From an uncultured cyanobacterium (lineage in GTDB: Bacteria > Cyanobacteriota > Cyanobacteriia > Phormidesmidales > Phormidesmidaceae), in assembly GCA_963793265.1 (NCBI GenBank), contig CAWBZI010000001.1, positions 928,001 through 992,000 of the forward strand: a DNA stretch of 64,000 nucleotides, read 5' to 3'. The notes below the pieces were generated by a model. The model saw only the letters and a program-made list of their open reading frames with translations. It searched no databases and was not told where the DNA came from. The translations under genes were made by a program, and so were the position numbers. This document shows positions 1-64,000 of the stretch, piece by piece; the stretch's first letter is position 1; each line of letters begins with the position of its first letter.

Positions 1-2
1 CC

Positions 3-947
3 ACCAATCAGTTCAGCGTGTGGTCAGCCGTAGACAAATACTTTGTGCCCGTGACCTTAGAAAAGGTCATGAAAGACACCTCTGTTGTGTTGGGCTCGCG
101 CTTTTATATGCGAGACGAGCACGACTCGGGCGTCTTTCAAAAGGCACTGCGAGATAGCGCCATCATCAGCATGTTTGACGGCAGTTCGGTAGTGAACTTA
201 CACGCGCTGATTTTGCAGCGACGACAGCTTGCCAAAGCACGGGTGAAGATTCGCGATAAGCCGAAGAAGCTAGCGGCGATGAAGGCGCGTTTGGCACAAA
301 GCTTTTCACTCGACAAAGACGTACCTACGTTTGAGCCGAACAAGCTGGAGCTAATTAGCCGGGGCGCTGACGATGTGATGCAGGGCTTAGAGTTTGCGCT
401 TGAAAAGCTTGCGGAGCTTGAATCCTCGAACGATTCGACGGTTGATAAAGCCGTGCTTTCCCAAGTGCTGGAACTCGGCCAGGTCATTCTCGAAGAGCTG
501 GATGCTCAGGACGAATTGATTGCGCGATCGGCCTTTGAGCATGGTCACGATCAGTCGTTTGAAAGCTTTGAGCTAGCGAAGCAGTACTGCTATTTGCACG
601 CTGCGATCGCCGCCATCCTCATGTGGGTTCACAACCGGCAACTCCCCGAACTTGGCGACTTTTTCGCCAAAGGCGAGTGGCTTGTTCTTAGCCTACACCG
701 GCTGCTCTCTCACTTCCGCCTGTCGCTAACCCCGCCCCCAGCGGCCTACCACGAAAACGTAGCCCAGCACCTTTTGCAGCTACACCAGACGGATCGCATG
801 TTTTCCATCGTTCCTTTTCAGCTTGCACAGCCAAACCCAGCTCAAGCCGCTGAAAGAACTGCTCCGAATACCGCAACAGCTAACCCCACCCCACAGGAGA
901 CTCCCACCCATGCAGCAACTACAAAGCAAGAACTTCAGCTCCACTAG
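3..947 (+). CDS. Acyl-CoA/acyl-ACP dehydrogenase, C-terminal part (5' end outside window)
   Basis: Frame open from the window edge; ACAD C-terminal motif 'FQKALRDSAIISMFDGSSVVNL'; overlaps an ACP gene. Confidence 0.8.
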   Translation, partial: TNQFSVWSAVDKYFVPVTLEKVMKDTSVVLGSRFYMRDEHDSGVFQKALRDSAIISMFDGSSVVNLHALILQRRQLAKARVKIRDKPKKLAAMKARLAQSFSLDKDVPTFEPNKLELISRGADDVMQGLEFALEKLAELESSNDSTVDKAVLSQVLELGQVILEELDAQDELIARSAFEHGHDQSFESFELAKQYCYLHAAIAAILMWVHNRQLPELGDFFAKGEWLVLSLHRLLSHFRLSLTPPPAAYHENVAQHLLQLHQTDRMFSIVPFQLAQPNPAQAAERTAPNTATANPTPQETPTHAATTKQELQLH

Positions 948-1218
948 CGTCGCAACACCCGTCAAAGCCTCTCCAGTTGAAGCGATTCAAGCTTGGCTAG
1001 TAGAGCAAATTGCTGATGTTTTGTCGATTGACCCTGGCACCATCGAAGTTGCCCAGCCGCTCACTCGCTACGGTTTAGATTCTATTGATGCTGTCACCTT
1101 GGTAGGCGACTTAGAAGACTGGCTTGACCTTGAGCTGCCCTCTACTTTGCTATGGGACTATCCCAGCATTGAAAAGGCATCGGCATTCATGGTGGAAGAG
1201 TACGACGTGAGCCTTTAA
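910..1218 (+). CDS. Acyl carrier protein
   Basis: Phosphopantetheine motif YGLDSI; 'LLWDYPSI' end typical of FAAL/PKS-type ACPs; ATG at 910. Confidence 0.9.
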   Translation: MQQLQSKNFSSTSVATPVKASPVEAIQAWLVEQIADVLSIDPGTIEVAQPLTRYGLDSIDAVTLVGDLEDWLDLELPSTLLWDYPSIEKASAFMVEEYDVSL

Positions 1219-1301
1219 ATAGGTCTGTAAAGACTGTCGTAGGGCTCAGTTAACGCGGGCACTTTGCCCATAGTCGCTAATTTTGATTAGAAGCAAAGAC
1301 A

Positions 1302-2774
1302 TTGAACTTCTCTGAGTTTTCGTTTTGGTGGGTGCTCGCGCTCACCAGCATTCCTTTTTTCACGGTGCGCTACGTCGGCAAGGTTTTTGACCGATGGAGC
1401 GATCGCGCTGACACCATCGGCCTTGCCGCCCTCTCCCTGCTCCTCTTCCTCAACGCGAGCAGCACCAGCTTTGCAGTCTTCTTATTTGAGATTCTGTTTA
1501 ACTACTTCATGGTCAGCCTCATGCTGCGCCGCGAAGGGAAACAGGCAAAGCTCATCGCTGCGGCCATCATCATATTTGATGTCGCCGTCCTCGCCTACTT
1601 CAAATACCTCACCTTCTTCATAGAAGACTTTGTTGGTCTTGCCACCACCGTGCCGAACAATTGGGAATCAACGTTTCCCCTGCCTGTCTTCGGCAACATC
1701 CCCCCCGGCGTTTCGTTCTACACCTTTCAAATGGTAGCTTTTGTCGTCGATTCGTACACGGCCCGCCGTAAAAAGCCAATCAAGCTACTCGACTACATCA
1801 ACTTCGTCTCGTTCTTTCCTCAGATTGTGGCAGGCCCGATTGAGCGTCGCAGCAAGCTACTGCCTCAGATCCAGAACTTCAAGTTCAAGTTCACTGCTGA
1901 CAACTTCGATATCGGAATGCGCTGGCTATCGCTGGGCCTGTTCATGAAGTTTGTACTGGGCGATAACATCGCGCCCTACGTTAGCGCTAATAGCGCAGGC
2001 ATGGCGGAAGCTGCAAATCCCTGGCTAGTCTGGTTTTACGCCTTTTTATTCACGCTGCGGATCTACTTCGACTTTGGTGGTTATAGCTTCATGGCCGTTG
2101 GCATTGCCCGCATCCTCGGCGTCAAGCTCACGCTTAACTTTCTCTCGCCCTACACCTCTCAAAGCATTAATGAATTTTGGCGACGGTGGCACGTTTCGCT
2201 CAGCACATGGTTTCGTGACTATGTATTTTTGCCGCTGATGGGCAAGCGTAAAAAATGGGCGGCGTTTTTCCTATTCATTACCTTTGTGCTGTCGGGCTTT
2301 TGGCACGGTGCCGCCTGGAACTTTATGATTTGGGGCGCTTATCACGGCGGGTTGCTGCTGCTGCTGCGCTATGCCGGGCGACCGTTTTCTAAGGTGACGA
2401 GCAAGTTCATCAAGAAACCGCAGATCGTCTCTTGGGCGCTGACGTTCGGAGCGGTAATTTTAGGCTGCTTGTTCTTTATGGACACGAACATCACGCGGCT
2501 GATAGCTAAGCTACAAACGCTAGTCACGCCCTGGGCCTATTCGCCCGCTAATTTCATAGAGGCGATTAGTACGTTTAATACCCCTGAAGGTTTGGTGCTG
2601 AAGATGGCGCTGGTGTTAGCGATCGCATTCCTCGCCATAGAGCACATCGAAGTGTGGCAAAAGCGCACCGAATACGAAATTCTCACCTCTCCCTGGCTCT
2701 CACGCATTCTGCTAGGCATGACCATTGTGTTGGCTGCCCAAGCCCAGTCCGAATTTATCTACTTCGAGTTCTAG
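1302..2774 (+). CDS. MBOAT family O-acyltransferase (AlgI/DltB-like)
   Basis: P-G-SFYTFQ, FFPQIVAGPI, FWRRWH-SLS, GFWHGA motifs; C-terminal FIYFEF; TTG start. Confidence 0.93.
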   Translation: MNFSEFSFWWVLALTSIPFFTVRYVGKVFDRWSDRADTIGLAALSLLLFLNASSTSFAVFLFEILFNYFMVSLMLRREGKQAKLIAAAIIIFDVAVLAYFKYLTFFIEDFVGLATTVPNNWESTFPLPVFGNIPPGVSFYTFQMVAFVVDSYTARRKKPIKLLDYINFVSFFPQIVAGPIERRSKLLPQIQNFKFKFTADNFDIGMRWLSLGLFMKFVLGDNIAPYVSANSAGMAEAANPWLVWFYAFLFTLRIYFDFGGYSFMAVGIARILGVKLTLNFLSPYTSQSINEFWRRWHVSLSTWFRDYVFLPLMGKRKKWAAFFLFITFVLSGFWHGAAWNFMIWGAYHGGLLLLLRYAGRPFSKVTSKFIKKPQIVSWALTFGAVILGCLFFMDTNITRLIAKLQTLVTPWAYSPANFIEAISTFNTPEGLVLKMALVLAIAFLAIEHIEVWQKRTEYEILTSPWLSRILLGMTIVLAAQAQSEFIYFEF

Positions 2775-2787
2775 GAAAATCACTGCC

Positions 2788-3726
2788 ATGAAACTACCAA
2801 AACTCGCAAGCTGGATTGCGATCGCTGGACTCACCTGGAGCGCAGGATTTATCTACAACACGCGCTTAGGCGGCGATCCGCACTGGCTCGGTCAGCTCTA
2901 TAAAAACAAAATGGCGATCGCTGCCGACATCCCGGAACCCAAACTCATCATCACAGGCGGCTCCGGCGCTCACTACACCGTCAATTCCGATCTGCTAGCT
3001 GGCGAACTCGATATGCCTGTCGTCAACTTAGGGCTAGATGGGCCAATCGGGCTAGACGTGATTTTGCCGAGCGTTTTAGATGCCGTAGAACCGGGTGACA
3101 CTGTGCTACTGGTACCTGAATACCTAATTTTGTCTCCAATTAAGGATCTTAGAGATGGCTTAGGCGAAAAGTCAGCCTGGTTTGGCTTTGTTACTGACCA
3201 GGCAGGCGCTGGCGATCTTTCAGCTAAGCAGGTGGCCCTGGGCGTTTTTCAGCTAGGCATTCCCTCATTAAAAATAACCATAAAAGCCGCCGCCGACCTG
3301 CTCGAAGAAGGCCGCTTTGCAGGCTACTACGATGGCCCACTTACCGAACGCGGCGATCCTATCGAAACGAAGCTACGCACCGGGGAATGGTGGCCGTTAA
3401 AGATCGAAGCGCCTATCTCGGCTCATGCTGCCGAACGTATCGATCAGTTCAAATCAGAAGTCGAAGCCAGAGGCGGCGAACTTATTTTGTCGGTACCTTG
3501 GATATATGGCGATACTACCGACCCAGAAACCATAGAAAATATCCAAAAAACGGCGGATGCCCTCAGCGAGATTGCGCCTGTGCTGGTCGATAGCGAAACG
3601 CTAAATGTTCAGGCTGAGCCAACATTGTTTGCCGATACTCACTACCATTTAATTCCTGAAGGGAGAGAAGCGCGATCGCAACAGCTCGCCCTTCAGCTAA
3701 AACCGCTTCTATCCAATCCAAAATGA
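2788..3726 (+). CDS. Membrane-anchored SGNH/DltD-like protein, MBOAT partner
   Basis: N-terminal hydrophobic anchor, 'IITGGSG' block I-like motif, 'VVNLGL', C-terminal 'DTHYHL' (D-x-x-x-H); directly after MBOAT. Confidence 0.65.
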   Translation: MKLPKLASWIAIAGLTWSAGFIYNTRLGGDPHWLGQLYKNKMAIAADIPEPKLIITGGSGAHYTVNSDLLAGELDMPVVNLGLDGPIGLDVILPSVLDAVEPGDTVLLVPEYLILSPIKDLRDGLGEKSAWFGFVTDQAGAGDLSAKQVALGVFQLGIPSLKITIKAAADLLEEGRFAGYYDGPLTERGDPIETKLRTGEWWPLKIEAPISAHAAERIDQFKSEVEARGGELILSVPWIYGDTTDPETIENIQKTADALSEIAPVLVDSETLNVQAEPTLFADTHYHLIPEGREARSQQLALQLKPLLSNPK

Positions 3727-4970
3727 CCCCCTCAGCGCCCGCTACCAATCCCCATATCTGCATCGTAGGCGGCGGCTTCGGCGGTCTATACACCGCGCTA
3801 TATCTACAAAAATATCGTCACCTTAAAAGCAGCCGCATTACGCTGATCGAGCCAAAAGAACGATTTTTATTTACGCCGATGATGTACGAACTCATCACCG
3901 ACGAGCTTAAAGAGTGGGAAATTGCACCGACCTACAGCAGCTTAGTAGCAGGCACGAATATCATCTGGAAGCAGACTCGCGCAGAGGCCGTAGATTTGCA
4001 GCAGCATACTGTTACTGTCGCTGGCGGCGATCACATTCAATATGACTACCTGGTCGTCGCTCGCGGGGCTGATAGTCGCCCGGTCAATATCCCCGGCGTC
4101 AATGATCACACGCTAACGTTTCGGTCGCTACAAGATGCGCTCAATCTGAAGGCTAGACTCGCCCAGCTTGTTCAAATCCAGGCGCTTCAAACCAACATTC
4201 AACCGATCAATATCAACATTATCGGCGGTGGGCCTAGCGGTGTGGAGCTAGCCGGTAAAGTCTCCGACTACTTAGGCGACCGCCCTCACCAAACCACGCT
4301 TATAGAAAGGGGCGATAAAATTCTGGCACCTTTTGAATCCAGGCTGAGGCGGATTGGCGAAAAAGCGCTGAAACGTCGGCGCGTTAATGTTCTCACTGAA
4401 GCGTCGGTGTCGGAAGTGCGATCAGATTCAGTCACCGTGGAAAAGGATGGCGTTAGCGTATTGCCTAGCCACCTGACGCTGTGGGCTGTGGGCACTCAGC
4501 CTAAGCCCTGGCTGGGCGATCGCCTCCTCGAAGAGAATAAAAAAGGGCAAAGGCTCACGAGGCGATCGCTCCAACTCCCCAACCACGACAACGTATTTGT
4601 TCTGGGTGATAGTGCAGACGTGCGCGATCGCAAAAACAAGCCCGCCCCCGACACCGCCCAAGCCGCCTTCCAAGCCGCCAGCAAAGTTGCCGCCAACATC
4701 GCTGCTCTTACCAAAGGCAAACAAACCAAACCCTTCAACTACCTGCATCTAGGCGACATGCTCACCCTCGGCATCAACGACGCGGGCCTGTGGAGTTTTG
4801 GCATCGCCCTCAGCGGCCCTATCGCTGCCCTCTCTCGTCGGGGCGTCTACATTTTCCGAATGCCCACTCGCCGCCACCAAGTTAAAGTTGCGCGACGCGC
4901 GTTGGGCGAACTATGCAGAGCTATTTTCTTACCCTGGAAAAGGCGGCGCGAGCCTAGCTATGAAAGCTAA
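3723..4970 (+). CDS. Type-2 NAD(P)H:quinone oxidoreductase family, NdbB/NDC1-like
   Basis: 'ICIVGGGFGGLYTAL', 'RFLFTPMMYELITDELKEWEIAP', second GGGPSGVELA motif, 'VFVLGD', 'TAQAAFQ'. Confidence 0.85.
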   Translation: MTPSAPATNPHICIVGGGFGGLYTALYLQKYRHLKSSRITLIEPKERFLFTPMMYELITDELKEWEIAPTYSSLVAGTNIIWKQTRAEAVDLQQHTVTVAGGDHIQYDYLVVARGADSRPVNIPGVNDHTLTFRSLQDALNLKARLAQLVQIQALQTNIQPININIIGGGPSGVELAGKVSDYLGDRPHQTTLIERGDKILAPFESRLRRIGEKALKRRRVNVLTEASVSEVRSDSVTVEKDGVSVLPSHLTLWAVGTQPKPWLGDRLLEENKKGQRLTRRSLQLPNHDNVFVLGDSADVRDRKNKPAPDTAQAAFQAASKVAANIAALTKGKQTKPFNYLHLGDMLTLGINDAGLWSFGIALSGPIAALSRRGVYIFRMPTRRHQVKVARRALGELCRAIFLPWKRRREPSYES

Positions 4971-5007
4971 TCGCCTCATATATTTCTAAATTCTTAAATC
5001 AGCAGCT

Positions 5008-6927
5008 ATGACTTCTCTTCAGTCAAAAAAACAGAGCAAATGGAGCGCCTTTCATCGGTATCTAGAGCACTATAGCTTGGATGTGCGATCGCTAGCCCTC
5101 CTCAGAATTGGCCTGGCCCTCACTATCCTTGCCGACCTCTTCACCCGCGCAGGCGATCTCGTCGCCCACTACACAGACGCAGGCGTCCTACCCACAGCCG
5201 TACTCAATGACGGCATTTTACAGCCCGGCTACTGGTCAATCCATGCGCTCAGCGGTCAGCCGGTGGTGCAAGGCATTCTTTTTTTCGTGGCAGCGATTAG
5301 TGCGATCGCCATGCTATTTGGCTACCACAGCCGCATCGCCACCATCGCCTCCTGGGTTTTGCTGATCTCAATGCAAAACCGCAATCCGCTGCTACTATTT
5401 GCAGCCGATGACGTACTGCGAGCGGTCATGTTCTGGGCCATGTTTTTGCCCTTAGGCGCAGCCTACTCGGTTGATCGCGCCATGAACACCGCCATCCGCC
5501 CCGTCCCGCTGCGAATTCTATCAGGTGCCACGCTCGCCCTCATGGCTCAGCAGTGCTTCATCTACATTTTCTCCGCCATTTTCAAAACCACCAACGCCGC
5601 CTGGTGGCCCAATGGCACTGCCGTCTACTTTTCGCTCAGCTACGATCAGTACGTCACGCCGCTAGGCCACTTCCTTCTAAATCTAGGGCCGCTGCTCACG
5701 ATATTTACCTTCGTTACGCTAGTGCTCGAATGGATCGGGCCGCTGTTGATTTGGTCGCCCGTTCGCAACGATCTGTGCCGGATGATCGCAGTTGTCCTAT
5801 TCATTAGTCTTCACGCAGGCTTTGGCCTCACGCTGAACTTAGGCATCTTTCCGTTTCTGAGCATCATTACCTGGCTGGCGTTTATTCCCACCTCTACATG
5901 GGAGGCTTTGAGCAAGCGCGTTTATGGGCCTAACAAAGAAGGAAAAGGACGCGGCCCACAGCGCACGGGATTAAGAATCTTCTACGATGCCGACTGCGGA
6001 TTTTGCAAAAAGGTTGTGCATCTCATTCGGATGCTGTTAGTGCTGCCACATACGCCTTTAGCCACTGCGCAAAGCATTCCAGAAATCAACGAGGCTATGG
6101 AGAAGCAAAACTCTTGGGTGATTGTCGATTGGCAAGGGCGGCATCATTACAAGTTTGAGGGTATTGCCTATGTGGTTAGCCTGTCGCCAGTTTTTTGGTT
6201 TCTTGCACCTGTGCTGCGATCGCCCCCACTCATGGCCATCGGCACCCCTTTCTACGAATGGATCGCCACCCATCGCAAAATCGCAGGCCGCTTCACCCGC
6301 CCCTTCAAATTCAAGCCACTCACCGTCAAAAATCCTGGTTGGTTAAGCGCTATTGCCCTACTCCTCCTCGCGCTCACCTTTTCCTGGAACCTACGCAGCG
6401 TCGTCATGCACCGAGCCTTCGTCGAAAGCTCTCAGCCAACAGCAGCGCTAGTGCGCAGGGTCGTTAATAGCCGCACAGCTCAGCGGTTCGACTGGATCGG
6501 CAACGCTACCAGACTAGATCAATCCTGGAGCATCTTTGCACCAGGGCCACCGACTGATGATGGTTGGCACGTGGTTACCGGAGAGCCGCTGACGGCTTTG
6601 GCGACGGCTTCAGCGACTGAAGAAGCCACCGAAATTGATGTGCTTAGGCCGCAAGAGAGCATTAGTTTTGAGAAGCCGACTTTAGGCGATCGCGCCAAAT
6701 TCTACAAAAACATGCAGTGGCGCACCTTCTACATCAACCTCAACCGTAATATCGGCAAAAAGGTCTTCCCCAACTACGGCGAGTATCTATGCCAGCAAAG
6801 CGCCAGCAAAGGACATCCTTTAGAAAATCTGCGCGTCTACTTCATGGACGAAAGAACTGTAGATCCTGGCCTTACTCAGCCTGTAGAACAAACCTTAATC
6901 TGGGAGCAATCTTGCCAAAACCTTTAG
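5008..6927 (+). CDS. HTTM-domain membrane protein with inserted DCC1-like thiol-disulfide oxidoreductase domain
   Basis: 'DVRSLALLRIGL...HYTDAGVLP' HTTM start; 'IFYDADCGFC' DxxCxxC; 'LDQSWSIFAP'. Confidence 0.85.
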   Translation: MTSLQSKKQSKWSAFHRYLEHYSLDVRSLALLRIGLALTILADLFTRAGDLVAHYTDAGVLPTAVLNDGILQPGYWSIHALSGQPVVQGILFFVAAISAIAMLFGYHSRIATIASWVLLISMQNRNPLLLFAADDVLRAVMFWAMFLPLGAAYSVDRAMNTAIRPVPLRILSGATLALMAQQCFIYIFSAIFKTTNAAWWPNGTAVYFSLSYDQYVTPLGHFLLNLGPLLTIFTFVTLVLEWIGPLLIWSPVRNDLCRMIAVVLFISLHAGFGLTLNLGIFPFLSIITWLAFIPTSTWEALSKRVYGPNKEGKGRGPQRTGLRIFYDADCGFCKKVVHLIRMLLVLPHTPLATAQSIPEINEAMEKQNSWVIVDWQGRHHYKFEGIAYVVSLSPVFWFLAPVLRSPPLMAIGTPFYEWIATHRKIAGRFTRPFKFKPLTVKNPGWLSAIALLLLALTFSWNLRSVVMHRAFVESSQPTAALVRRVVNSRTAQRFDWIGNATRLDQSWSIFAPGPPTDDGWHVVTGEPLTALATASATEEATEIDVLRPQESISFEKPTLGDRAKFYKNMQWRTFYINLNRNIGKKVFPNYGEYLCQQSASKGHPLENLRVYFMDERTVDPGLTQPVEQTLIWEQSCQNL

Positions 6928-7044
6928 CAAAAACTTAACGATAAACCGCCGCCAAACATCAGCATATTTTGCAAGCCCCGCGTAAGATAGAGTACTTATC
7001 CAACTGTTTTGGTCTGACCTTTAGTTGGCAGCTTACGTCAAGCA

Positions 7045-8424
7045 ATGACAAACTTCTCGCAGCGCTTTGTGCTGTTCAACAAACTTCGGCAGTGGTTCAC
7101 CAAAACGCCCGAACGAGCACTCGATCAAGCCTACGAAGCAGCCCTTAAAATTCGCCAGCTCGAAGACAGGCACTTTAACGGCAATCCCGTCTCCGAAAGC
7201 GCGAGCGGCTATAGTCGCAGCTCTTATCAACTGCTGCAAAAAGACCTTAAAAAATATCTCAGCATTATCAAAAGACGGATGGCCGAGTTTAGAGCCAGCA
7301 GCTCCGTCTATTCGGTTTCTAGCGTTAGTGTTAGCGATGGGCTTAGTAGCGATCGCCTCTCCCCCACCGCAGGCTCTATCAACGCCCCGCTTCCCGAAGA
7401 TGTCCCACTCAACGAAATCAACGGCCCGGCCATATTCTTTACTAAGCTCCAACTTATTGATGCCGTTTTAGAGCGCTACCAAAAGCCCTCCGTCTATGCC
7501 CTTAGTGAAATCCAACCGCCGCTCCCACCTGCTGGTTTAACTAACCCTTCCAACGGTAAGGCGAATGGCAAGACGAACAAAGTTGCCACTAACGACTTTT
7601 CTCAAGACAACGCCAACGAAGCACTCTCTAGCAAAAGCAATGTCCTCCCGCGTTCAATCCTGCGCACCGTAGATCGCATTAAGCAAGACCTTGATCCTGA
7701 AGCAGAAGTCGATGTCGTCCGTAGCTTTCGCAACTCCAAAACACAGACGACCGTTGCAATCACCTTCGTTTTGCAGCTCATCATCATTCCTTTGCTCGCC
7801 CAATATCTCAGCAAAAACTTCATCGTCGGCCCCATCGTAGAGCAGGGCCGCGACCTCACCCAGGCCGAGGTTTTCCTCAACGAGGAGATGGAAGAAGACG
7901 CGCTCCACGAATTGCAACGCTATGAAGAGCGCATTCGATTTGAAGTGCTTATCGGCCAGGCACCAGAGATCAATGAGGTCGAAATTGAAGACCGGGTACG
8001 AAGGAAAGCTTTTGACATAGAAGAAGAGTACCGGCAGCGCAGCGCCGATGCGATTGAAAACGTGTTTGCCGATGTGATCGCGGTTCTCACTTTCTCGCTG
8101 ATCCTCACCAACTACAAAGATAAAGTTGCCACTCTCAAATCCTTTATCGACGAGATCGTCTACGGCCTCAGTGACAGCGCCAAAGCCTTCATCATCATCT
8201 TATTCACCGACATATTCGTTGGCTTTCACTCTCCCCACGGCTGGGAAGTTTTGCTAGAGGGCATGGCTAACCACCTCGGACTCCCAGCTAGTCACGACTT
8301 CATTTTTCTCTTCATCGCCACCTTTCCAGTCATCCTAGATACGGTCTTCAAATACTGGATCTTCCGCTATCTCAACCGCATTTCCCCTTCAGCGGTCGCC
8401 ACCTACAAAAACATGAACGAATAG
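7045..8424 (+). CDS. pxcA: Proton extrusion protein PxcA (CemA family)
   Basis: 'TPERALDQAYEAAL' N-terminus; 'DIFVGFHSPHGWE'; 'YWIFRYLNRISPSAVATYKNMNE'. Confidence 0.95.
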   Translation: MTNFSQRFVLFNKLRQWFTKTPERALDQAYEAALKIRQLEDRHFNGNPVSESASGYSRSSYQLLQKDLKKYLSIIKRRMAEFRASSSVYSVSSVSVSDGLSSDRLSPTAGSINAPLPEDVPLNEINGPAIFFTKLQLIDAVLERYQKPSVYALSEIQPPLPPAGLTNPSNGKANGKTNKVATNDFSQDNANEALSSKSNVLPRSILRTVDRIKQDLDPEAEVDVVRSFRNSKTQTTVAITFVLQLIIIPLLAQYLSKNFIVGPIVEQGRDLTQAEVFLNEEMEEDALHELQRYEERIRFEVLIGQAPEINEVEIEDRVRRKAFDIEEEYRQRSADAIENVFADVIAVLTFSLILTNYKDKVATLKSFIDEIVYGLSDSAKAFIIILFTDIFVGFHSPHGWEVLLEGMANHLGLPASHDFIFLFIATFPVILDTVFKYWIFRYLNRISPSAVATYKNMNE

Positions 8425-8530
8425 CGTTTACGGAACTCTCATCGCGAAGAATATGTCTGGTTTTAGCAGGTCTACCCGGCTAAAACCGCTCGGCCTTTTG
8501 CAGATCCATTCGTTCGCCCGCTAAGTGAGT

Positions 8531-9751
8531 ATGGTGCATCCTCCTGTTTCTAATTCGCCCGTAAGATCTAAAAAATATGAGGTAGCCGCTGCTACAGGTC
8601 GCTTCAACGGCATCAAATTAATAGCAACAGGTGTACTCGGGCTCACAGCAGCGATCGCCCTTTGGGAAGGCATTTTACGGCTCACCGTAGAGTCAAGCCA
8701 GGGCATTCACAACCACCCAGTCCTCGGCATTATCGACAGCCCAGGGCCGATGCTCCAAACCAAAGAGGGGTTCAATCGAGTCAGTCTCAACAGCCTCGGC
8801 ATGAGGGCATCTGAGCCCACACCAAAGCCCGTGGGTGAGTACAGAATTTTGATGCTGGGTGATTCTTTTATGCGCGCTGATGAGGTGAGCGATGGGCTGA
8901 ACTTTAGCGATCGCCTCCAAACCGCCCTCGATCCAACCGCCGACGCCGCTGATTCAGACCAAGCGCAGACCTTCACCAGCACCAGCAACCGCCAAACCGT
9001 AGAAACAATTCAGGTCATCAATGCAGGCAAACCCAGCGCCTCACCCGCTGGCTATCTATACGCCGCAGACTTTCACCAGCAAACCTTCGCGCCTGATAGC
9101 ACCGTTATTCAGCTAACAGAGCACGATTTCATCATGGACATGAGCAACGAATATTCGGAGTTCTATCTAGAGAAGACAGGCGAAGATACCTACAAGGTTA
9201 AACGAAATGAGGCGTTTGGTAGTGCCGATCCACTCGCTCAAAAAGTGATAGACGCTGTGCCCCAGGCGCGATCGCTCCTACAAATGTCTACCCTCCGCAT
9301 CGGCGGACGCAACCTAAACGCCGCCCTTTCTCCTACCGACTCTCACGCCGAAGCAGAAACAACCCTCTCCGCAGAAGACGAAACCGCCACCCAAGCCAAA
9401 GACGCCGCCATGGTGCGCTGGACAGTTCAGCAGCTCAACCAGCAATTCCCCAACCTGGTCATCCTTTTCATCCCCGCCATGAACTATCAAGACGCCGCCG
9501 AAGTCAGCAGCGAACCACGCAACGCCGCTATCGAAAATGCGCTCACAGCCGCCACTGCTGACCAGGACGTTCCTTTTGTTAATATGCGCGCCGACTTTCT
9601 AGCCCACTACCGCAGCGATCGCACCCACCTCAAAGGCTTCAACAACACGATTCCTGGCGAAGGCCACCTCAACGCAACAGGCCACACCCTTGTCGCGCAA
9701 AGACTCGCCCGCTTCTACCAGCAGCCCAACAGCCCACTACGGAGAAACTAA
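8531..9751 (+). CDS. SGNH/GDSL (AlgJ/AlgX-like) acyltransferase/hydrolase with N-terminal anchor
   Basis: 'RILMLGDSF', 'VINAG', 'GHLNATGH'; 3 bp upstream of the second MBOAT. Confidence 0.85.
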   Translation: MVHPPVSNSPVRSKKYEVAAATGRFNGIKLIATGVLGLTAAIALWEGILRLTVESSQGIHNHPVLGIIDSPGPMLQTKEGFNRVSLNSLGMRASEPTPKPVGEYRILMLGDSFMRADEVSDGLNFSDRLQTALDPTADAADSDQAQTFTSTSNRQTVETIQVINAGKPSASPAGYLYAADFHQQTFAPDSTVIQLTEHDFIMDMSNEYSEFYLEKTGEDTYKVKRNEAFGSADPLAQKVIDAVPQARSLLQMSTLRIGGRNLNAALSPTDSHAEAETTLSAEDETATQAKDAAMVRWTVQQLNQQFPNLVILFIPAMNYQDAAEVSSEPRNAAIENALTAATADQDVPFVNMRADFLAHYRSDRTHLKGFNNTIPGEGHLNATGHTLVAQRLARFYQQPNSPLRRN

Positions 9752-9754
9752 GCC

Positions 9755-11164
9755 ATGATTTTCTCCACTCCAGAATTCTTTCTATTCTTCGGCGTCGTAC
9801 TGCTATTTCTTGTCATCGCCAAAGGCCAAAGCACCAAAAAATACTTCCTCCTAGCCGCCAGCTATTTCTTCTACGGCTACTGGGACTGGCGCTTCACCTT
9901 TCTCATGCTCGCCATGACCGTTGTCAACTACGCACTCGGCCAGCGCGTATACACCGCCTCGACACACCGTCTCAAAAAGCTCAGCCTCACAGCCGCCATC
10001 GTTTTCGACTTAGGCGTACTCGGATTCTTCAAGTACTACAACTTCTTCATCGACTCAGCCAACTACGCCCTCCAACCCTTCCAGACAGGCACAGCAACCT
10101 TCTCATCGCTCAACATCATTTTGCCAGTAGGCATCTCATTCATTACCTTCCAAGTAATGGCCTACGTCATCGACATCTACCGCGGCGTCACACCCCCTGC
10201 CGATACCTTCTGGGACTTCGCTCTCCTCACAGCCTTTTTCCCTCAGCTCGTCGCAGGCCCCATCCTCAAAGCCAAACAGTTCCTCCCCGAGCTACAAAAA
10301 AAGACTGTCATCCGCCGCCAAAATCTACTGGCCGGAATGCAGCTATTCCTACTGGGCCTCTTCCGCAAAATCGTCATTGCCGATCGCCTCGCCCCCTACG
10401 TCGATACCGTCTTCAGCACCCCTCAAGATTTCAGCTCATTCACAATCTGGCTAGCTGTAATCGCCTACGCCATCCAAATCTACTGCGACTTCAGCGGCTA
10501 TAGCGACATGGCCATCGGCACCGCCAAATGCCTCGGCTACAACATCCCTATCAACTTCAATCTCCCCTACATCTCCCGCAGCATCACCGAATTCTGGCGG
10601 CGCTGGCACATCTCTCTTTCTACCTGGCTACGCGAATACATCTACATCCCACTCGGCGGCAACCGCAAAGGCAAACCCCGCCAATACCTCAACCTATGGC
10701 TCGTCATGCTACTCGGCGGCCTCTGGCACGGCGCAAGCTGGAACTTCGTCCTCTGGGGAGCCCTACACGGCAGCGCCCTAGCCGTTCACAAATTCTACGC
10801 CGACTACATCCGTCCCAAAATCTCGCTACCCGCATCGCTATACAACGCCATCACCTGGGCCATCACCTTTCTATTCATATGCAGCACCTGGGTCTTATTT
10901 AGAGCAGCCACCTTCCCCCAAGCCTTCACCGTGCTCCAAAGCATGTACATCTGGACACCCACCGGCATCAACTGGTACGCTACCGGCCTTATCGTGGCGA
11001 TACCAGGCGTTTTTATCGCTGACTATCTCGGTCATTTGCTCTACCAGGGCCGGTTCATTCAGCTCAACCGCTTCAGCCATTGGTTCTGGCTCTCCTTCTG
11101 GCTGCTTGGACTGCTTTTCTTAGCGCCCCAAACCCCACAGCCTTTCGTATATTTCCAGTTCTAA
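9755..11164 (+). CDS. MBOAT family O-acyltransferase (AlgI-like)
   Basis: 'LPVGISFITFQ', 'YCDFSGYSDMA', 'FWRRWHISLS', 'GLWHGA', C-terminal FVYFQF. Confidence 0.95.
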   Translation: MIFSTPEFFLFFGVVLLFLVIAKGQSTKKYFLLAASYFFYGYWDWRFTFLMLAMTVVNYALGQRVYTASTHRLKKLSLTAAIVFDLGVLGFFKYYNFFIDSANYALQPFQTGTATFSSLNIILPVGISFITFQVMAYVIDIYRGVTPPADTFWDFALLTAFFPQLVAGPILKAKQFLPELQKKTVIRRQNLLAGMQLFLLGLFRKIVIADRLAPYVDTVFSTPQDFSSFTIWLAVIAYAIQIYCDFSGYSDMAIGTAKCLGYNIPINFNLPYISRSITEFWRRWHISLSTWLREYIYIPLGGNRKGKPRQYLNLWLVMLLGGLWHGASWNFVLWGALHGSALAVHKFYADYIRPKISLPASLYNAITWAITFLFICSTWVLFRAATFPQAFTVLQSMYIWTPTGINWYATGLIVAIPGVFIADYLGHLLYQGRFIQLNRFSHWFWLSFWLLGLLFLAPQTPQPFVYFQF

Positions 11165-11200
11165 TGTCTTAGCCTGGTCAAGCCCAAAAAAATCGTACAG

Positions 11201-11240
11201 AAGTCCGCTAGGCTGCTCGAACTGAGCCTGGCGGACTTTT
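11201..11240. terminator. Bidirectional terminator between MBOAT and psbM
   Basis: AAGTCCGCTAGGCT...AGCCTGGCGGACTTTT inverted repeat between convergent genes. Confidence 0.7.
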
Positions 11241-11264
11241 ATGTTTGGTTTAGCTAATCGAACG

Positions 11265-11375
11265 TTATGCGCCTGTGTTCTTGCTCGCGGTTTGGATATA
11301 CAGAATGAGCAGAAATACGGTGGGAACGAATACGAATAGGACGCTAGCTACAAATCCGAGTTTGTTAGTTTCCAT
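11265..11375 (-). CDS. psbM: Photosystem II protein M (not in ORF track)
   Basis: Manual translation [36 protein letters not shown]. Confidence 0.95.
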
Positions 11376-11492
11376 GAGAGCGAACCTTACTCCTAGATAG
11401 TTTTGTCAGTGATCCTGTCAAGGATCTTGGCCTCCTTAGCATATCACCCTAAGTTCGTTCTCAGCTCTGAATCAAAGCACCTTCAGGCAAGC

Positions 11493-11915
11493 TTACTCAG
11501 CAGTTACAGAAGCAGGCTCATCCGACTCAGAGTCCAGCTCAGTGCTCGATCCGAGGGCAGCTTCTGCGGCCTTCTTAGCCGCAGCCTCTGCTTTTGCCTT
11601 CTTCAAGCTCTCCTTCTTATCCGGCTTCGTCTCAACCGTCGCAGGCCCCTGAATCGTTGTCTGACAGGCCAAACGACAGCTAGAAGGTCGCTTGCGTAAC
11701 ATCTTCTCTTCTACTGCTGTACGAGGCGATAGATTCTGAGCGCCTTCTAAAATATCGACAACGCAGGTGCCGCACTGCCCATAGCCGCCACACTGGGTCA
11801 GTTTCCCCATAAAGGTATAGATGTCGATATCGTTCTCCTGAGCCTTAAATCTCAGGTTAGAGCCGAGGGAGGCTTCTATTTCCTTATTTTCTTTAACAAA
11901 CTTAATACGAGCCAT
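11493..11915 (-). CDS. 2Fe-2S ferredoxin-like protein
   Basis: [10 protein letters not shown]...RLACQ cluster motif; usual cyanobacterial position between psbM and psbB. Confidence 0.9.
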
Positions 11916-12359
11916 GAGTTAAGCGTTACCTGGGTATTACCTGGGTTTCAAGGGCGATCGCGACTCGTCATCTACACAAAAGTCGCCAATCACGTAGCCG
12001 AGTTGTTGAGTGCTAGTTACACTTCTTTATACACCTTCATTTTTACATTTAGAGGGGCCAACATAAGCTAAGTGAATACATTTTCATCTAGTTAGCCACT
12101 CTAAAAAGGTGTGGAGACACTCAGATATCAGGCCGGATATCCGGTCTTTTCAGGTCTGCAAAGGCTAGAAAAAGGTCGGATATCTGGTAGCCTTATTAGT
12201 ATCTGAAGTCTTACCAAAAGACGTTCACATTCTAATTAATAAAGTGATCGCTGCTTAAATTTTAAGCTAGCGTTCACTTTACTTAGCTCAATAGTACTTA
12301 GCTCAACCATTGAGCTAGACACAATCATTTTTTTAGTAACACAAGGAGGAGCGTAGTCA

Positions 12360-13901
12360 ATGGGTCTACCTTGGTACCGAGTACATACCGTCGTCCTGAA
12401 CGACCCAGGCCGACTGATTTCTGTACACTTGATGCATACGGCGTTAGTGGCAGGCTGGGCAGGCTCTATGGCCCTGTTCGAGCTGTCTACTTTCGATCCG
12501 AGCGATCCCGTGCTGAACCCGATGTGGCGGCAGGGCATGTTCGTGCTGCCTTTCATGACTCGTCTGGGTGTGACGGGCTCATGGGGCGGCTGGGACGTAA
12601 CCGGAGCAGTTGGCGTTAGTCCTGGCTTCTGGTCGTTTGAAGGTGTAGCACTCGCTCACATCGTTCTATCTGGTCTATTGTTTTTAGCCGCTGTATGGCA
12701 CTGGGTCTACTGGGATCTAGAGCTATTCCGCGATCCACGCACAGGTGAGCCCGCACTGGACTTGCCTAAAATGTTCGGCATTCATCTATTTCTATCTGGT
12801 TTGCTTTGCTTCGGCTTCGGCGCATTCCACCTCACCGGCCTCTGGGGGCCTGGCATGTGGGTTTCTGACCCGTATGGCCTTACCGGGCACGTGCAGGGCG
12901 TCGCGCCAGAATGGGGGCCAGCAGGCTTTAACCCGTTCAACGCTGGTGGCGTGGTTGCAAACCACATTGCAGCCGGTATTGTCGGTATTATCGCAGGCTT
13001 ATTTCACCTCACCGTGCGACCACCGCAGCGCCTCTACAAGGCCCTGCGCATGGGTAATATCGAAACGGTGCTCTCAAGCTCTATTGCCGCTGTATTCTTC
13101 GCTGCCTTTATCGTGGCCGGTACAATGTGGTACGGATCAGCCACCACGCCAATTGAGCTATTTGGCCCAACTCGCTATCAGTGGGACGGCAGCTACTTCG
13201 CTGAAGAAATCGACCGCCGCGTTCAGCGTGCTGTCGCCTCCGGTGCCTCTACGGAAGAAGCCTATGAGGCCATTCCTGAGAAGCTAGCGTTCTACGACTA
13301 CGTAGGTAACAGCCCTGCAAAAGGTGGCTTGTTCCGCGTTGGCCCTATGGACTCTGGTGACGGTATTGCAACCGCATGGCTCGGACACCCTATCTTCCAT
13401 GATGCAGAAGGCCGTGAGCTATCCGTTCGCCGCCTGCCTAACTTCTTCGAGACGTTCCCTGTCGTCTTGGTAGACAAAGACAACGTATTGCGCGCTGACA
13501 TTCCTTTCCGACGCGCTGAATCAAAGTACAACTTTGAGCAGGTAGGCGTTGAGGTTGACTTCTACGGCGGTAAGCTCGACGGTCAAACCATCACTGACTC
13601 TGCTGCTGTAAAGCGTTATGCGCGTAAAGCTCAGCTTGGCGAACCGTTCGACTTCGACCGTGAAACGCTAGATTCTGACGGTGTATTCCGCTCTAGCCCA
13701 CGCGGCTGGTTCACCTACGGACACGCAGTCTTCGCACTGCTGTTCTTCTTTGGCCACATCTGGCACGGCTCTAGAACACTGTTCAGAGACGTATTTGCCG
13801 GTGTCGACCCCGACCTATCACCCGAGCAGGTCGAGTGGGGCTACTACCAGAAGCTTGGTGACCGCTCAACGAAAGCAGCCAAAGCAGCTAACAAGGTTTA
13901 G
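12360..13901 (+). CDS. psbB: Photosystem II CP47 chlorophyll apoprotein
   Basis: [19 protein letters not shown] start; AAGGAGG Shine-Dalgarno; full length. Confidence 0.99.
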
Positions 13902-14024
13902 GTGTTCAAAGCTGGTTGGAAGGGTGGCAATCGCTCATCTTTCTAACCAGTTTCATCCTCAACTCGTCAGTTTCTCCTTAAGTTTGTTACGCTCAAGACA
14001 ACAGTCGTTCATTGGAACAAGACC

Positions 14025-14123
14025 ATGGAAGCAGTTGCTTACATTTTGATTTTCGCCCTTATTATTGGTACTTTGTTTTTTGCGATCGCATTCCGCGAAC
14101 CCCCCAAAATCACAAAGGACTAA
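14025..14123 (+). CDS. psbT: Photosystem II protein T (not in ORF track)
   Basis: Manual translation MEAVAYILIFALIIGTLFFAIAFREPPKITKD*; downstream of psbB. Confidence 0.97.
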   Translation: MEAVAYILIFALIIGTLFFAIAFREPPKITKD

Positions 14124-14203
14124 TCACACTTATCCCGAGCAGCTATTCAAACAGGCATCCCTCCTGTAGCGAAGCGTCGGACTGATAAAGTTGTAGGTAC
14201 ACT

Positions 14204-14246
14204 TAAAGGCTCAGGCGTCATCTTTCAAGGTGAGCCTGAGCCTTTA
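14204..14246 (+). terminator. Stem-loop terminator after psbB-psbT
   Basis: TAAAGGCTCAGGC...GCCTGAGCCTTTA followed by T-rich tract. Confidence 0.7.
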
Positions 14247-14319
14247 TCTTTATGTATTAGTTTCTCATCGCCTCGTTTTGTCGTAACGTTGCAATAGGGG
14301 AAGCTTGAGGCCCAATCCC

Positions 14320-14913
14320 ATGCAGTGTCCATTTTGCCAGCATCCCAACAATCGCGTTTTAGAATCCCGCTCAGCCGAGTCGGATAGAAGCATTCGCCGT
14401 CGCCGTGAGTGCCTGGAGTGCGATCGCCGGTTTACGACCTATGAAAGGATTGAATACGTACCGATTACAGTCGTCAAAAGGGGCGGCGACAGAGAGTCAT
14501 TCGACCGCTCAAAGCTCCTACGCGGCATATTTACCGCCTGCGAAAAAACTGGTATTAGCGCTCACACTATCGAAATGATAGTCGATGAAATTGAAGCCGA
14601 GCTTCAGCAGCAGGCCGTGCGAGAAGTGACCAGCGAAGCCATTGGGGAGCGCGTACTTGCGCGATTGCAAAAAATTAGTGAAGTCGCCTATGTCAGGTTC
14701 GCCTCCGTGTACCGGCAGTTTCAGGGCATTCGCGACTTTACTGAAGCACTTACTCAGTTAGAAGGGCAAATAGAGAGCCAACCAGAAGATTCCGTAAAAA
14801 GTGACGCTTCAAGCATCGAAAGTACGCGTTCACAGCAAAACAGTTATCCTCAGATTGAAGCCAATCCTCAATACGATGATGAGGGTCAGTTAGCCTCATC
14901 GGTCAACGTATAG
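14320..14913 (+). CDS. nrdR: Transcriptional repressor NrdR
   Basis: MQCPFC Zn ribbon, RRRRECxxC, RFTTYE, ATP-cone, AYVRFASVY. Confidence 0.97.
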
Positions 14914-15211
14914 TCTACGCACAGCTCACAAAATTGAGTGACTTTTATCGACTAATTGATCTATGATTAATGTTCTTGTGACAGCAGACCTCAAAGGCTT
15001 CTTTAGCCCTTCCCACTTATAAATTTAGTCCTGCAATACTGGTAGAGCTTTCAGACAGCTCTAAGTCAAGACTTTACAAGCGGTGCGCGCGCTGCTTTGT
15101 AGCTTTCTATCTAGTTCAAGCGTATTTGTTCAAAGAAGAAGGCAAAGCAAAGATTGTGTGCTCGCGAGGTGTTCACTCGTACGCGGAGAAAACTGTAGGA
15201 AAACATCTAGC

Positions 15212-16189
15212 ATGGCCAACCCGGATAACACATCATCAGCAGATATTGGTTTTACACATGAGGATTTTGCAGCACTTTTAGACCAATACGATTACAACTT
15301 TAACCCTGGCGATATTGTGCCTGGCACGGTATTCAGCATCGAGCCACGGGGGGCCCTAATCGATATTGGCGCAAAAACTGCGGCTTATCTCCCTATTCAG
15401 GAGATGTCTATTAACCGGGTCGAAGGCGCTGAAGAAGTTTTGCAGTCGAATGAGACTCGTGAGTTTTTCATCCTGACTGACGACAACGAAGATGGTCAGC
15501 TAACGCTCTCGATTCGCAGAATTGAGTACATGCGAGCCTGGGAGCGCGTGCGCCAGCTTCAGCAGGAAGATGCCACCGTTCGCTCTATTGTGTTTGCAAC
15601 CAACCGAGGGGGCGCGCTAGTTCGTATTGAAGGGCTGCGCGGATTTATTCCCGGCTCTCACATCAGCACTCGCAAGCCAAAGGAAGATTTGGTAGGTGAA
15701 GAGCTGCCATTGAAGTTCTTAGAAGTAGACGAAGAGCGCAACCGTTTGGTCTTGAGCCATCGTCGTGCTTTGGTTGAGCGTAAGATGAACGGCCTACAGG
15801 TGAGCGAAGTTGTTATCGGCACCGTTCGCGGCCTGAAGCCATACGGCGCGTTTATTGATATCGGCGGCGTGAGCGGTCTACTGCACATCTCTGAAATTTC
15901 TCACGACCACATTGACACGCCTAACTCCGTGCTCAATGTGAATGACGAAATCAAGGTAATGATTATCGATCTTGACGCTGAGCGCGGTCGAATTTCGCTA
16001 TCGACTAAGCAGCTTGAGCCCGAGCCAGGCGATATGGTAAAAAATCCTGACTTGGTTTACGAGAAAGCCGAGGAAATGGCTGAGCGGTTCCGCGAGCAGC
16101 TAAGACAGAAGGCTTTAGGGGAGAGCGGTGAAGCTCCCGTAGAGGAAGAGGAGTTTGTCGAAGAAGAAGAGTTGGTTACGGTTGAGTAG
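15212..16189 (+). CDS. rpsA: 30S ribosomal protein S1
   Basis: Three S1 domains; 'IGFTHEDFAALLDQYDY'; ATG at 15212. Confidence 0.96.
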   Translation: MANPDNTSSADIGFTHEDFAALLDQYDYNFNPGDIVPGTVFSIEPRGALIDIGAKTAAYLPIQEMSINRVEGAEEVLQSNETREFFILTDDNEDGQLTLSIRRIEYMRAWERVRQLQQEDATVRSIVFATNRGGALVRIEGLRGFIPGSHISTRKPKEDLVGEELPLKFLEVDEERNRLVLSHRRALVERKMNGLQVSEVVIGTVRGLKPYGAFIDIGGVSGLLHISEISHDHIDTPNSVLNVNDEIKVMIIDLDAERGRISLSTKQLEPEPGDMVKNPDLVYEKAEEMAERFREQLRQKALGESGEAPVEEEEFVEEEELVTVE

Positions 16190-16225
16190 GCTTTTGCCTA
16201 ACAGCATCAGCTCGTAGAATGATAG

Positions 16226-16258
16226 AAAGGGGAAGGCTTGTGGGTCTTTCCCTTTTTT
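16226..16258 (+). terminator. Rho-independent terminator after rpsA
   Basis: AAAGGGGAAGGC...GTCTTTCCCTTTTTT. Confidence 0.75.
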
Positions 16259-16300
16259 ATGGCTTGAACTTAGTGCTCAAAATCGAAACATCAGCGCAAC

Positions 16301-17092
16301 ATGGCTACAATTTGCTGCTCACGGTTCCAGTCTGAGAACGTTCAGTTTGAGAATGTTCAAACAGTGCTTTTTGACAAGGACGGCACGCTAGCTAACGTAG
16401 AAAATTATCTAAAGGCGCTGGGAGAAGCGCGATTACATTTTATAAACAAGCAGGCTCCCGGACTTCAGCCCTCACTATTAGCGGCATTTGGGCTTCAGCA
16501 CAGTAATGGAACTGAGGGTGGCATTGATCCTGCCGGACTAATGGCAGTTGGGAGCCGACGAGAAAATGAAGTGGCAGCGGCGGCTTATGTAGCAGCCTCA
16601 GGGCAGAGTTGGGTAGCAGCCTTAGAAATGGTCAGCAACGCTTTTCAGAAGGCCGAAGCGTCTTTGCCACAAAAGATCACTCAAACGGTGCCCATAGCAG
16701 GCGCAGCAGAACTTTTACAGCAGCTTAAGCAATCTGGGCTGAAGCTAGGCATTGTGTCTTCAGATGTACATGCAGAAGTGGAGGCTTTTATAGAGCACTA
16801 TCAGCTTCCAGGAATTGACTGGTACTGTGGCGCAGCAGCAGAGACATTACCCAAGACGCATCCCGATTTCTTGACGTTTGTATGCCGAGCGATGGACGCA
16901 AACCCTGAGACTACGGTTATCGTAGGAGACTCGGCGGCTGACCTACAGATGGCCTCCCAGGGAGCCGCTGGCTTTATTGCGATGACGGGTGGTTGGCGAT
17001 CGCCCCCCTCAATAGAAGTAATCAAACATATACAAACCGATTTAGCGATTACAGTCATCAATCAACTCAGCCAAGTTGAAAGTTACAACTAG
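16301..17092 (+). CDS. HAD-family hydrolase
   Basis: 'LFDKDGTL' motif I; 'VGDS' motif IV. Confidence 0.88.
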   Translation: MATICCSRFQSENVQFENVQTVLFDKDGTLANVENYLKALGEARLHFINKQAPGLQPSLLAAFGLQHSNGTEGGIDPAGLMAVGSRRENEVAAAAYVAASGQSWVAALEMVSNAFQKAEASLPQKITQTVPIAGAAELLQQLKQSGLKLGIVSSDVHAEVEAFIEHYQLPGIDWYCGAAAETLPKTHPDFLTFVCRAMDANPETTVIVGDSAADLQMASQGAAGFIAMTGGWRSPPSIEVIKHIQTDLAITVINQLSQVESYN

Positions 17093-17180
17093 ATCTATAT
17101 CAATCCTTTAGATTGGTACAAAGCCCAAACTGGTGAATACTCGTAGAAGGCAAAAAAATAAGGTTAAGGAGGACTGGCTA

Positions 17181-18443
17181 TTGTCTCGTCGCTACCTGTT
17201 TACGTCAGAATCGGTTACAGAGGGCCATCCCGATAAGATTTGCGATCAAATTTCAGACACTATTCTAGATACCGTTTTGGCACTAGATCCTGAGAGTCGC
17301 GTAGCTGCTGAAGTGGTTGTCAACACTGGCTTGGTTGTGGTTACCGGAGAGATTTCCTCTACGGCAACGACTAACTTTGTAAAAGTTGTCAGACAAAAGA
17401 TTAGAGAAATCGGATATATCAATCCTAAAAATAACGGCTTCTCAGCCGATAGCTGCTCGGTGCTGATCGCACTAGACGAGCAGTCAGCCGATATTGCACA
17501 GGGCGTAGACACCGCTCAAGAAACCCGCGAGCAAACCAGCGACGAACGTTGGGACGCTATCGGTGCTGGCGACCAAGGCATCATGTTTGGCTTCGCCTGC
17601 AACGAAACGCCTGAACTGATGCCGCTACCCATTTCTTTGGCACATCGCATTTCGCAAAAGCTCTCTGTCGTCCGAAAAAGCGGCGAGCTGTCGTACCTTG
17701 GCCCAGATGGTAAAACTCAGGTCACTGTTGAGTATGAAGACGGTAAGCCAGTAGGAATTGACACTATCTTAGTGTCTACTCAGCACACAGAAACCATTGG
17801 TGAACTGAGCAGCAACGAAGACGTTCAGGCCAAAATTAAAGCAGACCTTTGGAAAACAGTCGTCCTGCCTGCTTTTGCTGGTTTAGATTTGCAGCCGTCT
17901 GAAAAGACTCGCTTTTTGGTTAATCCTACCGGCAAGTTTGTTATCGGTGGCCCTCAAGGCGACTCTGGCCTCACGGGTAGAAAGATTATCGTTGATACCT
18001 ACGGCGGCTACTCTCGTCACGGCGGCGGTGCCTTCTCTGGCAAAGACCCCACAAAGGTAGACCGTAGCGCTGCTTATGCCTGCCGCTACGTGGCCAAAAA
18101 TATTGTCGCTGCCGGTTTGGCCGATAAGTGCGAAGTTCAGCTCAGCTATGCTATTGGCGTTGCCAGACCCACCAGCATCTTTATTGAAACCTTCGACACC
18201 GGCAACATCTCTGACGACAAGCTGTTAGAGCTGGTTAATAAGCACTTTGAGCTGCGTCCAGCAGGCATTATCGAAACCTTCAACCTGCGCGGCCTGCCCA
18301 AAGAGCGCAAGGGTCGCTTCTATCAGGAGCTTGCGGCCTACGGTCACTTTGGCCGTGACGATCTTGACCTGCCATGGGAAAAGACTGACAAGGTTGCAGC
18401 ACTAAAAGCGGCTATTGAAGAGCGAACACCTGTTAGCGTGTAG
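17181..18443 (+). CDS. metK: S-adenosylmethionine synthetase
   Basis: [31 protein letters not shown] start after AAGGAGG. Confidence 0.98.
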
Positions 18444-18480
18444 TGTTCACTGACGACAAGGTTGGATAAAACACGCTTTA

Positions 18481-18515
18481 AAAGAAGGCTTCCTAATTCT
18501 AGGGAAGCCTTCTTT
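18481..18515 (+). terminator. Terminator after metK
   Basis: AAAGAAGGCTTCC...GGAAGCCTTCTTT inverted repeat. Confidence 0.75.
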
Positions 18516-18574
18516 GATAGGAATGGTAGAGTTTAAATAATTGCTCGTCGTTTAAGAATTCTCAGGATCTATAT

Positions 18575-19045
18575 ATGGTTCCTTTTCCACCCTATCAACC
18601 CAAAACGCTATCTCTGGGGCCGTTAGAAGCTGAGATTCTTGGAATTTTATGGAAGCTTGGGCCGACGCCCGCTACGGTCATACACCAGCATATCTTGGCA
18701 GACATTGACCGTGAGCTGACCTACTCTTCGGTTTCAACCGTATTGAAGCGGTTAATTAAAAAGGGATGGGTGAGCTGCGATCGCACAAACCGAATCCACA
18801 TCTGGACATCCCGTGTCTCCGAGCAGCAGGCCGAAATCCTCAAAGCGCACGAACAGCTCCATCGCTTCTTAGCTGTCGGTAGCCCTGAGATCGTAGCTGC
18901 CTTTGCCGATACACTAGACGACCAAAGCCTAGAGCAGATGGATGCGATCGCTCAAAAAATTCAGGCCGCTCGCAAAGCCAGAGAAAACGCAGCCGCCACT
19001 ACTAATGAGCAATCACCTGAGGCGTCATTGGAGCAAGACTCATGA
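18575..19045 (+). CDS. petR: BlaI/CopY-family regulator, PetR-like (copper switch of petE/petJ)
   Basis: 'PPYQPKTLSLGPLEAEIL...RELTYSSVSTVL.RL.KKGW...VAAFAD.LD' resembles Synechocystis Slr0240; paired with an M56 protease. Confidence 0.8.
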   Translation: MVPFPPYQPKTLSLGPLEAEILGILWKLGPTPATVIHQHILADIDRELTYSSVSTVLKRLIKKGWVSCDRTNRIHIWTSRVSEQQAEILKAHEQLHRFLAVGSPEIVAAFADTLDDQSLEQMDAIAQKIQAARKARENAAATTNEQSPEASLEQDS

Positions 19046-19938
19046 TGCACCTGAACATGATTGCAATTGCCGGGGCGATCGCCATCCTCATTCGTTTGGC
19101 TAGCAGCTCCACGAATAGAAGCAAATTACTCAACGGAGTAAAGCCTTCTCTTAACTGGCAGACGCAATGGCACCGAACACTCATTGCCTTTGTCGTCCCC
19201 CCCTTACTGCTGCTCACAACCGCCGTTGCCGTCATTACGATGGGCATTAGCACAGGCCATCATCACTGGGAAGGTCAAATTAGCTACGCCATCGCGTTAC
19301 TGTTCGTAGTGATCGCACTCTTCTGCTGGGCTCATCTACTCTGGCTTTCTTTCAAAACACAGCAAGAACTCAAACGTCATCCTGTCAAAACCATTGGCGC
19401 TAGCACGTTGGGACGCGTCATGGACGTATCTGCCGTATTTAGCGCTCAGGTAGGGCTATGGTCTTCAGAACTTATCGTCAGCAGGGGTCTACTGACGCAT
19501 TTAGACAGTGAGCATCTAGCCGCCGTCTTAGCCCACGAGGCAGGCCATCGACGCTATCGAGATACCTTCTGGTTCTTTTGGCTAGGCGGATTGCGTAGGC
19601 TCACAGGCTGGCTGCCCTACAGCGAAAACCTTTGGCAGGATCTTCTTCTCCTCAGAGAAATCCGCGCCGACCGCTGGGCCGCGCGCAGTGTAGATACGCT
19701 GGTGTTAGCCGAATCACTCATGAGCGTTATCACCGCTCCGCTCGCCCCAGAATCGGTATGTGCAGGGTTTAGCTGCGCAGCGCCCCGTAGCCGACTGGCA
19801 CAACGCATAGATGCCCTATTAGAAATTGATTCGACTACAGCAACGAGTAGTGTTAGTTCGTTCAAGGTCATGCCCTGGCAGTGGGTTGCTATCTCTTTCA
19901 CACTCGCGCCGCTGCTAACGATTCCTTTCCATTATTAG
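19042..19938 (+). CDS. petP: BlaR/M56 membrane metalloprotease, PetP-like
   Basis: HEAGH (HExxH), 'LLREIRADRWAA', TM segments; overlaps the petR-like gene. Confidence 0.8.
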   Translation: MMHLNMIAIAGAIAILIRLASSSTNRSKLLNGVKPSLNWQTQWHRTLIAFVVPPLLLLTTAVAVITMGISTGHHHWEGQISYAIALLFVVIALFCWAHLLWLSFKTQQELKRHPVKTIGASTLGRVMDVSAVFSAQVGLWSSELIVSRGLLTHLDSEHLAAVLAHEAGHRRYRDTFWFFWLGGLRRLTGWLPYSENLWQDLLLLREIRADRWAARSVDTLVLAESLMSVITAPLAPESVCAGFSCAAPRSRLAQRIDALLEIDSTTATSSVSSFKVMPWQWVAISFTLAPLLTIPFHY

Positions 19939-19962
19939 ACGAAGGCATTGCCTAAAAGCTAT

Positions 19963-21222
19963 TTAATCGAGCGAGTCGTCACCGTGCCAGCTCACCACTG
20001 GGGGCGTCGTTTCGACCAGTATTTGCCCTCTCGAAATAACTGTCTCTACCGTCGCGCGCTCCAGAATTGCCTCGTATGGACTATGAGCATCCAACACAAT
20101 CAAATTTGCGGAATTTCCAACAGCTAAACCATAGCCATCTTGAACCCCTAGCGTGGCCGCACCGAATGTCGTCACCATGTTGAAGCAGGCTTCAATCTCA
20201 TCAAAGCCCGTCATCTGACACACATGCACCGCCATTTCAGCCACCGCTAGCAAGTTTCCAGTCCCCAGGCTGTACCAGGGATCTTGGATGCAATCGTGGC
20301 CCAAGCTGACATTCAAACCGCTACGCCACAGCTCTTTTACTCGGGTAACACCGCGTCTTTTCGGATAGGTGTCGGTTCGCCCTTGCAAGGTGATGTTAAT
20401 CAATGGGTTAGCGATGAAGTTTATGCGCGATCGCTTCAAAGTTCCCATCAGCTTCATCGCATAGGCATCGTTATAAGACCCGAATGCTGTCGTATGGCTA
20501 GCGCTCACCTTCTCACTCATGCCGCTGCGAATGGCACAGGCTGCAACCACTTCCAAAAATCGTGAGTGCGGATCGTCAATCTCATCACAATGGATATCAA
20601 TCAGCCGATCATACTTCTGCGCCAATTCAAAAATACGATGCACCGAGCGCACCCCGTCTTCGCGCGTCATCTCGTAGTGCGGAATCCCCCCAACCGCATC
20701 GGCCCCCAGCCGCAAAGCTTCCTCCATTAGCGCCTCATTCTGCTCGCTACCATAGAGTCCATCTTGAGGAAAAGCCACAACCTGCAAAGTCATCCAGTCT
20801 TTTACAGCCTCACGAACTTCTAGCAGGCCCTTTAGCGCTGTTAGCTCTTTTTCGCTGACATCTGCATGAGTTCGTACATACAGCACACCTTTGCTAGCCT
20901 GCTGCTTCAGTGTTTTAATCGCCCGCTGCTTAACGTCTTTGAGCGTTAGAAAGTCCTTGCGATCACGCCAAATCTCAATGCCTTCAAACAACGTGCCGCT
21001 CTCATTCCACCGAGGCTCACCAGCCGTCAGCGCCGAATCTAAGTGAATATGCGAATCAACAAAAGGCCCACTGACTAACTTTCCACTCAGGTCTAGCTCG
21101 GTAGAACCAGTGATAGAAAGGTTAGGGGCGATCGCACTAATTTTTCCATCAGCAATCGCAATATCCATTACCTCATCTTCACCGACCAGCCGAGCGCGTC
21201 GTAACACCAGCGAAGCATCCAT
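19963..21222 (-). CDS. codA: Cytosine deaminase
   Basis: HIHLD, 'WNESGTLFEGIE', HCDE, 'GHDCIQDPWY'; start codon uncertain. Confidence 0.92.
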   Translation of the reverse strand: MDASLVLRRARLVGEDEVMDIAIADGKISAIAPNLSITGSTELDLSGKLVSGPFVDSHIHLDSALTAGEPRWNESGTLFEGIEIWRDRKDFLTLKDVKQRAIKTLKQQASKGVLYVRTHADVSEKELTALKGLLEVREAVKDWMTLQVVAFPQDGLYGSEQNEALMEEALRLGADAVGGIPHYEMTREDGVRSVHRIFELAQKYDRLIDIHCDEIDDPHSRFLEVVAACAIRSGMSEKVSASHTTAFGSYNDAYAMKLMGTLKRSRINFIANPLINITLQGRTDTYPKRRGVTRVKELWRSGLNVSLGHDCIQDPWYSLGTGNLLAVAEMAVHVCQMTGFDEIEACFNMVTTFGAATLGVQDGYGLAVGNSANLIVLDAHSPYEAILERATVETVISRGQILVETTPPVVSWHGDDSLD

Positions 21223-21356
21223 ATCCAACCCGTCTTGACTGAAGAACCTTGCGCTGTATGAAGAAAAGCTAACCAGCACATCCAAAAAGTATAAGATCCT
21301 TTTGGGAGAGGTTTTTTCGTGACGCCTAGCAGCGCTTCAAACGAAAATTTACACGA

Positions 21357-21740
21357 ATGGAAATACAGCAGCGCATCAACCAGCAGCGCATACGACACAT
21401 CATCGACAGCTACATGCTCTCAGGCTTGAGCGATGAAGCTGATGCTTTTGATGCCTACGTTAAAGACCTGCTTAATCAATATCCTCAAGGTTTAATTGAG
21501 CTAGCTTTGGTTGAAACACTGACAAAAAGCTGGCTGACAATTCCCATGCAAAAAGGTATTGCTTTTTTAGCAACTGCGCATGAGTGTCTTAAAAGATGGC
21601 AGTCAGAGGCCGCTACTATCGCGCTTACACCTAGCCAATTTTCACATATCACAGGTCTCGATCCTCATGTCGCTTTTGCAGCGATCGCCCAATCGACGGA
21701 TCAACCCACAGCGCACTCAGCTCAATCGGTCGTAGATTAA
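21357..21740 (+). CDS. Hypothetical protein
   Basis: Clean ORF filling the gap between codA and comF; no recognised motif. Confidence 0.7.
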   Translation: MEIQQRINQQRIRHIIDSYMLSGLSDEADAFDAYVKDLLNQYPQGLIELALVETLTKSWLTIPMQKGIAFLATAHECLKRWQSEAATIALTPSQFSHITGLDPHVAFAAIAQSTDQPTAHSAQSVVD

Positions 21741-21774
21741 TAGACTGACGAGCCCAGGGGATAGGGTATTCAGC

Positions 21775-22512
21775 TTAATGTAATGAAGCTCTTGCGACTG
21801 TGGCAATACCGGCAACCAAAAATCCTGACTGCTCAAGTGTATGAACCGCACTCTGAGCTGTTGCCCCTGTCGTATAGATATCATCTACTAGCAAAACCGA
21901 CGCCTTGATGCGCCCATGGGTTCGCTGCGCTGCCTTGTACAAAGAGGTACCGACTTCAAACACTTGGTTGAGGTTTTGCTGACGGGCTACCGGGCTCAAT
22001 TCGTGCTGAGGCTTGGTGGCTTGCGATCGCACTAAACCATGAGGTAGCGAAGGCAGTCTGCTTACTCGGCTAAAAGAATTAGCAATTAGCTCAGCTTGGT
22101 TATAGCCCCTGCTTTTTTGGCGATCAGCATGAAGCGGAATAGGAACGGCATAAATATTATTCGCGTGACTGGCCAAACCGTTTGAGGCGTCAGACTGATA
22201 GGCTAGCCAGTGTTGAGCCAGTGCTGCACCGAGGGGCTCTGCTACATCTGGGCGATCGCCGTACTTCATCGCTAAAATCGCCCGCTTTAAAGCGCCGCCA
22301 TACAAACCCGACGCAACCACCGCTAGCTTATCTGATACGTCGTTTCTGACTGGGATAGGCTTACTTTGCTGCTGCGCAACTTGACGATAGCAATCTGTGC
22401 AAAAAGTTTTAGGGGTTGGGCGATCACATACCGCGCAACCCTGACTCAAGAACAAACTGCCCAAGGAACCTAAACCTGTCCGGCTAAACCGCTCACACCA
22501 TCGGCCACCCAT
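21775..22512 (-). CDS. comF: ComF-family competence protein (Zn ribbon + PRTase)
   Basis: CxxC...CxxC, 'PIPLH', 'RGYNQA', 'LVDDIYTTGAT'. Confidence 0.9.
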   Translation of the reverse strand: MGGRWCERFSRTGLGSLGSLFLSQGCAVCDRPTPKTFCTDCYRQVAQQQSKPIPVRNDVSDKLAVVASGLYGGALKRAILAMKYGDRPDVAEPLGAALAQHWLAYQSDASNGLASHANNIYAVPIPLHADRQKSRGYNQAELIANSFSRVSRLPSLPHGLVRSQATKPQHELSPVARQQNLNQVFEVGTSLYKAAQRTHGRIKASVLLVDDIYTTGATAQSAVHTLEQSGFLVAGIATVARASLH

Positions 22513-22581
22513 AGCCACCAAATCTTTCAAATTCCAGTCCTCAAAGCTCAATTCTCAAAGCTCAGCTTTAAAATCTCAGCC

Positions 22582-22746
22582 TTAAGCAGGACTCGCCTGA
22601 GCCATAACTGTTGTTATTCTGCCGTCTGGATAAACTAGGCACATCGTATCTTGATCGTCATAATCATTTGGAGAATACGAGGTGGCAGTGTCAGCAATGC
22701 TATCGGTGGTCGAATTTGAAGGCTGAGATGATTTACGTGATCGCAT
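22582..22746 (-). CDS. Possible 54-aa small protein
   Basis: Manual translation MRSRKSSQPSNSTTDSIADTATSYSPNDYDDQDTMCLVYPDGRITTVMAQASPA*; sits in an otherwise empty 600-bp gap. Confidence 0.35.
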   Translation of the reverse strand: MRSRKSSQPSNSTTDSIADTATSYSPNDYDDQDTMCLVYPDGRITTVMAQASPA

Positions 22747-23160
22747 AGGGAAATGACTCTTAAAAAGTGACGAAACTCTCGAACTCCCTTCTATTGTTCA
22801 GGATCTACTCAAGGCACCGCGAGCGTATAAGTAGCCGACTTTTTAGGTGCTGCTCAGCACATCTAAATAGAACATAAAGAAAACACCTAAACGTCTTTCA
22901 TATCAACACATTCAGGTGTTTTCTAGTCACGCCATATTAATCCTTGTACAGAGGTTCTTCAGGCAAGCCTTAAAAACTATCGAGCTAGTTTATCTCATCT
23001 TCATGTAGAAACCTCTCTGCCACGTAAATTCACATAGAATCCGGGTGTTCCTAAGACGATTGCGCACAAATGTCTCTGCGAACCCATATTATTAAGACAA
23101 AGTGAAAGTGTAAAAACAAAATAAAGCTTCACTATGCAATAGTCTTTCTCGGCAGAATCT

Positions 23161-23799
23161 TTGGGCGTTGAACTTCGCAGCTACGTTTATCTCGATAATC
23201 TTCAGGCTCAGCACGCAGCTTACATCGGCACCGTTTCAATCGGGTTTCTACCCCTACCAGGAGACGCTTCTCTCTGGATAGAAGTCTCCCCTGGCATCGA
23301 AATCAATCGCATTACAGACGTTGCCCTCAAATCTGCCGTTGTGCGACCTGGCGTTCAGGTTGTTGAGCGGCTGTATGGCGTCTTAGAAATACACGGTAGT
23401 CAGGGAGAGGTAAAGGCTGCTGGTCGCGCAATTTTAGGGTACTTAGGGCTCAAGCAAAAAGATTCTTTAAAGCCAGAGCTGATGTCCAATCAGGTTATCC
23501 GCAATCTCGACCCGCACCACGTACAGCTCATCAACCGCACGCGCCGGGGCCAGATGATCCTCGCCGGAGAAACGCTCTATGTAATGGAGTGCCAGCCTGC
23601 CGCCTATGCTGCTTTAGCCGCCAACGAAGCCGAAAAAGCGGCGTTTATCAATATCCTCCAAATCTCTGCTATTGGCAGTTTTGGCAGGTTGTACTTAGGT
23701 GGGGCTGAACAAGACATCTTAGCCGCTGCTCGCGCTGTTGAAGCCGCCATGAATGCCTTACCAGGTCGTTTGGATGACGACGATGATGACGACGAGTAG
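23161..23799 (+). CDS. ccmP: Carboxysome BMC-T shell protein CcmP
   Basis: '[27 protein letters not shown]', 'VVERLYG', '[16 protein letters not shown]', '[10 protein letters not shown]'. Confidence 0.92.
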
Positions 23800-23910
23800 C
23801 TCCTATGTAAAGCCGTATAAAAGTTGTGCAACCAACTATGGCTAGCGTTAGGTGTCTAGAATTTGGCATACAATAGCTCCATCTAGTGTGCAACCAGCAT
23901 TAAGCCAATC

Positions 23911-25878
23911 ATGAGCAGCCCGCGCCTTCATCCCCATACTATTGAAGAAGTCCGCGATCGCGCTGATCTCGTTGATATTGTTTCTGAGCAGGTCGTTCTC
24001 AAAAAGCAGGGCAAAGACTTCGTGGGCCTCTGCCCTTTCCACGACGACAAGTCGCCCAGCTTTAGCGTTAGCCCTACCAAACAGTTTTACTACTGCTTTA
24101 GCTGCGGAGCCGGGGGCAACGTCTTCAAATTTATGATGGAGCTAGGCCAGCGCTCCTTTGCTGACGTTGTACTCGATTTAGCAAAGCGCTATCAGGTTCC
24201 TGTCACTACCATGGAGCCTGCGCAGCAGCAGGAACTACAGCGCAAGCTCACCCTCCGCGAACAGCTCTACGAAATCGTTGCCGTCGCTGCAAAATTCTAC
24301 GAACACGCGCTTTTCCAGCCGGACGGTAAGCAAGCCCTCACTTATCTAAGAGGAGAGCGCAAGCTTAGCGACGAGACTATCAAGCATTTCTTGCTAGGCT
24401 ACGCACCGGAAGGCTGGCAAACCCTTTACGGATACTTAGTAGAGCAAAAGCACTACCCCGTTAATTTAGTTGAGCAGGCGGGGCTGATCGTACCGCGCAA
24501 AGGTGGCAGCGGCTATTACGACCGATTTCGCGATCGCCTTATGGTGCCTATCCATGATGCTCAAAATCGACTGATTGGCTTTGGTGGCAGGGCTCTCACT
24601 GCCGATGCTAAGCCCAAATACCTCAACTCTCCTGAAACCGAGCTGTTCGATAAGGGCAAAACTCTCTACGGGCTAGACAAAGCGAAAGCCTCTATTGCCA
24701 AACAGGATCGCGCCATTGTCGTAGAAGGCTACTTTGATGTCATTGCGCTTCATGCAGCAGGCATTACCTGTGCTGTCGCATCTCTAGGCACCGCGCTCAA
24801 TGCAGCTCAGGTAAAACAGCTTTTACGCTACACCGAATCTAAGCAAATCATTTTCAACTTTGATGCTGACGCTGCCGGGATAAAAGCGGCTGAGCGTGGA
24901 ATTGGAGAAGTCGCGGAGATGGCCTATCGGGGCGACGTGCAGCTGCGCATTCTTACTATCCCTGACGGCAAAGACCCCGATGATTATCTGCGCGTTCATA
25001 CTGCTGAAGAATACATTGCCTTAGCCGATAGCGCGCCGCTCTGGCTGGACTGGCAAATCAATAAGATTGTGCGTGATCGCGACCTCAAACAGGCCGACCA
25101 GTTTCAGCAGGCATCTCAGGCCGTAGTCAATCTGCTAGGCGATATTGCCAACGCCGATACCCGAACTCACTACTTACGGTACTGCGCTGAAATTTTCAGC
25201 CAGGGTGACAGCCGAATCGTACCGCTTCTAGCCGAAAACCTACTCGCTCAAGTTCGTCGCAAGCGCAGATCGCCTGGAGACAAAAAGACAAAATCTAACG
25301 ATGTCCAAGTTCTCAACCGTAGCTTTTTAGAAGAGGCCGAAGCGGCGCTGCTGCGTATCTATATTCACAGCCCTAGTAGCCGCCGTGCAATTTCTGAAGG
25401 TCTAGAGCTACGCGATTTAGGATTCAGCTTTTCTCATCATCGCGCCTTATGGCGAACCGTCACTGAGCTAGTTCGCATAGAAGCAGAGAGCAACCCACAT
25501 TCAGAAACCAGCGTTGTTACCGAGCCGCCAAAGCAAAGCCTGCTAGAAACGCTGCGAAATTTTTCTTCCGAATCAACTGGGCCGCTCTCACTGGTTCATC
25601 ATCTGCTTTATCTCGAAGAAAAAACGAAGTTAGACGTGCTGCGTGAGCCTTTGGTGATTAGAGCAGCGATCGCCTGTCTGGAAAAAAATATGTGTGAAAA
25701 GCGCTACCGCCTCTTGCTAAACCTGTGGTCTGAGAGCGATTTTTCTGCCTCCGTTGAGCAGCACACGCAATATCAGAAGAAAATCATTGCAGAAAAGCAT
25801 CGCATCGCTGAGCTTGAAAGAGAACGCAGCGTGGATTTTGCCGATCTTGCCAGCGTTCCATGGGTGCAGGGAAGCTAA
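23911..25878 (+). CDS. dnaG: DNA primase
   Basis: CPFH...CFSC zinc finger, 'KYLNSPET', TOPRIM 'VVEGYFDV', 'FDADAAG', 'KDPDD'. Confidence 0.98.
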   Translation: MSSPRLHPHTIEEVRDRADLVDIVSEQVVLKKQGKDFVGLCPFHDDKSPSFSVSPTKQFYYCFSCGAGGNVFKFMMELGQRSFADVVLDLAKRYQVPVTTMEPAQQQELQRKLTLREQLYEIVAVAAKFYEHALFQPDGKQALTYLRGERKLSDETIKHFLLGYAPEGWQTLYGYLVEQKHYPVNLVEQAGLIVPRKGGSGYYDRFRDRLMVPIHDAQNRLIGFGGRALTADAKPKYLNSPETELFDKGKTLYGLDKAKASIAKQDRAIVVEGYFDVIALHAAGITCAVASLGTALNAAQVKQLLRYTESKQIIFNFDADAAGIKAAERGIGEVAEMAYRGDVQLRILTIPDGKDPDDYLRVHTAEEYIALADSAPLWLDWQINKIVRDRDLKQADQFQQASQAVVNLLGDIANADTRTHYLRYCAEIFSQGDSRIVPLLAENLLAQVRRKRRSPGDKKTKSNDVQVLNRSFLEEAEAALLRIYIHSPSSRRAISEGLELRDLGFSFSHHRALWRTVTELVRIEAESNPHSETSVVTEPPKQSLLETLRNFSSESTGPLSLVHHLLYLEEKTKLDVLREPLVIRAAIACLEKNMCEKRYRLLLNLWSESDFSASVEQHTQYQKKIIAEKHRIAELERERSVDFADLASVPWVQGS

Positions 25879-25964
25879 GCCTCCTGAAACCCTCGTCTCA
25901 AGTCCTAGCCGGGAATCCTACAGATATGCTGCAAGGCATATCAAAAGCACACGACAGATACACT

Positions 25965-26417
25965 ATGTCTTCGTCCTCCTCGGCACTTCACCCCAAAGAC
26001 TTAGGCAACTACGGTGAGCAGCTTGTCTGCCAATGGCTTGTACAAAAGAACTGCCAAATTATTCAGCGGCAATGGCACAGCCGATTTGGCGAGATTGATT
26101 TAATTGCCAAAGGTCAAAGTGGTCAAGGCGTACTTCGATGCGAAACGCTAGCCTTCGTTGAAGTAAAAACTCGGAGCCAGGGAAACTGGGATGCTGATGG
26201 ACTCCTCGCTATCACCCGATCAAAACAAAAGAAGCTACGCACCACAGCCCGCTATTTTTTAGTCAGACATCCGCATTTTTCAGCACTACCTTGCCGCTTT
26301 GATATCGCCTTAGTCATCTGCCACGCCCGTCTGCCCGCTAATCGACTGACGCTACAGGTTCCAAACACCCAAAAGTATCTCAGCCTTCAGTCATACATTC
26401 GAGACGCCTTCCAGTGA
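25965..26417 (+). CDS. YraN family protein (UPF0102)
   Basis: 'GEIDLI', 'AFVEVKTR', 'RFDI'. Confidence 0.9.
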   Translation: MSSSSSALHPKDLGNYGEQLVCQWLVQKNCQIIQRQWHSRFGEIDLIAKGQSGQGVLRCETLAFVEVKTRSQGNWDADGLLAITRSKQKKLRTTARYFLVRHPHFSALPCRFDIALVICHARLPANRLTLQVPNTQKYLSLQSYIRDAFQ

Positions 26418-26435
26418 CACTCCCCGCCCGTTCTA

Positions 26436-26825
26436 TCAGGCTAGCGTCTCAGGGCAATAGCCCAAACCAATCACAAACTGCTCACGAAACTCTTCAATTT
26501 CGCAGCGATCGGGTTTGCCGTGAGTCACAACTGCAACCTGATAGCGGCGCATCACATCAACTGCTGACTGGCCCATCTCTAGGCCCCACAAAGCCATACG
26601 CACTCGAATCCCAGGCTCATAGGCCGTACCAATTTCATCAAGAAAAGCTGAGAAATTCTGCTCGGCTTGAACATCTGCACTATCGTGCAATTTCACCTTT
26701 ACTATCCAACCGTTTATTTGATGAATAACCGTTATAAACTCAAGCGGTAGCTGGGTTACACCAAGCAAGCGTTCCACTACGCGTAACGTCAAGCTTGCAT
26801 TCGTTAGGTAATAGAGGTATTCCAT
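26436..26825 (-). CDS. Conserved cyanobacterial hypothetical protein
   Basis: 'MEYLYYLTNASLTLRVV...GLGYCPETLA'; familiar cyanobacterial family, function not recognised. Confidence 0.8.
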   Translation of the reverse strand: MEYLYYLTNASLTLRVVERLLGVTQLPLEFITVIHQINGWIVKVKLHDSADVQAEQNFSAFLDEIGTAYEPGIRVRMALWGLEMGQSAVDVMRRYQVAVVTHGKPDRCEIEEFREQFVIGLGYCPETLA

Positions 26826-26955
26826 CGTCCAGAGTAGGGGTGCTACAGTCTAATAGTTTTGTTTTCTTAGCTCTGTTTGCTAAAGGGAACCAAGCTACTT
26901 TGACAGTAGCTAGTACAAACAAAGTCAGTTTTTCAGCGCAACTTCATTTCTTATT

Positions 26956-28173
26956 ATGGCGCAGTGTCCTCCTGAATCCTCGTCTGTAAGCTCAATTGAT
27001 GAGTCAAACTACACAATCTCCCAGCCAGCGATCACAATCGATCGTCAGCTGGCCGCTTACAACTATGAGCTGCCCGAGAACTTAATCGCTCAAAACCCAG
27101 TTGTTCCTAGAGATAGCTCGAATCTGCTAGTGGTAGATGGACCTAATACGCACCAGCATCGCCGTTTTCGAGAGATAACAAATCTACTTTCACCAGGAGA
27201 TTTGCTTATCCTTAATAATACGCAAGTTATTCCAGCGCGACTGTTCGGCAACAAACAAAATACTCAAGTCGCTTCAAAGCAGATAAACCCCAGTTTGGAC
27301 GAAAGCCGGAAAAGTGGCGCTGCCGTTGAAGCTCTGCTAATAGAGCCGCTGGCAGAGGATCGCTGGTTAGCTTTGGTGAAGCCAGGAAAGCGACTTCAGC
27401 CGGGAACGACGATTGAATTTAAAGACTCATCAGAGAATCTATTGCTCACGGCTTTGGTAGAAGCACGAGACGAGGCCACTAACGGGCGTATCCTAAAACT
27501 CATACCTCACAAAAATGCCTCTATAGATGAGCTAATACACCAGCTAGGGCAAGTTCCTTTGCCGCCTTACATTACGCGATCTGAGTCTTTACCAGAACAG
27601 TACCAAACGGTTTTTGCTCGCAGACAAGGCGCGATCGCAGCTCCCACAGCCGGACTTCATTTCACCCGCTCGCTGCTACAAAAGCTCAAAGATAAAGGTA
27701 TTCAAACCGCCGAAATTACGCTGCACGTTGGGATTGGCACCTTTCGCCCGGTAGAAGTGGACAACATCGAAACGCACCAGATGCACCAGGAGCGGATAGA
27801 AGTACCTGAAGCGACTGTTGAGAAAATCCGGCAGACCAAAGCTCAAGGGGGTCGGGTGATTGCCGTTGGAACAACATCAACTCGCGCGTTAGAGGGCGTA
27901 GCGGCTATTTATGGCGAGCTTCGACCATATAGCGGTAAGACTGATGTTTTTATATATCCTGGCTACCGTTGGCAAGTCATCGATGGGCTCATTACAAACT
28001 TTCACCTGCCGGGGTCTAGCCTACTGATGATGGTAAGCGCATTGATTGGACGAGAAAGGCTGATGGCACTTTACCAGGATGCGATCACCCACGAGTATCG
28101 TTTCTATTCTTTCGGTGATGCCATGTTAATTTTGCCAGGAGCGACTCTCTCTAATGCCCATATTGAGGATTAG
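26956..28173 (+). CDS. queA: S-adenosylmethionine:tRNA ribosyltransferase-isomerase
   Basis: 'LIAQ.P', 'PLPPYI', 'AAPTAGLHF', 'TNFHLP', 'YRFYSFGDAM'. Confidence 0.98.
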   Translation: MAQCPPESSSVSSIDESNYTISQPAITIDRQLAAYNYELPENLIAQNPVVPRDSSNLLVVDGPNTHQHRRFREITNLLSPGDLLILNNTQVIPARLFGNKQNTQVASKQINPSLDESRKSGAAVEALLIEPLAEDRWLALVKPGKRLQPGTTIEFKDSSENLLLTALVEARDEATNGRILKLIPHKNASIDELIHQLGQVPLPPYITRSESLPEQYQTVFARRQGAIAAPTAGLHFTRSLLQKLKDKGIQTAEITLHVGIGTFRPVEVDNIETHQMHQERIEVPEATVEKIRQTKAQGGRVIAVGTTSTRALEGVAAIYGELRPYSGKTDVFIYPGYRWQVIDGLITNFHLPGSSLLMMVSALIGRERLMALYQDAITHEYRFYSFGDAMLILPGATLSNAHIED

Positions 28174-28210
28174 AATGCTGGGCATCAAAAACCCTTGAAT
28201 GCTTTAAACG

Positions 28211-28244
28211 CAAAAAGCGCCCTCCCGAAGGAAGGCGCTTTTTG
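28211..28244. terminator. Bidirectional terminator between queA and psbA
   Basis: CAAAAAGCGCC...GGCGCTTTTTG. Confidence 0.8.
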
Positions 28245-28297
28245 TTTAGATCCAAATCAGAACGCTAGGCGTCTGACAAAAGGATTCAGCTTATCAA

Positions 28298-29380
28298 CTA
28301 CGCAGCAATCGAAGGAGCAGTCAAAGCTACAGGGGCAGCTTCGCCAGCAGCCAAGTCGAGTGGGAAGTTGTGTGCATTTCGCTCGTGCATCACTTCCATA
28401 CCGAGGTTGGCACGGTTGAGAACGTCTGCCCATGAACCAATCACACGACCCTGTGAGTCGATGATCGACTGGTTGAAGTTGAACCCGTTCAGGTTGAACG
28501 CCATCGTGCTGATGCCCAAAGCGGTAAACCAGATGCCCACTACTGGCCATGCACCCAACAAGAAGTGGAGGCTACGGCTGTTGTTGAACGAGGCGTACTG
28601 GAAGATTAGACGACCGAAGTAGCCGTGCGCTGCAACGATGTTGTATGTCTCTTCTTCTTGACCAAACTTGTAGCCGTAGTTCTGTGACTCAGTTTCTGTC
28701 GTCTCACGTACCAACGAAGAGGTTACGAGTGAGCCGTGCATTGCTGAGAACAATGAACCACCGAATACACCAGCAACGCCCAACATGTGGAAGGGGTGCA
28801 TCAAGATGTTGTGCTCTGCTTGGAACACCAACATGAAGTTGAATGTACCCGAGATACCCAAAGGCATCCCATCAGAGAACGAACCTTGACCCAAGGGGTA
28901 GATCAAGAACACTGCTGTTGCCGCTGCGACTGGCGCAGAGTAAGCAACACAGATCCAAGGACGCATACCGAGGCGGTAGGATAGCTCCCACTCACGACCC
29001 ATGTAGCAGAAGACGCCGATGAGGAAGTGGAAGATGACCAGCTGGTAAGGGCCGCCGTTGTAGAGCCACTCATCAAGAGAAGCTGCTTCCCAGATGGGGT
29101 AGAAGTGGAGGCCAATTGCGTTAGATGAAGGTACAACCGCACCAGAGATGATGTTGTTGCCGTACATCAATGAACCTGCAACAGGCTCACGGATGCCGTC
29201 GATGTCCACAGGAGGCGCAGCGATGAACGCGATTACGAAACATGCGGTAGCAGCGAGTAGTGTAGGAATCATCAAGACGCCGAACCAGCCAACATAGAGG
29301 CGGTTTTCGGTGCTTGTGACCCACTGACAAAACTGCTCCCACAGAGAGGCGCTTTGGCGCGTCTGTAGTGTAGTAGTCAT
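28298..29380 (-). CDS. psbA: Photosystem II D1 protein (Glu130 form)
   Basis: Full-length 360 aa D1; Mn ligands D170, E189, H332, E333, D342, A344 present; E130. Confidence 0.99.
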
Positions 29381-29450
29381 TATGAATCCTTTTTAATTAT
29401 CTAGGTACGAGGCGGAAGACACGAAAAAGATGAACTTCGCCTATGAATTA

Positions 29451-29479
29451 AATATAACCTATATGAGTCGTTTTGTAAA
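29451..29479 (-). promoter_or_regulatory. psbA promoter
   Basis: Minus strand TTTACA-N17-TATATT, the classic cyanobacterial psbA -35/-10 arrangement. Confidence 0.75.
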
Positions 29480-29526
29480 GTTAGGCAAACATTATGATGA
29501 GAAAATTCTTAAAGATTAATCATTGG

Positions 29527-30555
29527 TTACGTCAAAGGGCCTAGCAGAATAACTGGCTTACGGACTCGCGCAACGAGGCCCCCAGGGTAGGTACCAGTAC
29601 GGCTACCGTTAGGGGCACTTAAGAGATTTATGAGAGCTTCTATTTGCTGGAAGCTAGGCGGCTGATCAAGGGCTTGATGCAGCAATTGACGAAAAACGCG
29701 CCGTTGAAGGGCCAAAGGAGCGCTGTCAATTAACTGAATGCTAATTTCCCAGACGATGCCATTGTTTGAACTCATATTGTTCTCAGAAATCGCTTGAACG
29801 TATAGCTGCTCAGCTTGAGCCTGTAGATAGGCAACGTCTGCTGCTGTGATTTCTGATAGTTGAGAGAGCGATCGCTCTACTTGCGGATTGAAGTGCTCGC
29901 GTAAATAGGGCAGTAGTTCTTGACGAATGCGATTACGACGAAACGTCAGGTCGCTGTTACTGCTATCTTCCCAGACTGCGATTTGCTGCTGCTGACAAAA
30001 ATCGCCCGTCTCTTGCCGACTAAACCCTAAGAGCGGTCTTACTAATGAAACCTTTGGCTCGGTAGCATTCAACAGTCGCTGCCAAGGAAGAGAACTCAGG
30101 CCGTCGATACTGGTGCCTCTAGTGAGATTGTATAAAACGGTCTCGGCGCGATCACTAGCCGTATGCCCTGTCACCACACAGTCATAGCCTTGTGCTTTAG
30201 CAACTTCAGCAAACTTTTCGTAGCGCCATTGCCTCGCTGCGGCCTCACTGTTCAAAGGTTCACGCGCAACTTCTAGCCAGGCAGAAATGCCCCAACTATC
30301 GGCAAGCTTTAAGACATGCGCGGCATTATCAGCGGAGTCTATTCGCCATTGATGATCGCAGTGCAGCAGACCTAAAGACCAGTTCCAATGATTCTTAAGA
30401 TCTAGTAATAAGCGGGCTAAACAAAGCGAGTCCTGCCCCCCAGAAACAGCCATGAGGACACGGCTATTCTTTGGAAGCAGGATGCTTTTGCGTAGCAGGG
30501 TGTGTAGTTTAGCGTGGGCGTTAGACCATGCCATTGCGCCTGTAGCTTCTGTCAC
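29527..30555 (-). CDS. tilS: tRNA(Ile)-lysidine synthase
   Basis: 'AVSGGQDS' PP-loop, 'EAAARQWRY', 'GHTASDRAET', 'RRNRIR'. Confidence 0.96.
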   Translation of the reverse strand: MTEATGAMAWSNAHAKLHTLLRKSILLPKNSRVLMAVSGGQDSLCLARLLLDLKNHWNWSLGLLHCDHQWRIDSADNAAHVLKLADSWGISAWLEVAREPLNSEAAARQWRYEKFAEVAKAQGYDCVVTGHTASDRAETVLYNLTRGTSIDGLSSLPWQRLLNATEPKVSLVRPLLGFSRQETGDFCQQQQIAVWEDSSNSDLTFRRNRIRQELLPYLREHFNPQVERSLSQLSEITAADVAYLQAQAEQLYVQAISENNMSSNNGIVWEISIQLIDSAPLALQRRVFRQLLHQALDQPPSFQQIEALINLLSAPNGSRTGTYPGGLVARVRKPVILLGPLT

Positions 30556-30650
30556 TAGCCTTTGTCACTTCGCTATACAACTCGCTATACAGCCTACGCT
30601 GCTATCAAAACAATTATGAGAAAGCAGCAATAGGGAGGTGGCTGCAAAAC

Positions 30651-32735
30651 CTAGTCCTTAGTGATGTCGTCTTTAATGTCAGTCGCTTTATCCTTGGCCT
30701 GATCTGTAGCCTCATTAATTCGCTGCTTGGCGCGATCAAGCCAGCTACTGCCGTTAGGGCCATCTGCGGCCTGCCTGGAACCTTGCAATTCAGAGCCTTG
30801 TAAGTTGCTTTGGACACCATCGACGCCGCCTTTGAAGCGATCGCGCACGCCATCAAAGCTACCCTGGCCAATTCCCTTAGCATTATCAAGACCACCTTGG
30901 ACTGAGCCCTTAGCGCCATCAACACCACCTTGGACGTTAGAGCGGATGCCATCAATACCGCCTTGAGCATTAGCGCGTGCGCCATCAATGCCGCCTTGAA
31001 TATTAGAACGCAGGTTACCAAGACCGCCTTGAGCACCACCTTTAATGTTATCGATACCGCCTTTAACAGAGCCAGATACACCATCTAGATCCATCGTGAC
31101 ATCACCAGCCTTGCCCTTCATACGGCCCGCAAGACCTGTACCTACGGCGGCAGCACCCCCAGCAATCGCGGTTCCCCCTGCCACAGCCTTGCCTAAGCTT
31201 GCTCTGCCAGCACGTTCTGCAGAAGCTGTCATACTATCAGCCTCTATAGACCCACCAATCTTAGACCCGCCCACATTGGCTGGATCGGTGCCTAAGCTAG
31301 GATCAGTACCCGGAACGTTGCCGCTACGAAAAGAGTTACGACCGACACCATCTGATTTACCGCCAGCATTCGCGCTATAGCCAGCTTCCTCTTCAGTACC
31401 ACGCTTACCCGCAGCCCAAATTAATAAGCCTAAGCCCGCCAAAGGAAGTAGTAACCACCACCAGCGACCTCGCCCAGCAGCCAAGCTATCCACACCATCG
31501 ACAGCCTCCCCAGCGAGGTTACCAGCATCATCGACGGCACCATCGACTGCGCCATTATTGCCATTAACACCTTCGACAACGCCCACGCCCAAAATAGGAT
31601 CTACACCTTCAGCAAGCAGGGTGCCATCAGCATCAACAAAGTCACCCTCAGCATTTACCAAGTAGCCTTCTGAGCTGATAAGGTTGCCGTCAGCATCGAC
31701 CCGTTGACCATCGGCATTAAGCGTACCAACGCCATCGGTTGTGGCCTCAGCTTCACCCTCTGCGATCGCTGCGGGATTCGCTTCACCAGTCGCGTTCTCA
31801 GCCGCTCCTTCAGCACCCTCGCCGCCACTGCCAGCAATAGTGGCTACGGGTAAGACACTATTGCCGCTCAAACCAGCACTTTCAATAGCCGCTTGTCCAG
31901 GCTGACCAGTAGCGTAGCCCAAGAACGCGGCCACAGCAGGAGATGCGCCACCTGCATAAACAAAGGAGTAAGGCTGAGAGAAGGGATAGCGCGGATCGCT
32001 AGGAAGGGTTTTGTGTAGCTCAATAGCTTTGATAGCGGACTGGCCTTCTAGCTGACCGACGAGTACATAACCGATACCGTCTGAGCCTAGTGCCTCTGCA
32101 AGTGCTTCAGTCGAATCTTCTGGGATCTGAGTAACTGTATCACCCGTTTTAAACTCAGCAGTCGTGAATACGGGATAGGGCTTGAGAGCCTGACGCGTTT
32201 CACTGGTATCAGGGCGGTCAATCATCCGAATAGGGCCAGCGGTTCCACCAACCTCAGACCAATCCTTAATTTCGCCTCGGAAGATTTGGGCGAACTGGCT
32301 ACCCGTAATACTTTGAGCGAAGGTATTATCTTCACCCACCACGATAGCAATCTTCTCACGCCGTACAGGAACAGCAATCAGACCTTTAGCTTCTTCCTCT
32401 GCTGTTAAAGGACGGCTAATCGCCGCAACGTCGGCACTGTCATTAAGAACATCTTGAAGGGCAGCGTTAGCATCTTTAGTCGCAACCTCAACTTTGCCTG
32501 AGTACTGGCTTTCAAATCCATCACCTAGCGCTTTGCTGATCGCGTTCATATTATCAGAGCTACTGCTGACGCGGACAGTCGTACCTTTAGCAACGGATTC
32601 AGGGATCGAAAAGCTGGGAGCTTGCGCGACTATTTGCGCTGATGAGGCTTCAACAAAAGAGGCGGCTCTGGCGGGAATAGCACAGGCAAGAAGCGCTGCG
32701 ATAGTGAGCGCTGAGGCCGTTTTACGGTTGACCAT
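30651..32735 (-). CDS. Membrane protein with periplasmic PstS-like binding domain, TM helix and cytoplasmic 11-aa repeats
   Basis: Signal peptide; 'AAISRPLT.EE', 'IFRGEIKDWSEVGG' PBP motifs; WWWLLLPL TM; C-terminal repeats. Confidence 0.8.
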   Translation of the reverse strand: MVNRKTASALTIAALLACAIPARAASFVEASSAQIVAQAPSFSIPESVAKGTTVRVSSSSDNMNAISKALGDGFESQYSGKVEVATKDANAALQDVLNDSADVAAISRPLTAEEEAKGLIAVPVRREKIAIVVGEDNTFAQSITGSQFAQIFRGEIKDWSEVGGTAGPIRMIDRPDTSETRQALKPYPVFTTAEFKTGDTVTQIPEDSTEALAEALGSDGIGYVLVGQLEGQSAIKAIELHKTLPSDPRYPFSQPYSFVYAGGASPAVAAFLGYATGQPGQAAIESAGLSGNSVLPVATIAGSGGEGAEGAAENATGEANPAAIAEGEAEATTDGVGTLNADGQRVDADGNLISSEGYLVNAEGDFVDADGTLLAEGVDPILGVGVVEGVNGNNGAVDGAVDDAGNLAGEAVDGVDSLAAGRGRWWWLLLPLAGLGLLIWAAGKRGTEEEAGYSANAGGKSDGVGRNSFRSGNVPGTDPSLGTDPANVGGSKIGGSIEADSMTASAERAGRASLGKAVAGGTAIAGGAAAVGTGLAGRMKGKAGDVTMDLDGVSGSVKGGIDNIKGGAQGGLGNLRSNIQGGIDGARANAQGGIDGIRSNVQGGVDGAKGSVQGGLDNAKGIGQGSFDGVRDRFKGGVDGVQSNLQGSELQGSRQAADGPNGSSWLDRAKQRINEATDQAKDKATDIKDDITKD
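30807..31070 (-). repeat. Eight tandem 33-bp (11-aa) coding repeats
   Basis: SVKGGIDNIKG/GAQGGLGNLRS/NIQGGIDGARA/NAQGGIDGIRS/NVQGGVDGAKG/SVQGGLDNAKG/IGQGSFDGVRD/RFKGGVDGVQS. Confidence 0.85.
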
Positions 32736-33266
32736 ATCCAATCTTTACACCTCTGGTAGGCGAGAACAATGTTTTCAAATGCTGCTAGGGCATAGCAACG
32801 GACATATAAGCTCTGACGCTACCTAGCAAAATACACTAAGTAAAAACGTAGGTACAGTTATAGAATCTTGAGGATTCTAAGGTTCTTGTCACTAGCACTT
32901 TATAAACAATCAATTAACGACTGATTTTGGAGCGCTCAGAGGATATTTGTGCCCCTACACGGTATGTCAGCTTTATCAAACTATTTATTGAATTTATCTT
33001 TTCTTTAACTATAGGGGGTTCTCGTTTTCACTTTTTTGAGGTAGAAAATGCGGCTATTCTACGGAGAAGCACGCTGTATGTAATAGATATACGTGTAGGT
33101 ACGCAGGCTCTATGTATCAACAAATTTGATGGTTTCGATACATTTATCCGCGCGCTATTTTCCCCGGAGCAATAGTGTTCTAAGATGACCAAGGCTTATG
33201 GCAGTCTTATGGATTGGTCTACGAGTAGCTTGAGTTTGGACAGTCGGCTCTAAAGGCGTTTTGCAA

Positions 33267-34160
33267 ATGGTTCCAGATTTTTCGTCATCGCAAAACGGTC
33301 AACCCGCTGATGGGATTGACTTTGATAATTTTATTTTAGAGATTGAGCCCGATCCGACTTCGACGACAGAGGAGGTGGTTCAGACAAAACCTGAAAGCAA
33401 CCCTAATCTACAGGTTCAGTTTAAAAGCGAGCGGGGACGACTGCTTTTGCTGCTGCCACCAGCGCCTGAAAAAAGTCGAAATCCGGTGCATTGGGAAGAG
33501 CTAAGACAGCAGTTAAAACGGCGGCTGAGTGGGGGCGAGCGGTTCTTACAGCCTCATACGCCAGTGCATTTGATTGCGCGTGATCGCCTCTTAGATGCGC
33601 AACAGGTACAGGCTATCGATACGCTGCTCAGCGAGGCTCAACTTCCCTTAAAGCGGATTTATACCAATCGTCGGCAGAGCGCGGTAGCAGCGGCTACTGC
33701 CGGATATTCAGTAGAGCAGCAGACAACCTTGGGCCATCTGGGTCAGGGGCAAGAAGCCTCTCGACAGGCAATGGATGAGCCACTTTATTTGCAAACGACA
33801 CTGAGATCAGGCGTGGAGGTGCGGCATCGAGGCACTGTGATTGTGCTGGGTGATGCCAATCCTGGCAGTTCGATTGTGGCAGAAGGAGACATCTTTATAT
33901 GGGGTAGATTGCGCGGGGTGGTTCATGCTGGAGCCGATGGGAACAGGCAGTGCCGTATCATGGCTCTGCATATGCAGCCGACCCAACTGCGGATTGCTGA
34001 CCAAGTTGCGCGATCGCCTGAAGACCCGCCTGCGCAGTATCAGCCCGAAGTAGCCTATATTGGCCCTGATGGGATTCGGATTGCGATCGCCGCCGAGTTT
34101 GCAGCTGCCGATTTAATGACAACCGAAACCAACCAAGAGAACCCCCACGAGAGCACATGA
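33267..34160 (+). CDS. minC: Septum site-determining protein MinC
   Basis: 'TLRSG', 'GDANPGS.IVAEGDI.IWG.LRG.VHAG', 'PTQLRIAD'. Confidence 0.96.
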   Translation: MVPDFSSSQNGQPADGIDFDNFILEIEPDPTSTTEEVVQTKPESNPNLQVQFKSERGRLLLLLPPAPEKSRNPVHWEELRQQLKRRLSGGERFLQPHTPVHLIARDRLLDAQQVQAIDTLLSEAQLPLKRIYTNRRQSAVAAATAGYSVEQQTTLGHLGQGQEASRQAMDEPLYLQTTLRSGVEVRHRGTVIVLGDANPGSSIVAEGDIFIWGRLRGVVHAGADGNRQCRIMALHMQPTQLRIADQVARSPEDPPAQYQPEVAYIGPDGIRIAIAAEFAAADLMTTETNQENPHEST

Positions 34161-34954
34161 GCCGCATTATCGTTATGACCTCCGGTAAGGGAGGCGTTGG
34201 TAAAACTACCTGCACCGCAAATTTAGGAATGGCTCTAGCAAAAGCCGGGCAGCGCGTTGCTGTTGTTGATGCTGACTTTGGGCTGCGTAACTTAGACTTA
34301 TTACTAGGGCTCGAAAATCGCATTGTCTATACCGCGCTAGACGTACTAGCAGGCGAATGTCGATTGGATCAGGCACTCGTCAAAGACAAAAGGCAGCCCA
34401 ATCTAGCGCTGCTACCTGCTGCCCAAAATCGATCAAAAGAATCTATCAAGCCCGAGCAAATGAAGCGGCTGATTAAGGCGCTCACTAAGGTATACAACTT
34501 TATTTTGATCGACAGCCCAGCGGGCATCGAGATGGGATTTCGCAATTCGATTGCAGCGGCCAGAGAAGCCATTATTGTCACCACGCCAGAAATTTCAGCC
34601 GTTAGGGATGCCGATAGAGTTATTGGATTGTTAGAGGCTAATGACATTAAAGCCGTGCGCCTAGTCATCAATCGGCTCAGACCGGCCATGGTTGCTGCTG
34701 AACAAATGATGTCTGTTAAGGACGTTCAGGGGATACTATCTATTCCTCTGCTCGGTGTCATTCCTGATGATGAACAGGTGATAGTTTCGACGAATAAAGG
34801 GGAGCCCTTGGTACTAGAAGAGAAACTATCTCAGGCGGGAATTGCGTTTACAAACGTGTCACAGCGCTTGCAGGGCGAGAAAGTACCGCTTATGGATCTG
34901 AGCATTCCTCAAGAAAGTTTCTTTACCAGACTCAAGCGGCTATTTAGAGGGTAG
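34157..34954 (+). CDS. minD: Septum site-determining ATPase MinD
   Basis: 'SGKGGVGKTT', 'DFGLRNLD', C-terminal amphipathic helix. Confidence 0.98.
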   Translation: MSRIIVMTSGKGGVGKTTCTANLGMALAKAGQRVAVVDADFGLRNLDLLLGLENRIVYTALDVLAGECRLDQALVKDKRQPNLALLPAAQNRSKESIKPEQMKRLIKALTKVYNFILIDSPAGIEMGFRNSIAAAREAIIVTTPEISAVRDADRVIGLLEANDIKAVRLVINRLRPAMVAAEQMMSVKDVQGILSIPLLGVIPDDEQVIVSTNKGEPLVLEEKLSQAGIAFTNVSQRLQGEKVPLMDLSIPQESFFTRLKRLFRG

Positions 34955-34987
34955 ACGTAGAATAGCTACATCACGGTGACTAACAAC

Positions 34988-35641
34988 ATGACAATTCCTA
35001 TCATCAGCGATCTTCTCGAAAGACTCTTTGGCCCTAGCGAAGATCCGCACAGCCGTGACGACGTAAAGCGTCGCTTGCAAATTGTGCTCGCCCACGACCG
35101 CCTAGCGCTCGATCCTCAAACATTAGAAATGATGCGGCAGGAAATTATTGCGGTGGTTTCTCGCTATGTAGAAGTTGACTTTGAGTCTCTAGAATTTTCG
35201 CTTGCCACTAACGAACGCGTCACCGCGCTGACGGCAAACCTACCCATTAGACGTATCCGGCCACTCGGTCGGGGGGCGGATGCTCCGATTGGCGCTGATG
35301 ATGAGGTGGAAAAAATTGAGCTAGCTTCTCCAGCAGAAGCCGTTGCCTTAGATGCTAAAGAAACAGAAGCCGCGCTAAGACGGTTTGAAGCAGACTCCCG
35401 CAACAACGACGCACACCCACCCCTAGATATTGACCGCTCAGGACTAGATGAAGCTGATGACCTAGAGGGCTCAGATAGCATAGTAGATGAAGCTGATTCT
35501 GAGCGTTCTAGCAACTTAAACTTTACGGATGACTCAGAAGCCGTTGATTTGCCTGAAGAACCTACACCTGATATCCCTGATATGTCGATTCCTGACGCTT
35601 CGGCTCAGACCTTTGGCTCTCCGCAATCAAAGTCTACATAG
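34988..35641 (+). CDS. minE: Cell division topological specificity factor MinE with long acidic C-terminal extension
   Basis: 'KRRLQIVLAHDR', 'ANLPIRR'; follows minD. Confidence 0.92.
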   Translation: MTIPIISDLLERLFGPSEDPHSRDDVKRRLQIVLAHDRLALDPQTLEMMRQEIIAVVSRYVEVDFESLEFSLATNERVTALTANLPIRRIRPLGRGADAPIGADDEVEKIELASPAEAVALDAKETEAALRRFEADSRNNDAHPPLDIDRSGLDEADDLEGSDSIVDEADSERSSNLNFTDDSEAVDLPEEPTPDIPDMSIPDASAQTFGSPQSKST

Positions 35642-35752
35642 ATTCTCAGAAAATTCTTAGCTTGTTCCTCCGAATACAGCAATCCATCGAATCATCGCGT
35701 ATACTTTCCTTAACGACGTTAAACAAATCTCAACAAAGCGGAAGCACTCGTT

Positions 35753-35956
35753 ATGGAAAATCAAAATCAAGTTGACGCTTCAAGCTCCGGTGCGGCGATA
35801 GAGAGCAAAACTTTGGGCGTGAACCCCAATCGCTATTATCGCCCTGAGCCTCGCTTGGGCTTTACGCCATTTGCAGAGCTATGGAACGGTCGGCTGGCAA
35901 TGGTCGGCATCATTGTAGCGCTGGCCTTCGAGATTATTTCTCACCACGCTTTTTAA
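35753..35956 (+). CDS. hli: High light inducible protein (HLIP/CAB-like)
   Basis: 'GFTPFAELWNGRLAMVG' ExxNGRxAM motif. Confidence 0.93.
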   Translation: MENQNQVDASSSGAAIESKTLGVNPNRYYRPEPRLGFTPFAELWNGRLAMVGIIVALAFEIISHHAF

Positions 35957-36049
35957 GTGATCGCGCAAATTATGCTGATTACCGTCACGGTTCTTTTTTG
36001 GCCACAGGCTGTAAGGCACGTTTGAAAGCAGATTACATTTTTAGACGTT

Positions 36050-36089
36050 AAAAACCCTACTCGTTCTCTATGAATCAAGTAGGGTTTTT
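36050..36089. terminator. Terminator-like inverted repeat between convergent genes
   Basis: AAAACCCTACT...AGTAGGGTTTT. Confidence 0.6.
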
Positions 36090-36123
36090 GTTTTTGTGTA
36101 TAGCCATGCTCGGGCGATATCGC

Positions 36124-36594
36124 TCAGGCAATGTCGGGTGGAATCGTTTGCGGCTTCATGTTTTGAGTGAGCTGGCTTTGGAACATAGCCTTGAGGTCGT
36201 TTCGTCGAACTTCGATGGCGCGATCACGAGCCTCTGTTTCCAAGAAAATAAGGCTGTCCACTGGGTCAATAGAAGGCAGTTGAAACAAAAGCCGGGCCAC
36301 TGGGATCGGCAACGCCATCAGTCCGGGATTGCTTTTGGCAAGCTTGTCGCCCGCTGCTGCTGCCAATGACGGGTAGGCATAGATGACGCGTTTGGGCTCA
36401 GTGGGATTGTCTTTATGAGCAACGGTGGCCTGGAGCCACTGCTTGCTGACTGATTGGAGAATGTAGTATTCCGAATGCTGAAGCTGTTTGGCAATCGACT
36501 GGATGACCGGCGAAACCGTTTCGATAGCCTGCTTAAGGCCAGCCTCAAGAGGTGCACCCTCGATAAGATCTTGAAGTTGCTGGTCGATGTCCAT
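36124..36594 (-). CDS. Conserved cyanobacterial hypothetical protein, divergent from hetZ
   Basis: 'MDIDQQLQDLIEGAP...LQHSEYYILQ...IPPDIA'. Confidence 0.75.
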   Translation of the reverse strand: MDIDQQLQDLIEGAPLEAGLKQAIETVSPVIQSIAKQLQHSEYYILQSVSKQWLQATVAHKDNPTEPKRVIYAYPSLAAAAGDKLAKSNPGLMALPIPVARLLFQLPSIDPVDSLIFLETEARDRAIEVRRNDLKAMFQSQLTQNMKPQTIPPDIA

Positions 36595-36786
36595 AGATGG
36601 TTTTGCCGAAAAACAAGGTATTGGAAGTGCAAGGATTGTACCTCTCAACTTTAATACTTCTGTGAATATCGCGTCAGATTGTTTAGAACGCTATCTAATT
36701 TGTCTATTCTCAAGTTGGTGCCTACCTGCTGCTTAACCTGAAAATCATCCTTTCTACTACTCACGGTTCAACCATCAGGGAATTAA

Positions 36787-37902
36787 TTGTTACTAGCTGT
36801 GGATACGCTTTTTGAACGACTGTTTCAAGAACTGAGTCGGGCCACACCAGCCTCAAAACGGAATTGCCGCGAAGTCGCTACTCGGATTGTCGAGGAAGTA
36901 CAGCGCATTTGCGTAGAAAGTCAGCGCATACAGAATTCGGGTGATGTTGATGGCTGGGCAAGCGAGCTGGCAAATCATCGACTAAAGCAGATTCTTCGGT
37001 ACGTAGACTTTGGCTCGACGAAAGGCCGCTTAGAGCTACACAGTAGCCTTAGTGCCATTGTGTATCGATACATGACGCCGCCGCAGGTGCAGTCTAGCTA
37101 TCAGGCCCGCGTCTCGTTAATTGAAGACTTTTTACAAAACTTCTACGTTGAGAGCATCAATGCCTTTCGTCGTGAGAATGAAGTTGCCGCTAGCTATCGG
37201 CCCCGGTCGTCTTTAGAACTAGCCGAGTATATGGCGTTTACGGAGCGCTATGCGAAACGACGCATTCCGCTTTCTAGAGGGCGCAGCCAGCAGCTTATTA
37301 TCTTGCGTACTCAAACGTTCTCAAAGCAGCAGCCGCCCGAGACGGCGATTGATATTCAGCAGGCGATCGAAGGGGGCGATTCGGAACAGCCCAGAGCGGC
37401 CCCATTGCAGCGACTGCGTGAAGAGCTGACCACAGGCGAAGACACAGGCGACTCTGAGAGCACTGTGCGCGAACGAGTGGTGGAGCAGCTTATGGATTAC
37501 TTAGTAGAAAAAGGCCAAAAAGATTGCGCTGACTACTTTAGCCTGCGGCTGATAGATTTGCCGACGCACGAAATCGAATCTATTTTAGGTATTGACCCTC
37601 GGGAGCGAGATTATTTGCAGCAGCGGTTTAAGTACCATCTACTGAAGTTTTCGTTTGCGCATAACTGGGAGCTAGTTCATGAGTGGCTTGGGGCAGAATT
37701 GGGACGGAACCTGGGTTTGACTCCTCAACAGTGGGAATATTTTCAGACGAAAATCAATCAAACTCAGACTAAAATACTCACACTCAAGCAGCAAAACCTC
37801 AGCGATTCAGAAATATCTAAAAACCTCGACCTGACGCCGACTCAGCTGCGAAAGCAATGGTCTAAACTACTAGAGCAGGCTTGGGACATTCGCAATATTT
37901 AG
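36787..37902 (+). CDS. hetZ: HetZ-family protein
   Basis: 'ELHSSLSAIVYRY', 'LIEDFLQ.FY.E...AFRRE', 'LELAEYMAFTERYAKRRI', 'RDYLQQRFKYH'; followed by patU. Confidence 0.85.
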   Translation: MLLAVDTLFERLFQELSRATPASKRNCREVATRIVEEVQRICVESQRIQNSGDVDGWASELANHRLKQILRYVDFGSTKGRLELHSSLSAIVYRYMTPPQVQSSYQARVSLIEDFLQNFYVESINAFRRENEVAASYRPRSSLELAEYMAFTERYAKRRIPLSRGRSQQLIILRTQTFSKQQPPETAIDIQQAIEGGDSEQPRAAPLQRLREELTTGEDTGDSESTVRERVVEQLMDYLVEKGQKDCADYFSLRLIDLPTHEIESILGIDPRERDYLQQRFKYHLLKFSFAHNWELVHEWLGAELGRNLGLTPQQWEYFQTKINQTQTKILTLKQQNLSDSEISKNLDLTPTQLRKQWSKLLEQAWDIRNI

Positions 37903-38026
37903 GCACGCTATTTGTAAAGTGCGCTTAAAGACGCATATTTGAGAAGCGCTTTTAAGCTTCGTGCGGTATTGCAATCGAGTGTTTATTAGCGAATATCTGG
38001 ATCTATCCGGACTGAGATATTCGTCT

Positions 38027-39205
38027 ATGAAGAATGATGCAGATAACATTCGGAACTCGCTTTTGTGGCTTCTTCACGAGTTTTGCGAAGATAACTTCAA
38101 AAAACTCGACCCGACATTTTCTCCACCATCAGGAAATGGGTCTACATTTGAAGCCAACCTAACAGAAGCGAGTGAGTTCGAAGTCGGGTCTGATGCAACG
38201 TCCATGAAGCCTGCCCAGCCAAAAGGGTCTGAGGAAATACCACCGGTATTGCCCTCTTATCCATCTACATCTGCTAGCGCATCGCTCGTCGGAGCATTGC
38301 GGCCTAGTTTTTCAGCGGCTTCGAGAGGTGTATTGTCTACAGATACATGCTCTCAGACGGCTCAGTCGTTTAACTTCGGAGAAATCCACGCTGTGCAAGA
38401 ACGTTTCCAAGCTTTGATAAAGCAACGTCTCCTTTCGGAGTACGAAAGCAATCCCCCTCTTTTCCCCTGGGAATCAGAAGTCAGCGAGTATCCTGCTGAA
38501 GTGACTGATTATGTGCCAGCGGCGGTGGTTTCACCGCTGTGGAGTGCTCATATGAGCGCGCTGAAGGTACCGGGGTTACTGCCTACTGCCTTGATGAATA
38601 CTTTGTTTGAGCGGTGTCAAGAGATCGCGAGATCGCCCATAAAACAAGGGGTTCGACTGGTCAGAGCCGTTGAGGATTTATTTCCTGAAAGCTCTGATAT
38701 GTTGGAGCCAATTGCCAATATGGTATTGGTGCCTGCCTACCGATCGAGTAGAGATACGCAAGATGCGGTGATTCAAGAACTTGCCAATGCGGCAGGTGGA
38801 TATAGTGCCGCCATGCCTGAACAACAAATAGCACTCTCGATGCTAGCTGCCCAAGAAATTTTAGGTGCCCTGACGTTTTCTTTGAGTGCCGATTGGCCCT
38901 CAGAAAAGCGAAGCTGGGTGACTACGCTGGGCGTGTTAGAAGTCACCGCTAGCTATCAGGGCGATCAGCTCATGGTTTTAGCTGTACTACCAGATGGCGG
39001 ACAGGTAAGGCTGTGTGATGGCGATGTTAAGAAGCAGGCTGTGCGATCGCAACCTGGCGCTCTAGACTTAACCTGGGCTCAGCCGACTCCTGGCAAGACC
39101 TACGTTTTAGAAGTCTCCCTGCGAGACGAAGAGCAGGCGCTAAACTTCGTTATCAACGTGGCTAACACCGCTAGCTCATCTGCTAGTTTGGCCAGTGGCT
39201 TGTAA
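38027..39205 (+). CDS. patU: PatU-family protein (single uninterrupted ORF)
   Basis: 'VQERFQALIKQRL...NPPLFPWE'; synteny downstream of hetZ. Confidence 0.8.
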   Translation: MKNDADNIRNSLLWLLHEFCEDNFKKLDPTFSPPSGNGSTFEANLTEASEFEVGSDATSMKPAQPKGSEEIPPVLPSYPSTSASASLVGALRPSFSAASRGVLSTDTCSQTAQSFNFGEIHAVQERFQALIKQRLLSEYESNPPLFPWESEVSEYPAEVTDYVPAAVVSPLWSAHMSALKVPGLLPTALMNTLFERCQEIARSPIKQGVRLVRAVEDLFPESSDMLEPIANMVLVPAYRSSRDTQDAVIQELANAAGGYSAAMPEQQIALSMLAAQEILGALTFSLSADWPSEKRSWVTTLGVLEVTASYQGDQLMVLAVLPDGGQVRLCDGDVKKQAVRSQPGALDLTWAQPTPGKTYVLEVSLRDEEQALNFVINVANTASSSASLASGL

Positions 39206-39342
39206 GCGCTGCTAAACCAGCAATAGCAACCAACTGCTCACGCGTCTATAGCTTTTGTTAGGCAACCTGCGAGTGCATCCGCACTTGCCATACATATAGG
39301 CTCTATATCCGGTCTTTGCCATGCGACCGACACTTCATCTTA

Positions 39343-39370
39343 AAGGCTAGCTCTCAACGGAGCTGGCCTT
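39343..39370 (+). terminator. Possible terminator after patU
   Basis: AAGGCTAGCTC...GAGCTGGCCTT followed by T-rich tract. Confidence 0.5.
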
Positions 39371-39605
39371 ATTTATTGGGCTGTTGAAATCAGGCCGCCA
39401 AGCTATTTCTTTAGATTGGGTGTGTTGATGAAATCAAAATTGGCACTTGGAAAGTTTTGATTTGCATACTTAACTTAGCAGCGAGTGGTGATTTCTCTGT
39501 AACAGTAGCGATACAATTAACACTTCTCACGCTGCTGAAATAGCCAACAACCTTCCAGAAGGCTCGCGCATTTTTCCAAAATTCTCCTCGTTTTTTTAAC
39601 TTCTT

Positions 39606-40895
39606 ATGGCCTCTCCAACTCTAATTCCTCAAACCCTGCCGACTGTTTCGCCTGAATCTGAAGCTGCACAGATACAGCAGACAGCAGATTTTCAACCAGA
39701 AGCTTTTGATCAGCACGTCATGGCAACGTATGGCCGCTTTCCGATTGCGCTAGAGCGTGGAGAAGGCTGTCGAGTTTGGGATTCTACAGGGCGCGAGTAT
39801 TTGGATTTTGTCGCCGGAATTGCGACCTGCACGCTCGGTCATGCTAATCCGGCAATGGTAGAAGCGGTGACAACGCAAATTAAGAAGCTGCACCACGTTT
39901 CTAATTTGTATTACATTCCTGAGCAGGGCGAACTGGCCCAGTGGTTGACCGAACGCTCATGCGCAGATCGCGTGTTTTTCTGTAATTCAGGTGCAGAGGC
40001 AAACGAAGGGGCGATTAAGCTGGCTCGTAAGTATGGCCACACCGAACTGGGCATAGAAGCGCCGATTATTATTACGGCAAACGCCAGCTTTCATGGGCGT
40101 ACGCTGGCGACGGTGACTGCAACCGGACAGCCTAAGTATCAGAAGAATTTCAACCCGCTGGTACCTGGCTTTCATTACGTGGATTATAACGACGTTGATG
40201 CGCTGCGCGAGGCGATTGAGACGCTAGACGCTGAGCGACGACAGGTTGCGGCGATTATGCTGGAGCCAATGCAGGGTGAAGGCGGCGTGTGCCCAGGGAA
40301 TCCGATTTACTTTAAGCAGGTGCGTAAGCTGTGCGATGAGAAAGGGATTTTGCTGATTTTAGATGAGGTACAGGTAGGGATGGGCCGTACGGGCAATCTT
40401 TGGGGCTATCAGACGGTGGGTGTGGAGCCGGATGTGTTTACCTCGGCTAAGGGATTAGGCGGTGGCGTTCCGATTGGGGCGATTTTGACGAAGCGCCATT
40501 GTGATGTGCTGAGGCCGGGTGAGCATGGCAGTACGTTTGGTGGCAACCCTTTTGTGTGTGGGGTGGCGCTGAAGGTGTGTGAGACGCTGGAGTCTGAGGG
40601 CTTGTTGGCGAATGTGCGATCGCGCGGTAAGCAGCTTAGAGAAGGCTTGAGGGCGATCGCTAAGAAATACCCAACTCTTTGCACAGGCGTACGCGGCTGG
40701 GGATTGATCAACGGCCTGGTGTTGAATGAAGGAACCGTCGCGCTAGATGTGGTGAAGGCGGCTTTAGCAGAAGGACTGCTGGTGATTCCGGCAGGGGCGA
40801 AAGTGGTTCGATTTGTGCCGCCGCTGATTGTGACCGAAGCGGATGTGAATGAGGCTCTGAGGCTAATTGATCAGACGTTGAGCAAGATGGCCTAA
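39606..40895 (+). CDS. argD: Acetylornithine aminotransferase
   Basis: 'CNSGAEANE', 'SFHGRT', 'DEVQ.G.GRTG', 'AKGLGGG', 'HGSTFGGNP'. Confidence 0.95.
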   Translation: MASPTLIPQTLPTVSPESEAAQIQQTADFQPEAFDQHVMATYGRFPIALERGEGCRVWDSTGREYLDFVAGIATCTLGHANPAMVEAVTTQIKKLHHVSNLYYIPEQGELAQWLTERSCADRVFFCNSGAEANEGAIKLARKYGHTELGIEAPIIITANASFHGRTLATVTATGQPKYQKNFNPLVPGFHYVDYNDVDALREAIETLDAERRQVAAIMLEPMQGEGGVCPGNPIYFKQVRKLCDEKGILLILDEVQVGMGRTGNLWGYQTVGVEPDVFTSAKGLGGGVPIGAILTKRHCDVLRPGEHGSTFGGNPFVCGVALKVCETLESEGLLANVRSRGKQLREGLRAIAKKYPTLCTGVRGWGLINGLVLNEGTVALDVVKAALAEGLLVIPAGAKVVRFVPPLIVTEADVNEALRLIDQTLSKMA

Positions 40896-40920
40896 AGGTA
40901 GCTATAAGAAGTAAGCGTCC

Positions 40921-40947
40921 AGAGGGCATAGCCTGCTATGCCCCTAC
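40921..40947 (-). repeat. GTAG-type REP-like palindrome, also a possible argD/recF terminator
   Basis: Minus strand GTAG-GGGCATAGC-AG-GCTATGCCC. Confidence 0.55.
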
Positions 40948-40958
40948 GGGTTTGCGGA

Positions 40959-42140
40959 TTATAAATCAGCGGTGGCAGTGGTCAAAGAGCCGTTGCGGAC
41001 GGTGAGAATCTGGGATTCTTTGAGCCACTGGGAGTCGAAAGAGCCTAAGTGGGTCGTGGTGATGATAGTTTGGAAGCGGTCTTGGATGGTTTCTAGGAGC
41101 TGGTTTTGACGCTTAAGATCGAGTTCGGCTAAGACATCATCGAGCAAAAGCAAAGGCGGCTCGCCAATGACGGCTTCGATCAGTTCTAACTCAGCAAGTT
41201 TGAGCGCGAGAACCAGGGTGCGCTGCTGCCCTTGAGAACCGTATTGCCGGGCGGGCGTTTGGTTAATTGAAAAATCGATGTCGTCGCGGTGAGGCCCAAC
41301 CAGCGAAGTACGCTGATGGTATTCGGCAACAGCACGAGACTGAATTTTGTCTAGAAAAGCCTGTTGGATGGTGAGCGGATCGTCTGTGGTGAGCGGATCT
41401 TCGGTGAGTGGGACGTTGGGCTGATATCGAATAAGAAGCTGTTCGGCGTCGCCGCTGATGGACTGGTGCCAGCCTTGCGCGAGGGGAATGAGCCGGTTGA
41501 GGACGCGCGATCGCCTGCGAATAACACGTGTGCCTGCGGTCGCTAGCTGAGCATCCCAAATGGCGATCTCAGCAGCGCTCGATTCAGTATCTTTTGGCTG
41601 GCGCGCGCTAGCGGTATCTATATCTTCGTCGTCAGTCCGCTGCTTAATAAAGGCGTTGCGCTGTTTGAGCACATGGTTGTACTGCTGCAAAATATAGGCG
41701 TAGACCGGCTCTAGCTGAGTGAGCAGCGTGTCTATCCAAATGCGGCGACCGCCGGGGCCACCGCGCACTAAATCGATATCAAGACTGGAAAACTGGACGG
41801 CGTTGAGATTGCCTAAAAAGTCTTGCTGGCGCTTGAGCGTTTCGCCATTGAGAATAGCCGCGCGGCGACCGCCGTTGCGCAGGACTAAATTGAGTTCGCT
41901 AATGCCGAGATCTTTTTGGAGCTGGGCTTTGATATGGCCGATACTAGCGCCTTCTTTGACCAGATCGCGATCGCGACTCGTTCGATGAGACTTTAGCGTA
42001 GCCAGCAGCTCCACCGCCTCTAACACATTAGATTTACCCTGGGCGTTATCTCCTAGCAGGATAGTTTTTGGCGCAGTAAACGCAACAGACTGGCTGCTGT
42101 AGTTGCGAAAATTTTGGAGGTGAAGATGCTGGAGAAACAT
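40959..42140 (-). CDS. recF: DNA replication/repair protein RecF
   Basis: 'NFRNY', 'GDNAQGKSN', 'GPHRDD', 'SQGQQR', '[10 protein letters not shown]'. Confidence 0.98.
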
Positions 42141-42204
42141 AGTCAACAGTTTAAGCTAGCGCCGCCTTAAACTAAGGCGAAGACGAATCGAGCAATGATT
42201 TTAT

Positions 42205-42558
42205 GACACAGGCGCTATCTGAGGGGAGTATGTGCTGTTTTTGGATGCAGACGTGCGGTTAGAGAAAGGGGCGATCGCACTTCTGTTTGTCGTTCCCTGG
42301 TTGGGCCTAGCGATTGGATTAGGCATGTCATTCTTAGGCGCTTCAGCCGCGAAAACCACGCTGCTACTTGGCACCCTGGCAGTTGTCCTTCAGCTCTATA
42401 TGCGGCTTTCGGCAAGCGATGTGATTGAGCAGCCGTGGCGGTATTTGTGGCTTGGGTGGTTGGGTGGTGGGATTGTGAGTGTGATCGCGATTACTTCTTT
42501 GGTGAAAACAGAAACGGGATGGGGGTGAACCTGGCGAGGGCGATCGTTAGCGAGCTAA
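42205..42558 (+). pseudogene. Remnant of a GT2 glycosyltransferase (internal deletion, in-frame stops)
   Basis: '*GEYVLFLDADVRLEKGAIA' DxD motif fused directly to C-terminal TM segments ending 'TETGWG*TWRGRSLAS'; TGA at 42220 and 42526. Confidence 0.75.
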
Positions 42559-42631
42559 GAAGCATCAAAAAATCTTTTGAACCCTTGCAGCAAACCGCGC
42601 AGCCGGTGCTACAATATCTAGGCGAAAGCGT

Positions 42632-42703
42632 TGGGGTGTCGCCAAGTGGTAAGGCATCGGGTTTTGGTCTCGACATTCCTAGGTTCGAATCCTAGCACCC
42701 CAG
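42632..42703 (+). tRNA. trnQ: tRNA-Gln (anticodon TTG)
   Basis: TGGGGTG...CACCCCA acceptor stem, AGTGGTAA D-loop, TCGGG-TTTTGGT-CTCGA anticodon arm, GGTTCGAATCC T-arm; CCA not encoded. Confidence 0.96.
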
Positions 42704-43138
42704 TTATTAACCAGTTATCAAATTCAATAGGTCTGGAGCTGTTGCAAGTCTGAATCTGTAGCTCAGTACGCATGTAATTTGCGAGATAATTGTTGCAGCT
42801 ATCAGCAGTTTCAACCATCTCATCGATATTTCTTAATCCTTACTTCACATACATCAAAGCGGTTTAAGCATCTTCAACAAGATAGCTAGACCGCTTTCTT
42901 TATGGGACTTTCAAGCCTGCACTCAAAGCCAATTAAGAACCACTAAGCAGAGCAAATCGATTGGAACTTCCAGAAAAATTGCTACGTCTCCCTATGTGTG
43001 TCAGTGAAATCACTGTCACCTTTATTGGCATCTTCATTGTTTTGCTTATCTATTTACCGCTTTCATCTATTGCCGCTTTCAAAAGCTTTAGATACCCACT
43101 ATTTTAATCTGCCTTTTGCCAGCAGCCTCTTCTCGAAC

Positions 43139-44005
43139 ATGACATACACAAAATCTGAGCTAAGCCCCTCATCAGAAAGCGAGCTGCCAAAAAATATGCC
43201 TTCTATAGAAACGTACGATAGCGATAGCTTGAGTAGGGGTGCAACCAGCACAGTACCTGCCAAAGTAGACCTATTTGGCATGGACTTTGACAACTTTTCT
43301 AAACAGGAACTACTTTCTAGCCTACAAAAAGGCGTCGTGTTCACGCCTAACGTAGACCACCTGATGAAGCTGCGCCGCGATCCAGATTTCGTATCGATTT
43401 ATCAAAAAGCCGACTTCAAGATCTGCGACAGCCAGGTTCTGATGTATGCCTCCAAGTTTTTGGGCAAGCCGCTCAAGGCAAAGCTTTCGGGTGCCGATTT
43501 ATTTCCGTGGTTTTGCGAATACCACAAGCACAACGAGCACATAAAAATATTTTTACTCGGCGGAGCCGAAGGGGTTGCCCGCGAAGCTCAAAGCCGAATT
43601 AATGCGCGAACAGGTCGAGAGATTGTTGTAGGCGAATATTCCCCCCCTTATGGTTTCGAGGCAGACCCCGCAGAGTGTGCCAAAATTATCAATCTTATTG
43701 AAAGCTCTCCGGCTAACGTATTAGTGGTTTGTTTGGGCGCACCTAAACAGGAGAAGTGGATTGCAACCCATCGCGACCTTTTGCCAAACGTAGATATCTT
43801 CATGGCAGTGGGCGCAGCCGTCGATTTTGAAGCAGGCTGTAAGCCAAGAGCCCCAAAATATGTTAGTGAGCTAGGGCTAGAGTGGATGTATCGCCTGGTT
43901 TGCGAGCCCAGACGGCTATGGCGGCGCTATTTGCTAGAGGGTATGCCCTTTGTCGGCCTGGTACTCGCGGAGAAATTTAGACAGGTGCGCCCCCGGAAAG
44001 CGTAG
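43139..44005 (+). CDS. WecB/TagA/CpsF family glycosyltransferase
   Basis: 'FTPNVDH', 'SGADLF', 'LGAPKQEKW', 'GLEW.YRL..EPRRLWRRY'; start uncertain. Confidence 0.92.
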   Translation: MTYTKSELSPSSESELPKNMPSIETYDSDSLSRGATSTVPAKVDLFGMDFDNFSKQELLSSLQKGVVFTPNVDHLMKLRRDPDFVSIYQKADFKICDSQVLMYASKFLGKPLKAKLSGADLFPWFCEYHKHNEHIKIFLLGGAEGVAREAQSRINARTGREIVVGEYSPPYGFEADPAECAKIINLIESSPANVLVVCLGAPKQEKWIATHRDLLPNVDIFMAVGAAVDFEAGCKPRAPKYVSELGLEWMYRLVCEPRRLWRRYLLEGMPFVGLVLAEKFRQVRPRKA

Positions 44006-44084
44006 TGTTTAGTAAACTGTTGTCTTGTAAACTGTTTCGTTACAGACACCTGCAGCAAGTACCTGCAATCACGATATTGACGAA

Positions 44085-44519
44085 ATGATAGAAATGCCTC
44101 AGGCTGGCGATGCGAGCAGCCGCGAAAAAATGCTGCCCTATTCACCTAAGGCGGTTCAGCGTGCGGAACGTGCGGTGCGATGTTCGCCTTTTTACCTAAA
44201 ACTACTGGCCGAGATGCGCCTAACTAGCGTCAGCGTGCCAACGATTGCTGAAGACAGTGGTGCTATTAAGGGCTACACCCAGCAGCCGCTTTCTGAAGTT
44301 GCTGCCGAAACAGAGCTTATGTGGCTAGTTGACGTGGGCATTTTGCGTCGTGAAGTGGATGGGCAAGGACTTACGGACAGTTTTCGGCTGACACCGCTTG
44401 GTCGTCAGATTGTAGAGCGATGGCAATCTCAGGGCTGTCCGGATCGGCGGGCTAGCCTATCGGACTATGTAGAAAATGCGATGATTCGACGGTTGCGAAT
44501 ACCTGACTGGCTGATGTAG
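44085..44519 (+). CDS. Npun_F0494-family conserved cyanobacterial protein
   Basis: 'GILRREVDGQGLTDSFRLTPLGRQ'; usual neighbour of cobQ. Confidence 0.8.
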   Translation: MIEMPQAGDASSREKMLPYSPKAVQRAERAVRCSPFYLKLLAEMRLTSVSVPTIAEDSGAIKGYTQQPLSEVAAETELMWLVDVGILRREVDGQGLTDSFRLTPLGRQIVERWQSQGCPDRRASLSDYVENAMIRRLRIPDWLM

Positions 44520-44711
44520 ATACGGTAGATCTTTATAAGGCTGAACGGCCAGATTTAGGTATTTGTACAGGAACTTTATGGTTCCATCAAGTTTTTTTGC
44601 TTCATATTTGACCAACTTTGGGTAATGTGAAGTGGGTAAAGCAAAGCAACAGACGCTATAAAGCCGTAAAGTAGGCGCTATAAACAGTTTGAGCCATAAA
44701 GGGGAGCAGCC

Positions 44712-46205
44712 GTGGTTAAGTCAATAATGGTCGTGGGAACAACTTCTCACGCAGGTAAATCCATGCTGGTGGCTGCGCTGTGTCGTATTTTGAGCCGCCG
44801 CGGCTGGCGAGTTTCGCCCTTTAAGGGGCAGAATATGGCCTTAAACTCGTACGTAAGTACCACCGGGGCAGAAATTGGCTACGCTCAGGCGGTGCAGGCT
44901 TGGGCAGCAGGCGTGCCGCCACAGGCCGAAATGAATCCGATTTTGCTTAAACCCCAAGGCGACCATACGTCTCAGGTGATTTTGAAGGGTCGGCCTATTG
45001 GCACAACGACCGCTGAAAAGTATTACGAAGAGTTTTTTAGCACGGGCTGGCAGGCTATTCAGGAAAGTTTGGCCCGGCTGAGTCAGGAGTTTGATCTGCT
45101 GATTTGCGAAGGGGCTGGGAGCCCGGCTGAAATTAATTTAAAGCACCGCGATTTAGCAAATATGCGAATTGCGACCTATCTAGAATCGCCAACTATTTTA
45201 ATTGCTGATATTGATCGCGGCGGCGTGTTTGCCCACATCGTCGGTACGCTAGAGCTACTAGAGCCTGAAGAAAGGGCGCTGATTAAAGGCATTGTGATTA
45301 ACAAGTTTCGTGGGCAGCGCTCGATTTTGCAGCCTGGGATTGACTGGCTAGAGGAGCGGACGGGGATTCCGGTTATTGGCGTAATTCCGTGGATTAATGA
45401 AGCCTTTCCGGCAGAAGATTCGCTCTCGCTGCTAGAGCGGCCTGCGGTAAAGTCTCAAGCTGAAATTACGGTTGCGGTGGTTCGCCTGCCTCGGATTTCT
45501 AACTTTACTGACTTTGACTCCTTAGAAGCTGAGCCGTCAGTAAACGTGAAGTATTTGAGCCCAACGGATGATTTGGGTTATCCAGACGCGGTGATATTAC
45601 CCGGTACTAAAACCACGATTGCCGATTTGCTGGTGCTGCAACAAACCGGGATGGCCGCAGCGATCAGTAACTATGCCGCAGCAGGTGGCACGGTGATGGG
45701 CATTTGCGGCGGGTTTCAAATAATGGGCCAAATGCTGGCTGACCCTGAAGGATTAGAAGGACAGGAGGGCCGATTTAATGGGCTAGGGCTGTTGCCATTG
45801 CGCACGGTAATCACGCAGCAGAAAGTGGCTAGGCAGCGAACGGTCAGCTCTAAGTATCCGCAAGAAGGCTTGCCGGTTGTGGGGTATGAGATTCATCAGG
45901 GGCGTACGCAGCTTGTGATGCCCACTAGCGGCGAAGGTGAGAGCGTACCTTCGTTTATGCCTATTTTCGATGACCGGAGTTTAGGGATTGTAGACGAGGC
46001 GCAATCGGTGTGGGGCACTTACCTGCACGGGATTTTTGACAACGGCCCTTGGCGCAGAGCGTGGCTCAATCGGTTGCGACAGCAGCGCGGGCTAAAGTCT
46101 ATGCCAACGGGAATTGCTAACTATCGTGAGCAGCGCGACAGCATGTTGAACAGCTTAGCGACTACGATTGAGGAGTACATAGATTTGACGCCGATTTTGT
46201 CTTAG
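44712..46205 (+). CDS. cobQ: Cobyric acid synthase
   Basis: 'GTTSHAGKS', 'PFKGQNMALNS', 'EGAGSPAE.NL', 'GICGGFQ', 'GTYLHG'. Confidence 0.97.
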   Translation: MVKSIMVVGTTSHAGKSMLVAALCRILSRRGWRVSPFKGQNMALNSYVSTTGAEIGYAQAVQAWAAGVPPQAEMNPILLKPQGDHTSQVILKGRPIGTTTAEKYYEEFFSTGWQAIQESLARLSQEFDLLICEGAGSPAEINLKHRDLANMRIATYLESPTILIADIDRGGVFAHIVGTLELLEPEERALIKGIVINKFRGQRSILQPGIDWLEERTGIPVIGVIPWINEAFPAEDSLSLLERPAVKSQAEITVAVVRLPRISNFTDFDSLEAEPSVNVKYLSPTDDLGYPDAVILPGTKTTIADLLVLQQTGMAAAISNYAAAGGTVMGICGGFQIMGQMLADPEGLEGQEGRFNGLGLLPLRTVITQQKVARQRTVSSKYPQEGLPVVGYEIHQGRTQLVMPTSGEGESVPSFMPIFDDRSLGIVDEAQSVWGTYLHGIFDNGPWRRAWLNRLRQQRGLKSMPTGIANYREQRDSMLNSLATTIEEYIDLTPILS

Positions 46206-46273
46206 GTTGCCGGTAGCAAGTTAGGTAGTCATTATAGACAGCGGGTTTTTTCGATTTATTTTCAGGTGAGAGT

Positions 46274-47074
46274 GTGACGCTCGGCGCGGTTATTCTTCTA
46301 TCTTTAACAGGCTTAGTTTCTGGCGTATTGGCTGGTTTTTTGGGCATTGGAGGCGGTACTTTGCTGGTGCCGGTGCTGGTGCAGCTTGGCTTCTTGCCAG
46401 TGCGGGCGACGGCGACGAGTTCGCTAGCTATATTAGTCACTTCTAGCGCGGGCAGCTTTCAGAACTGGCGAATGGGCTTTTTGGACGTTAGGCAAATTTT
46501 GCTGCTGGGTGCACCTGCGGTATTGACGGCTTTTGTGGGGGCTTTTGTGGGCGATCGCATCCCCTCATACGTCCTCCTCGCAGGCTTTGGCGTCCTGCTA
46601 CTGAGCAACCTATATCTTGTCTCACTCAAAAAACGCGTCATCCGCACGGCTCAGTTTCGAGAGGGGCGCACAGCCTCTACAGGGCCAGCCATTTCGCCGC
46701 TAACGGCCCGCATTATTACTGGAGCGACAGCGGGATTTATGGCCGGGCTCTTCGGTGTCGGCGGCGGTGTCATCTTAGTACCGCTACAAATTTTGCTACT
46801 GGGCGAACAGATTAAAACGGCCATTCGCACCAGTCTTGGCGTTATTGTCATCACCTCTGTCGCGGCGATTTCTGGACATGCGCTCAATGGCAATATTGAT
46901 TTGATTGCTGGTTTAATCTTGGGCCTCGGTGGCCTCGTCGGCGTACAGATCAGCACACGCTTTCTGCCTAAGCTGAGTGACAGCACAGTCACCCAGCTCT
47001 TTCGAGCCATGCTGATCGTGCTGTCAATTTTCATTTTTTGGCAGGCTTGGCAAACCTACAGAACGGTGAGCTAG
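46274..47074 (+). CDS. Sulfite exporter TauE/SafE family protein
   Basis: Duplicated 'G..AG..G.GGG...VP' membrane repeats. Confidence 0.9.
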   Translation: MTLGAVILLSLTGLVSGVLAGFLGIGGGTLLVPVLVQLGFLPVRATATSSLAILVTSSAGSFQNWRMGFLDVRQILLLGAPAVLTAFVGAFVGDRIPSYVLLAGFGVLLLSNLYLVSLKKRVIRTAQFREGRTASTGPAISPLTARIITGATAGFMAGLFGVGGGVILVPLQILLLGEQIKTAIRTSLGVIVITSVAAISGHALNGNIDLIAGLILGLGGLVGVQISTRFLPKLSDSTVTQLFRAMLIVLSIFIFWQAWQTYRTVS

Positions 47075-47100
47075 AACAAAGCCAAAACGGCAAGCTGACG

Positions 47101-47871
47101 CTAGGCTTCACACAGAGCCTTTGCCAAAACAATATCAAAATATTTAGCCTCTCCTACCTGACCCGAAATCACTTCAAAGGGTGCGTTTGGTTCGCCAAAG
47201 TCGCTGATAACGAGCGTGGCTTTTGAGAAGTCTTGTTGGCGGGTGTAGTCATTGACGGTGACGACGGTTTTAAGTCCGGTTTGCGTCGCTGAGAGCAGGC
47301 CGTTGTTGGTATCTTCAAAGCCAAGGCAGTTTTCAGGCGGGAGCTGGAGGTGCTTGAGGGCGTATTCAAAAATGTCGGGGGCGGGCTTTTTGTGTGGCAC
47401 CATGTCGCCTGCGGCAATGACCTCGAACCAGTCGAGGCTTTGCGCGCCGAGGGTGTTTTCGAGTAGGGCTTGGACGTTTGCTGGGGTTGTTGTTGTTGCG
47501 ATCGCTAATCTCACTCCCTTTTCCCTCGCCTCATTCAGCAACCGCTCCACTCCAGGCCGCAAAGGAATCTTCCCTTCTGCCGCATACTGCTTGTAATACT
47601 TCGTCTTAGTCGCGTGCAGGTGCTTAATAAATTCCGTGAGATCGGCGTAGGCATCAGGCAGTACAAAATCCGGCTTGGACTGCTGCACAAACGCCTTCAT
47701 CCGCTCCTTACCGCCCGAGACTTCTAGCAGCTCGCCATAGCGCTCCTCAGACCAGTTCCAGTCCAGGCCGTTGTCGGCAAAAGCCTGGTTAAACGCGGGC
47801 CGATGGCCGTCACGCTCGGTTTCGGCCAGGGTGCCATCTACGTCAAAAATCAGTGCTTTTAGCTCGGCCAT
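47101..47871 (-). CDS. cbbY: CbbY-like HAD phosphatase
   Basis: 'LIFDVDGTLAETERDGHR.AFN', 'GGKER', 'KKPAPDI'. Confidence 0.85.
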   Translation of the reverse strand: MAELKALIFDVDGTLAETERDGHRPAFNQAFADNGLDWNWSEERYGELLEVSGGKERMKAFVQQSKPDFVLPDAYADLTEFIKHLHATKTKYYKQYAAEGKIPLRPGVERLLNEAREKGVRLAIATTTTPANVQALLENTLGAQSLDWFEVIAAGDMVPHKKPAPDIFEYALKHLQLPPENCLGFEDTNNGLLSATQTGLKTVVTVNDYTRQQDFSKATLVISDFGEPNAPFEVISGQVGEAKYFDIVLAKALCEA

Positions 47872-47954
47872 AAGTGCGTCTCGTGAAGTGGGATCGTCCG
47901 GGTTGATTTTACCGCTTTGGGAACACTCAAACTTGATGGAAGAGGGCCGCATTA

Positions 47955-49214
47955 GTGACAGCATCGGATATAGGAGAAAGAGCGTATTGGCTGGCGTGGT
48001 CGCAAATTAAAGGCGTTGGGCCTGTCACCATCAAGCATCTATGGGAGCACTTTGGGGCTTTGGCCCTGGCCTGGCAGGCACCAGCCGGTGAGCTGCTGAC
48101 GGTAGACGGTATCGGACTGCTAATTGCCGATAAAATTGTGTCGCTGCGCCGCAAAATAAATCCAGCAGAGCTACTAGCTCAGCATGAGAAGGCAAATAAA
48201 GCGTTTTGGACGCCTGCTGATCCTGACTATCCGGCGCTGCTGTTTGCCATTAACGATCCGCCACCGCTGCTTTACTATCGCGGTGCGCTGCGGCCCAATG
48301 ATATGCCCGATGCGCTGACGGTCGGTATTGTTGGCACGCGATTACCTTCTCCGTATGGTCAAAGGTGGACGCGCAGGCTGAGCAGTCGGCTGACCCAACA
48401 AGGAGCTATTATTGTTTCTGGGCTCGCAGCGGGAATTGATACCGAAGCGCATACGAGCTGTTTACAGCATCAAGGGCAAACCATCGCAGTCGTTGGAACG
48501 GGCGTGGATCAGGTGTATCCGGCAAGTAACAGAAGTCTGCACGCTCAGATTGCGACGGCTGGCCTAATTGTTAGCGAATATCCTGACGGAACGGGGCCAG
48601 ATAAAAAGCATTTTCCGCAGCGTAATCGGATTATTGCCGGGCTGAGTCGGGCAGTACTGGTGACAGAGGCTCCGGCAAGATCGGGGGCGCTGATTACCTC
48701 GCGGCTGGCAAATGAGTATTGCCGGGAGGTGTACGCGTTGCCCTGTGGGTTGGATAGCCTTCAGGGAGAGGGGTGTTTGAACCTGATTAATCAGGGCGGG
48801 CAGATGATTTTGGGTGAGCAGAGTTTGGTGGATGCGCTAGCAGAGATCCCGTCTGTGGAAGCGATCTTACCTGGGCGTTTGCCTGGGCGGAAGGTAGGGC
48901 AGGCAAACGCCCAGAGAGAAGGGGTGACTACGCAGGAAGGTCAAGCTTCGGATAGGACTGAAGGCGTTGAGACAAGAAGATCTTCTAGCTCGGCTGTTTT
49001 GGCAACCTCTGCTTCGGGGCCTTCTGTCCAGGTAGATAAGCTATCGCCTGTGCTGAAGCAGGTGCTAGAAGCTGTACCGATTGAGCCTACTGTGTTGGAT
49101 CAGATAGTGCACGGGTCACAGGTTGATATCGGAAAGGTGCTGGGGGCATTGTTAGAGCTGGAGCTATTGGGACTGATTACGCAGCTTCCAGGAATGCAGT
49201 ATCAAAGATGCTGA
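47955..49214 (+). CDS. dprA: DNA processing protein DprA
   Basis: 'IVGTR', 'VSGLAAGID..AH', 'FPQRNRII', 'SGALIT', C-terminal 'LELELLG'. Confidence 0.96.
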   Translation: MTASDIGERAYWLAWSQIKGVGPVTIKHLWEHFGALALAWQAPAGELLTVDGIGLLIADKIVSLRRKINPAELLAQHEKANKAFWTPADPDYPALLFAINDPPPLLYYRGALRPNDMPDALTVGIVGTRLPSPYGQRWTRRLSSRLTQQGAIIVSGLAAGIDTEAHTSCLQHQGQTIAVVGTGVDQVYPASNRSLHAQIATAGLIVSEYPDGTGPDKKHFPQRNRIIAGLSRAVLVTEAPARSGALITSRLANEYCREVYALPCGLDSLQGEGCLNLINQGGQMILGEQSLVDALAEIPSVEAILPGRLPGRKVGQANAQREGVTTQEGQASDRTEGVETRRSSSSAVLATSASGPSVQVDKLSPVLKQVLEAVPIEPTVLDQIVHGSQVDIGKVLGALLELELLGLITQLPGMQYQRC

Positions 49215-49365
49215 ATATAGTTGGGAATGGGCGCGATCGCAAAGAATAACGAGCCAGAGGGAAGAAGTGGTACAAGCAATCCGTAACTAATCAGGGCAAT
49301 CTGATGTAAAGATCGAAACATAAGCGATCGCCTCGTCACTGATTCCATTACGACCCTTCTACGCC

Positions 49366-50772
49366 ATGCCATCTGTCACTAATCGCGCTCAGCCCGCCCT
49401 TAATTTTATTCCACCAAACTACAGCGACTGGGTGCGGCGGCTAATGCGACCGCTGATGCCTGCTTGGACGGCATGGAAAACAAACGTCGCTGAGGTAGAA
49501 ACGCAGAACATAGAGACACTGGCGAATGTGTACCAGGAATTTGCAGCGGGAAAGACGAGAGTGCTGCTGGCCTTTCGCCATCCAAACGCAGTCGATCCTT
49601 ACGTATTGAGTCACTTGCTTTGGCAAGAGCTACCCCGCACGGCGCGTCAAATGGGTCTGGATTTGGGGCCGACGCATTCTCACTTTATGTACGACCGGGG
49701 CATTCCACTGTGGGCAGGAAACTATATAACCTGGGTGTTTGCCCGGCTCGGCGGCGTACCCATTCAGCGAGGCAAGTTGGATTTGATGGCGCTAAAGACG
49801 GCGCGAAAGTTGCTATTGGACGGGCAGTTTCCGCTGGCAGTGGCTCCTGAAGGCGGCAATAACGGGCACAACGAAATTATCAGTCCGCTGGAGCCTGGGA
49901 TTGCACAGCTTGCTTTTTGGTGTGCAGAAGATTTGAAGGCAGCGCAGCGACCCGAGTCGGCAGTGGTTTTACCAATAGGCATTCAATATCGCTATGTGGA
50001 GGAGCCTTGGGCGCAGCTAGGCAAGCTGATTAGCCAGATGGAAACAGACAGTGGCATCGGTAAGCCGAACGCTGAAGAGACGGCGGCTTTGCAGGAGATG
50101 TTTGTAGGCTCTGAGGCACATGCTGACTTGTACCGGCGGCTGTACCGGCTAGCTGAGCATTTGCTGACGCTGATGGAAGGGTATTACACAGACTTTTATG
50201 GGATGAGTTTTGAGTCGCCGGAGGGCGGTGTGCTAGGTGTGGGGGACGCGGAACCGAATGTGCTGCTGGGCGATCGCCTCCAAATCCTCATGAATAAATC
50301 GCTACAGGTCGCAGAAAACTACTTCGGCATCCGGCCCAAAGGCAGCACTATCGATCGCTGCCGCAAGCTAGAGCAGGCGGGTTGGGATCGGATTTTTCGA
50401 GAAGATACGCTGGGACTATCGCCCGTTGAACTAGGGCTAGCCGACCGGGTTGCAGAAGAAGCCGACTTGAGAATGTGGCATATGCGCTTAGTTGAGAGTT
50501 TTGTCGCTGTCACCGGCTGCTATGTGAAAGAACACCCAAGCGTGGATCGCTTTGCTGAAACAGCGCTGTTGCTGCATGGCATGATAGCGAAGATAAAAGG
50601 AGAGCGAAAAATAAAGCCACAGCTCGGCTTGCAAAAGGCAGTTGTGACCATCGGTCAGCCGATTGAGGTGACCGAGCGGCTAGCGGGCTATAAGAAGAAA
50701 AGGAGAGGGGCGATCACACAGCTCACCCAAGACCTACAGTCTGAAATGGAATCACTCATCATCAACACTTAA
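49366..50772 (+). CDS. Phospholipid/glycerol acyltransferase family protein
   Basis: 'FRHP..VD' (HxxxxD) and 'APEG' motifs. Confidence 0.85.
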   Translation: MPSVTNRAQPALNFIPPNYSDWVRRLMRPLMPAWTAWKTNVAEVETQNIETLANVYQEFAAGKTRVLLAFRHPNAVDPYVLSHLLWQELPRTARQMGLDLGPTHSHFMYDRGIPLWAGNYITWVFARLGGVPIQRGKLDLMALKTARKLLLDGQFPLAVAPEGGNNGHNEIISPLEPGIAQLAFWCAEDLKAAQRPESAVVLPIGIQYRYVEEPWAQLGKLISQMETDSGIGKPNAEETAALQEMFVGSEAHADLYRRLYRLAEHLLTLMEGYYTDFYGMSFESPEGGVLGVGDAEPNVLLGDRLQILMNKSLQVAENYFGIRPKGSTIDRCRKLEQAGWDRIFREDTLGLSPVELGLADRVAEEADLRMWHMRLVESFVAVTGCYVKEHPSVDRFAETALLLHGMIAKIKGERKIKPQLGLQKAVVTIGQPIEVTERLAGYKKKRRGAITQLTQDLQSEMESLIINT

Positions 50773-50779
50773 TAACGGC

Positions 50780-51439
50780 CTACTTCACTAAAGGCTCCAT
50801 ACGTTCAGCAATAACTGCGTAAAACGGATCGCCACCACCCATACCGATCATCTGCATAATGGCAGGCGCTTCTGATTTTTTCGCGATCGTCTCAATATTG
50901 CCAAAGCCAGGCACAGACTCAAAGTAGCTTTTGACTAAGGCAACCCTGCTGGCTTCTGAACCTTCTCGCCAAGCTGCGATCGCCTTGTCATAAAACATCC
51001 GATTAGAAAAGCTAAAGATTGCGATTCCGCCCGGCTTTAGCACACGATACACCTCAGCAAAAATCTTCTCAGGATACTGAACATACTGCACTGAAACCGT
51101 GTTGACGACCGCATCGAAAGAACAATCCTCTAGCGGAAACGTTTGATTTTCGTTGAGATTTTGGACAAAGTAATGGTCTAGCTGTTTGTTACGCGATAAT
51201 TCTTCAGCATTCAGGCCGTGGCCCTCGACATGTTCATAAGTGACATCGGTCGGCAGGTGAGAAACCCAGCTACTCATAAAGTCAAAAACGCGGCTGTTTG
51301 CAGGAATGCGATCGCGATACAGGGCCGTAAGCTGACGAATAAAGCCCTCATCAACGTGGGTCACAAATCTGGGCGAACGGTAAAACAAGGTGTCGCTAGA
51401 CGTATCAAGCTTTGTTCTTTGACTGGCTTCAAGGGGCAT
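50780..51439 (-). CDS. Class I SAM-dependent methyltransferase-like protein
   Basis: 'PRFVTHVD', 'DFMSSWVSHLP', 'RVLKPGG', 'FSNRMF'. Confidence 0.88.
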   Translation of the reverse strand: MPLEASQRTKLDTSSDTLFYRSPRFVTHVDEGFIRQLTALYRDRIPANSRVFDFMSSWVSHLPTDVTYEHVEGHGLNAEELSRNKQLDHYFVQNLNENQTFPLEDCSFDAVVNTVSVQYVQYPEKIFAEVYRVLKPGGIAIFSFSNRMFYDKAIAAWREGSEASRVALVKSYFESVPGFGNIETIAKKSEAPAIMQMIGMGGGDPFYAVIAERMEPLVK

Positions 51440-51555
51440 AGGAAGTTAGCAAAAAGTCTTACTTAATCAGTTTATTTGTTAGCAGAGCATAAAAACAACG
51501 GTCGTAAAGGCGATAAAATCTTTAGCGGTCAACTTCACCGACACCCACCGCTTTT

Positions 51556-52746
51556 ATGACAGACCAACCCACTTTTCAAAGTCCTGACGGCGCTTCTAGC
51601 AACAAAACCGAGGCTGAATATGCTCTAGAGAAAGAGGCCCGACTGCCCCTGACCGGATGGCAGCAGGAAGTCGATCAGGGTTTGACGTTTGGCTTAGAAG
51701 CCGCAGAGAGTATACGCGATCGCACCATTCCCACCTTTTCGCGCGGCGAACTGCCTCACTACGCAGGCATCACCACCTTCATGAAAGCGCCCTACCTCGA
51801 AGACGTGCGCAAAGTGGGCAATTACGATGTTGCAATCGTCGGCGTTCCTCACGACTCAGGCACCACCTACCGCCCCGGCACCCGCTTTGGCCCCCAGGGC
51901 ATTCGCCGTATCTCCGCGCTCTATACGCCCTATAACTTCGAGCTAGGGGTTGACCTACGCGAACAAATTACGATGTGCGACGTAGGCGATATATTCACAA
52001 TCCCCGCCAACAACGAAAAATCTTTTGATCAAATCTCTAAAGGTATCGCCCACGTTTTCAGCTCGGGCGCATTTCCTATTATTCTCGGCGGGGATCACTC
52101 CATCGGCTTTCCTACCGTACGCGGCGTATGCCGTCACTTAGGCGATAAAAAAGTCGGCATCATTCACTTTGATCGCCACGTAGACACGCAAGAAACTGAC
52201 CTGGACGAACGGATGCACACCTGCCCGTGGTTCCACGCCACCAATATGGCTAACGCCCCAGCCAAAAACCTTGTACAGCTTGGGATTGGCGGCTGGCAGG
52301 TGCCCAGACCTGGGGTAAAAGTATGCCGTGAACGGGCTACCAACATCTTAACGGTGACTGACATTACCGAAATGGGGCTAGATGCGGCGGTAGACTTTGC
52401 GGTAGAGCGCGCGACTGATGGCACCGATTGCGTTTACATCAGTTTTGATATTGACTGCATCGACGCGGGCTTTGTTCCGGGTACAGGCTGGCCTGAACCC
52501 GGCGGTTTGTTGCCTAGAGAAGCACTTTATTTGCTCGGCAAGATTGTTGAGAAGGTGAACGTGTGCGGATTAGAGATTGTTGAAGTTTCGCCGCCGTACG
52601 ATGTCAGCGACATTACCTCACTGATGGCAACGCGAGTGATTTGCGACACGATGGCGCATTTGGTGCTCTCAGGCCAGCTTCCACGCGAGAAGCCAGACTA
52701 CGTTAATGAAGAAGCCAATATGGAACTTGGCAGCGGCTGGGAGTAG
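51556..52746 (+). CDS. gdmH: Ni-dependent guanidine hydrolase (ureohydrolase/agmatinase family)
   Basis: GGDHS, DRHVD, 'MHTCPW', 'DIDC', 'PGTGWPEPGG' with Trp; followed by hypA/hypB-like and ABC genes as in Synechocystis sll1077-sll1082. Confidence 0.88.
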   Translation: MTDQPTFQSPDGASSNKTEAEYALEKEARLPLTGWQQEVDQGLTFGLEAAESIRDRTIPTFSRGELPHYAGITTFMKAPYLEDVRKVGNYDVAIVGVPHDSGTTYRPGTRFGPQGIRRISALYTPYNFELGVDLREQITMCDVGDIFTIPANNEKSFDQISKGIAHVFSSGAFPIILGGDHSIGFPTVRGVCRHLGDKKVGIIHFDRHVDTQETDLDERMHTCPWFHATNMANAPAKNLVQLGIGGWQVPRPGVKVCRERATNILTVTDITEMGLDAAVDFAVERATDGTDCVYISFDIDCIDAGFVPGTGWPEPGGLLPREALYLLGKIVEKVNVCGLEIVEVSPPYDVSDITSLMATRVICDTMAHLVLSGQLPREKPDYVNEEANMELGSGWE

Positions 52747-52772
52747 GGTGGAGACAGGTTGGAGATAGGGCT

Positions 52773-53135
52773 ATGCATGAAACCGATATGACCAAAGCAC
52801 TTATCTTTACCGTCAAAGACTGGCTGGCTGAGCAGCCCGGCCAGCCGAAGGTGGAGAAAGTGCATTTGGTGGTGGGCGAATTTACCTGTGTAGAACCGGA
52901 GAGTCTTCAGTTTGCTTTTAACGCGCAGACCAAAGGGACTTTTTTAGACGGCGTAGAGCTGGTGATTAAAGACATCCCATTAATCGCGTTCTGTGAGACT
53001 TGTAATCAGGAATACCGGCCCACCGTAGGGCTGCAATATGCCTGCCCCCAGTGCCGTGAGCCCATGGGTAATATCCGATCAGGGCGCGAGCTAAAAATTG
53101 ACAAAGTTGAGTTCTCTCATGCAGTTTCTACGTAG
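52773..53135 (+). CDS. hypA: HypA-like nickel chaperone (GhaA)
   Basis: MHE start, two CxxC motifs, 'GREL'. Confidence 0.92.
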   Translation: MHETDMTKALIFTVKDWLAEQPGQPKVEKVHLVVGEFTCVEPESLQFAFNAQTKGTFLDGVELVIKDIPLIAFCETCNQEYRPTVGLQYACPQCREPMGNIRSGRELKIDKVEFSHAVST

Positions 53136-53175
53136 AAACGTTGCGCTGTAATGTTATTGTTTTTTAAGGATCTGT

Positions 53176-53886
53176 ATGCACCAAACGTTTGACGCTGTGC
53201 TGGAAATGAATCTGCTACAGGCCAATCAGGACGGGGCTGATGCGAATCGCAAGCAGTTCGATAGCTGGGGGATTACCTGTCTGAACCTGATGAGTTCTCC
53301 GGGTTCTGGCAAAACTCAGCTATTAGAGAAAACGTTGCGATCGCTACAATCTGCGTTCCGAATGGCTGTTATTGAAGGAGATATGACCACGCAGCTTGAC
53401 GCCAACCGACTCCGCGAATGTGGGGTGCCTGTTGTTGCCATTAATACCGGCAGAGCGTGTCACCTCGACTCTAAGATGGTGGCTGGCGGACTGCACCAGT
53501 TTGAACACGAGGAAGATCCTGACTCGTTTGATCTGGTATTTGTAGAGAACGTGGGGAACTTGGTATGCCCGGCTGAATTTGAAGTGGGAGAACATGCCAA
53601 AGTCGCACTGTTGAGCATCACTGAAGGAGAAGACAAACCCCTCAAATATCCCATCATGTTTCGAGAAGCAGACTGCTTATTAATCACGAAGATGGACCTA
53701 GCGCCTCATCTAGACGTGAATATCGAAACTATCGTCGCTAACGTACGTCAGCTTAATTGCAACGTGAAAATCATCCCGGTATCCTCAAAGACCGACGAAG
53801 GGCTAGAGGATTGGTATAACTGGGTGCGTCAGCAGATCGCTGTGCGCACTGTGACTGCTAAAAAAACAGCTAAAGCAACTCGTTAG
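53176..53886 (+). CDS. hypB: HypB-like nickel GTPase (GhaB)
   Basis: 'SSPGSGKT', 'CHLD', 'ENVGNLVCP', '[10 protein letters not shown]'. Confidence 0.93.
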
Positions 53887-54339
53887 AAAGCTGACACATA
53901 AAAACACGGTTTTTTATAGGCTTTAGCGTGTAATCGGGGGTTTACCTGAAAGTTCGGATTGTCTAAGGCGTGGCATCTACCGCTTTTGTAGCGAGGTTAA
54001 GCGTGCTTTCTTTCCCTCTACAAAAAACGTCAAATCATAGGCGCTATCAGTACACTACTCATTGATCTAGATTACATATGCTGTTTCTAATCAGACCCTT
54101 TATTCGTCGTCGGAAAGTATCTTACACCTGGCGCTATCGTGTAGAGCAACTGAGTTCTTACTCTATCTATGAGTGCTTTATGGACTAAGTAGAGACTCAG
54201 TAGTCGAATTTCGGTATCGAAGGGCGTAAGATCTTGCGCCCCTGCGTCCCCTGCGGCGTTTTGCAAGATAGTGAGTCTTATGCTTAACTATTGCTCAATC
54301 AATTGCGCTCAGTTACCTATCACCTCCTAAATCCTAAAT

Positions 54340-55380
54340 ATGAAAAGACGACAGTTACTTTCGCTTTGTCTAGCCTTTTTCTGTGCAATGTTTGTCACGG
54401 TAAGCTGCGGCTCTAGCGGGGATTCGGGCGGTGATGGGGCAACGACCAGCAGCGATACAGGGGGCGAGGTGATTGTGATTGGCTATAGCGCCTGGCCGGG
54501 ATGGTGGCCCTGGGCGATCGCTGAACAAGAAGGCTTGTTTGAAGCCAACGGTGTCAACGTAGAAATGAGATGGTTTGACGGCTACATAGAATCGATGGAA
54601 GCTCTCGCTGCTGGGCAAATCGATGGCAACTGTCAAACGCTTAACGATACGATTTCGTTTGCAGCCGATGCGGTGAATGGCGAAGTGGCCGTACTGGTGA
54701 ACGACAACTCGGCAGGCAATGACAAGATAATTGTGACTGAAGAAATTAATTCGGTGGCCGATCTTCAAGGGAAGAAAGTTGCGATAGAAGAAGGCGTGGT
54801 GGACGACTTTTTGCTGACGCTGGCGCTAGAAGAGGAAGGGCTTTCTCGTAGCGATGTAGAAATTGTGCCCCTAGAAACGGGCGAAGCTGCCGCCGCATTT
54901 GCAGCCGGTCAAGCCGATGCAGTTGGGGCCTTTCCGCCCTTCTGGTCTATTGCGCTAGAGCGAGAGGGCAGTAAAGAGCTGATTACCTCTAACGACTTTC
55001 CTGGTGCGATTCCTGACCTGCTGGTGATGAGCCAAAAGATTGTTGATGAGCGTCCAGACGACGTGCAGGCGATTGTGAACACTTGGTTCGATATATTGGA
55101 CTTTATGGAAGAGAACCCCGAGCGCGCTGACGAAATTATTGCAGAGCGCGCAGGTGTCTCGGCTGAAGAACTTCAGGAGCTAAAGTCTGGAACGCGCATG
55201 TTTACCATTGAAGATAACCTTGAAGCCTTCAGTGACGGCGAAGAGATTAAGCATATGCCTGCGGCGGCAAAAGAGATGGCTGAGTTTATGGTAAATGTTG
55301 GCTTCATTGAAGAAGTCCCTGATCTGAATGCCATTTTTGATGACCGTTTTGTTAGGGCTTATGCAGAAGCTCAGGAATAG
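54340..55380 (+). CDS. ABC transporter substrate-binding lipoprotein (SsuA/NMT1-like, probably guanidine)
   Basis: Lipobox-like 'TVSC'; 'GYSAWPGWWPW'; 'VNDNSAGND'; 'PGAIPDL'. Confidence 0.88.
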   Translation: MKRRQLLSLCLAFFCAMFVTVSCGSSGDSGGDGATTSSDTGGEVIVIGYSAWPGWWPWAIAEQEGLFEANGVNVEMRWFDGYIESMEALAAGQIDGNCQTLNDTISFAADAVNGEVAVLVNDNSAGNDKIIVTEEINSVADLQGKKVAIEEGVVDDFLLTLALEEEGLSRSDVEIVPLETGEAAAAFAAGQADAVGAFPPFWSIALEREGSKELITSNDFPGAIPDLLVMSQKIVDERPDDVQAIVNTWFDILDFMEENPERADEIIAERAGVSAEELQELKSGTRMFTIEDNLEAFSDGEEIKHMPAAAKEMAEFMVNVGFIEEVPDLNAIFDDRFVRAYAEAQE

Positions 55381-55426
55381 TTACGTTATTGTCGGCTACA
55401 TAGTTTTGATTTGAAGATAGCTTTCT

Positions 55427-56290
55427 ATGCGAACTGATGTAGTCACGTCGAGCGCTGAATGGACGGGGGAATTAGAGGGGCGATCGCACCGGCAAAGCCT
55501 AAAGCCCATCGTATTTTGGCGGTTAGGGGAGCCCATTCCAGCCCGTTTAGACTGGACGCTGCGAGTGCTTTCTGTGGTCGTGCCGCTGGCGTTGTGGTGG
55601 GGCATCACAAGCACCGGGCTCGTTAATCCAAAGTATTTACCCTCTCCTGGCACCGTGTTAGCGGCTTTTATGAAGCTTGTTCGCGGCGGAGAGTTTGCAG
55701 AAGACCTTCAGTTCAGCCTTTTTAGAGTCGGCATCGGGTTCTTAGGTGCAGCAATTATTTCTGTTCCTTTGGGCATTGGCATGGGCGCTTTTGCCTCAGT
55801 AAGAGCAATATTTGAGCCCATCATTGGCATCGTTCGCTACATGCCTGCTCCGGCGTTTGCCCCGCTGCTGATTCTTTACTTAGGCATTGATGAAGCGCCT
55901 AAGATCACTCTGATTTTCATCGGCGTTATCTTTTTTAATACGCTGATGATTATGGACGCTGTGAAGTTTGTGCCTAAGCATTTACTAGAGGCGACATATA
56001 CGCTTGGTGGCTCGCGCAAGCAAGCACTTTTGCAGGTGATTACGCCTTACGTAACGCCTAAAATTATTGACGCTTTTCGGGTAAATATGGCAGCAGCATG
56101 GAACTTAGTGGTTGTCGCTGAGCTGATTGCGGCCAATGAAGGGCTTGGCAAGCGCATTGCCTTAGCCAGGCGTTTTTTCGATACAGAGACTATTTTTGCC
56201 TATTTGATTGTGCTAGGAATCATCGGCTTTTTACTCGATCTCTCTTTGCGCTGGCTGATGCGAGTGAGCTGTAAGTGGGCGGTAGATTAA
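55427..56290 (+). CDS. ABC transporter permease
   Basis: 'YLPSP', 'RYMPAPAF.PL', EAA-like 'LLEATYTLGGS', 'VVAEL'. Confidence 0.92.
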   Translation: MRTDVVTSSAEWTGELEGRSHRQSLKPIVFWRLGEPIPARLDWTLRVLSVVVPLALWWGITSTGLVNPKYLPSPGTVLAAFMKLVRGGEFAEDLQFSLFRVGIGFLGAAIISVPLGIGMGAFASVRAIFEPIIGIVRYMPAPAFAPLLILYLGIDEAPKITLIFIGVIFFNTLMIMDAVKFVPKHLLEATYTLGGSRKQALLQVITPYVTPKIIDAFRVNMAAAWNLVVVAELIAANEGLGKRIALARRFFDTETIFAYLIVLGIIGFLLDLSLRWLMRVSCKWAVD

Positions 56291-57063
56291 TGCATTTAGA
56301 AGTCTCGAAGCTGCACAAGCAGTTTTCTACAAAAGAAGGGCCGGTCGTTGCGCTCAAAGATCTAAACTTGCATGTCGAGCAGGGAGAGTTTGTGTGCGTG
56401 GTGGGCGCTTCTGGCTCAGGCAAATCTACGCTGCTGCGACTGATAGCAGGACTCGAACAGCCGACAGCAGGAGACATTAGGGTAGATGCTCGATCCGTGA
56501 TGGGGCCGGGCGCTGATCGGGGAATGGTGTTTCAGAACTACACGCTGTATCCGTGGATGAGCGTGCAGCGGAATGTGGAGTTTGGGCTGAAGTTACAGGG
56601 GGTGGATAAGTCCAAGCGGCGAGAGCGGGCGTCTTATTACTTGGAGATGGTGGGCTTAAGTGAGTTTTCGCAGGTGTTGCCGAAGCAGCTTTCGGGGGGG
56701 ATGAAGCAAAGGGTTGCGATCGCCCGCGCGCTCACCAGCCAGCCTAAAATATTGCTAATGGACGAACCTTTCGGGGCGCTAGACGTGCAAACCAAAGAGA
56801 CAATGCAACAGTTTTTGCTAGAGCTATGGAATCGCACGGGCACGAGCATCTTGATGATTACGCACGATGTTCGCGAGGCTGTTTTTCTCTCACAGAGAAT
56901 CTATGTGATGACGGCGCGGCCTGGCACTGTTCAAGCTGAGCTTGAGATAGATTTGGGGGATGTGCGATCGCCTATCACCCGAGAAGATCCCCGCTTCAAA
57001 ACGTATCAAGATAGCGTAATGGGTTTTCTTCAAACAAAAGAACAGATTACGTCGTTACCATGA
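56290..57063 (+). CDS. ABC transporter ATP-binding protein
   Basis: GASGSGKST, LSGGMKQR, LLMDEPF. Confidence 0.95.
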   Translation: MHLEVSKLHKQFSTKEGPVVALKDLNLHVEQGEFVCVVGASGSGKSTLLRLIAGLEQPTAGDIRVDARSVMGPGADRGMVFQNYTLYPWMSVQRNVEFGLKLQGVDKSKRRERASYYLEMVGLSEFSQVLPKQLSGGMKQRVAIARALTSQPKILLMDEPFGALDVQTKETMQQFLLELWNRTGTSILMITHDVREAVFLSQRIYVMTARPGTVQAELEIDLGDVRSPITREDPRFKTYQDSVMGFLQTKEQITSLP

Positions 57064-57754
57064 CATCATCAGCGGCTTGCTGCTTGCGAGCATGGATGCG
57101 CCGAGCAATTTTCAAACAAGTATGTGCGGCAACAATTAAAAAGCCTTCTGAAATAAGCTTAAATCCTTCCTCTAAAACAAAGATCCAGCCCTGAATCTGT
57201 TCAGTCGCTTCTGCTGAAAATACTGTCAAGAGAATGTCGTCTCTGTTGGTAATCACGTCTATACCAACCATTGCGAACAAACAGATAAAGCCCGCGATCA
57301 CGTAGGGCGTAACGGCCCCGTATTTCTTTAGCTCATGGCGGCAGCGGATGAATATGCCAATTGCGATGAGTCCGTAGAGGCCAACGATTAGGTCGTCAAT
57401 GCGATCGCTCGCAGCCGTTTCTTGTGCCAGCCAAATCTTATGAATGGTCTTATCCAGAAACTCATGGATCATCAGCAAATCATCTAGGGCCAAAAAAGAA
57501 AAGCCCAGGCTGAAAATGCCCCAAACGGCGGCGGGCGATCGCCAGGGACGCCTAAAGCTTTGCCCTCGCAGCTTAAACATCTGATGCATGAAGTAGGACA
57601 GGATGAATAGCTGAATGACTGAGAAATAGGTGATGAATCCGCCATCTTCAAACTGCCGGTAGACCTTTTCAAAGGGGGCGCTGATGATGACGGTGGCGGC
57701 GATCGCTAACAAATTAAGCGAGAGCACCTTATAGAGTGTGTACTTGGCTGGCAT
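57047..57754 (-). CDS. Hypothetical membrane protein
   Basis: Several TM segments; 'ALDD...IHE' and 'EE..K' motifs. Confidence 0.75.
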   Translation of the reverse strand: MPAKYTLYKVLSLNLLAIAATVIISAPFEKVYRQFEDGGFITYFSVIQLFILSYFMHQMFKLRGQSFRRPWRSPAAVWGIFSLGFSFLALDDLLMIHEFLDKTIHKIWLAQETAASDRIDDLIVGLYGLIAIGIFIRCRHELKKYGAVTPYVIAGFICLFAMVGIDVITNRDDILLTVFSAEATEQIQGWIFVLEEGFKLISEGFLIVAAHTCLKIARRIHARKQQAADDVMVTT

Positions 57755-57889
57755 TGGTAGCAAATGTATTTTGCAATACGTCTACCATAGCCGATTGTAT
57801 TCATTGGGAGTGCGCTATATCACATTCAGCTTCCTATCAAGGCGGCTTGTTGGTTATGGTGAAAGGAATATCTATGATTTTGCTGCTAT

Positions 57890-60800
57890 ATGAAGCGCTA
57901 TGGCCTGATTGTGGGGATTGACAAGTATAAGCCTGTCTCTCGTCTGCCGTATTACGGAAGTCCAACAAGCTTGAATAGGGCTAAAAGTGACGCTCAGGCG
58001 GTGTATGAGCTGCTGCGGGAGCATGGCGATTTTAACGATCTTTTGACTCTGTACGATAGTCAGGCGACTGAGGCTGAGCTGAAGAAGGCGCTAAAGCATG
58101 TGCTATTGGAGCAGGGCAAGCAGGCGGAGGTGCTGATTTATTTTGCGGGGCATGGGTTTACGGCGCAGCCGAGTGAGTTTGAGCGGCAGGGGTATTTGGC
58201 GACTTACGATTGCCAGGTTCGGGTGCAGGATGATGTGCCGGTAAATGTTGAGCAAGGGCTGTCGTTTGAGTTTTTGAACGGGGTGATTGGGAAGGCGCAG
58301 CGGGAAGGGCTGGCAGGGCTGGCTGTGTTTTTGGATTGCTGTGAGAGTGAGCTGATTATTGAGGATGCGCTGATAGGTCACAAGCTGAGCCGACTGACGC
58401 AGAAGGGCTGTTTTTTGAGTACGGCCTGTCGGAGCTTTGAGGTGGCGCGGGAGGATGCGCGGTATGGGCTGTATACCGGGGCTTTGGTGGCGGCGCTGAC
58501 GGATGAGGCGGATGTGAGTGCGGGCAATGAGATTACGGTTTCGGAGGCGCATAATCGGGTGGAAAGGGCGCTGAAGGAGTCGGGGCAGGAGCCGATTGCG
58601 TTTGGCTATGGCAGCAGTATGGTGATGGTGCGCTATCGGGGTGCGGGTGTTGCGCAGGCGGTGAGTGAGGTGTGCCCGTATCAGGGGTTGAATGAGTTTA
58701 CGCCGGAGACGGCGCAGTTCTTTTTTGGGCGGGATGATGAAGTTGCTGAGCTGTGTCAAAAGCTGAGGACGACTAATTTTGTGCCAGTGTTGGGGCCTTC
58801 GGGGAGTGGAAAGTCTTCGGTGGTGCGGGCGGGGCTGGTGAAGAGGCTGCAGACTGAGGGCTGGCAAACGGTGACGATGAAGCCGGATAAGCAGCCGATG
58901 GTGGAGTTGGAGCGGGTGCTACGGCAGTTTTTTGAGACGATGGGGTTTTCTACCGGGCGGGTGCGTGAGGTGATGGAGGGTTTGGGCTTTTGTGAGCTAG
59001 GTGAGGGCGATTTGAGTGGCGATGACCATAAAGCCTTCCCGAAAGAACTAGACCATCTGAAGCAATCCGACCTTAAGCTATTGCTCATCGTCGATCAGTT
59101 TGAGGAGGTGTTTACGCTATGTGAGGACAAAGCAGCGCAGCGGGCGTTTATTCGCAAGCTATTTCATCTGGGCGAGGTGGGAGCATCGCGGATAAAAGTG
59201 GTGATGACGATGCGGTCGGATTTTGTGGATGACTGGCTGGCGGCGGGACTGTCGCGGTCGGTGATTGGGGAGGATACGGTGTGGCTGGGGGCGTTGCAGG
59301 GAGAGAATTTGGCGGCGGTGATGGAGCAGCCTGCACGGAAGCAGGGCTATGCGTTTGAGGCGGGGCTGCTGAAGCTGTTGCTGACGGATGTGGACAAAGA
59401 AGAGAATTGTTTGCCGCTGTTGGAGTTTGCGCTGACGGCGCTGTGGGATAAGCGAGAGACGCAGACTAGAAAACTGACGGTGACGCTTATGAAGAGATGG
59501 AAGGGCTGACAGGGGCGCTGAATCGGCAGGCGATCACGGTGTATGAAGGCTTGCAGGACGTGGATAAGCCGTGGGCGAAGCGGATTTGTTTACAGCTTGT
59601 GCGGGTGGGGCGAGGGGATAAAGATACTCGGCAGCGGCAACCAAAAGCAATGTTGTTGAGTATGGGCGGTGTAGCTCAGCGACAGGTGATTGCTGATGTG
59701 ATTGCTGATTTGGTGAAGGGGCGATTGTTGGTGAGTGATGGAGGTGGTGTTGCAGAAACCGCTTATGTGGATGTTGCGCATGAAGCTCTGCTGAGCGGAT
59801 GGGAGCAGTTTGCCGCATGGCGGCTGGAGGATAGAGATCTGCTGCGGCTAGAGCAGCGGCTAAAGGATGCTTATGAAGATTGGCAAGCTAAGGAAGATAG
59901 TCAAGAAAGAGATAAGTATTTACTGACAGGTGGGCTGCTGGCGGAGGTAACAGAACAGCACGTGGCACTAGGCGAACGGCTGAGAGGTAATCGTCCCGCA
60001 TTGATGAAGTACCTCAATGACAGTAGCCGGAAAGCTGAAAAAGATGTAGAAGTATTAAAAAAAGCGCTTGCCAAGGCCAGCCTACAAGAGGAATCTCGTA
60101 AAGTCTTAGACAAATTCGAATCAACTTCAAGCCTCTCAGTAGAGGCTACTCTGTCAGTGATAGAAATTGCAGGGAGAAGTAAGCATACTTTGAATGAGTT
60201 GATTCCGCCTGTTCAGAATGCCTTGCACACAGCGCTATCAAGAAATCGAGAGCGATTGAGAATAGAGAATCAGATGAGTCTAGTTGATTCACTTGCTTTC
60301 AATCCCTCATGCGATATCTTTGCTGCCGGGAATGAGGATGGAACTCTTCGCTTGTGGGATATGCACGGAAACCCAGCCAGCCAGCCTTCTCCAAGTAGAC
60401 ATTGCGGTAGCATTTGGTCGTTAGCATTTAGTCCCAAGGGAGATCGAATCGTCTCTGGTGGAAGCGATGGCATGTTATATCTCTGGGACTCACAAGGTTC
60501 TCCGATTATATGTTCATTTGAGGGGCACACTAGCGAGTTCATGGATGTTGCTTTCAACCATAGAGGAAATCTCATCGTATCAGGCGATAGAGAGGGTATT
60601 CTACGCCTTTGGAATAGAGATGGAAAGATGATCGGGGACCCTTTCTTTGTAGAGAATTCAGGATCAGTTCTATCCTTATCTTTTAATAAAAAAGGAGATC
60701 ACATAGTCTCATGTCACGATAGCGGAGAAGTATTTTTGTGGAACTTAGCTGGCGAAATTGTTGGTAAACCTTCTTTTTTTGAGGCAACAGGATTCTCTGT

Positions 60801-62307
60801 TGTGGCAATTAGCGCCAGTCAGAATGCGTTTGTATGCGGGGATGAAGACGGCGCATTGAAATTGCAGAATATAGATGGCAATCCAATGACTGACTATTTT
60901 TGGTGCCAATCGCCTGTAGTCTCTATTGTAGGCTTTAGCCCGGACGGAGAGCGAATAGTTTCAGGTAGCAGCAATGGCCTTTTGCAAATATGGGATCTAA
61001 AGGGCAATTCTATTGGCAGACCTCTTGCAGGGCATACTGACGAGATTTTGTCACTGTCTTTCAATGCATCAGGGGATAAGATTATATCTAGTAGCAAAGA
61101 TGGCACTACGCGACTCTGGGATTTGACGGGTACTTTGATGAACAAGCCTTTCGCTGTCCATCATAATTATGGCGTCATACTTTCTGCTGACTTTAGTCCC
61201 GATGGCAAGCGGATTGTTGCTAGTGGGGGCTCTGGTATGATCTCTACTCCCGGCGTTTGCGTTTGAGATTTACAAGGCGTTCCTATTGGCTCAGCTTTCG
61301 CAGAGAATGCTGGATTTTCGGCTATCAGTCCAAAGAATAATCATATTGTTTGTTCTAAAGGTAGTAGCCTACAAGTCTGGGATTTAGAAGGTAATTGTAT
61401 GAGTCCATCCTTCGATGGACACAAGCACACCGTTTCGTCTGTAGCGTTCAGTCCGAACGGAGAGCAGATTGTCTCTGGTAGCTATGATGGCACCGTTCGA
61501 CTCTGGGAATTAGATGGAAGTCCTATTGGCAAGCCGTTTATAGGACATACACGAGCTATCTGGTCTGTAGCCTTCAGCCCAAAGGGGGACTGTATTGCGT
61601 CTGCTAGTGCTGATAGAACTCTGCGCTTATGGGATTTGGATGGGAATCTACTTGCTAAGCCTTTTGTTGGGCATACAGACGTCATTTCTACAGTGGTATT
61701 CAGTCCAGCAGGAGAAATTGCCTCTGGCAGCTTTGATCAAACAATACGGTTGTGGTCAGTAGATGGCCAGCCTATTTTAGAGCCTATGATTGGCCATGTT
61801 GGCGAAGTCAACTCACTAGCATTCAATCCAAGTGGGACACTGATTGCTTCAGGTGGTAGCGACAACACTGTAAGATTATGGGACGTAAAAGGAAATTCTG
61901 TTGGCGAACCTTTCTTAGGTCATACCGCTTCTGTCAATGCAGTAGCCTTTAGCCCTAAGGGTGACTTGATAGTCTCAGGTGATTCAAATCAGTCTATCAG
62001 GGTTTGGCCTGCCGGAAGTGGTAACGATTGGATTCTCCATTGCTGCAATACCCTTATGCACCATTCTACCTTCACTTCTCCCTCAGATGGATCAGCAGGC
62101 GTCACCGCTCATAATGCCTGTAGTGTATGCGAACAACTGTGGACAAAGCAGCTATTTTCTGAGTTTCTAGTAGCGCAGGGTAGCGCGTTAGCACGGCGAG
62201 GGGAGATAGATACAGCGATTGAAAAATTCAACCATGCAAAAGAACTGAACGCTGAGCTGACGTTAGATGCAGTGGCTCGGGCGAATGAGCTAGCAGAGTG
62301 GGGGTGA
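57890..62307 (+). pseudogene. Caspase (C14)-nSTAND NTPase-WD40-TPR protein interrupted by a frameshift (~59481) and a nonsense codon (61264)
   Basis: YFAGHG/FLDCC dyad; 'CPYQGL..F', GPSGSGKSS, 'LIVDQFEE', 'LPLLEFAL', 'HEAL', multiple WD repeats; three ORF pieces join into one reading frame. Confidence 0.85.
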
Positions 62308-62332
62308 GTAGTTCATCGCTTGATCTGGACAT

Positions 62333-62353
62333 TAATAACGGCAAGCGTTATTA
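62333..62353. promoter_or_regulatory. Palindromic operator of higBA
   Basis: TAATAACG-N5-CGTTATTA perfect inverted repeat 7 bp before the higB ATG. Confidence 0.7.
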
Positions 62354-62360
62354 TTCATAG

Positions 62361-62642
62361 ATGATTGTTTCTTTCAAATGTAAGGAAACTGAAAAACTGT
62401 TTCGCGGTAGGTTCTCCCGTAAGCTGCCACAGAACATTCAGCGAATAGCAGCCCGTAAGTTGGAACAGCTTCATGCTGCCACCATTTTAGATACGCTGCG
62501 AGTACCCCCCGGCAATCGGCTCGAATCACTCAGCGGTGATAGAAAAGGGCAGCATAGTATTCGGATAAATGACCAGTGGAGACTTTGCTTCATTTGGCAC
62601 AACGGCAACGCAACTGATGTAGAAATAGTTGACTATCACTGA
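62361..62642 (+). CDS. higB: HigB (RelE/ParE-family) toxin
   Basis: 'MIVSFKCKETE', 'PPGNRLE.L.GDRKGQHSIRINDQWR', 'VEIVDYH'. Confidence 0.95.
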   Translation: MIVSFKCKETEKLFRGRFSRKLPQNIQRIAARKLEQLHAATILDTLRVPPGNRLESLSGDRKGQHSIRINDQWRLCFIWHNGNATDVEIVDYH

Positions 62643-62652
62643 GGTAACTTCG

Positions 62653-62979
62653 ATGAGCGATTCTCGAAACGAGAGGCTGAGCCAACGCGACTTTCCACCT
62701 ATACATCCCGGCGAGATACTGCTAGAAGACTTTCTTAAACCAATGGATCTCAGTCAGTATGCTTTATCTAAAGCTATTGGTGTTCCCCCTCGTCGGATCA
62801 ACGAAATTGCGCTTGGCAAAAGAGGCATCACTGCCGATACTGCTTTGCGGTTGGGTCATTTCTTCGGCATGGAAGCGCAGTTTTGGATGAACCTTCAAAC
62901 TCGGTACGATTTAGAAACAACGCGCGAACTCTTATCCGATCGATTGATCCAAGAAGTTCGCACTCGCTCAGCACTCTAA
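62653..62979 (+). CDS. higA: HigA (HTH-XRE) antitoxin
   Basis: 'PIHPGEIL.EDFL', 'RINEI..GKRGITADTALRL', 'FWMNLQ'. Confidence 0.95.
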   Translation: MSDSRNERLSQRDFPPIHPGEILLEDFLKPMDLSQYALSKAIGVPPRRINEIALGKRGITADTALRLGHFFGMEAQFWMNLQTRYDLETTRELLSDRLIQEVRTRSAL

Positions 62980-63055
62980 ACGGATAGCAGAACGATAAGC
63001 CTCGCTGTATTATTAGCTCAGTGGATCTTCAGTTGCTTCCAAGCGCTTTCTCCAA

Positions 63056-63619
63056 ATGGTACAAACTCCAACCAAACCGCTTACCCTATCAGCGTTTCTA
63101 GAACTTCCAGAAACTAAACCTGCGAGCGAGTTTATAGATGGCAAAATTACACAGAAGCCAATGCCAAAAGGGAAGCACAGCAGGCTACAAACTAAGCTAT
63201 CTAGCGTCATCAACGACTTTCTAGAGCCTCAAAAAACGGGCCTAGCCTTTACAGAGCTACGGTGTAGTTTCGACGGCTCAGCTATCGTTCCAGATATTGT
63301 CGTCTTGCACAGCAGCCGAATTCCTCGCGACGAGGACGGCGACATCGCAGACATTGTAGAAGTAGCGCCCGATCTAACTGTAGAGATTTTGTCTCCTCAG
63401 CAAAGCCAGACCAAAGTCATTAAAAAGATTTATCGCTGTCTTGCGCACGGTAGTGAGCTGGGCTGGCTGATTGATCCAAAAGAGAGAACAGTTTTGGTGT
63501 TTCGGGCAGAGCGGGCGATCGCAATCCTAGACAAACCATCAGATAGCCTACCAGTGCCTAGCGTTCTAACCGGCTTCAAGCTAACGATAGATACTCTCTT
63601 TGGCTGGTTGCAGGTGTGA
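63056..63619 (+). CDS. Uma2 family endonuclease (DUF820)
   Basis: 'PETKPASEFIDG', 'KHSRLQ', 'VPD', 'APDL.VEILSP', 'WLIDP'. Confidence 0.93.
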   Translation: MVQTPTKPLTLSAFLELPETKPASEFIDGKITQKPMPKGKHSRLQTKLSSVINDFLEPQKTGLAFTELRCSFDGSAIVPDIVVLHSSRIPRDEDGDIADIVEVAPDLTVEILSPQQSQTKVIKKIYRCLAHGSELGWLIDPKERTVLVFRAERAIAILDKPSDSLPVPSVLTGFKLTIDTLFGWLQV

Positions 63620-63621
63620 TT

Positions 63622-63660
63622 TGTCAGGTTGACTGCACGAGTATATCAATCAACCTGACA
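63622..63660. terminator. Inverted repeat between convergent genes
   Basis: TGTCAGGTTGA...TCAACCTGACA perfect 11-bp arms. Confidence 0.55.
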
Positions 63661-63671
63661 GCATTTCCCCC

Positions 63672-63998
63672 TTACAAAACGTTCAGTCGCTTCGTCAGCA
63701 CAACCATCACCTCATTATCGCGGTCAGTCGCAATAGGCCGACTCCAATCGTTAGGCTCCGCATAGCCAAGCTGGTGAAACTTTTTGATGGCGGCGCGTAC
63801 GGCGGGTAGAGTGCCGAAGACTAGGTGGCGAAGGTCTTCAGGCTGCGGCGATCGCCCACCACTCCCACCGGAACCCGAAGGCGGTACGGCAGCAAAATCA
63901 TCAGACGCCGCAGCGCCCGCATTAGCAGTCATAAACATGAGATCTGGTTTCCAAAGAGGGTGTACTGGAGAAAACCAGAACCCAAAATCCTTAGCCAC
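63672..63998 (-). CDS. Conserved cyanobacterial hypothetical protein (start uncertain, may lie outside window)
   Basis: 'RHLVFG...AV...I...H.LGYAEPNDWS.P' motif familiar from cyanobacterial accessory regions. Confidence 0.7.
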   Translation of the reverse strand: MAKDFGFWFSPVHPLWKPDLMFMTANAGAAASDDFAAVPPSGSGGSGGRSPQPEDLRHLVFGTLPAVRAAIKKFHQLGYAEPNDWSRPIATDRDNEVMVVLTKRLNVL

Positions 63999-64000
63999 TC

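Follow-up and report, generated by a model that had tools for sequence, protein, structure and literature searches.

For thirty years the palindrome HIP1 (GCGATCGC) has been, to our knowledge, without a known mechanism, and the window (the whole 64,000-nucleotide stretch of cyanobacterial DNA analyzed here) raises the question of what acts at these octamers to make the composition of their flanks change polarity. An earlier note had claimed that each strand passes at HIP1 from a G/T-rich to a C/A-rich flank, in genes on either strand. The nine sites that it quoted (46551, 47498, 8907, 6216, 50270, 56716, 56964, 63515, and 63848) are all confirmed in coordinates and flanks, and the flip is found in genes of both orientations, with HIP1 47498 lying inside a minus-strand HAD-family hydrolase open reading frame (ORF). 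HIP1 is hyper-abundant in the genome that holds the window, with 6,888 copies in 5.68 Mb and 1.16 to 1.35 copies per kb on seven of seven contigs. The sites in the window are as follows.

603..63855, no strand: 63 HIP1 octamers (GCGATCGC), about 1 per kb, each a switch point from G-rich before to C-rich after, on both strands
46451..46658, no strand: example HIP1 (46551-46558) with polar flanks of about 100 bp, within plus-strand ORF 46274-47074
47398..47605, no strand: example HIP1 (47498-47505) of the same polarity, within minus-strand HAD hydrolase ORF 47101-47964
8807..9014, no strand: example HIP1 (8907-8914) with polar flanks
6116..6323, no strand: example HIP1 (6216-6223) with polar flanks
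56616..57071, no strand: adjacent HIP1 sites 56716 and 56964
63415..63955, no strand: HIP1 sites 63515 and 63848 with polar flanks

The flip at HIP1 is real. Of the 63 sites of the window, 51 have a positive C-G asymmetry over 30 bp per side, 5 have none, and 7 have a negative one, and the mean asymmetry was attained by none of 5,000 random position sets. Genome-wide, 84% of the 6,888 sites are positive and 13% negative, with a C skew of 0.172 at 4 to 50 bp, and composition follows a saw-tooth, passing from C-rich to G-rich between adjacent HIP1 sites. The gradient is limited to the full octamer and its decay product GTGATCGC: 88 control palindromic octamers with at least 30 sites lying at least 300 bp from HIP1 gave a mean skew of -0.003 (sd 0.020, maximum 0.038), 4,307 bare GATC sites outside CGATC/GATCG were without skew (-0.007), and neither CGATCG with other ends nor the one-end variants had a gradient. 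The A/T component is weak, with an A skew of 0.056 over all sites and 0.037 at fourfold sites and with 38 sites positive and 19 negative in the window, so the flip is one of G to C more than of G/T to C/A. We found no description of a HIP1 flank gradient in the literature.

Could such a pattern stem from codon usage or gene position, from replication skew, or from flanks that pair into hairpins? At fourfold sites 4 to 10 bp 3' of HIP1, C reaches 0.45 and G 0.115 (about 4:1), and the skew is +0.597 where the strand is coding and +0.591 where it is template. The gradient appears in all three reading frames (0.78-0.89), both flanks are positive in 37 of 37 bins of 200 kb, and mirror complementarity is 0.2564 against 0.2571 from composition, which argues against hairpin or quasi-palindrome pairing. 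In favor of an artefact, same-peptide control sites retain 0.22-0.26 (75-153 sites per frame, one-off HIP1 variants included) and regional fourfold skew reaches ±0.3. The sign change at HIP1 nevertheless holds after control for codon position and gene strand and is missing at control palindromes, which leaves an artefact with a negligible likelihood; codon, frame, gene-strand, regional-skew, and hairpin explanations are refuted by these controls.

The gradient has a kernel with components of about 15 bp (14-16) and about 100 bp and a tail past 1 kb, and its intergenic lnC/G is 0.14-0.26 against 0.8-0.9 at fourfold sites, or about one-third of the signal. A protein that binds HIP1 or translocates from it, in chromosome organization or directional loading, might select for flanks in a lineage-specific way, as with the known HIP1 extensions. 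The 14- to 16-bp component, the strong C preference at +2/+3, the fixation-bias signature and lineage-dependent sign described below, and the conservation and periodicity of HIP1 itself (reported in the accessible part of PMC5861425) are all in line with such selection. We consider it quite unlikely, however, since the gradient decays smoothly to 1-2 kb with no helical period (the strongest residual period is 3), is spread across hundreds of weakly biased sites per HIP1, and is retained on both sides of decayed GTGATCGC sites (n = 434; 0.62 and 0.73).

Among 45 genus members none is closer than about 77-81% to the genome of the window, and a trio of other, related members was therefore used for the substitution analysis (270 ortholog triples, 84-88% identical, unrooted). 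In this trio lnC/G is 1.14 at 300 HIP1 sites present in all three genomes and 0.63 at 76 present in two, and at 55 sites found in a single genome the bearer has 0.56 and the orthologs without the site have 0.18. Changes with and against the gradient number 139 and 117 on the HIP1-bearing branch and 166 and 222 on other branches. The bias is ongoing and grows with the age of the site; a fossil skew without an ongoing process was the null rejected in the substitution models, and a protection-only model was rejected in their comparison. The earlier proposal of a strand-specific process anchored at HIP1 is thus supported by these data together with the codon, strand, and palindrome controls.

The spectrum of the changes bears on what kind of process this is. 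G>C shows the largest rise at fourfold sites of the strand that leaves HIP1 (+1.05 ± 0.17, about 2.9-fold), T>C rises as well (+0.43 ± 0.10), C>G (-0.51 ± 0.21) and C>A fall, and G>A is unchanged (+0.02 ± 0.13), while total divergence near HIP1 equals that far from it. The earlier note had suggested deamination of single-stranded DNA exposed from HIP1, for which the changes to be expected on the 5' strand are C>T and A>G, and the signs of the A/T and C/G skews, together with the rises of T>C and of twofold G>A (+0.39 ± 0.17), are as this would predict. The transversion-dominated spectrum largely refutes it and makes it very improbable: fourfold G>A does not move, reverse rates fall, A does not go up at fourfold sites and purines drop from 0.48 to 0.32, and fourfold GC inside genes is slightly raised rather than lowered close to HIP1 (odds ratio 1.135, 2,562 genes). 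A deamination-only model gains only 7 log-likelihood units against 31-38 for bias models. Nor do these data support simple error-prone repair synthesis: C>G falls, and divergence near HIP1 is not raised. A search for mutation-accumulation data from cyanobacteria found no such data set.

A nick at HIP1 might also lead to a stretch of DNA that is exposed or error-prone, with guanine lesions (oxidation products) on the strand 3' of the site turning into G>C and G>T. G>C is indeed the largest single change, a model with two parameters, for G>C and G>T, improves the fit by 21 units, rises-only fits the fourfold data as well as equal-and-opposite rates (gains of 25.4 and 23.7), and the fourfold exchange sums are slightly positive (G<>C, 0.54 ± 0.27; T<>C, 0.36 ± 0.10). 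Such a mutagenic patch is doubtful all the same, given the falls of C>G and C>A, a lack of any context signature, the flat divergence, and the twofold sites, where transversions are impossible and the skew is equally clear: G>A and T>C go up there on the leaving strand (+0.39 and +0.34), the reverse A>G and C>T fall (-0.50 and -0.32; se 0.16-0.17), and rises-only gains 1.4 against 13.3. Here a one-parameter equal-and-opposite model gains 12.9 log-likelihood units, rises-only 1.4, and falls-only 7.8, a comparison stable for three kernel lengths. At twofold sites the bias acts like one of fixation; from fourfold sites alone this cannot be told apart from rises-only. Favored substitutions going up, their reverses going down, and divergence staying unchanged point to a fixation or conversion bias and not to single-strand deamination.

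HIP1 likely marks the point from which a tract of repair or recombination runs in a single direction. We suggest, with a probability of roughly 0.4, that HIP1 determines which of the two strands is rewritten when a duplex holds a mismatch, and that the polar flanks and the ongoing substitutions result from this. We infer that mismatches would come from incoming DNA, from exchange between chromosome copies in recombination, or from replication errors, and that the strand lying 3' of HIP1 would be taken out and then copied anew from the one lying 5' of it. G:G, G:A, and G:T mismatches are much more apt than C:C, C:T, and A:C to arise, to last, or to undergo repair, as is known from MutS/Hex genetics and mismatch thermodynamics. 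If mismatches that contain G are resolved at a higher frequency than C:C/C:T, each round would, because of this preference, shift the rewritten strand toward C and its template toward G; in lineages of reversed polarity the other strand would be processed. Mismatch symmetry predicts twofold G>A and T>C biases that are equal within error, as is the case, and the mismatch model predicts the similar net fourfold biases of A>C (0.67 ± 0.23) and G>T (0.71 ± 0.48), beside 1.55 ± 0.28 for G>C. Further points in its favor are a gradient seen in all 15 neighbor contexts (0.80-1.28), the lack of a helical period, the flat divergence, the growth with site age, the slight GC rise, and the raised integration in PCC 7002 cited below. 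Standing against the mismatch model are the fourfold G>A changes, which are without net bias (0.05 ± 0.24) while T>C is biased (0.50 ± 0.13), the equally good fit of rises-only at fourfold sites, the threefold weaker intergenic signal, the lack of MutH, NucS, or Vsr as a strand signal, and the weak or reversed gradients in groups of naturally competent model strains.

For the fourfold data, an additive model of base preference does equally well (AIC gain, 52.6, against 53.2 for the mismatch model and 52.0 for the free model), so the fit does not single out the mismatch step, and equal-and-opposite twofold rates suit any drive. DNA might be cut or processed at HIP1 in uptake or recombination, and a G-rich single strand ending 3' at HIP1 might be better bound, protected, or integrated by RecA, DprA, or the uptake channel, thereby spreading G-rich alleles; we see this as possible, if on the unlikely side. 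TGG occurs 16,336 times on the strand approaching HIP1 and 8,413 times on the leaving strand, and RecA filaments are described in the available portion of PMC3763553 as having their highest stability on TGG repeats. The abundance of HIP1 covaries with pilus and competence genes (PMC13756078), and comEC, dprA, and comF-family genes are encoded here. However, the approaching strand is only weakly enriched in T (fourfold lnA/T of about 0.1), a conserved RecA preference leaves the reversal in Synechocystis salina unexplained, and in PCC 7002, where homologous and methylated HIP1 raise integration, the HIP1 effect survives addAB deletion (10.1101/2024.09.10.611283).

As to enzymes for the strand-choosing rewriting of mismatches, MutS and MutL are encoded in the genome, and the methyltransferase matches comprise one D12-family (Dam-family) and eight C5 proteins. 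MutH had no match in the window's genome (99% complete), Vsr had none in 22 genomes, and NucS had weak partial matches in 3 of 22 but none in the window's genome; on these gene searches all three were rejected as the strand-signal enzyme.

Polarity depends on lineage. The gradient is positive at 55 of 55 loci in close kin, near zero in Microcystis, and of opposite sign in Synechocystis salina and in one further genome (replicated, -0.74 ± 0.14), and plasmid pSYSM of Synechocystis PCC 6803 (50 kb, 32 sites) has no clear gradient (0.37 ± 0.27 and -0.12 ± 0.17). Samples beyond close kin cover only 20-80 kb per genome, so most such values are noisy. It is nearly an even bet, in our judgment, that HIP1 serves as the fixed-polarity entry to a recombination or repair pathway, undescribed so far and linked to methylation, which causes strand-polar gene conversion at thousands of sites per genome, shifts amino acid usage, and has switched the processed strand between lineages. 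If so, the gradient reveals direction and tract length ahead of any enzyme. In any case it means that something directional acts from each HIP1 site, it predicts the direction, the range of about 15 and 100 bp with the tail past 1 kb, and a ranking of mismatches (G:G versus C:C), and lineages of opposite sign offer a comparative handle for finding the enzyme. The reading of synonymous sites, GC skew, and amino acid usage in these genomes is affected as well.

Several known systems share features with HIP1. Dam/MutH repair has in common with this genome the GATC core, a Dam-family methylase, MutS, and MutL, but MutH had no match here and bare GATC carries no gradient; MutH repair is also bidirectional and follows the new strand. 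GC-biased gene conversion is strand-symmetric and favors G:C over A:T. The HIP1 effect shares with it a fixation bias (favored changes up and reverses down at twofold sites), the slight GC rise, and spill-over into amino acids, whereas its main effect is from G:C to C:G, picks the G-carrying strand, and is anchored to a motif. The DNA uptake sequences of Neisseria and Pasteurellaceae are, like HIP1, abundant short words tied to transformation, and a drive could shape their flanks; they are non-palindromic with short fixed flank preferences, and we know of no strand gradient of 100 bp to 1 kb around them. The same octamer figures in Elhai's model of G-meC-directed mismatch repair, in which, in the accessible text of PMC4390886, a nick near HIP1 picks the degraded strand, whichever is new. 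That model accounts for the origin of HIP1 sites and does not cover flank composition, and the words "skew" and "asymmetr-" are absent from its main text as available; here the effect is one-directional, and the full octamer and GTGATCGC alone carry it. The GT-rich islands of Escherichia coli Chi are likewise G-rich on the strand ending at a recombination-linked word and have been attributed to codon usage (Tracy 1997; Biaudet 1998, as cited in the accessible part of PMC3763553). Chi is non-palindromic and orientation-dependent, in contrast to HIP1, a perfect palindrome around which the sign changes inside individual genes of either strand and for which codon usage is excluded; a base-preference drive would make HIP1 a palindromic, codon-independent counterpart of these islands.

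Amino acid usage also differs 3' of HIP1, where Thr, Asn, Ile, His, and Pro are up and Val, Glu, Met, and Gly down, with same-peptide controls too small to confirm all of these. In the related trio, 300 of 431 intragenic HIP1 sites are common to all three genomes (HIP1 alone counted, no control motif), and the commonest single change at lost sites is C>T at position 2 (24 of 51).

The C-G gradient at HIP1, in which flanks are G-rich before the motif and C-rich after it, is real, HIP1-specific and ongoing, and its sign varies by lineage. The window holds 63 copies of HIP1 (GCGATCGC), and those quoted in an earlier note are present at their positions. That note described a flip from G/T-rich to C/A-rich flanks. 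Its C-G part stands: over 30 bp per side the asymmetry is positive at 51 sites against 7 with a negative value and 5 at zero, and none of 5,000 random position sets matched it. The A-T part is less marked, with 38 sites positive, 19 negative and a match in 3 of 5,000 sets. Across the genome (5.68 Mb, 7 contigs), the 6,888 HIP1 copies are 84% positive and 13% negative at 4 to 50 bp, with a mean of 0.172, against -0.003 (sd 0.020, maximum 0.038) for the 88 other palindromic octamers that had enough sites away from HIP1. The control palindromes that the note had proposed for comparison thus lack the gradient, and in this genome neither bare GATC nor CGATCG with other ends has one. No description of the gradient was found in the literature, as judged from titles and abstract openings, with subscription papers mostly outside the scope; the main texts of PMC4390886 and PMC5861425 contain no occurrence of "skew" or "asymmetr-".

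Genes were called with our own hexamer-scored ORF finder (4,619 genes, 86% coding). At fourfold sites 4 to 10 bp along the leaving strand, which runs 3' of HIP1, C reaches 0.45 and G 0.115, and splitting by gene strand gave the same skew on coding and template strands; A and T hardly shift. An additive logistic kernel fitted to 444,529 sites gave log-odds of 1.34 (4 to 15 bp), 0.75 (30 to 60) and 0.32 (100 to 150), then 0.11 (300 to 450), 0.066 (700 to 1000) and 0.016 (1.5 to 2.5 kb), and its near part fits two exponentials of about 14 to 16 and 100 to 120 bp. From one HIP1 to the next, the skew runs from C-rich to G-rich. The gradient appears whichever of the three reading frames is taken, in each of the six codon-bias classes (0.73 to 0.97), in 15 of 15 neighbour contexts and, on both flanks, in 37 of 37 genome bins, and it is superposed additively on the regional fourfold GC skew, which on contigs C1, C2, C4 and C6 varies between about -0.3 and +0.3 over hundreds of kb. 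At intergenic bases the signal shrinks to about a third. G loss is highest within 20 bp, and the gain of C over T is highest at 21 to 50 bp and fades more slowly, possibly reflecting two processes.

The gradient is retained on both sides of GTGATCGC (434 sites), the expected product of deamination at the methylated C of HIP1; the remaining eleven single variants gave weak or inconsistent values. Genome-wide, HIP1 flanks showed neither mirror complementarity nor a helical period. At positions +1 to +3, mirror complementarity falls below the permuted, not frame-stratified, expectation (z -15, -7 and -6), and palindrome extension seems to be avoided beside HIP1 here, in contrast to the GGCGATCGCC of Synechocystis.

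Because a search of 45 genus members gave no close relative of the window's genome, we aligned a trio of other members (G004, G007 and G009; 270 ortholog triples, 84 to 88% identical, 0.6 to 0.7 Mb of each), all of which show the same gradient. HIP1 is shared by all three at 300 of 431 intragenic sites (lnC/G 1.14 at 4 to 40 bp; naive errors throughout 0.03 to 0.14), by two at 76 (0.63, and 0.60 in the genome without the site) and confined to one at 55 (0.56 in the bearer, 0.18 in orthologs). At single-genome sites, 139 changes run with the gradient and 117 against it on the bearing branch, and 166 with and 222 against on the other branches. Together, these values and counts show that the gradient grows once a site has arisen and persists for a time after its loss. 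Single-genome sites differ from their orthologs by at least two bases in 78 of the 111 listed segments, above the expectation from 12 to 16% divergence, an excess that agrees with a ratchet or drive creating HIP1.

Substitutions were estimated with a three-branch Markov model at the 29,831 of 38,704 aligned fourfold sites with a consistent HIP1 neighbourhood; since the trio's root was not placed, one branch is partly read in reverse. Each value is the change in log rate at HIP1 for the leaving strand, with its error from 48 gene-bootstrap replicates. Rises are seen for G>C (+1.05±0.17), A>C (+0.30±0.15) and T>C (+0.43±0.10) and, with larger errors, for G>T (+0.57±0.33) and T>A (+0.55±0.30); C>G (-0.51±0.21) and C>A (-0.37±0.19) fall, and G>A (+0.02±0.13) and C>T (-0.07±0.06) stay near zero. 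The models included codon-family and rate terms, some fits being run with fewer iterations. Deamination of exposed single-stranded DNA, one of the processes that the earlier note had suggested, fares poorly, as a deamination-only model gains just 7.1 log-likelihood units against 31.3 for an additive preference, 32.6 for a mismatch-symmetric bias and 38.0 for free rates, these three being equal on AIC. A model that changes just G>C and G>T gains 21.0, and one with rises only gains 27.6. A guanine-lesion patch at HIP1 strikes us as improbable. The 19,418 twofold sites gave changes of +0.39 for G>A, -0.50 for A>G, +0.34 for T>C and -0.32 for C>T; there, equal-and-opposite changes gain 13.3, falls only 7.8 and rises only 1.4. 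In the fourfold data a rises-only model (25.4) does as well as an equal-and-opposite one (23.7). Pairwise divergence is equal near HIP1 and far away.

Favoured rates up, reverse rates down and constant divergence are what a conversion or selection bias is expected to produce. Selection for protein binding at HIP1 flanks seems to us quite unlikely. Five of the six base pairs of changes have signs that follow one rule: at a G-containing (or T:T) mismatch, the winner is the strand 5' of HIP1. G<>A obeys it at twofold sites and not at fourfold ones. The ranking of mismatches is taken from MutS/Hex genetics and mismatch thermodynamics. The rate pattern and these signs lead us to prefer, with a probability of roughly 0.4, that HIP1 would act as the fixed-polarity start of a tract along which the strand 3' of it is rewritten. 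Recombination or uptake proteins may instead prefer a G-rich strand that ends at HIP1; this reading accounts for the numbers equally well, and we regard it as a possible but somewhat doubtful alternative to the rewriting tract. We read the gradient as a variant of biased conversion or drive that is strand-polar and anchored on a motif, and its candidate mechanisms are open to direct test.

The genome encodes MutS, MutL, Dam-family and C5 methyltransferases and ComEC; MutH, NucS and Vsr were not found in it. One C5 methyltransferase match (contig C1, 809848-811017, minus strand) has two internal stops, and another (C4, 93034-94084) is split in two pieces. Competence and recombination genes also lie in the window:

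21775-22551, minus strand, ComF-family gene
40959-42146, minus strand, RecF gene
47955-49214, plus strand, DprA gene

The nearest named dnaG relatives are mostly labelled Phormidesmis. Among loci that span 8 kb or more and carry 6 or more HIP1 sites, the gradient is positive at 16 of 16 from the genus of the window's genome, at every one of the 39 from the next-closest named group and at 13 of the remaining 26. In Microcystis, whose loci were pooled (59 sites), values are mixed and lie around zero. Genome G027 is weakly reversed (-0.26±0.16 and -0.15±0.09), and G029 gave -0.24±0.11 at 4 to 20 bp only. In G027 (loci L020, L099 and L100), GGGATCCC replaces HIP1 (104 sites across 60 kb). The gradient is reversed in two genomes that carry the GGCGATCGCC extension, Synechocystis salina LEGE 00031 and the uncultured G042; they were picked after a negative value had appeared, and replication comes from separate new DNA alone (95 sites), at -0.74±0.14 (4 to 20 bp), -0.24±0.08 (21 to 60) and zero beyond. 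Values are weakly negative at two more Synechocystis loci, and plasmid pSYSM has no clear sign.

Elsewhere in the window, two DltB-like (MBOAT) acyltransferase genes (1302-3726 and 8525-11164) lie 7 kb apart, each adjoining another ORF, and a HetZ-family gene (36787-37902) exceeds the curated cut-off. A caspase-like domain protein, two further ORFs and a HigA antitoxin occupy 57890-62979, a possible defence cluster.
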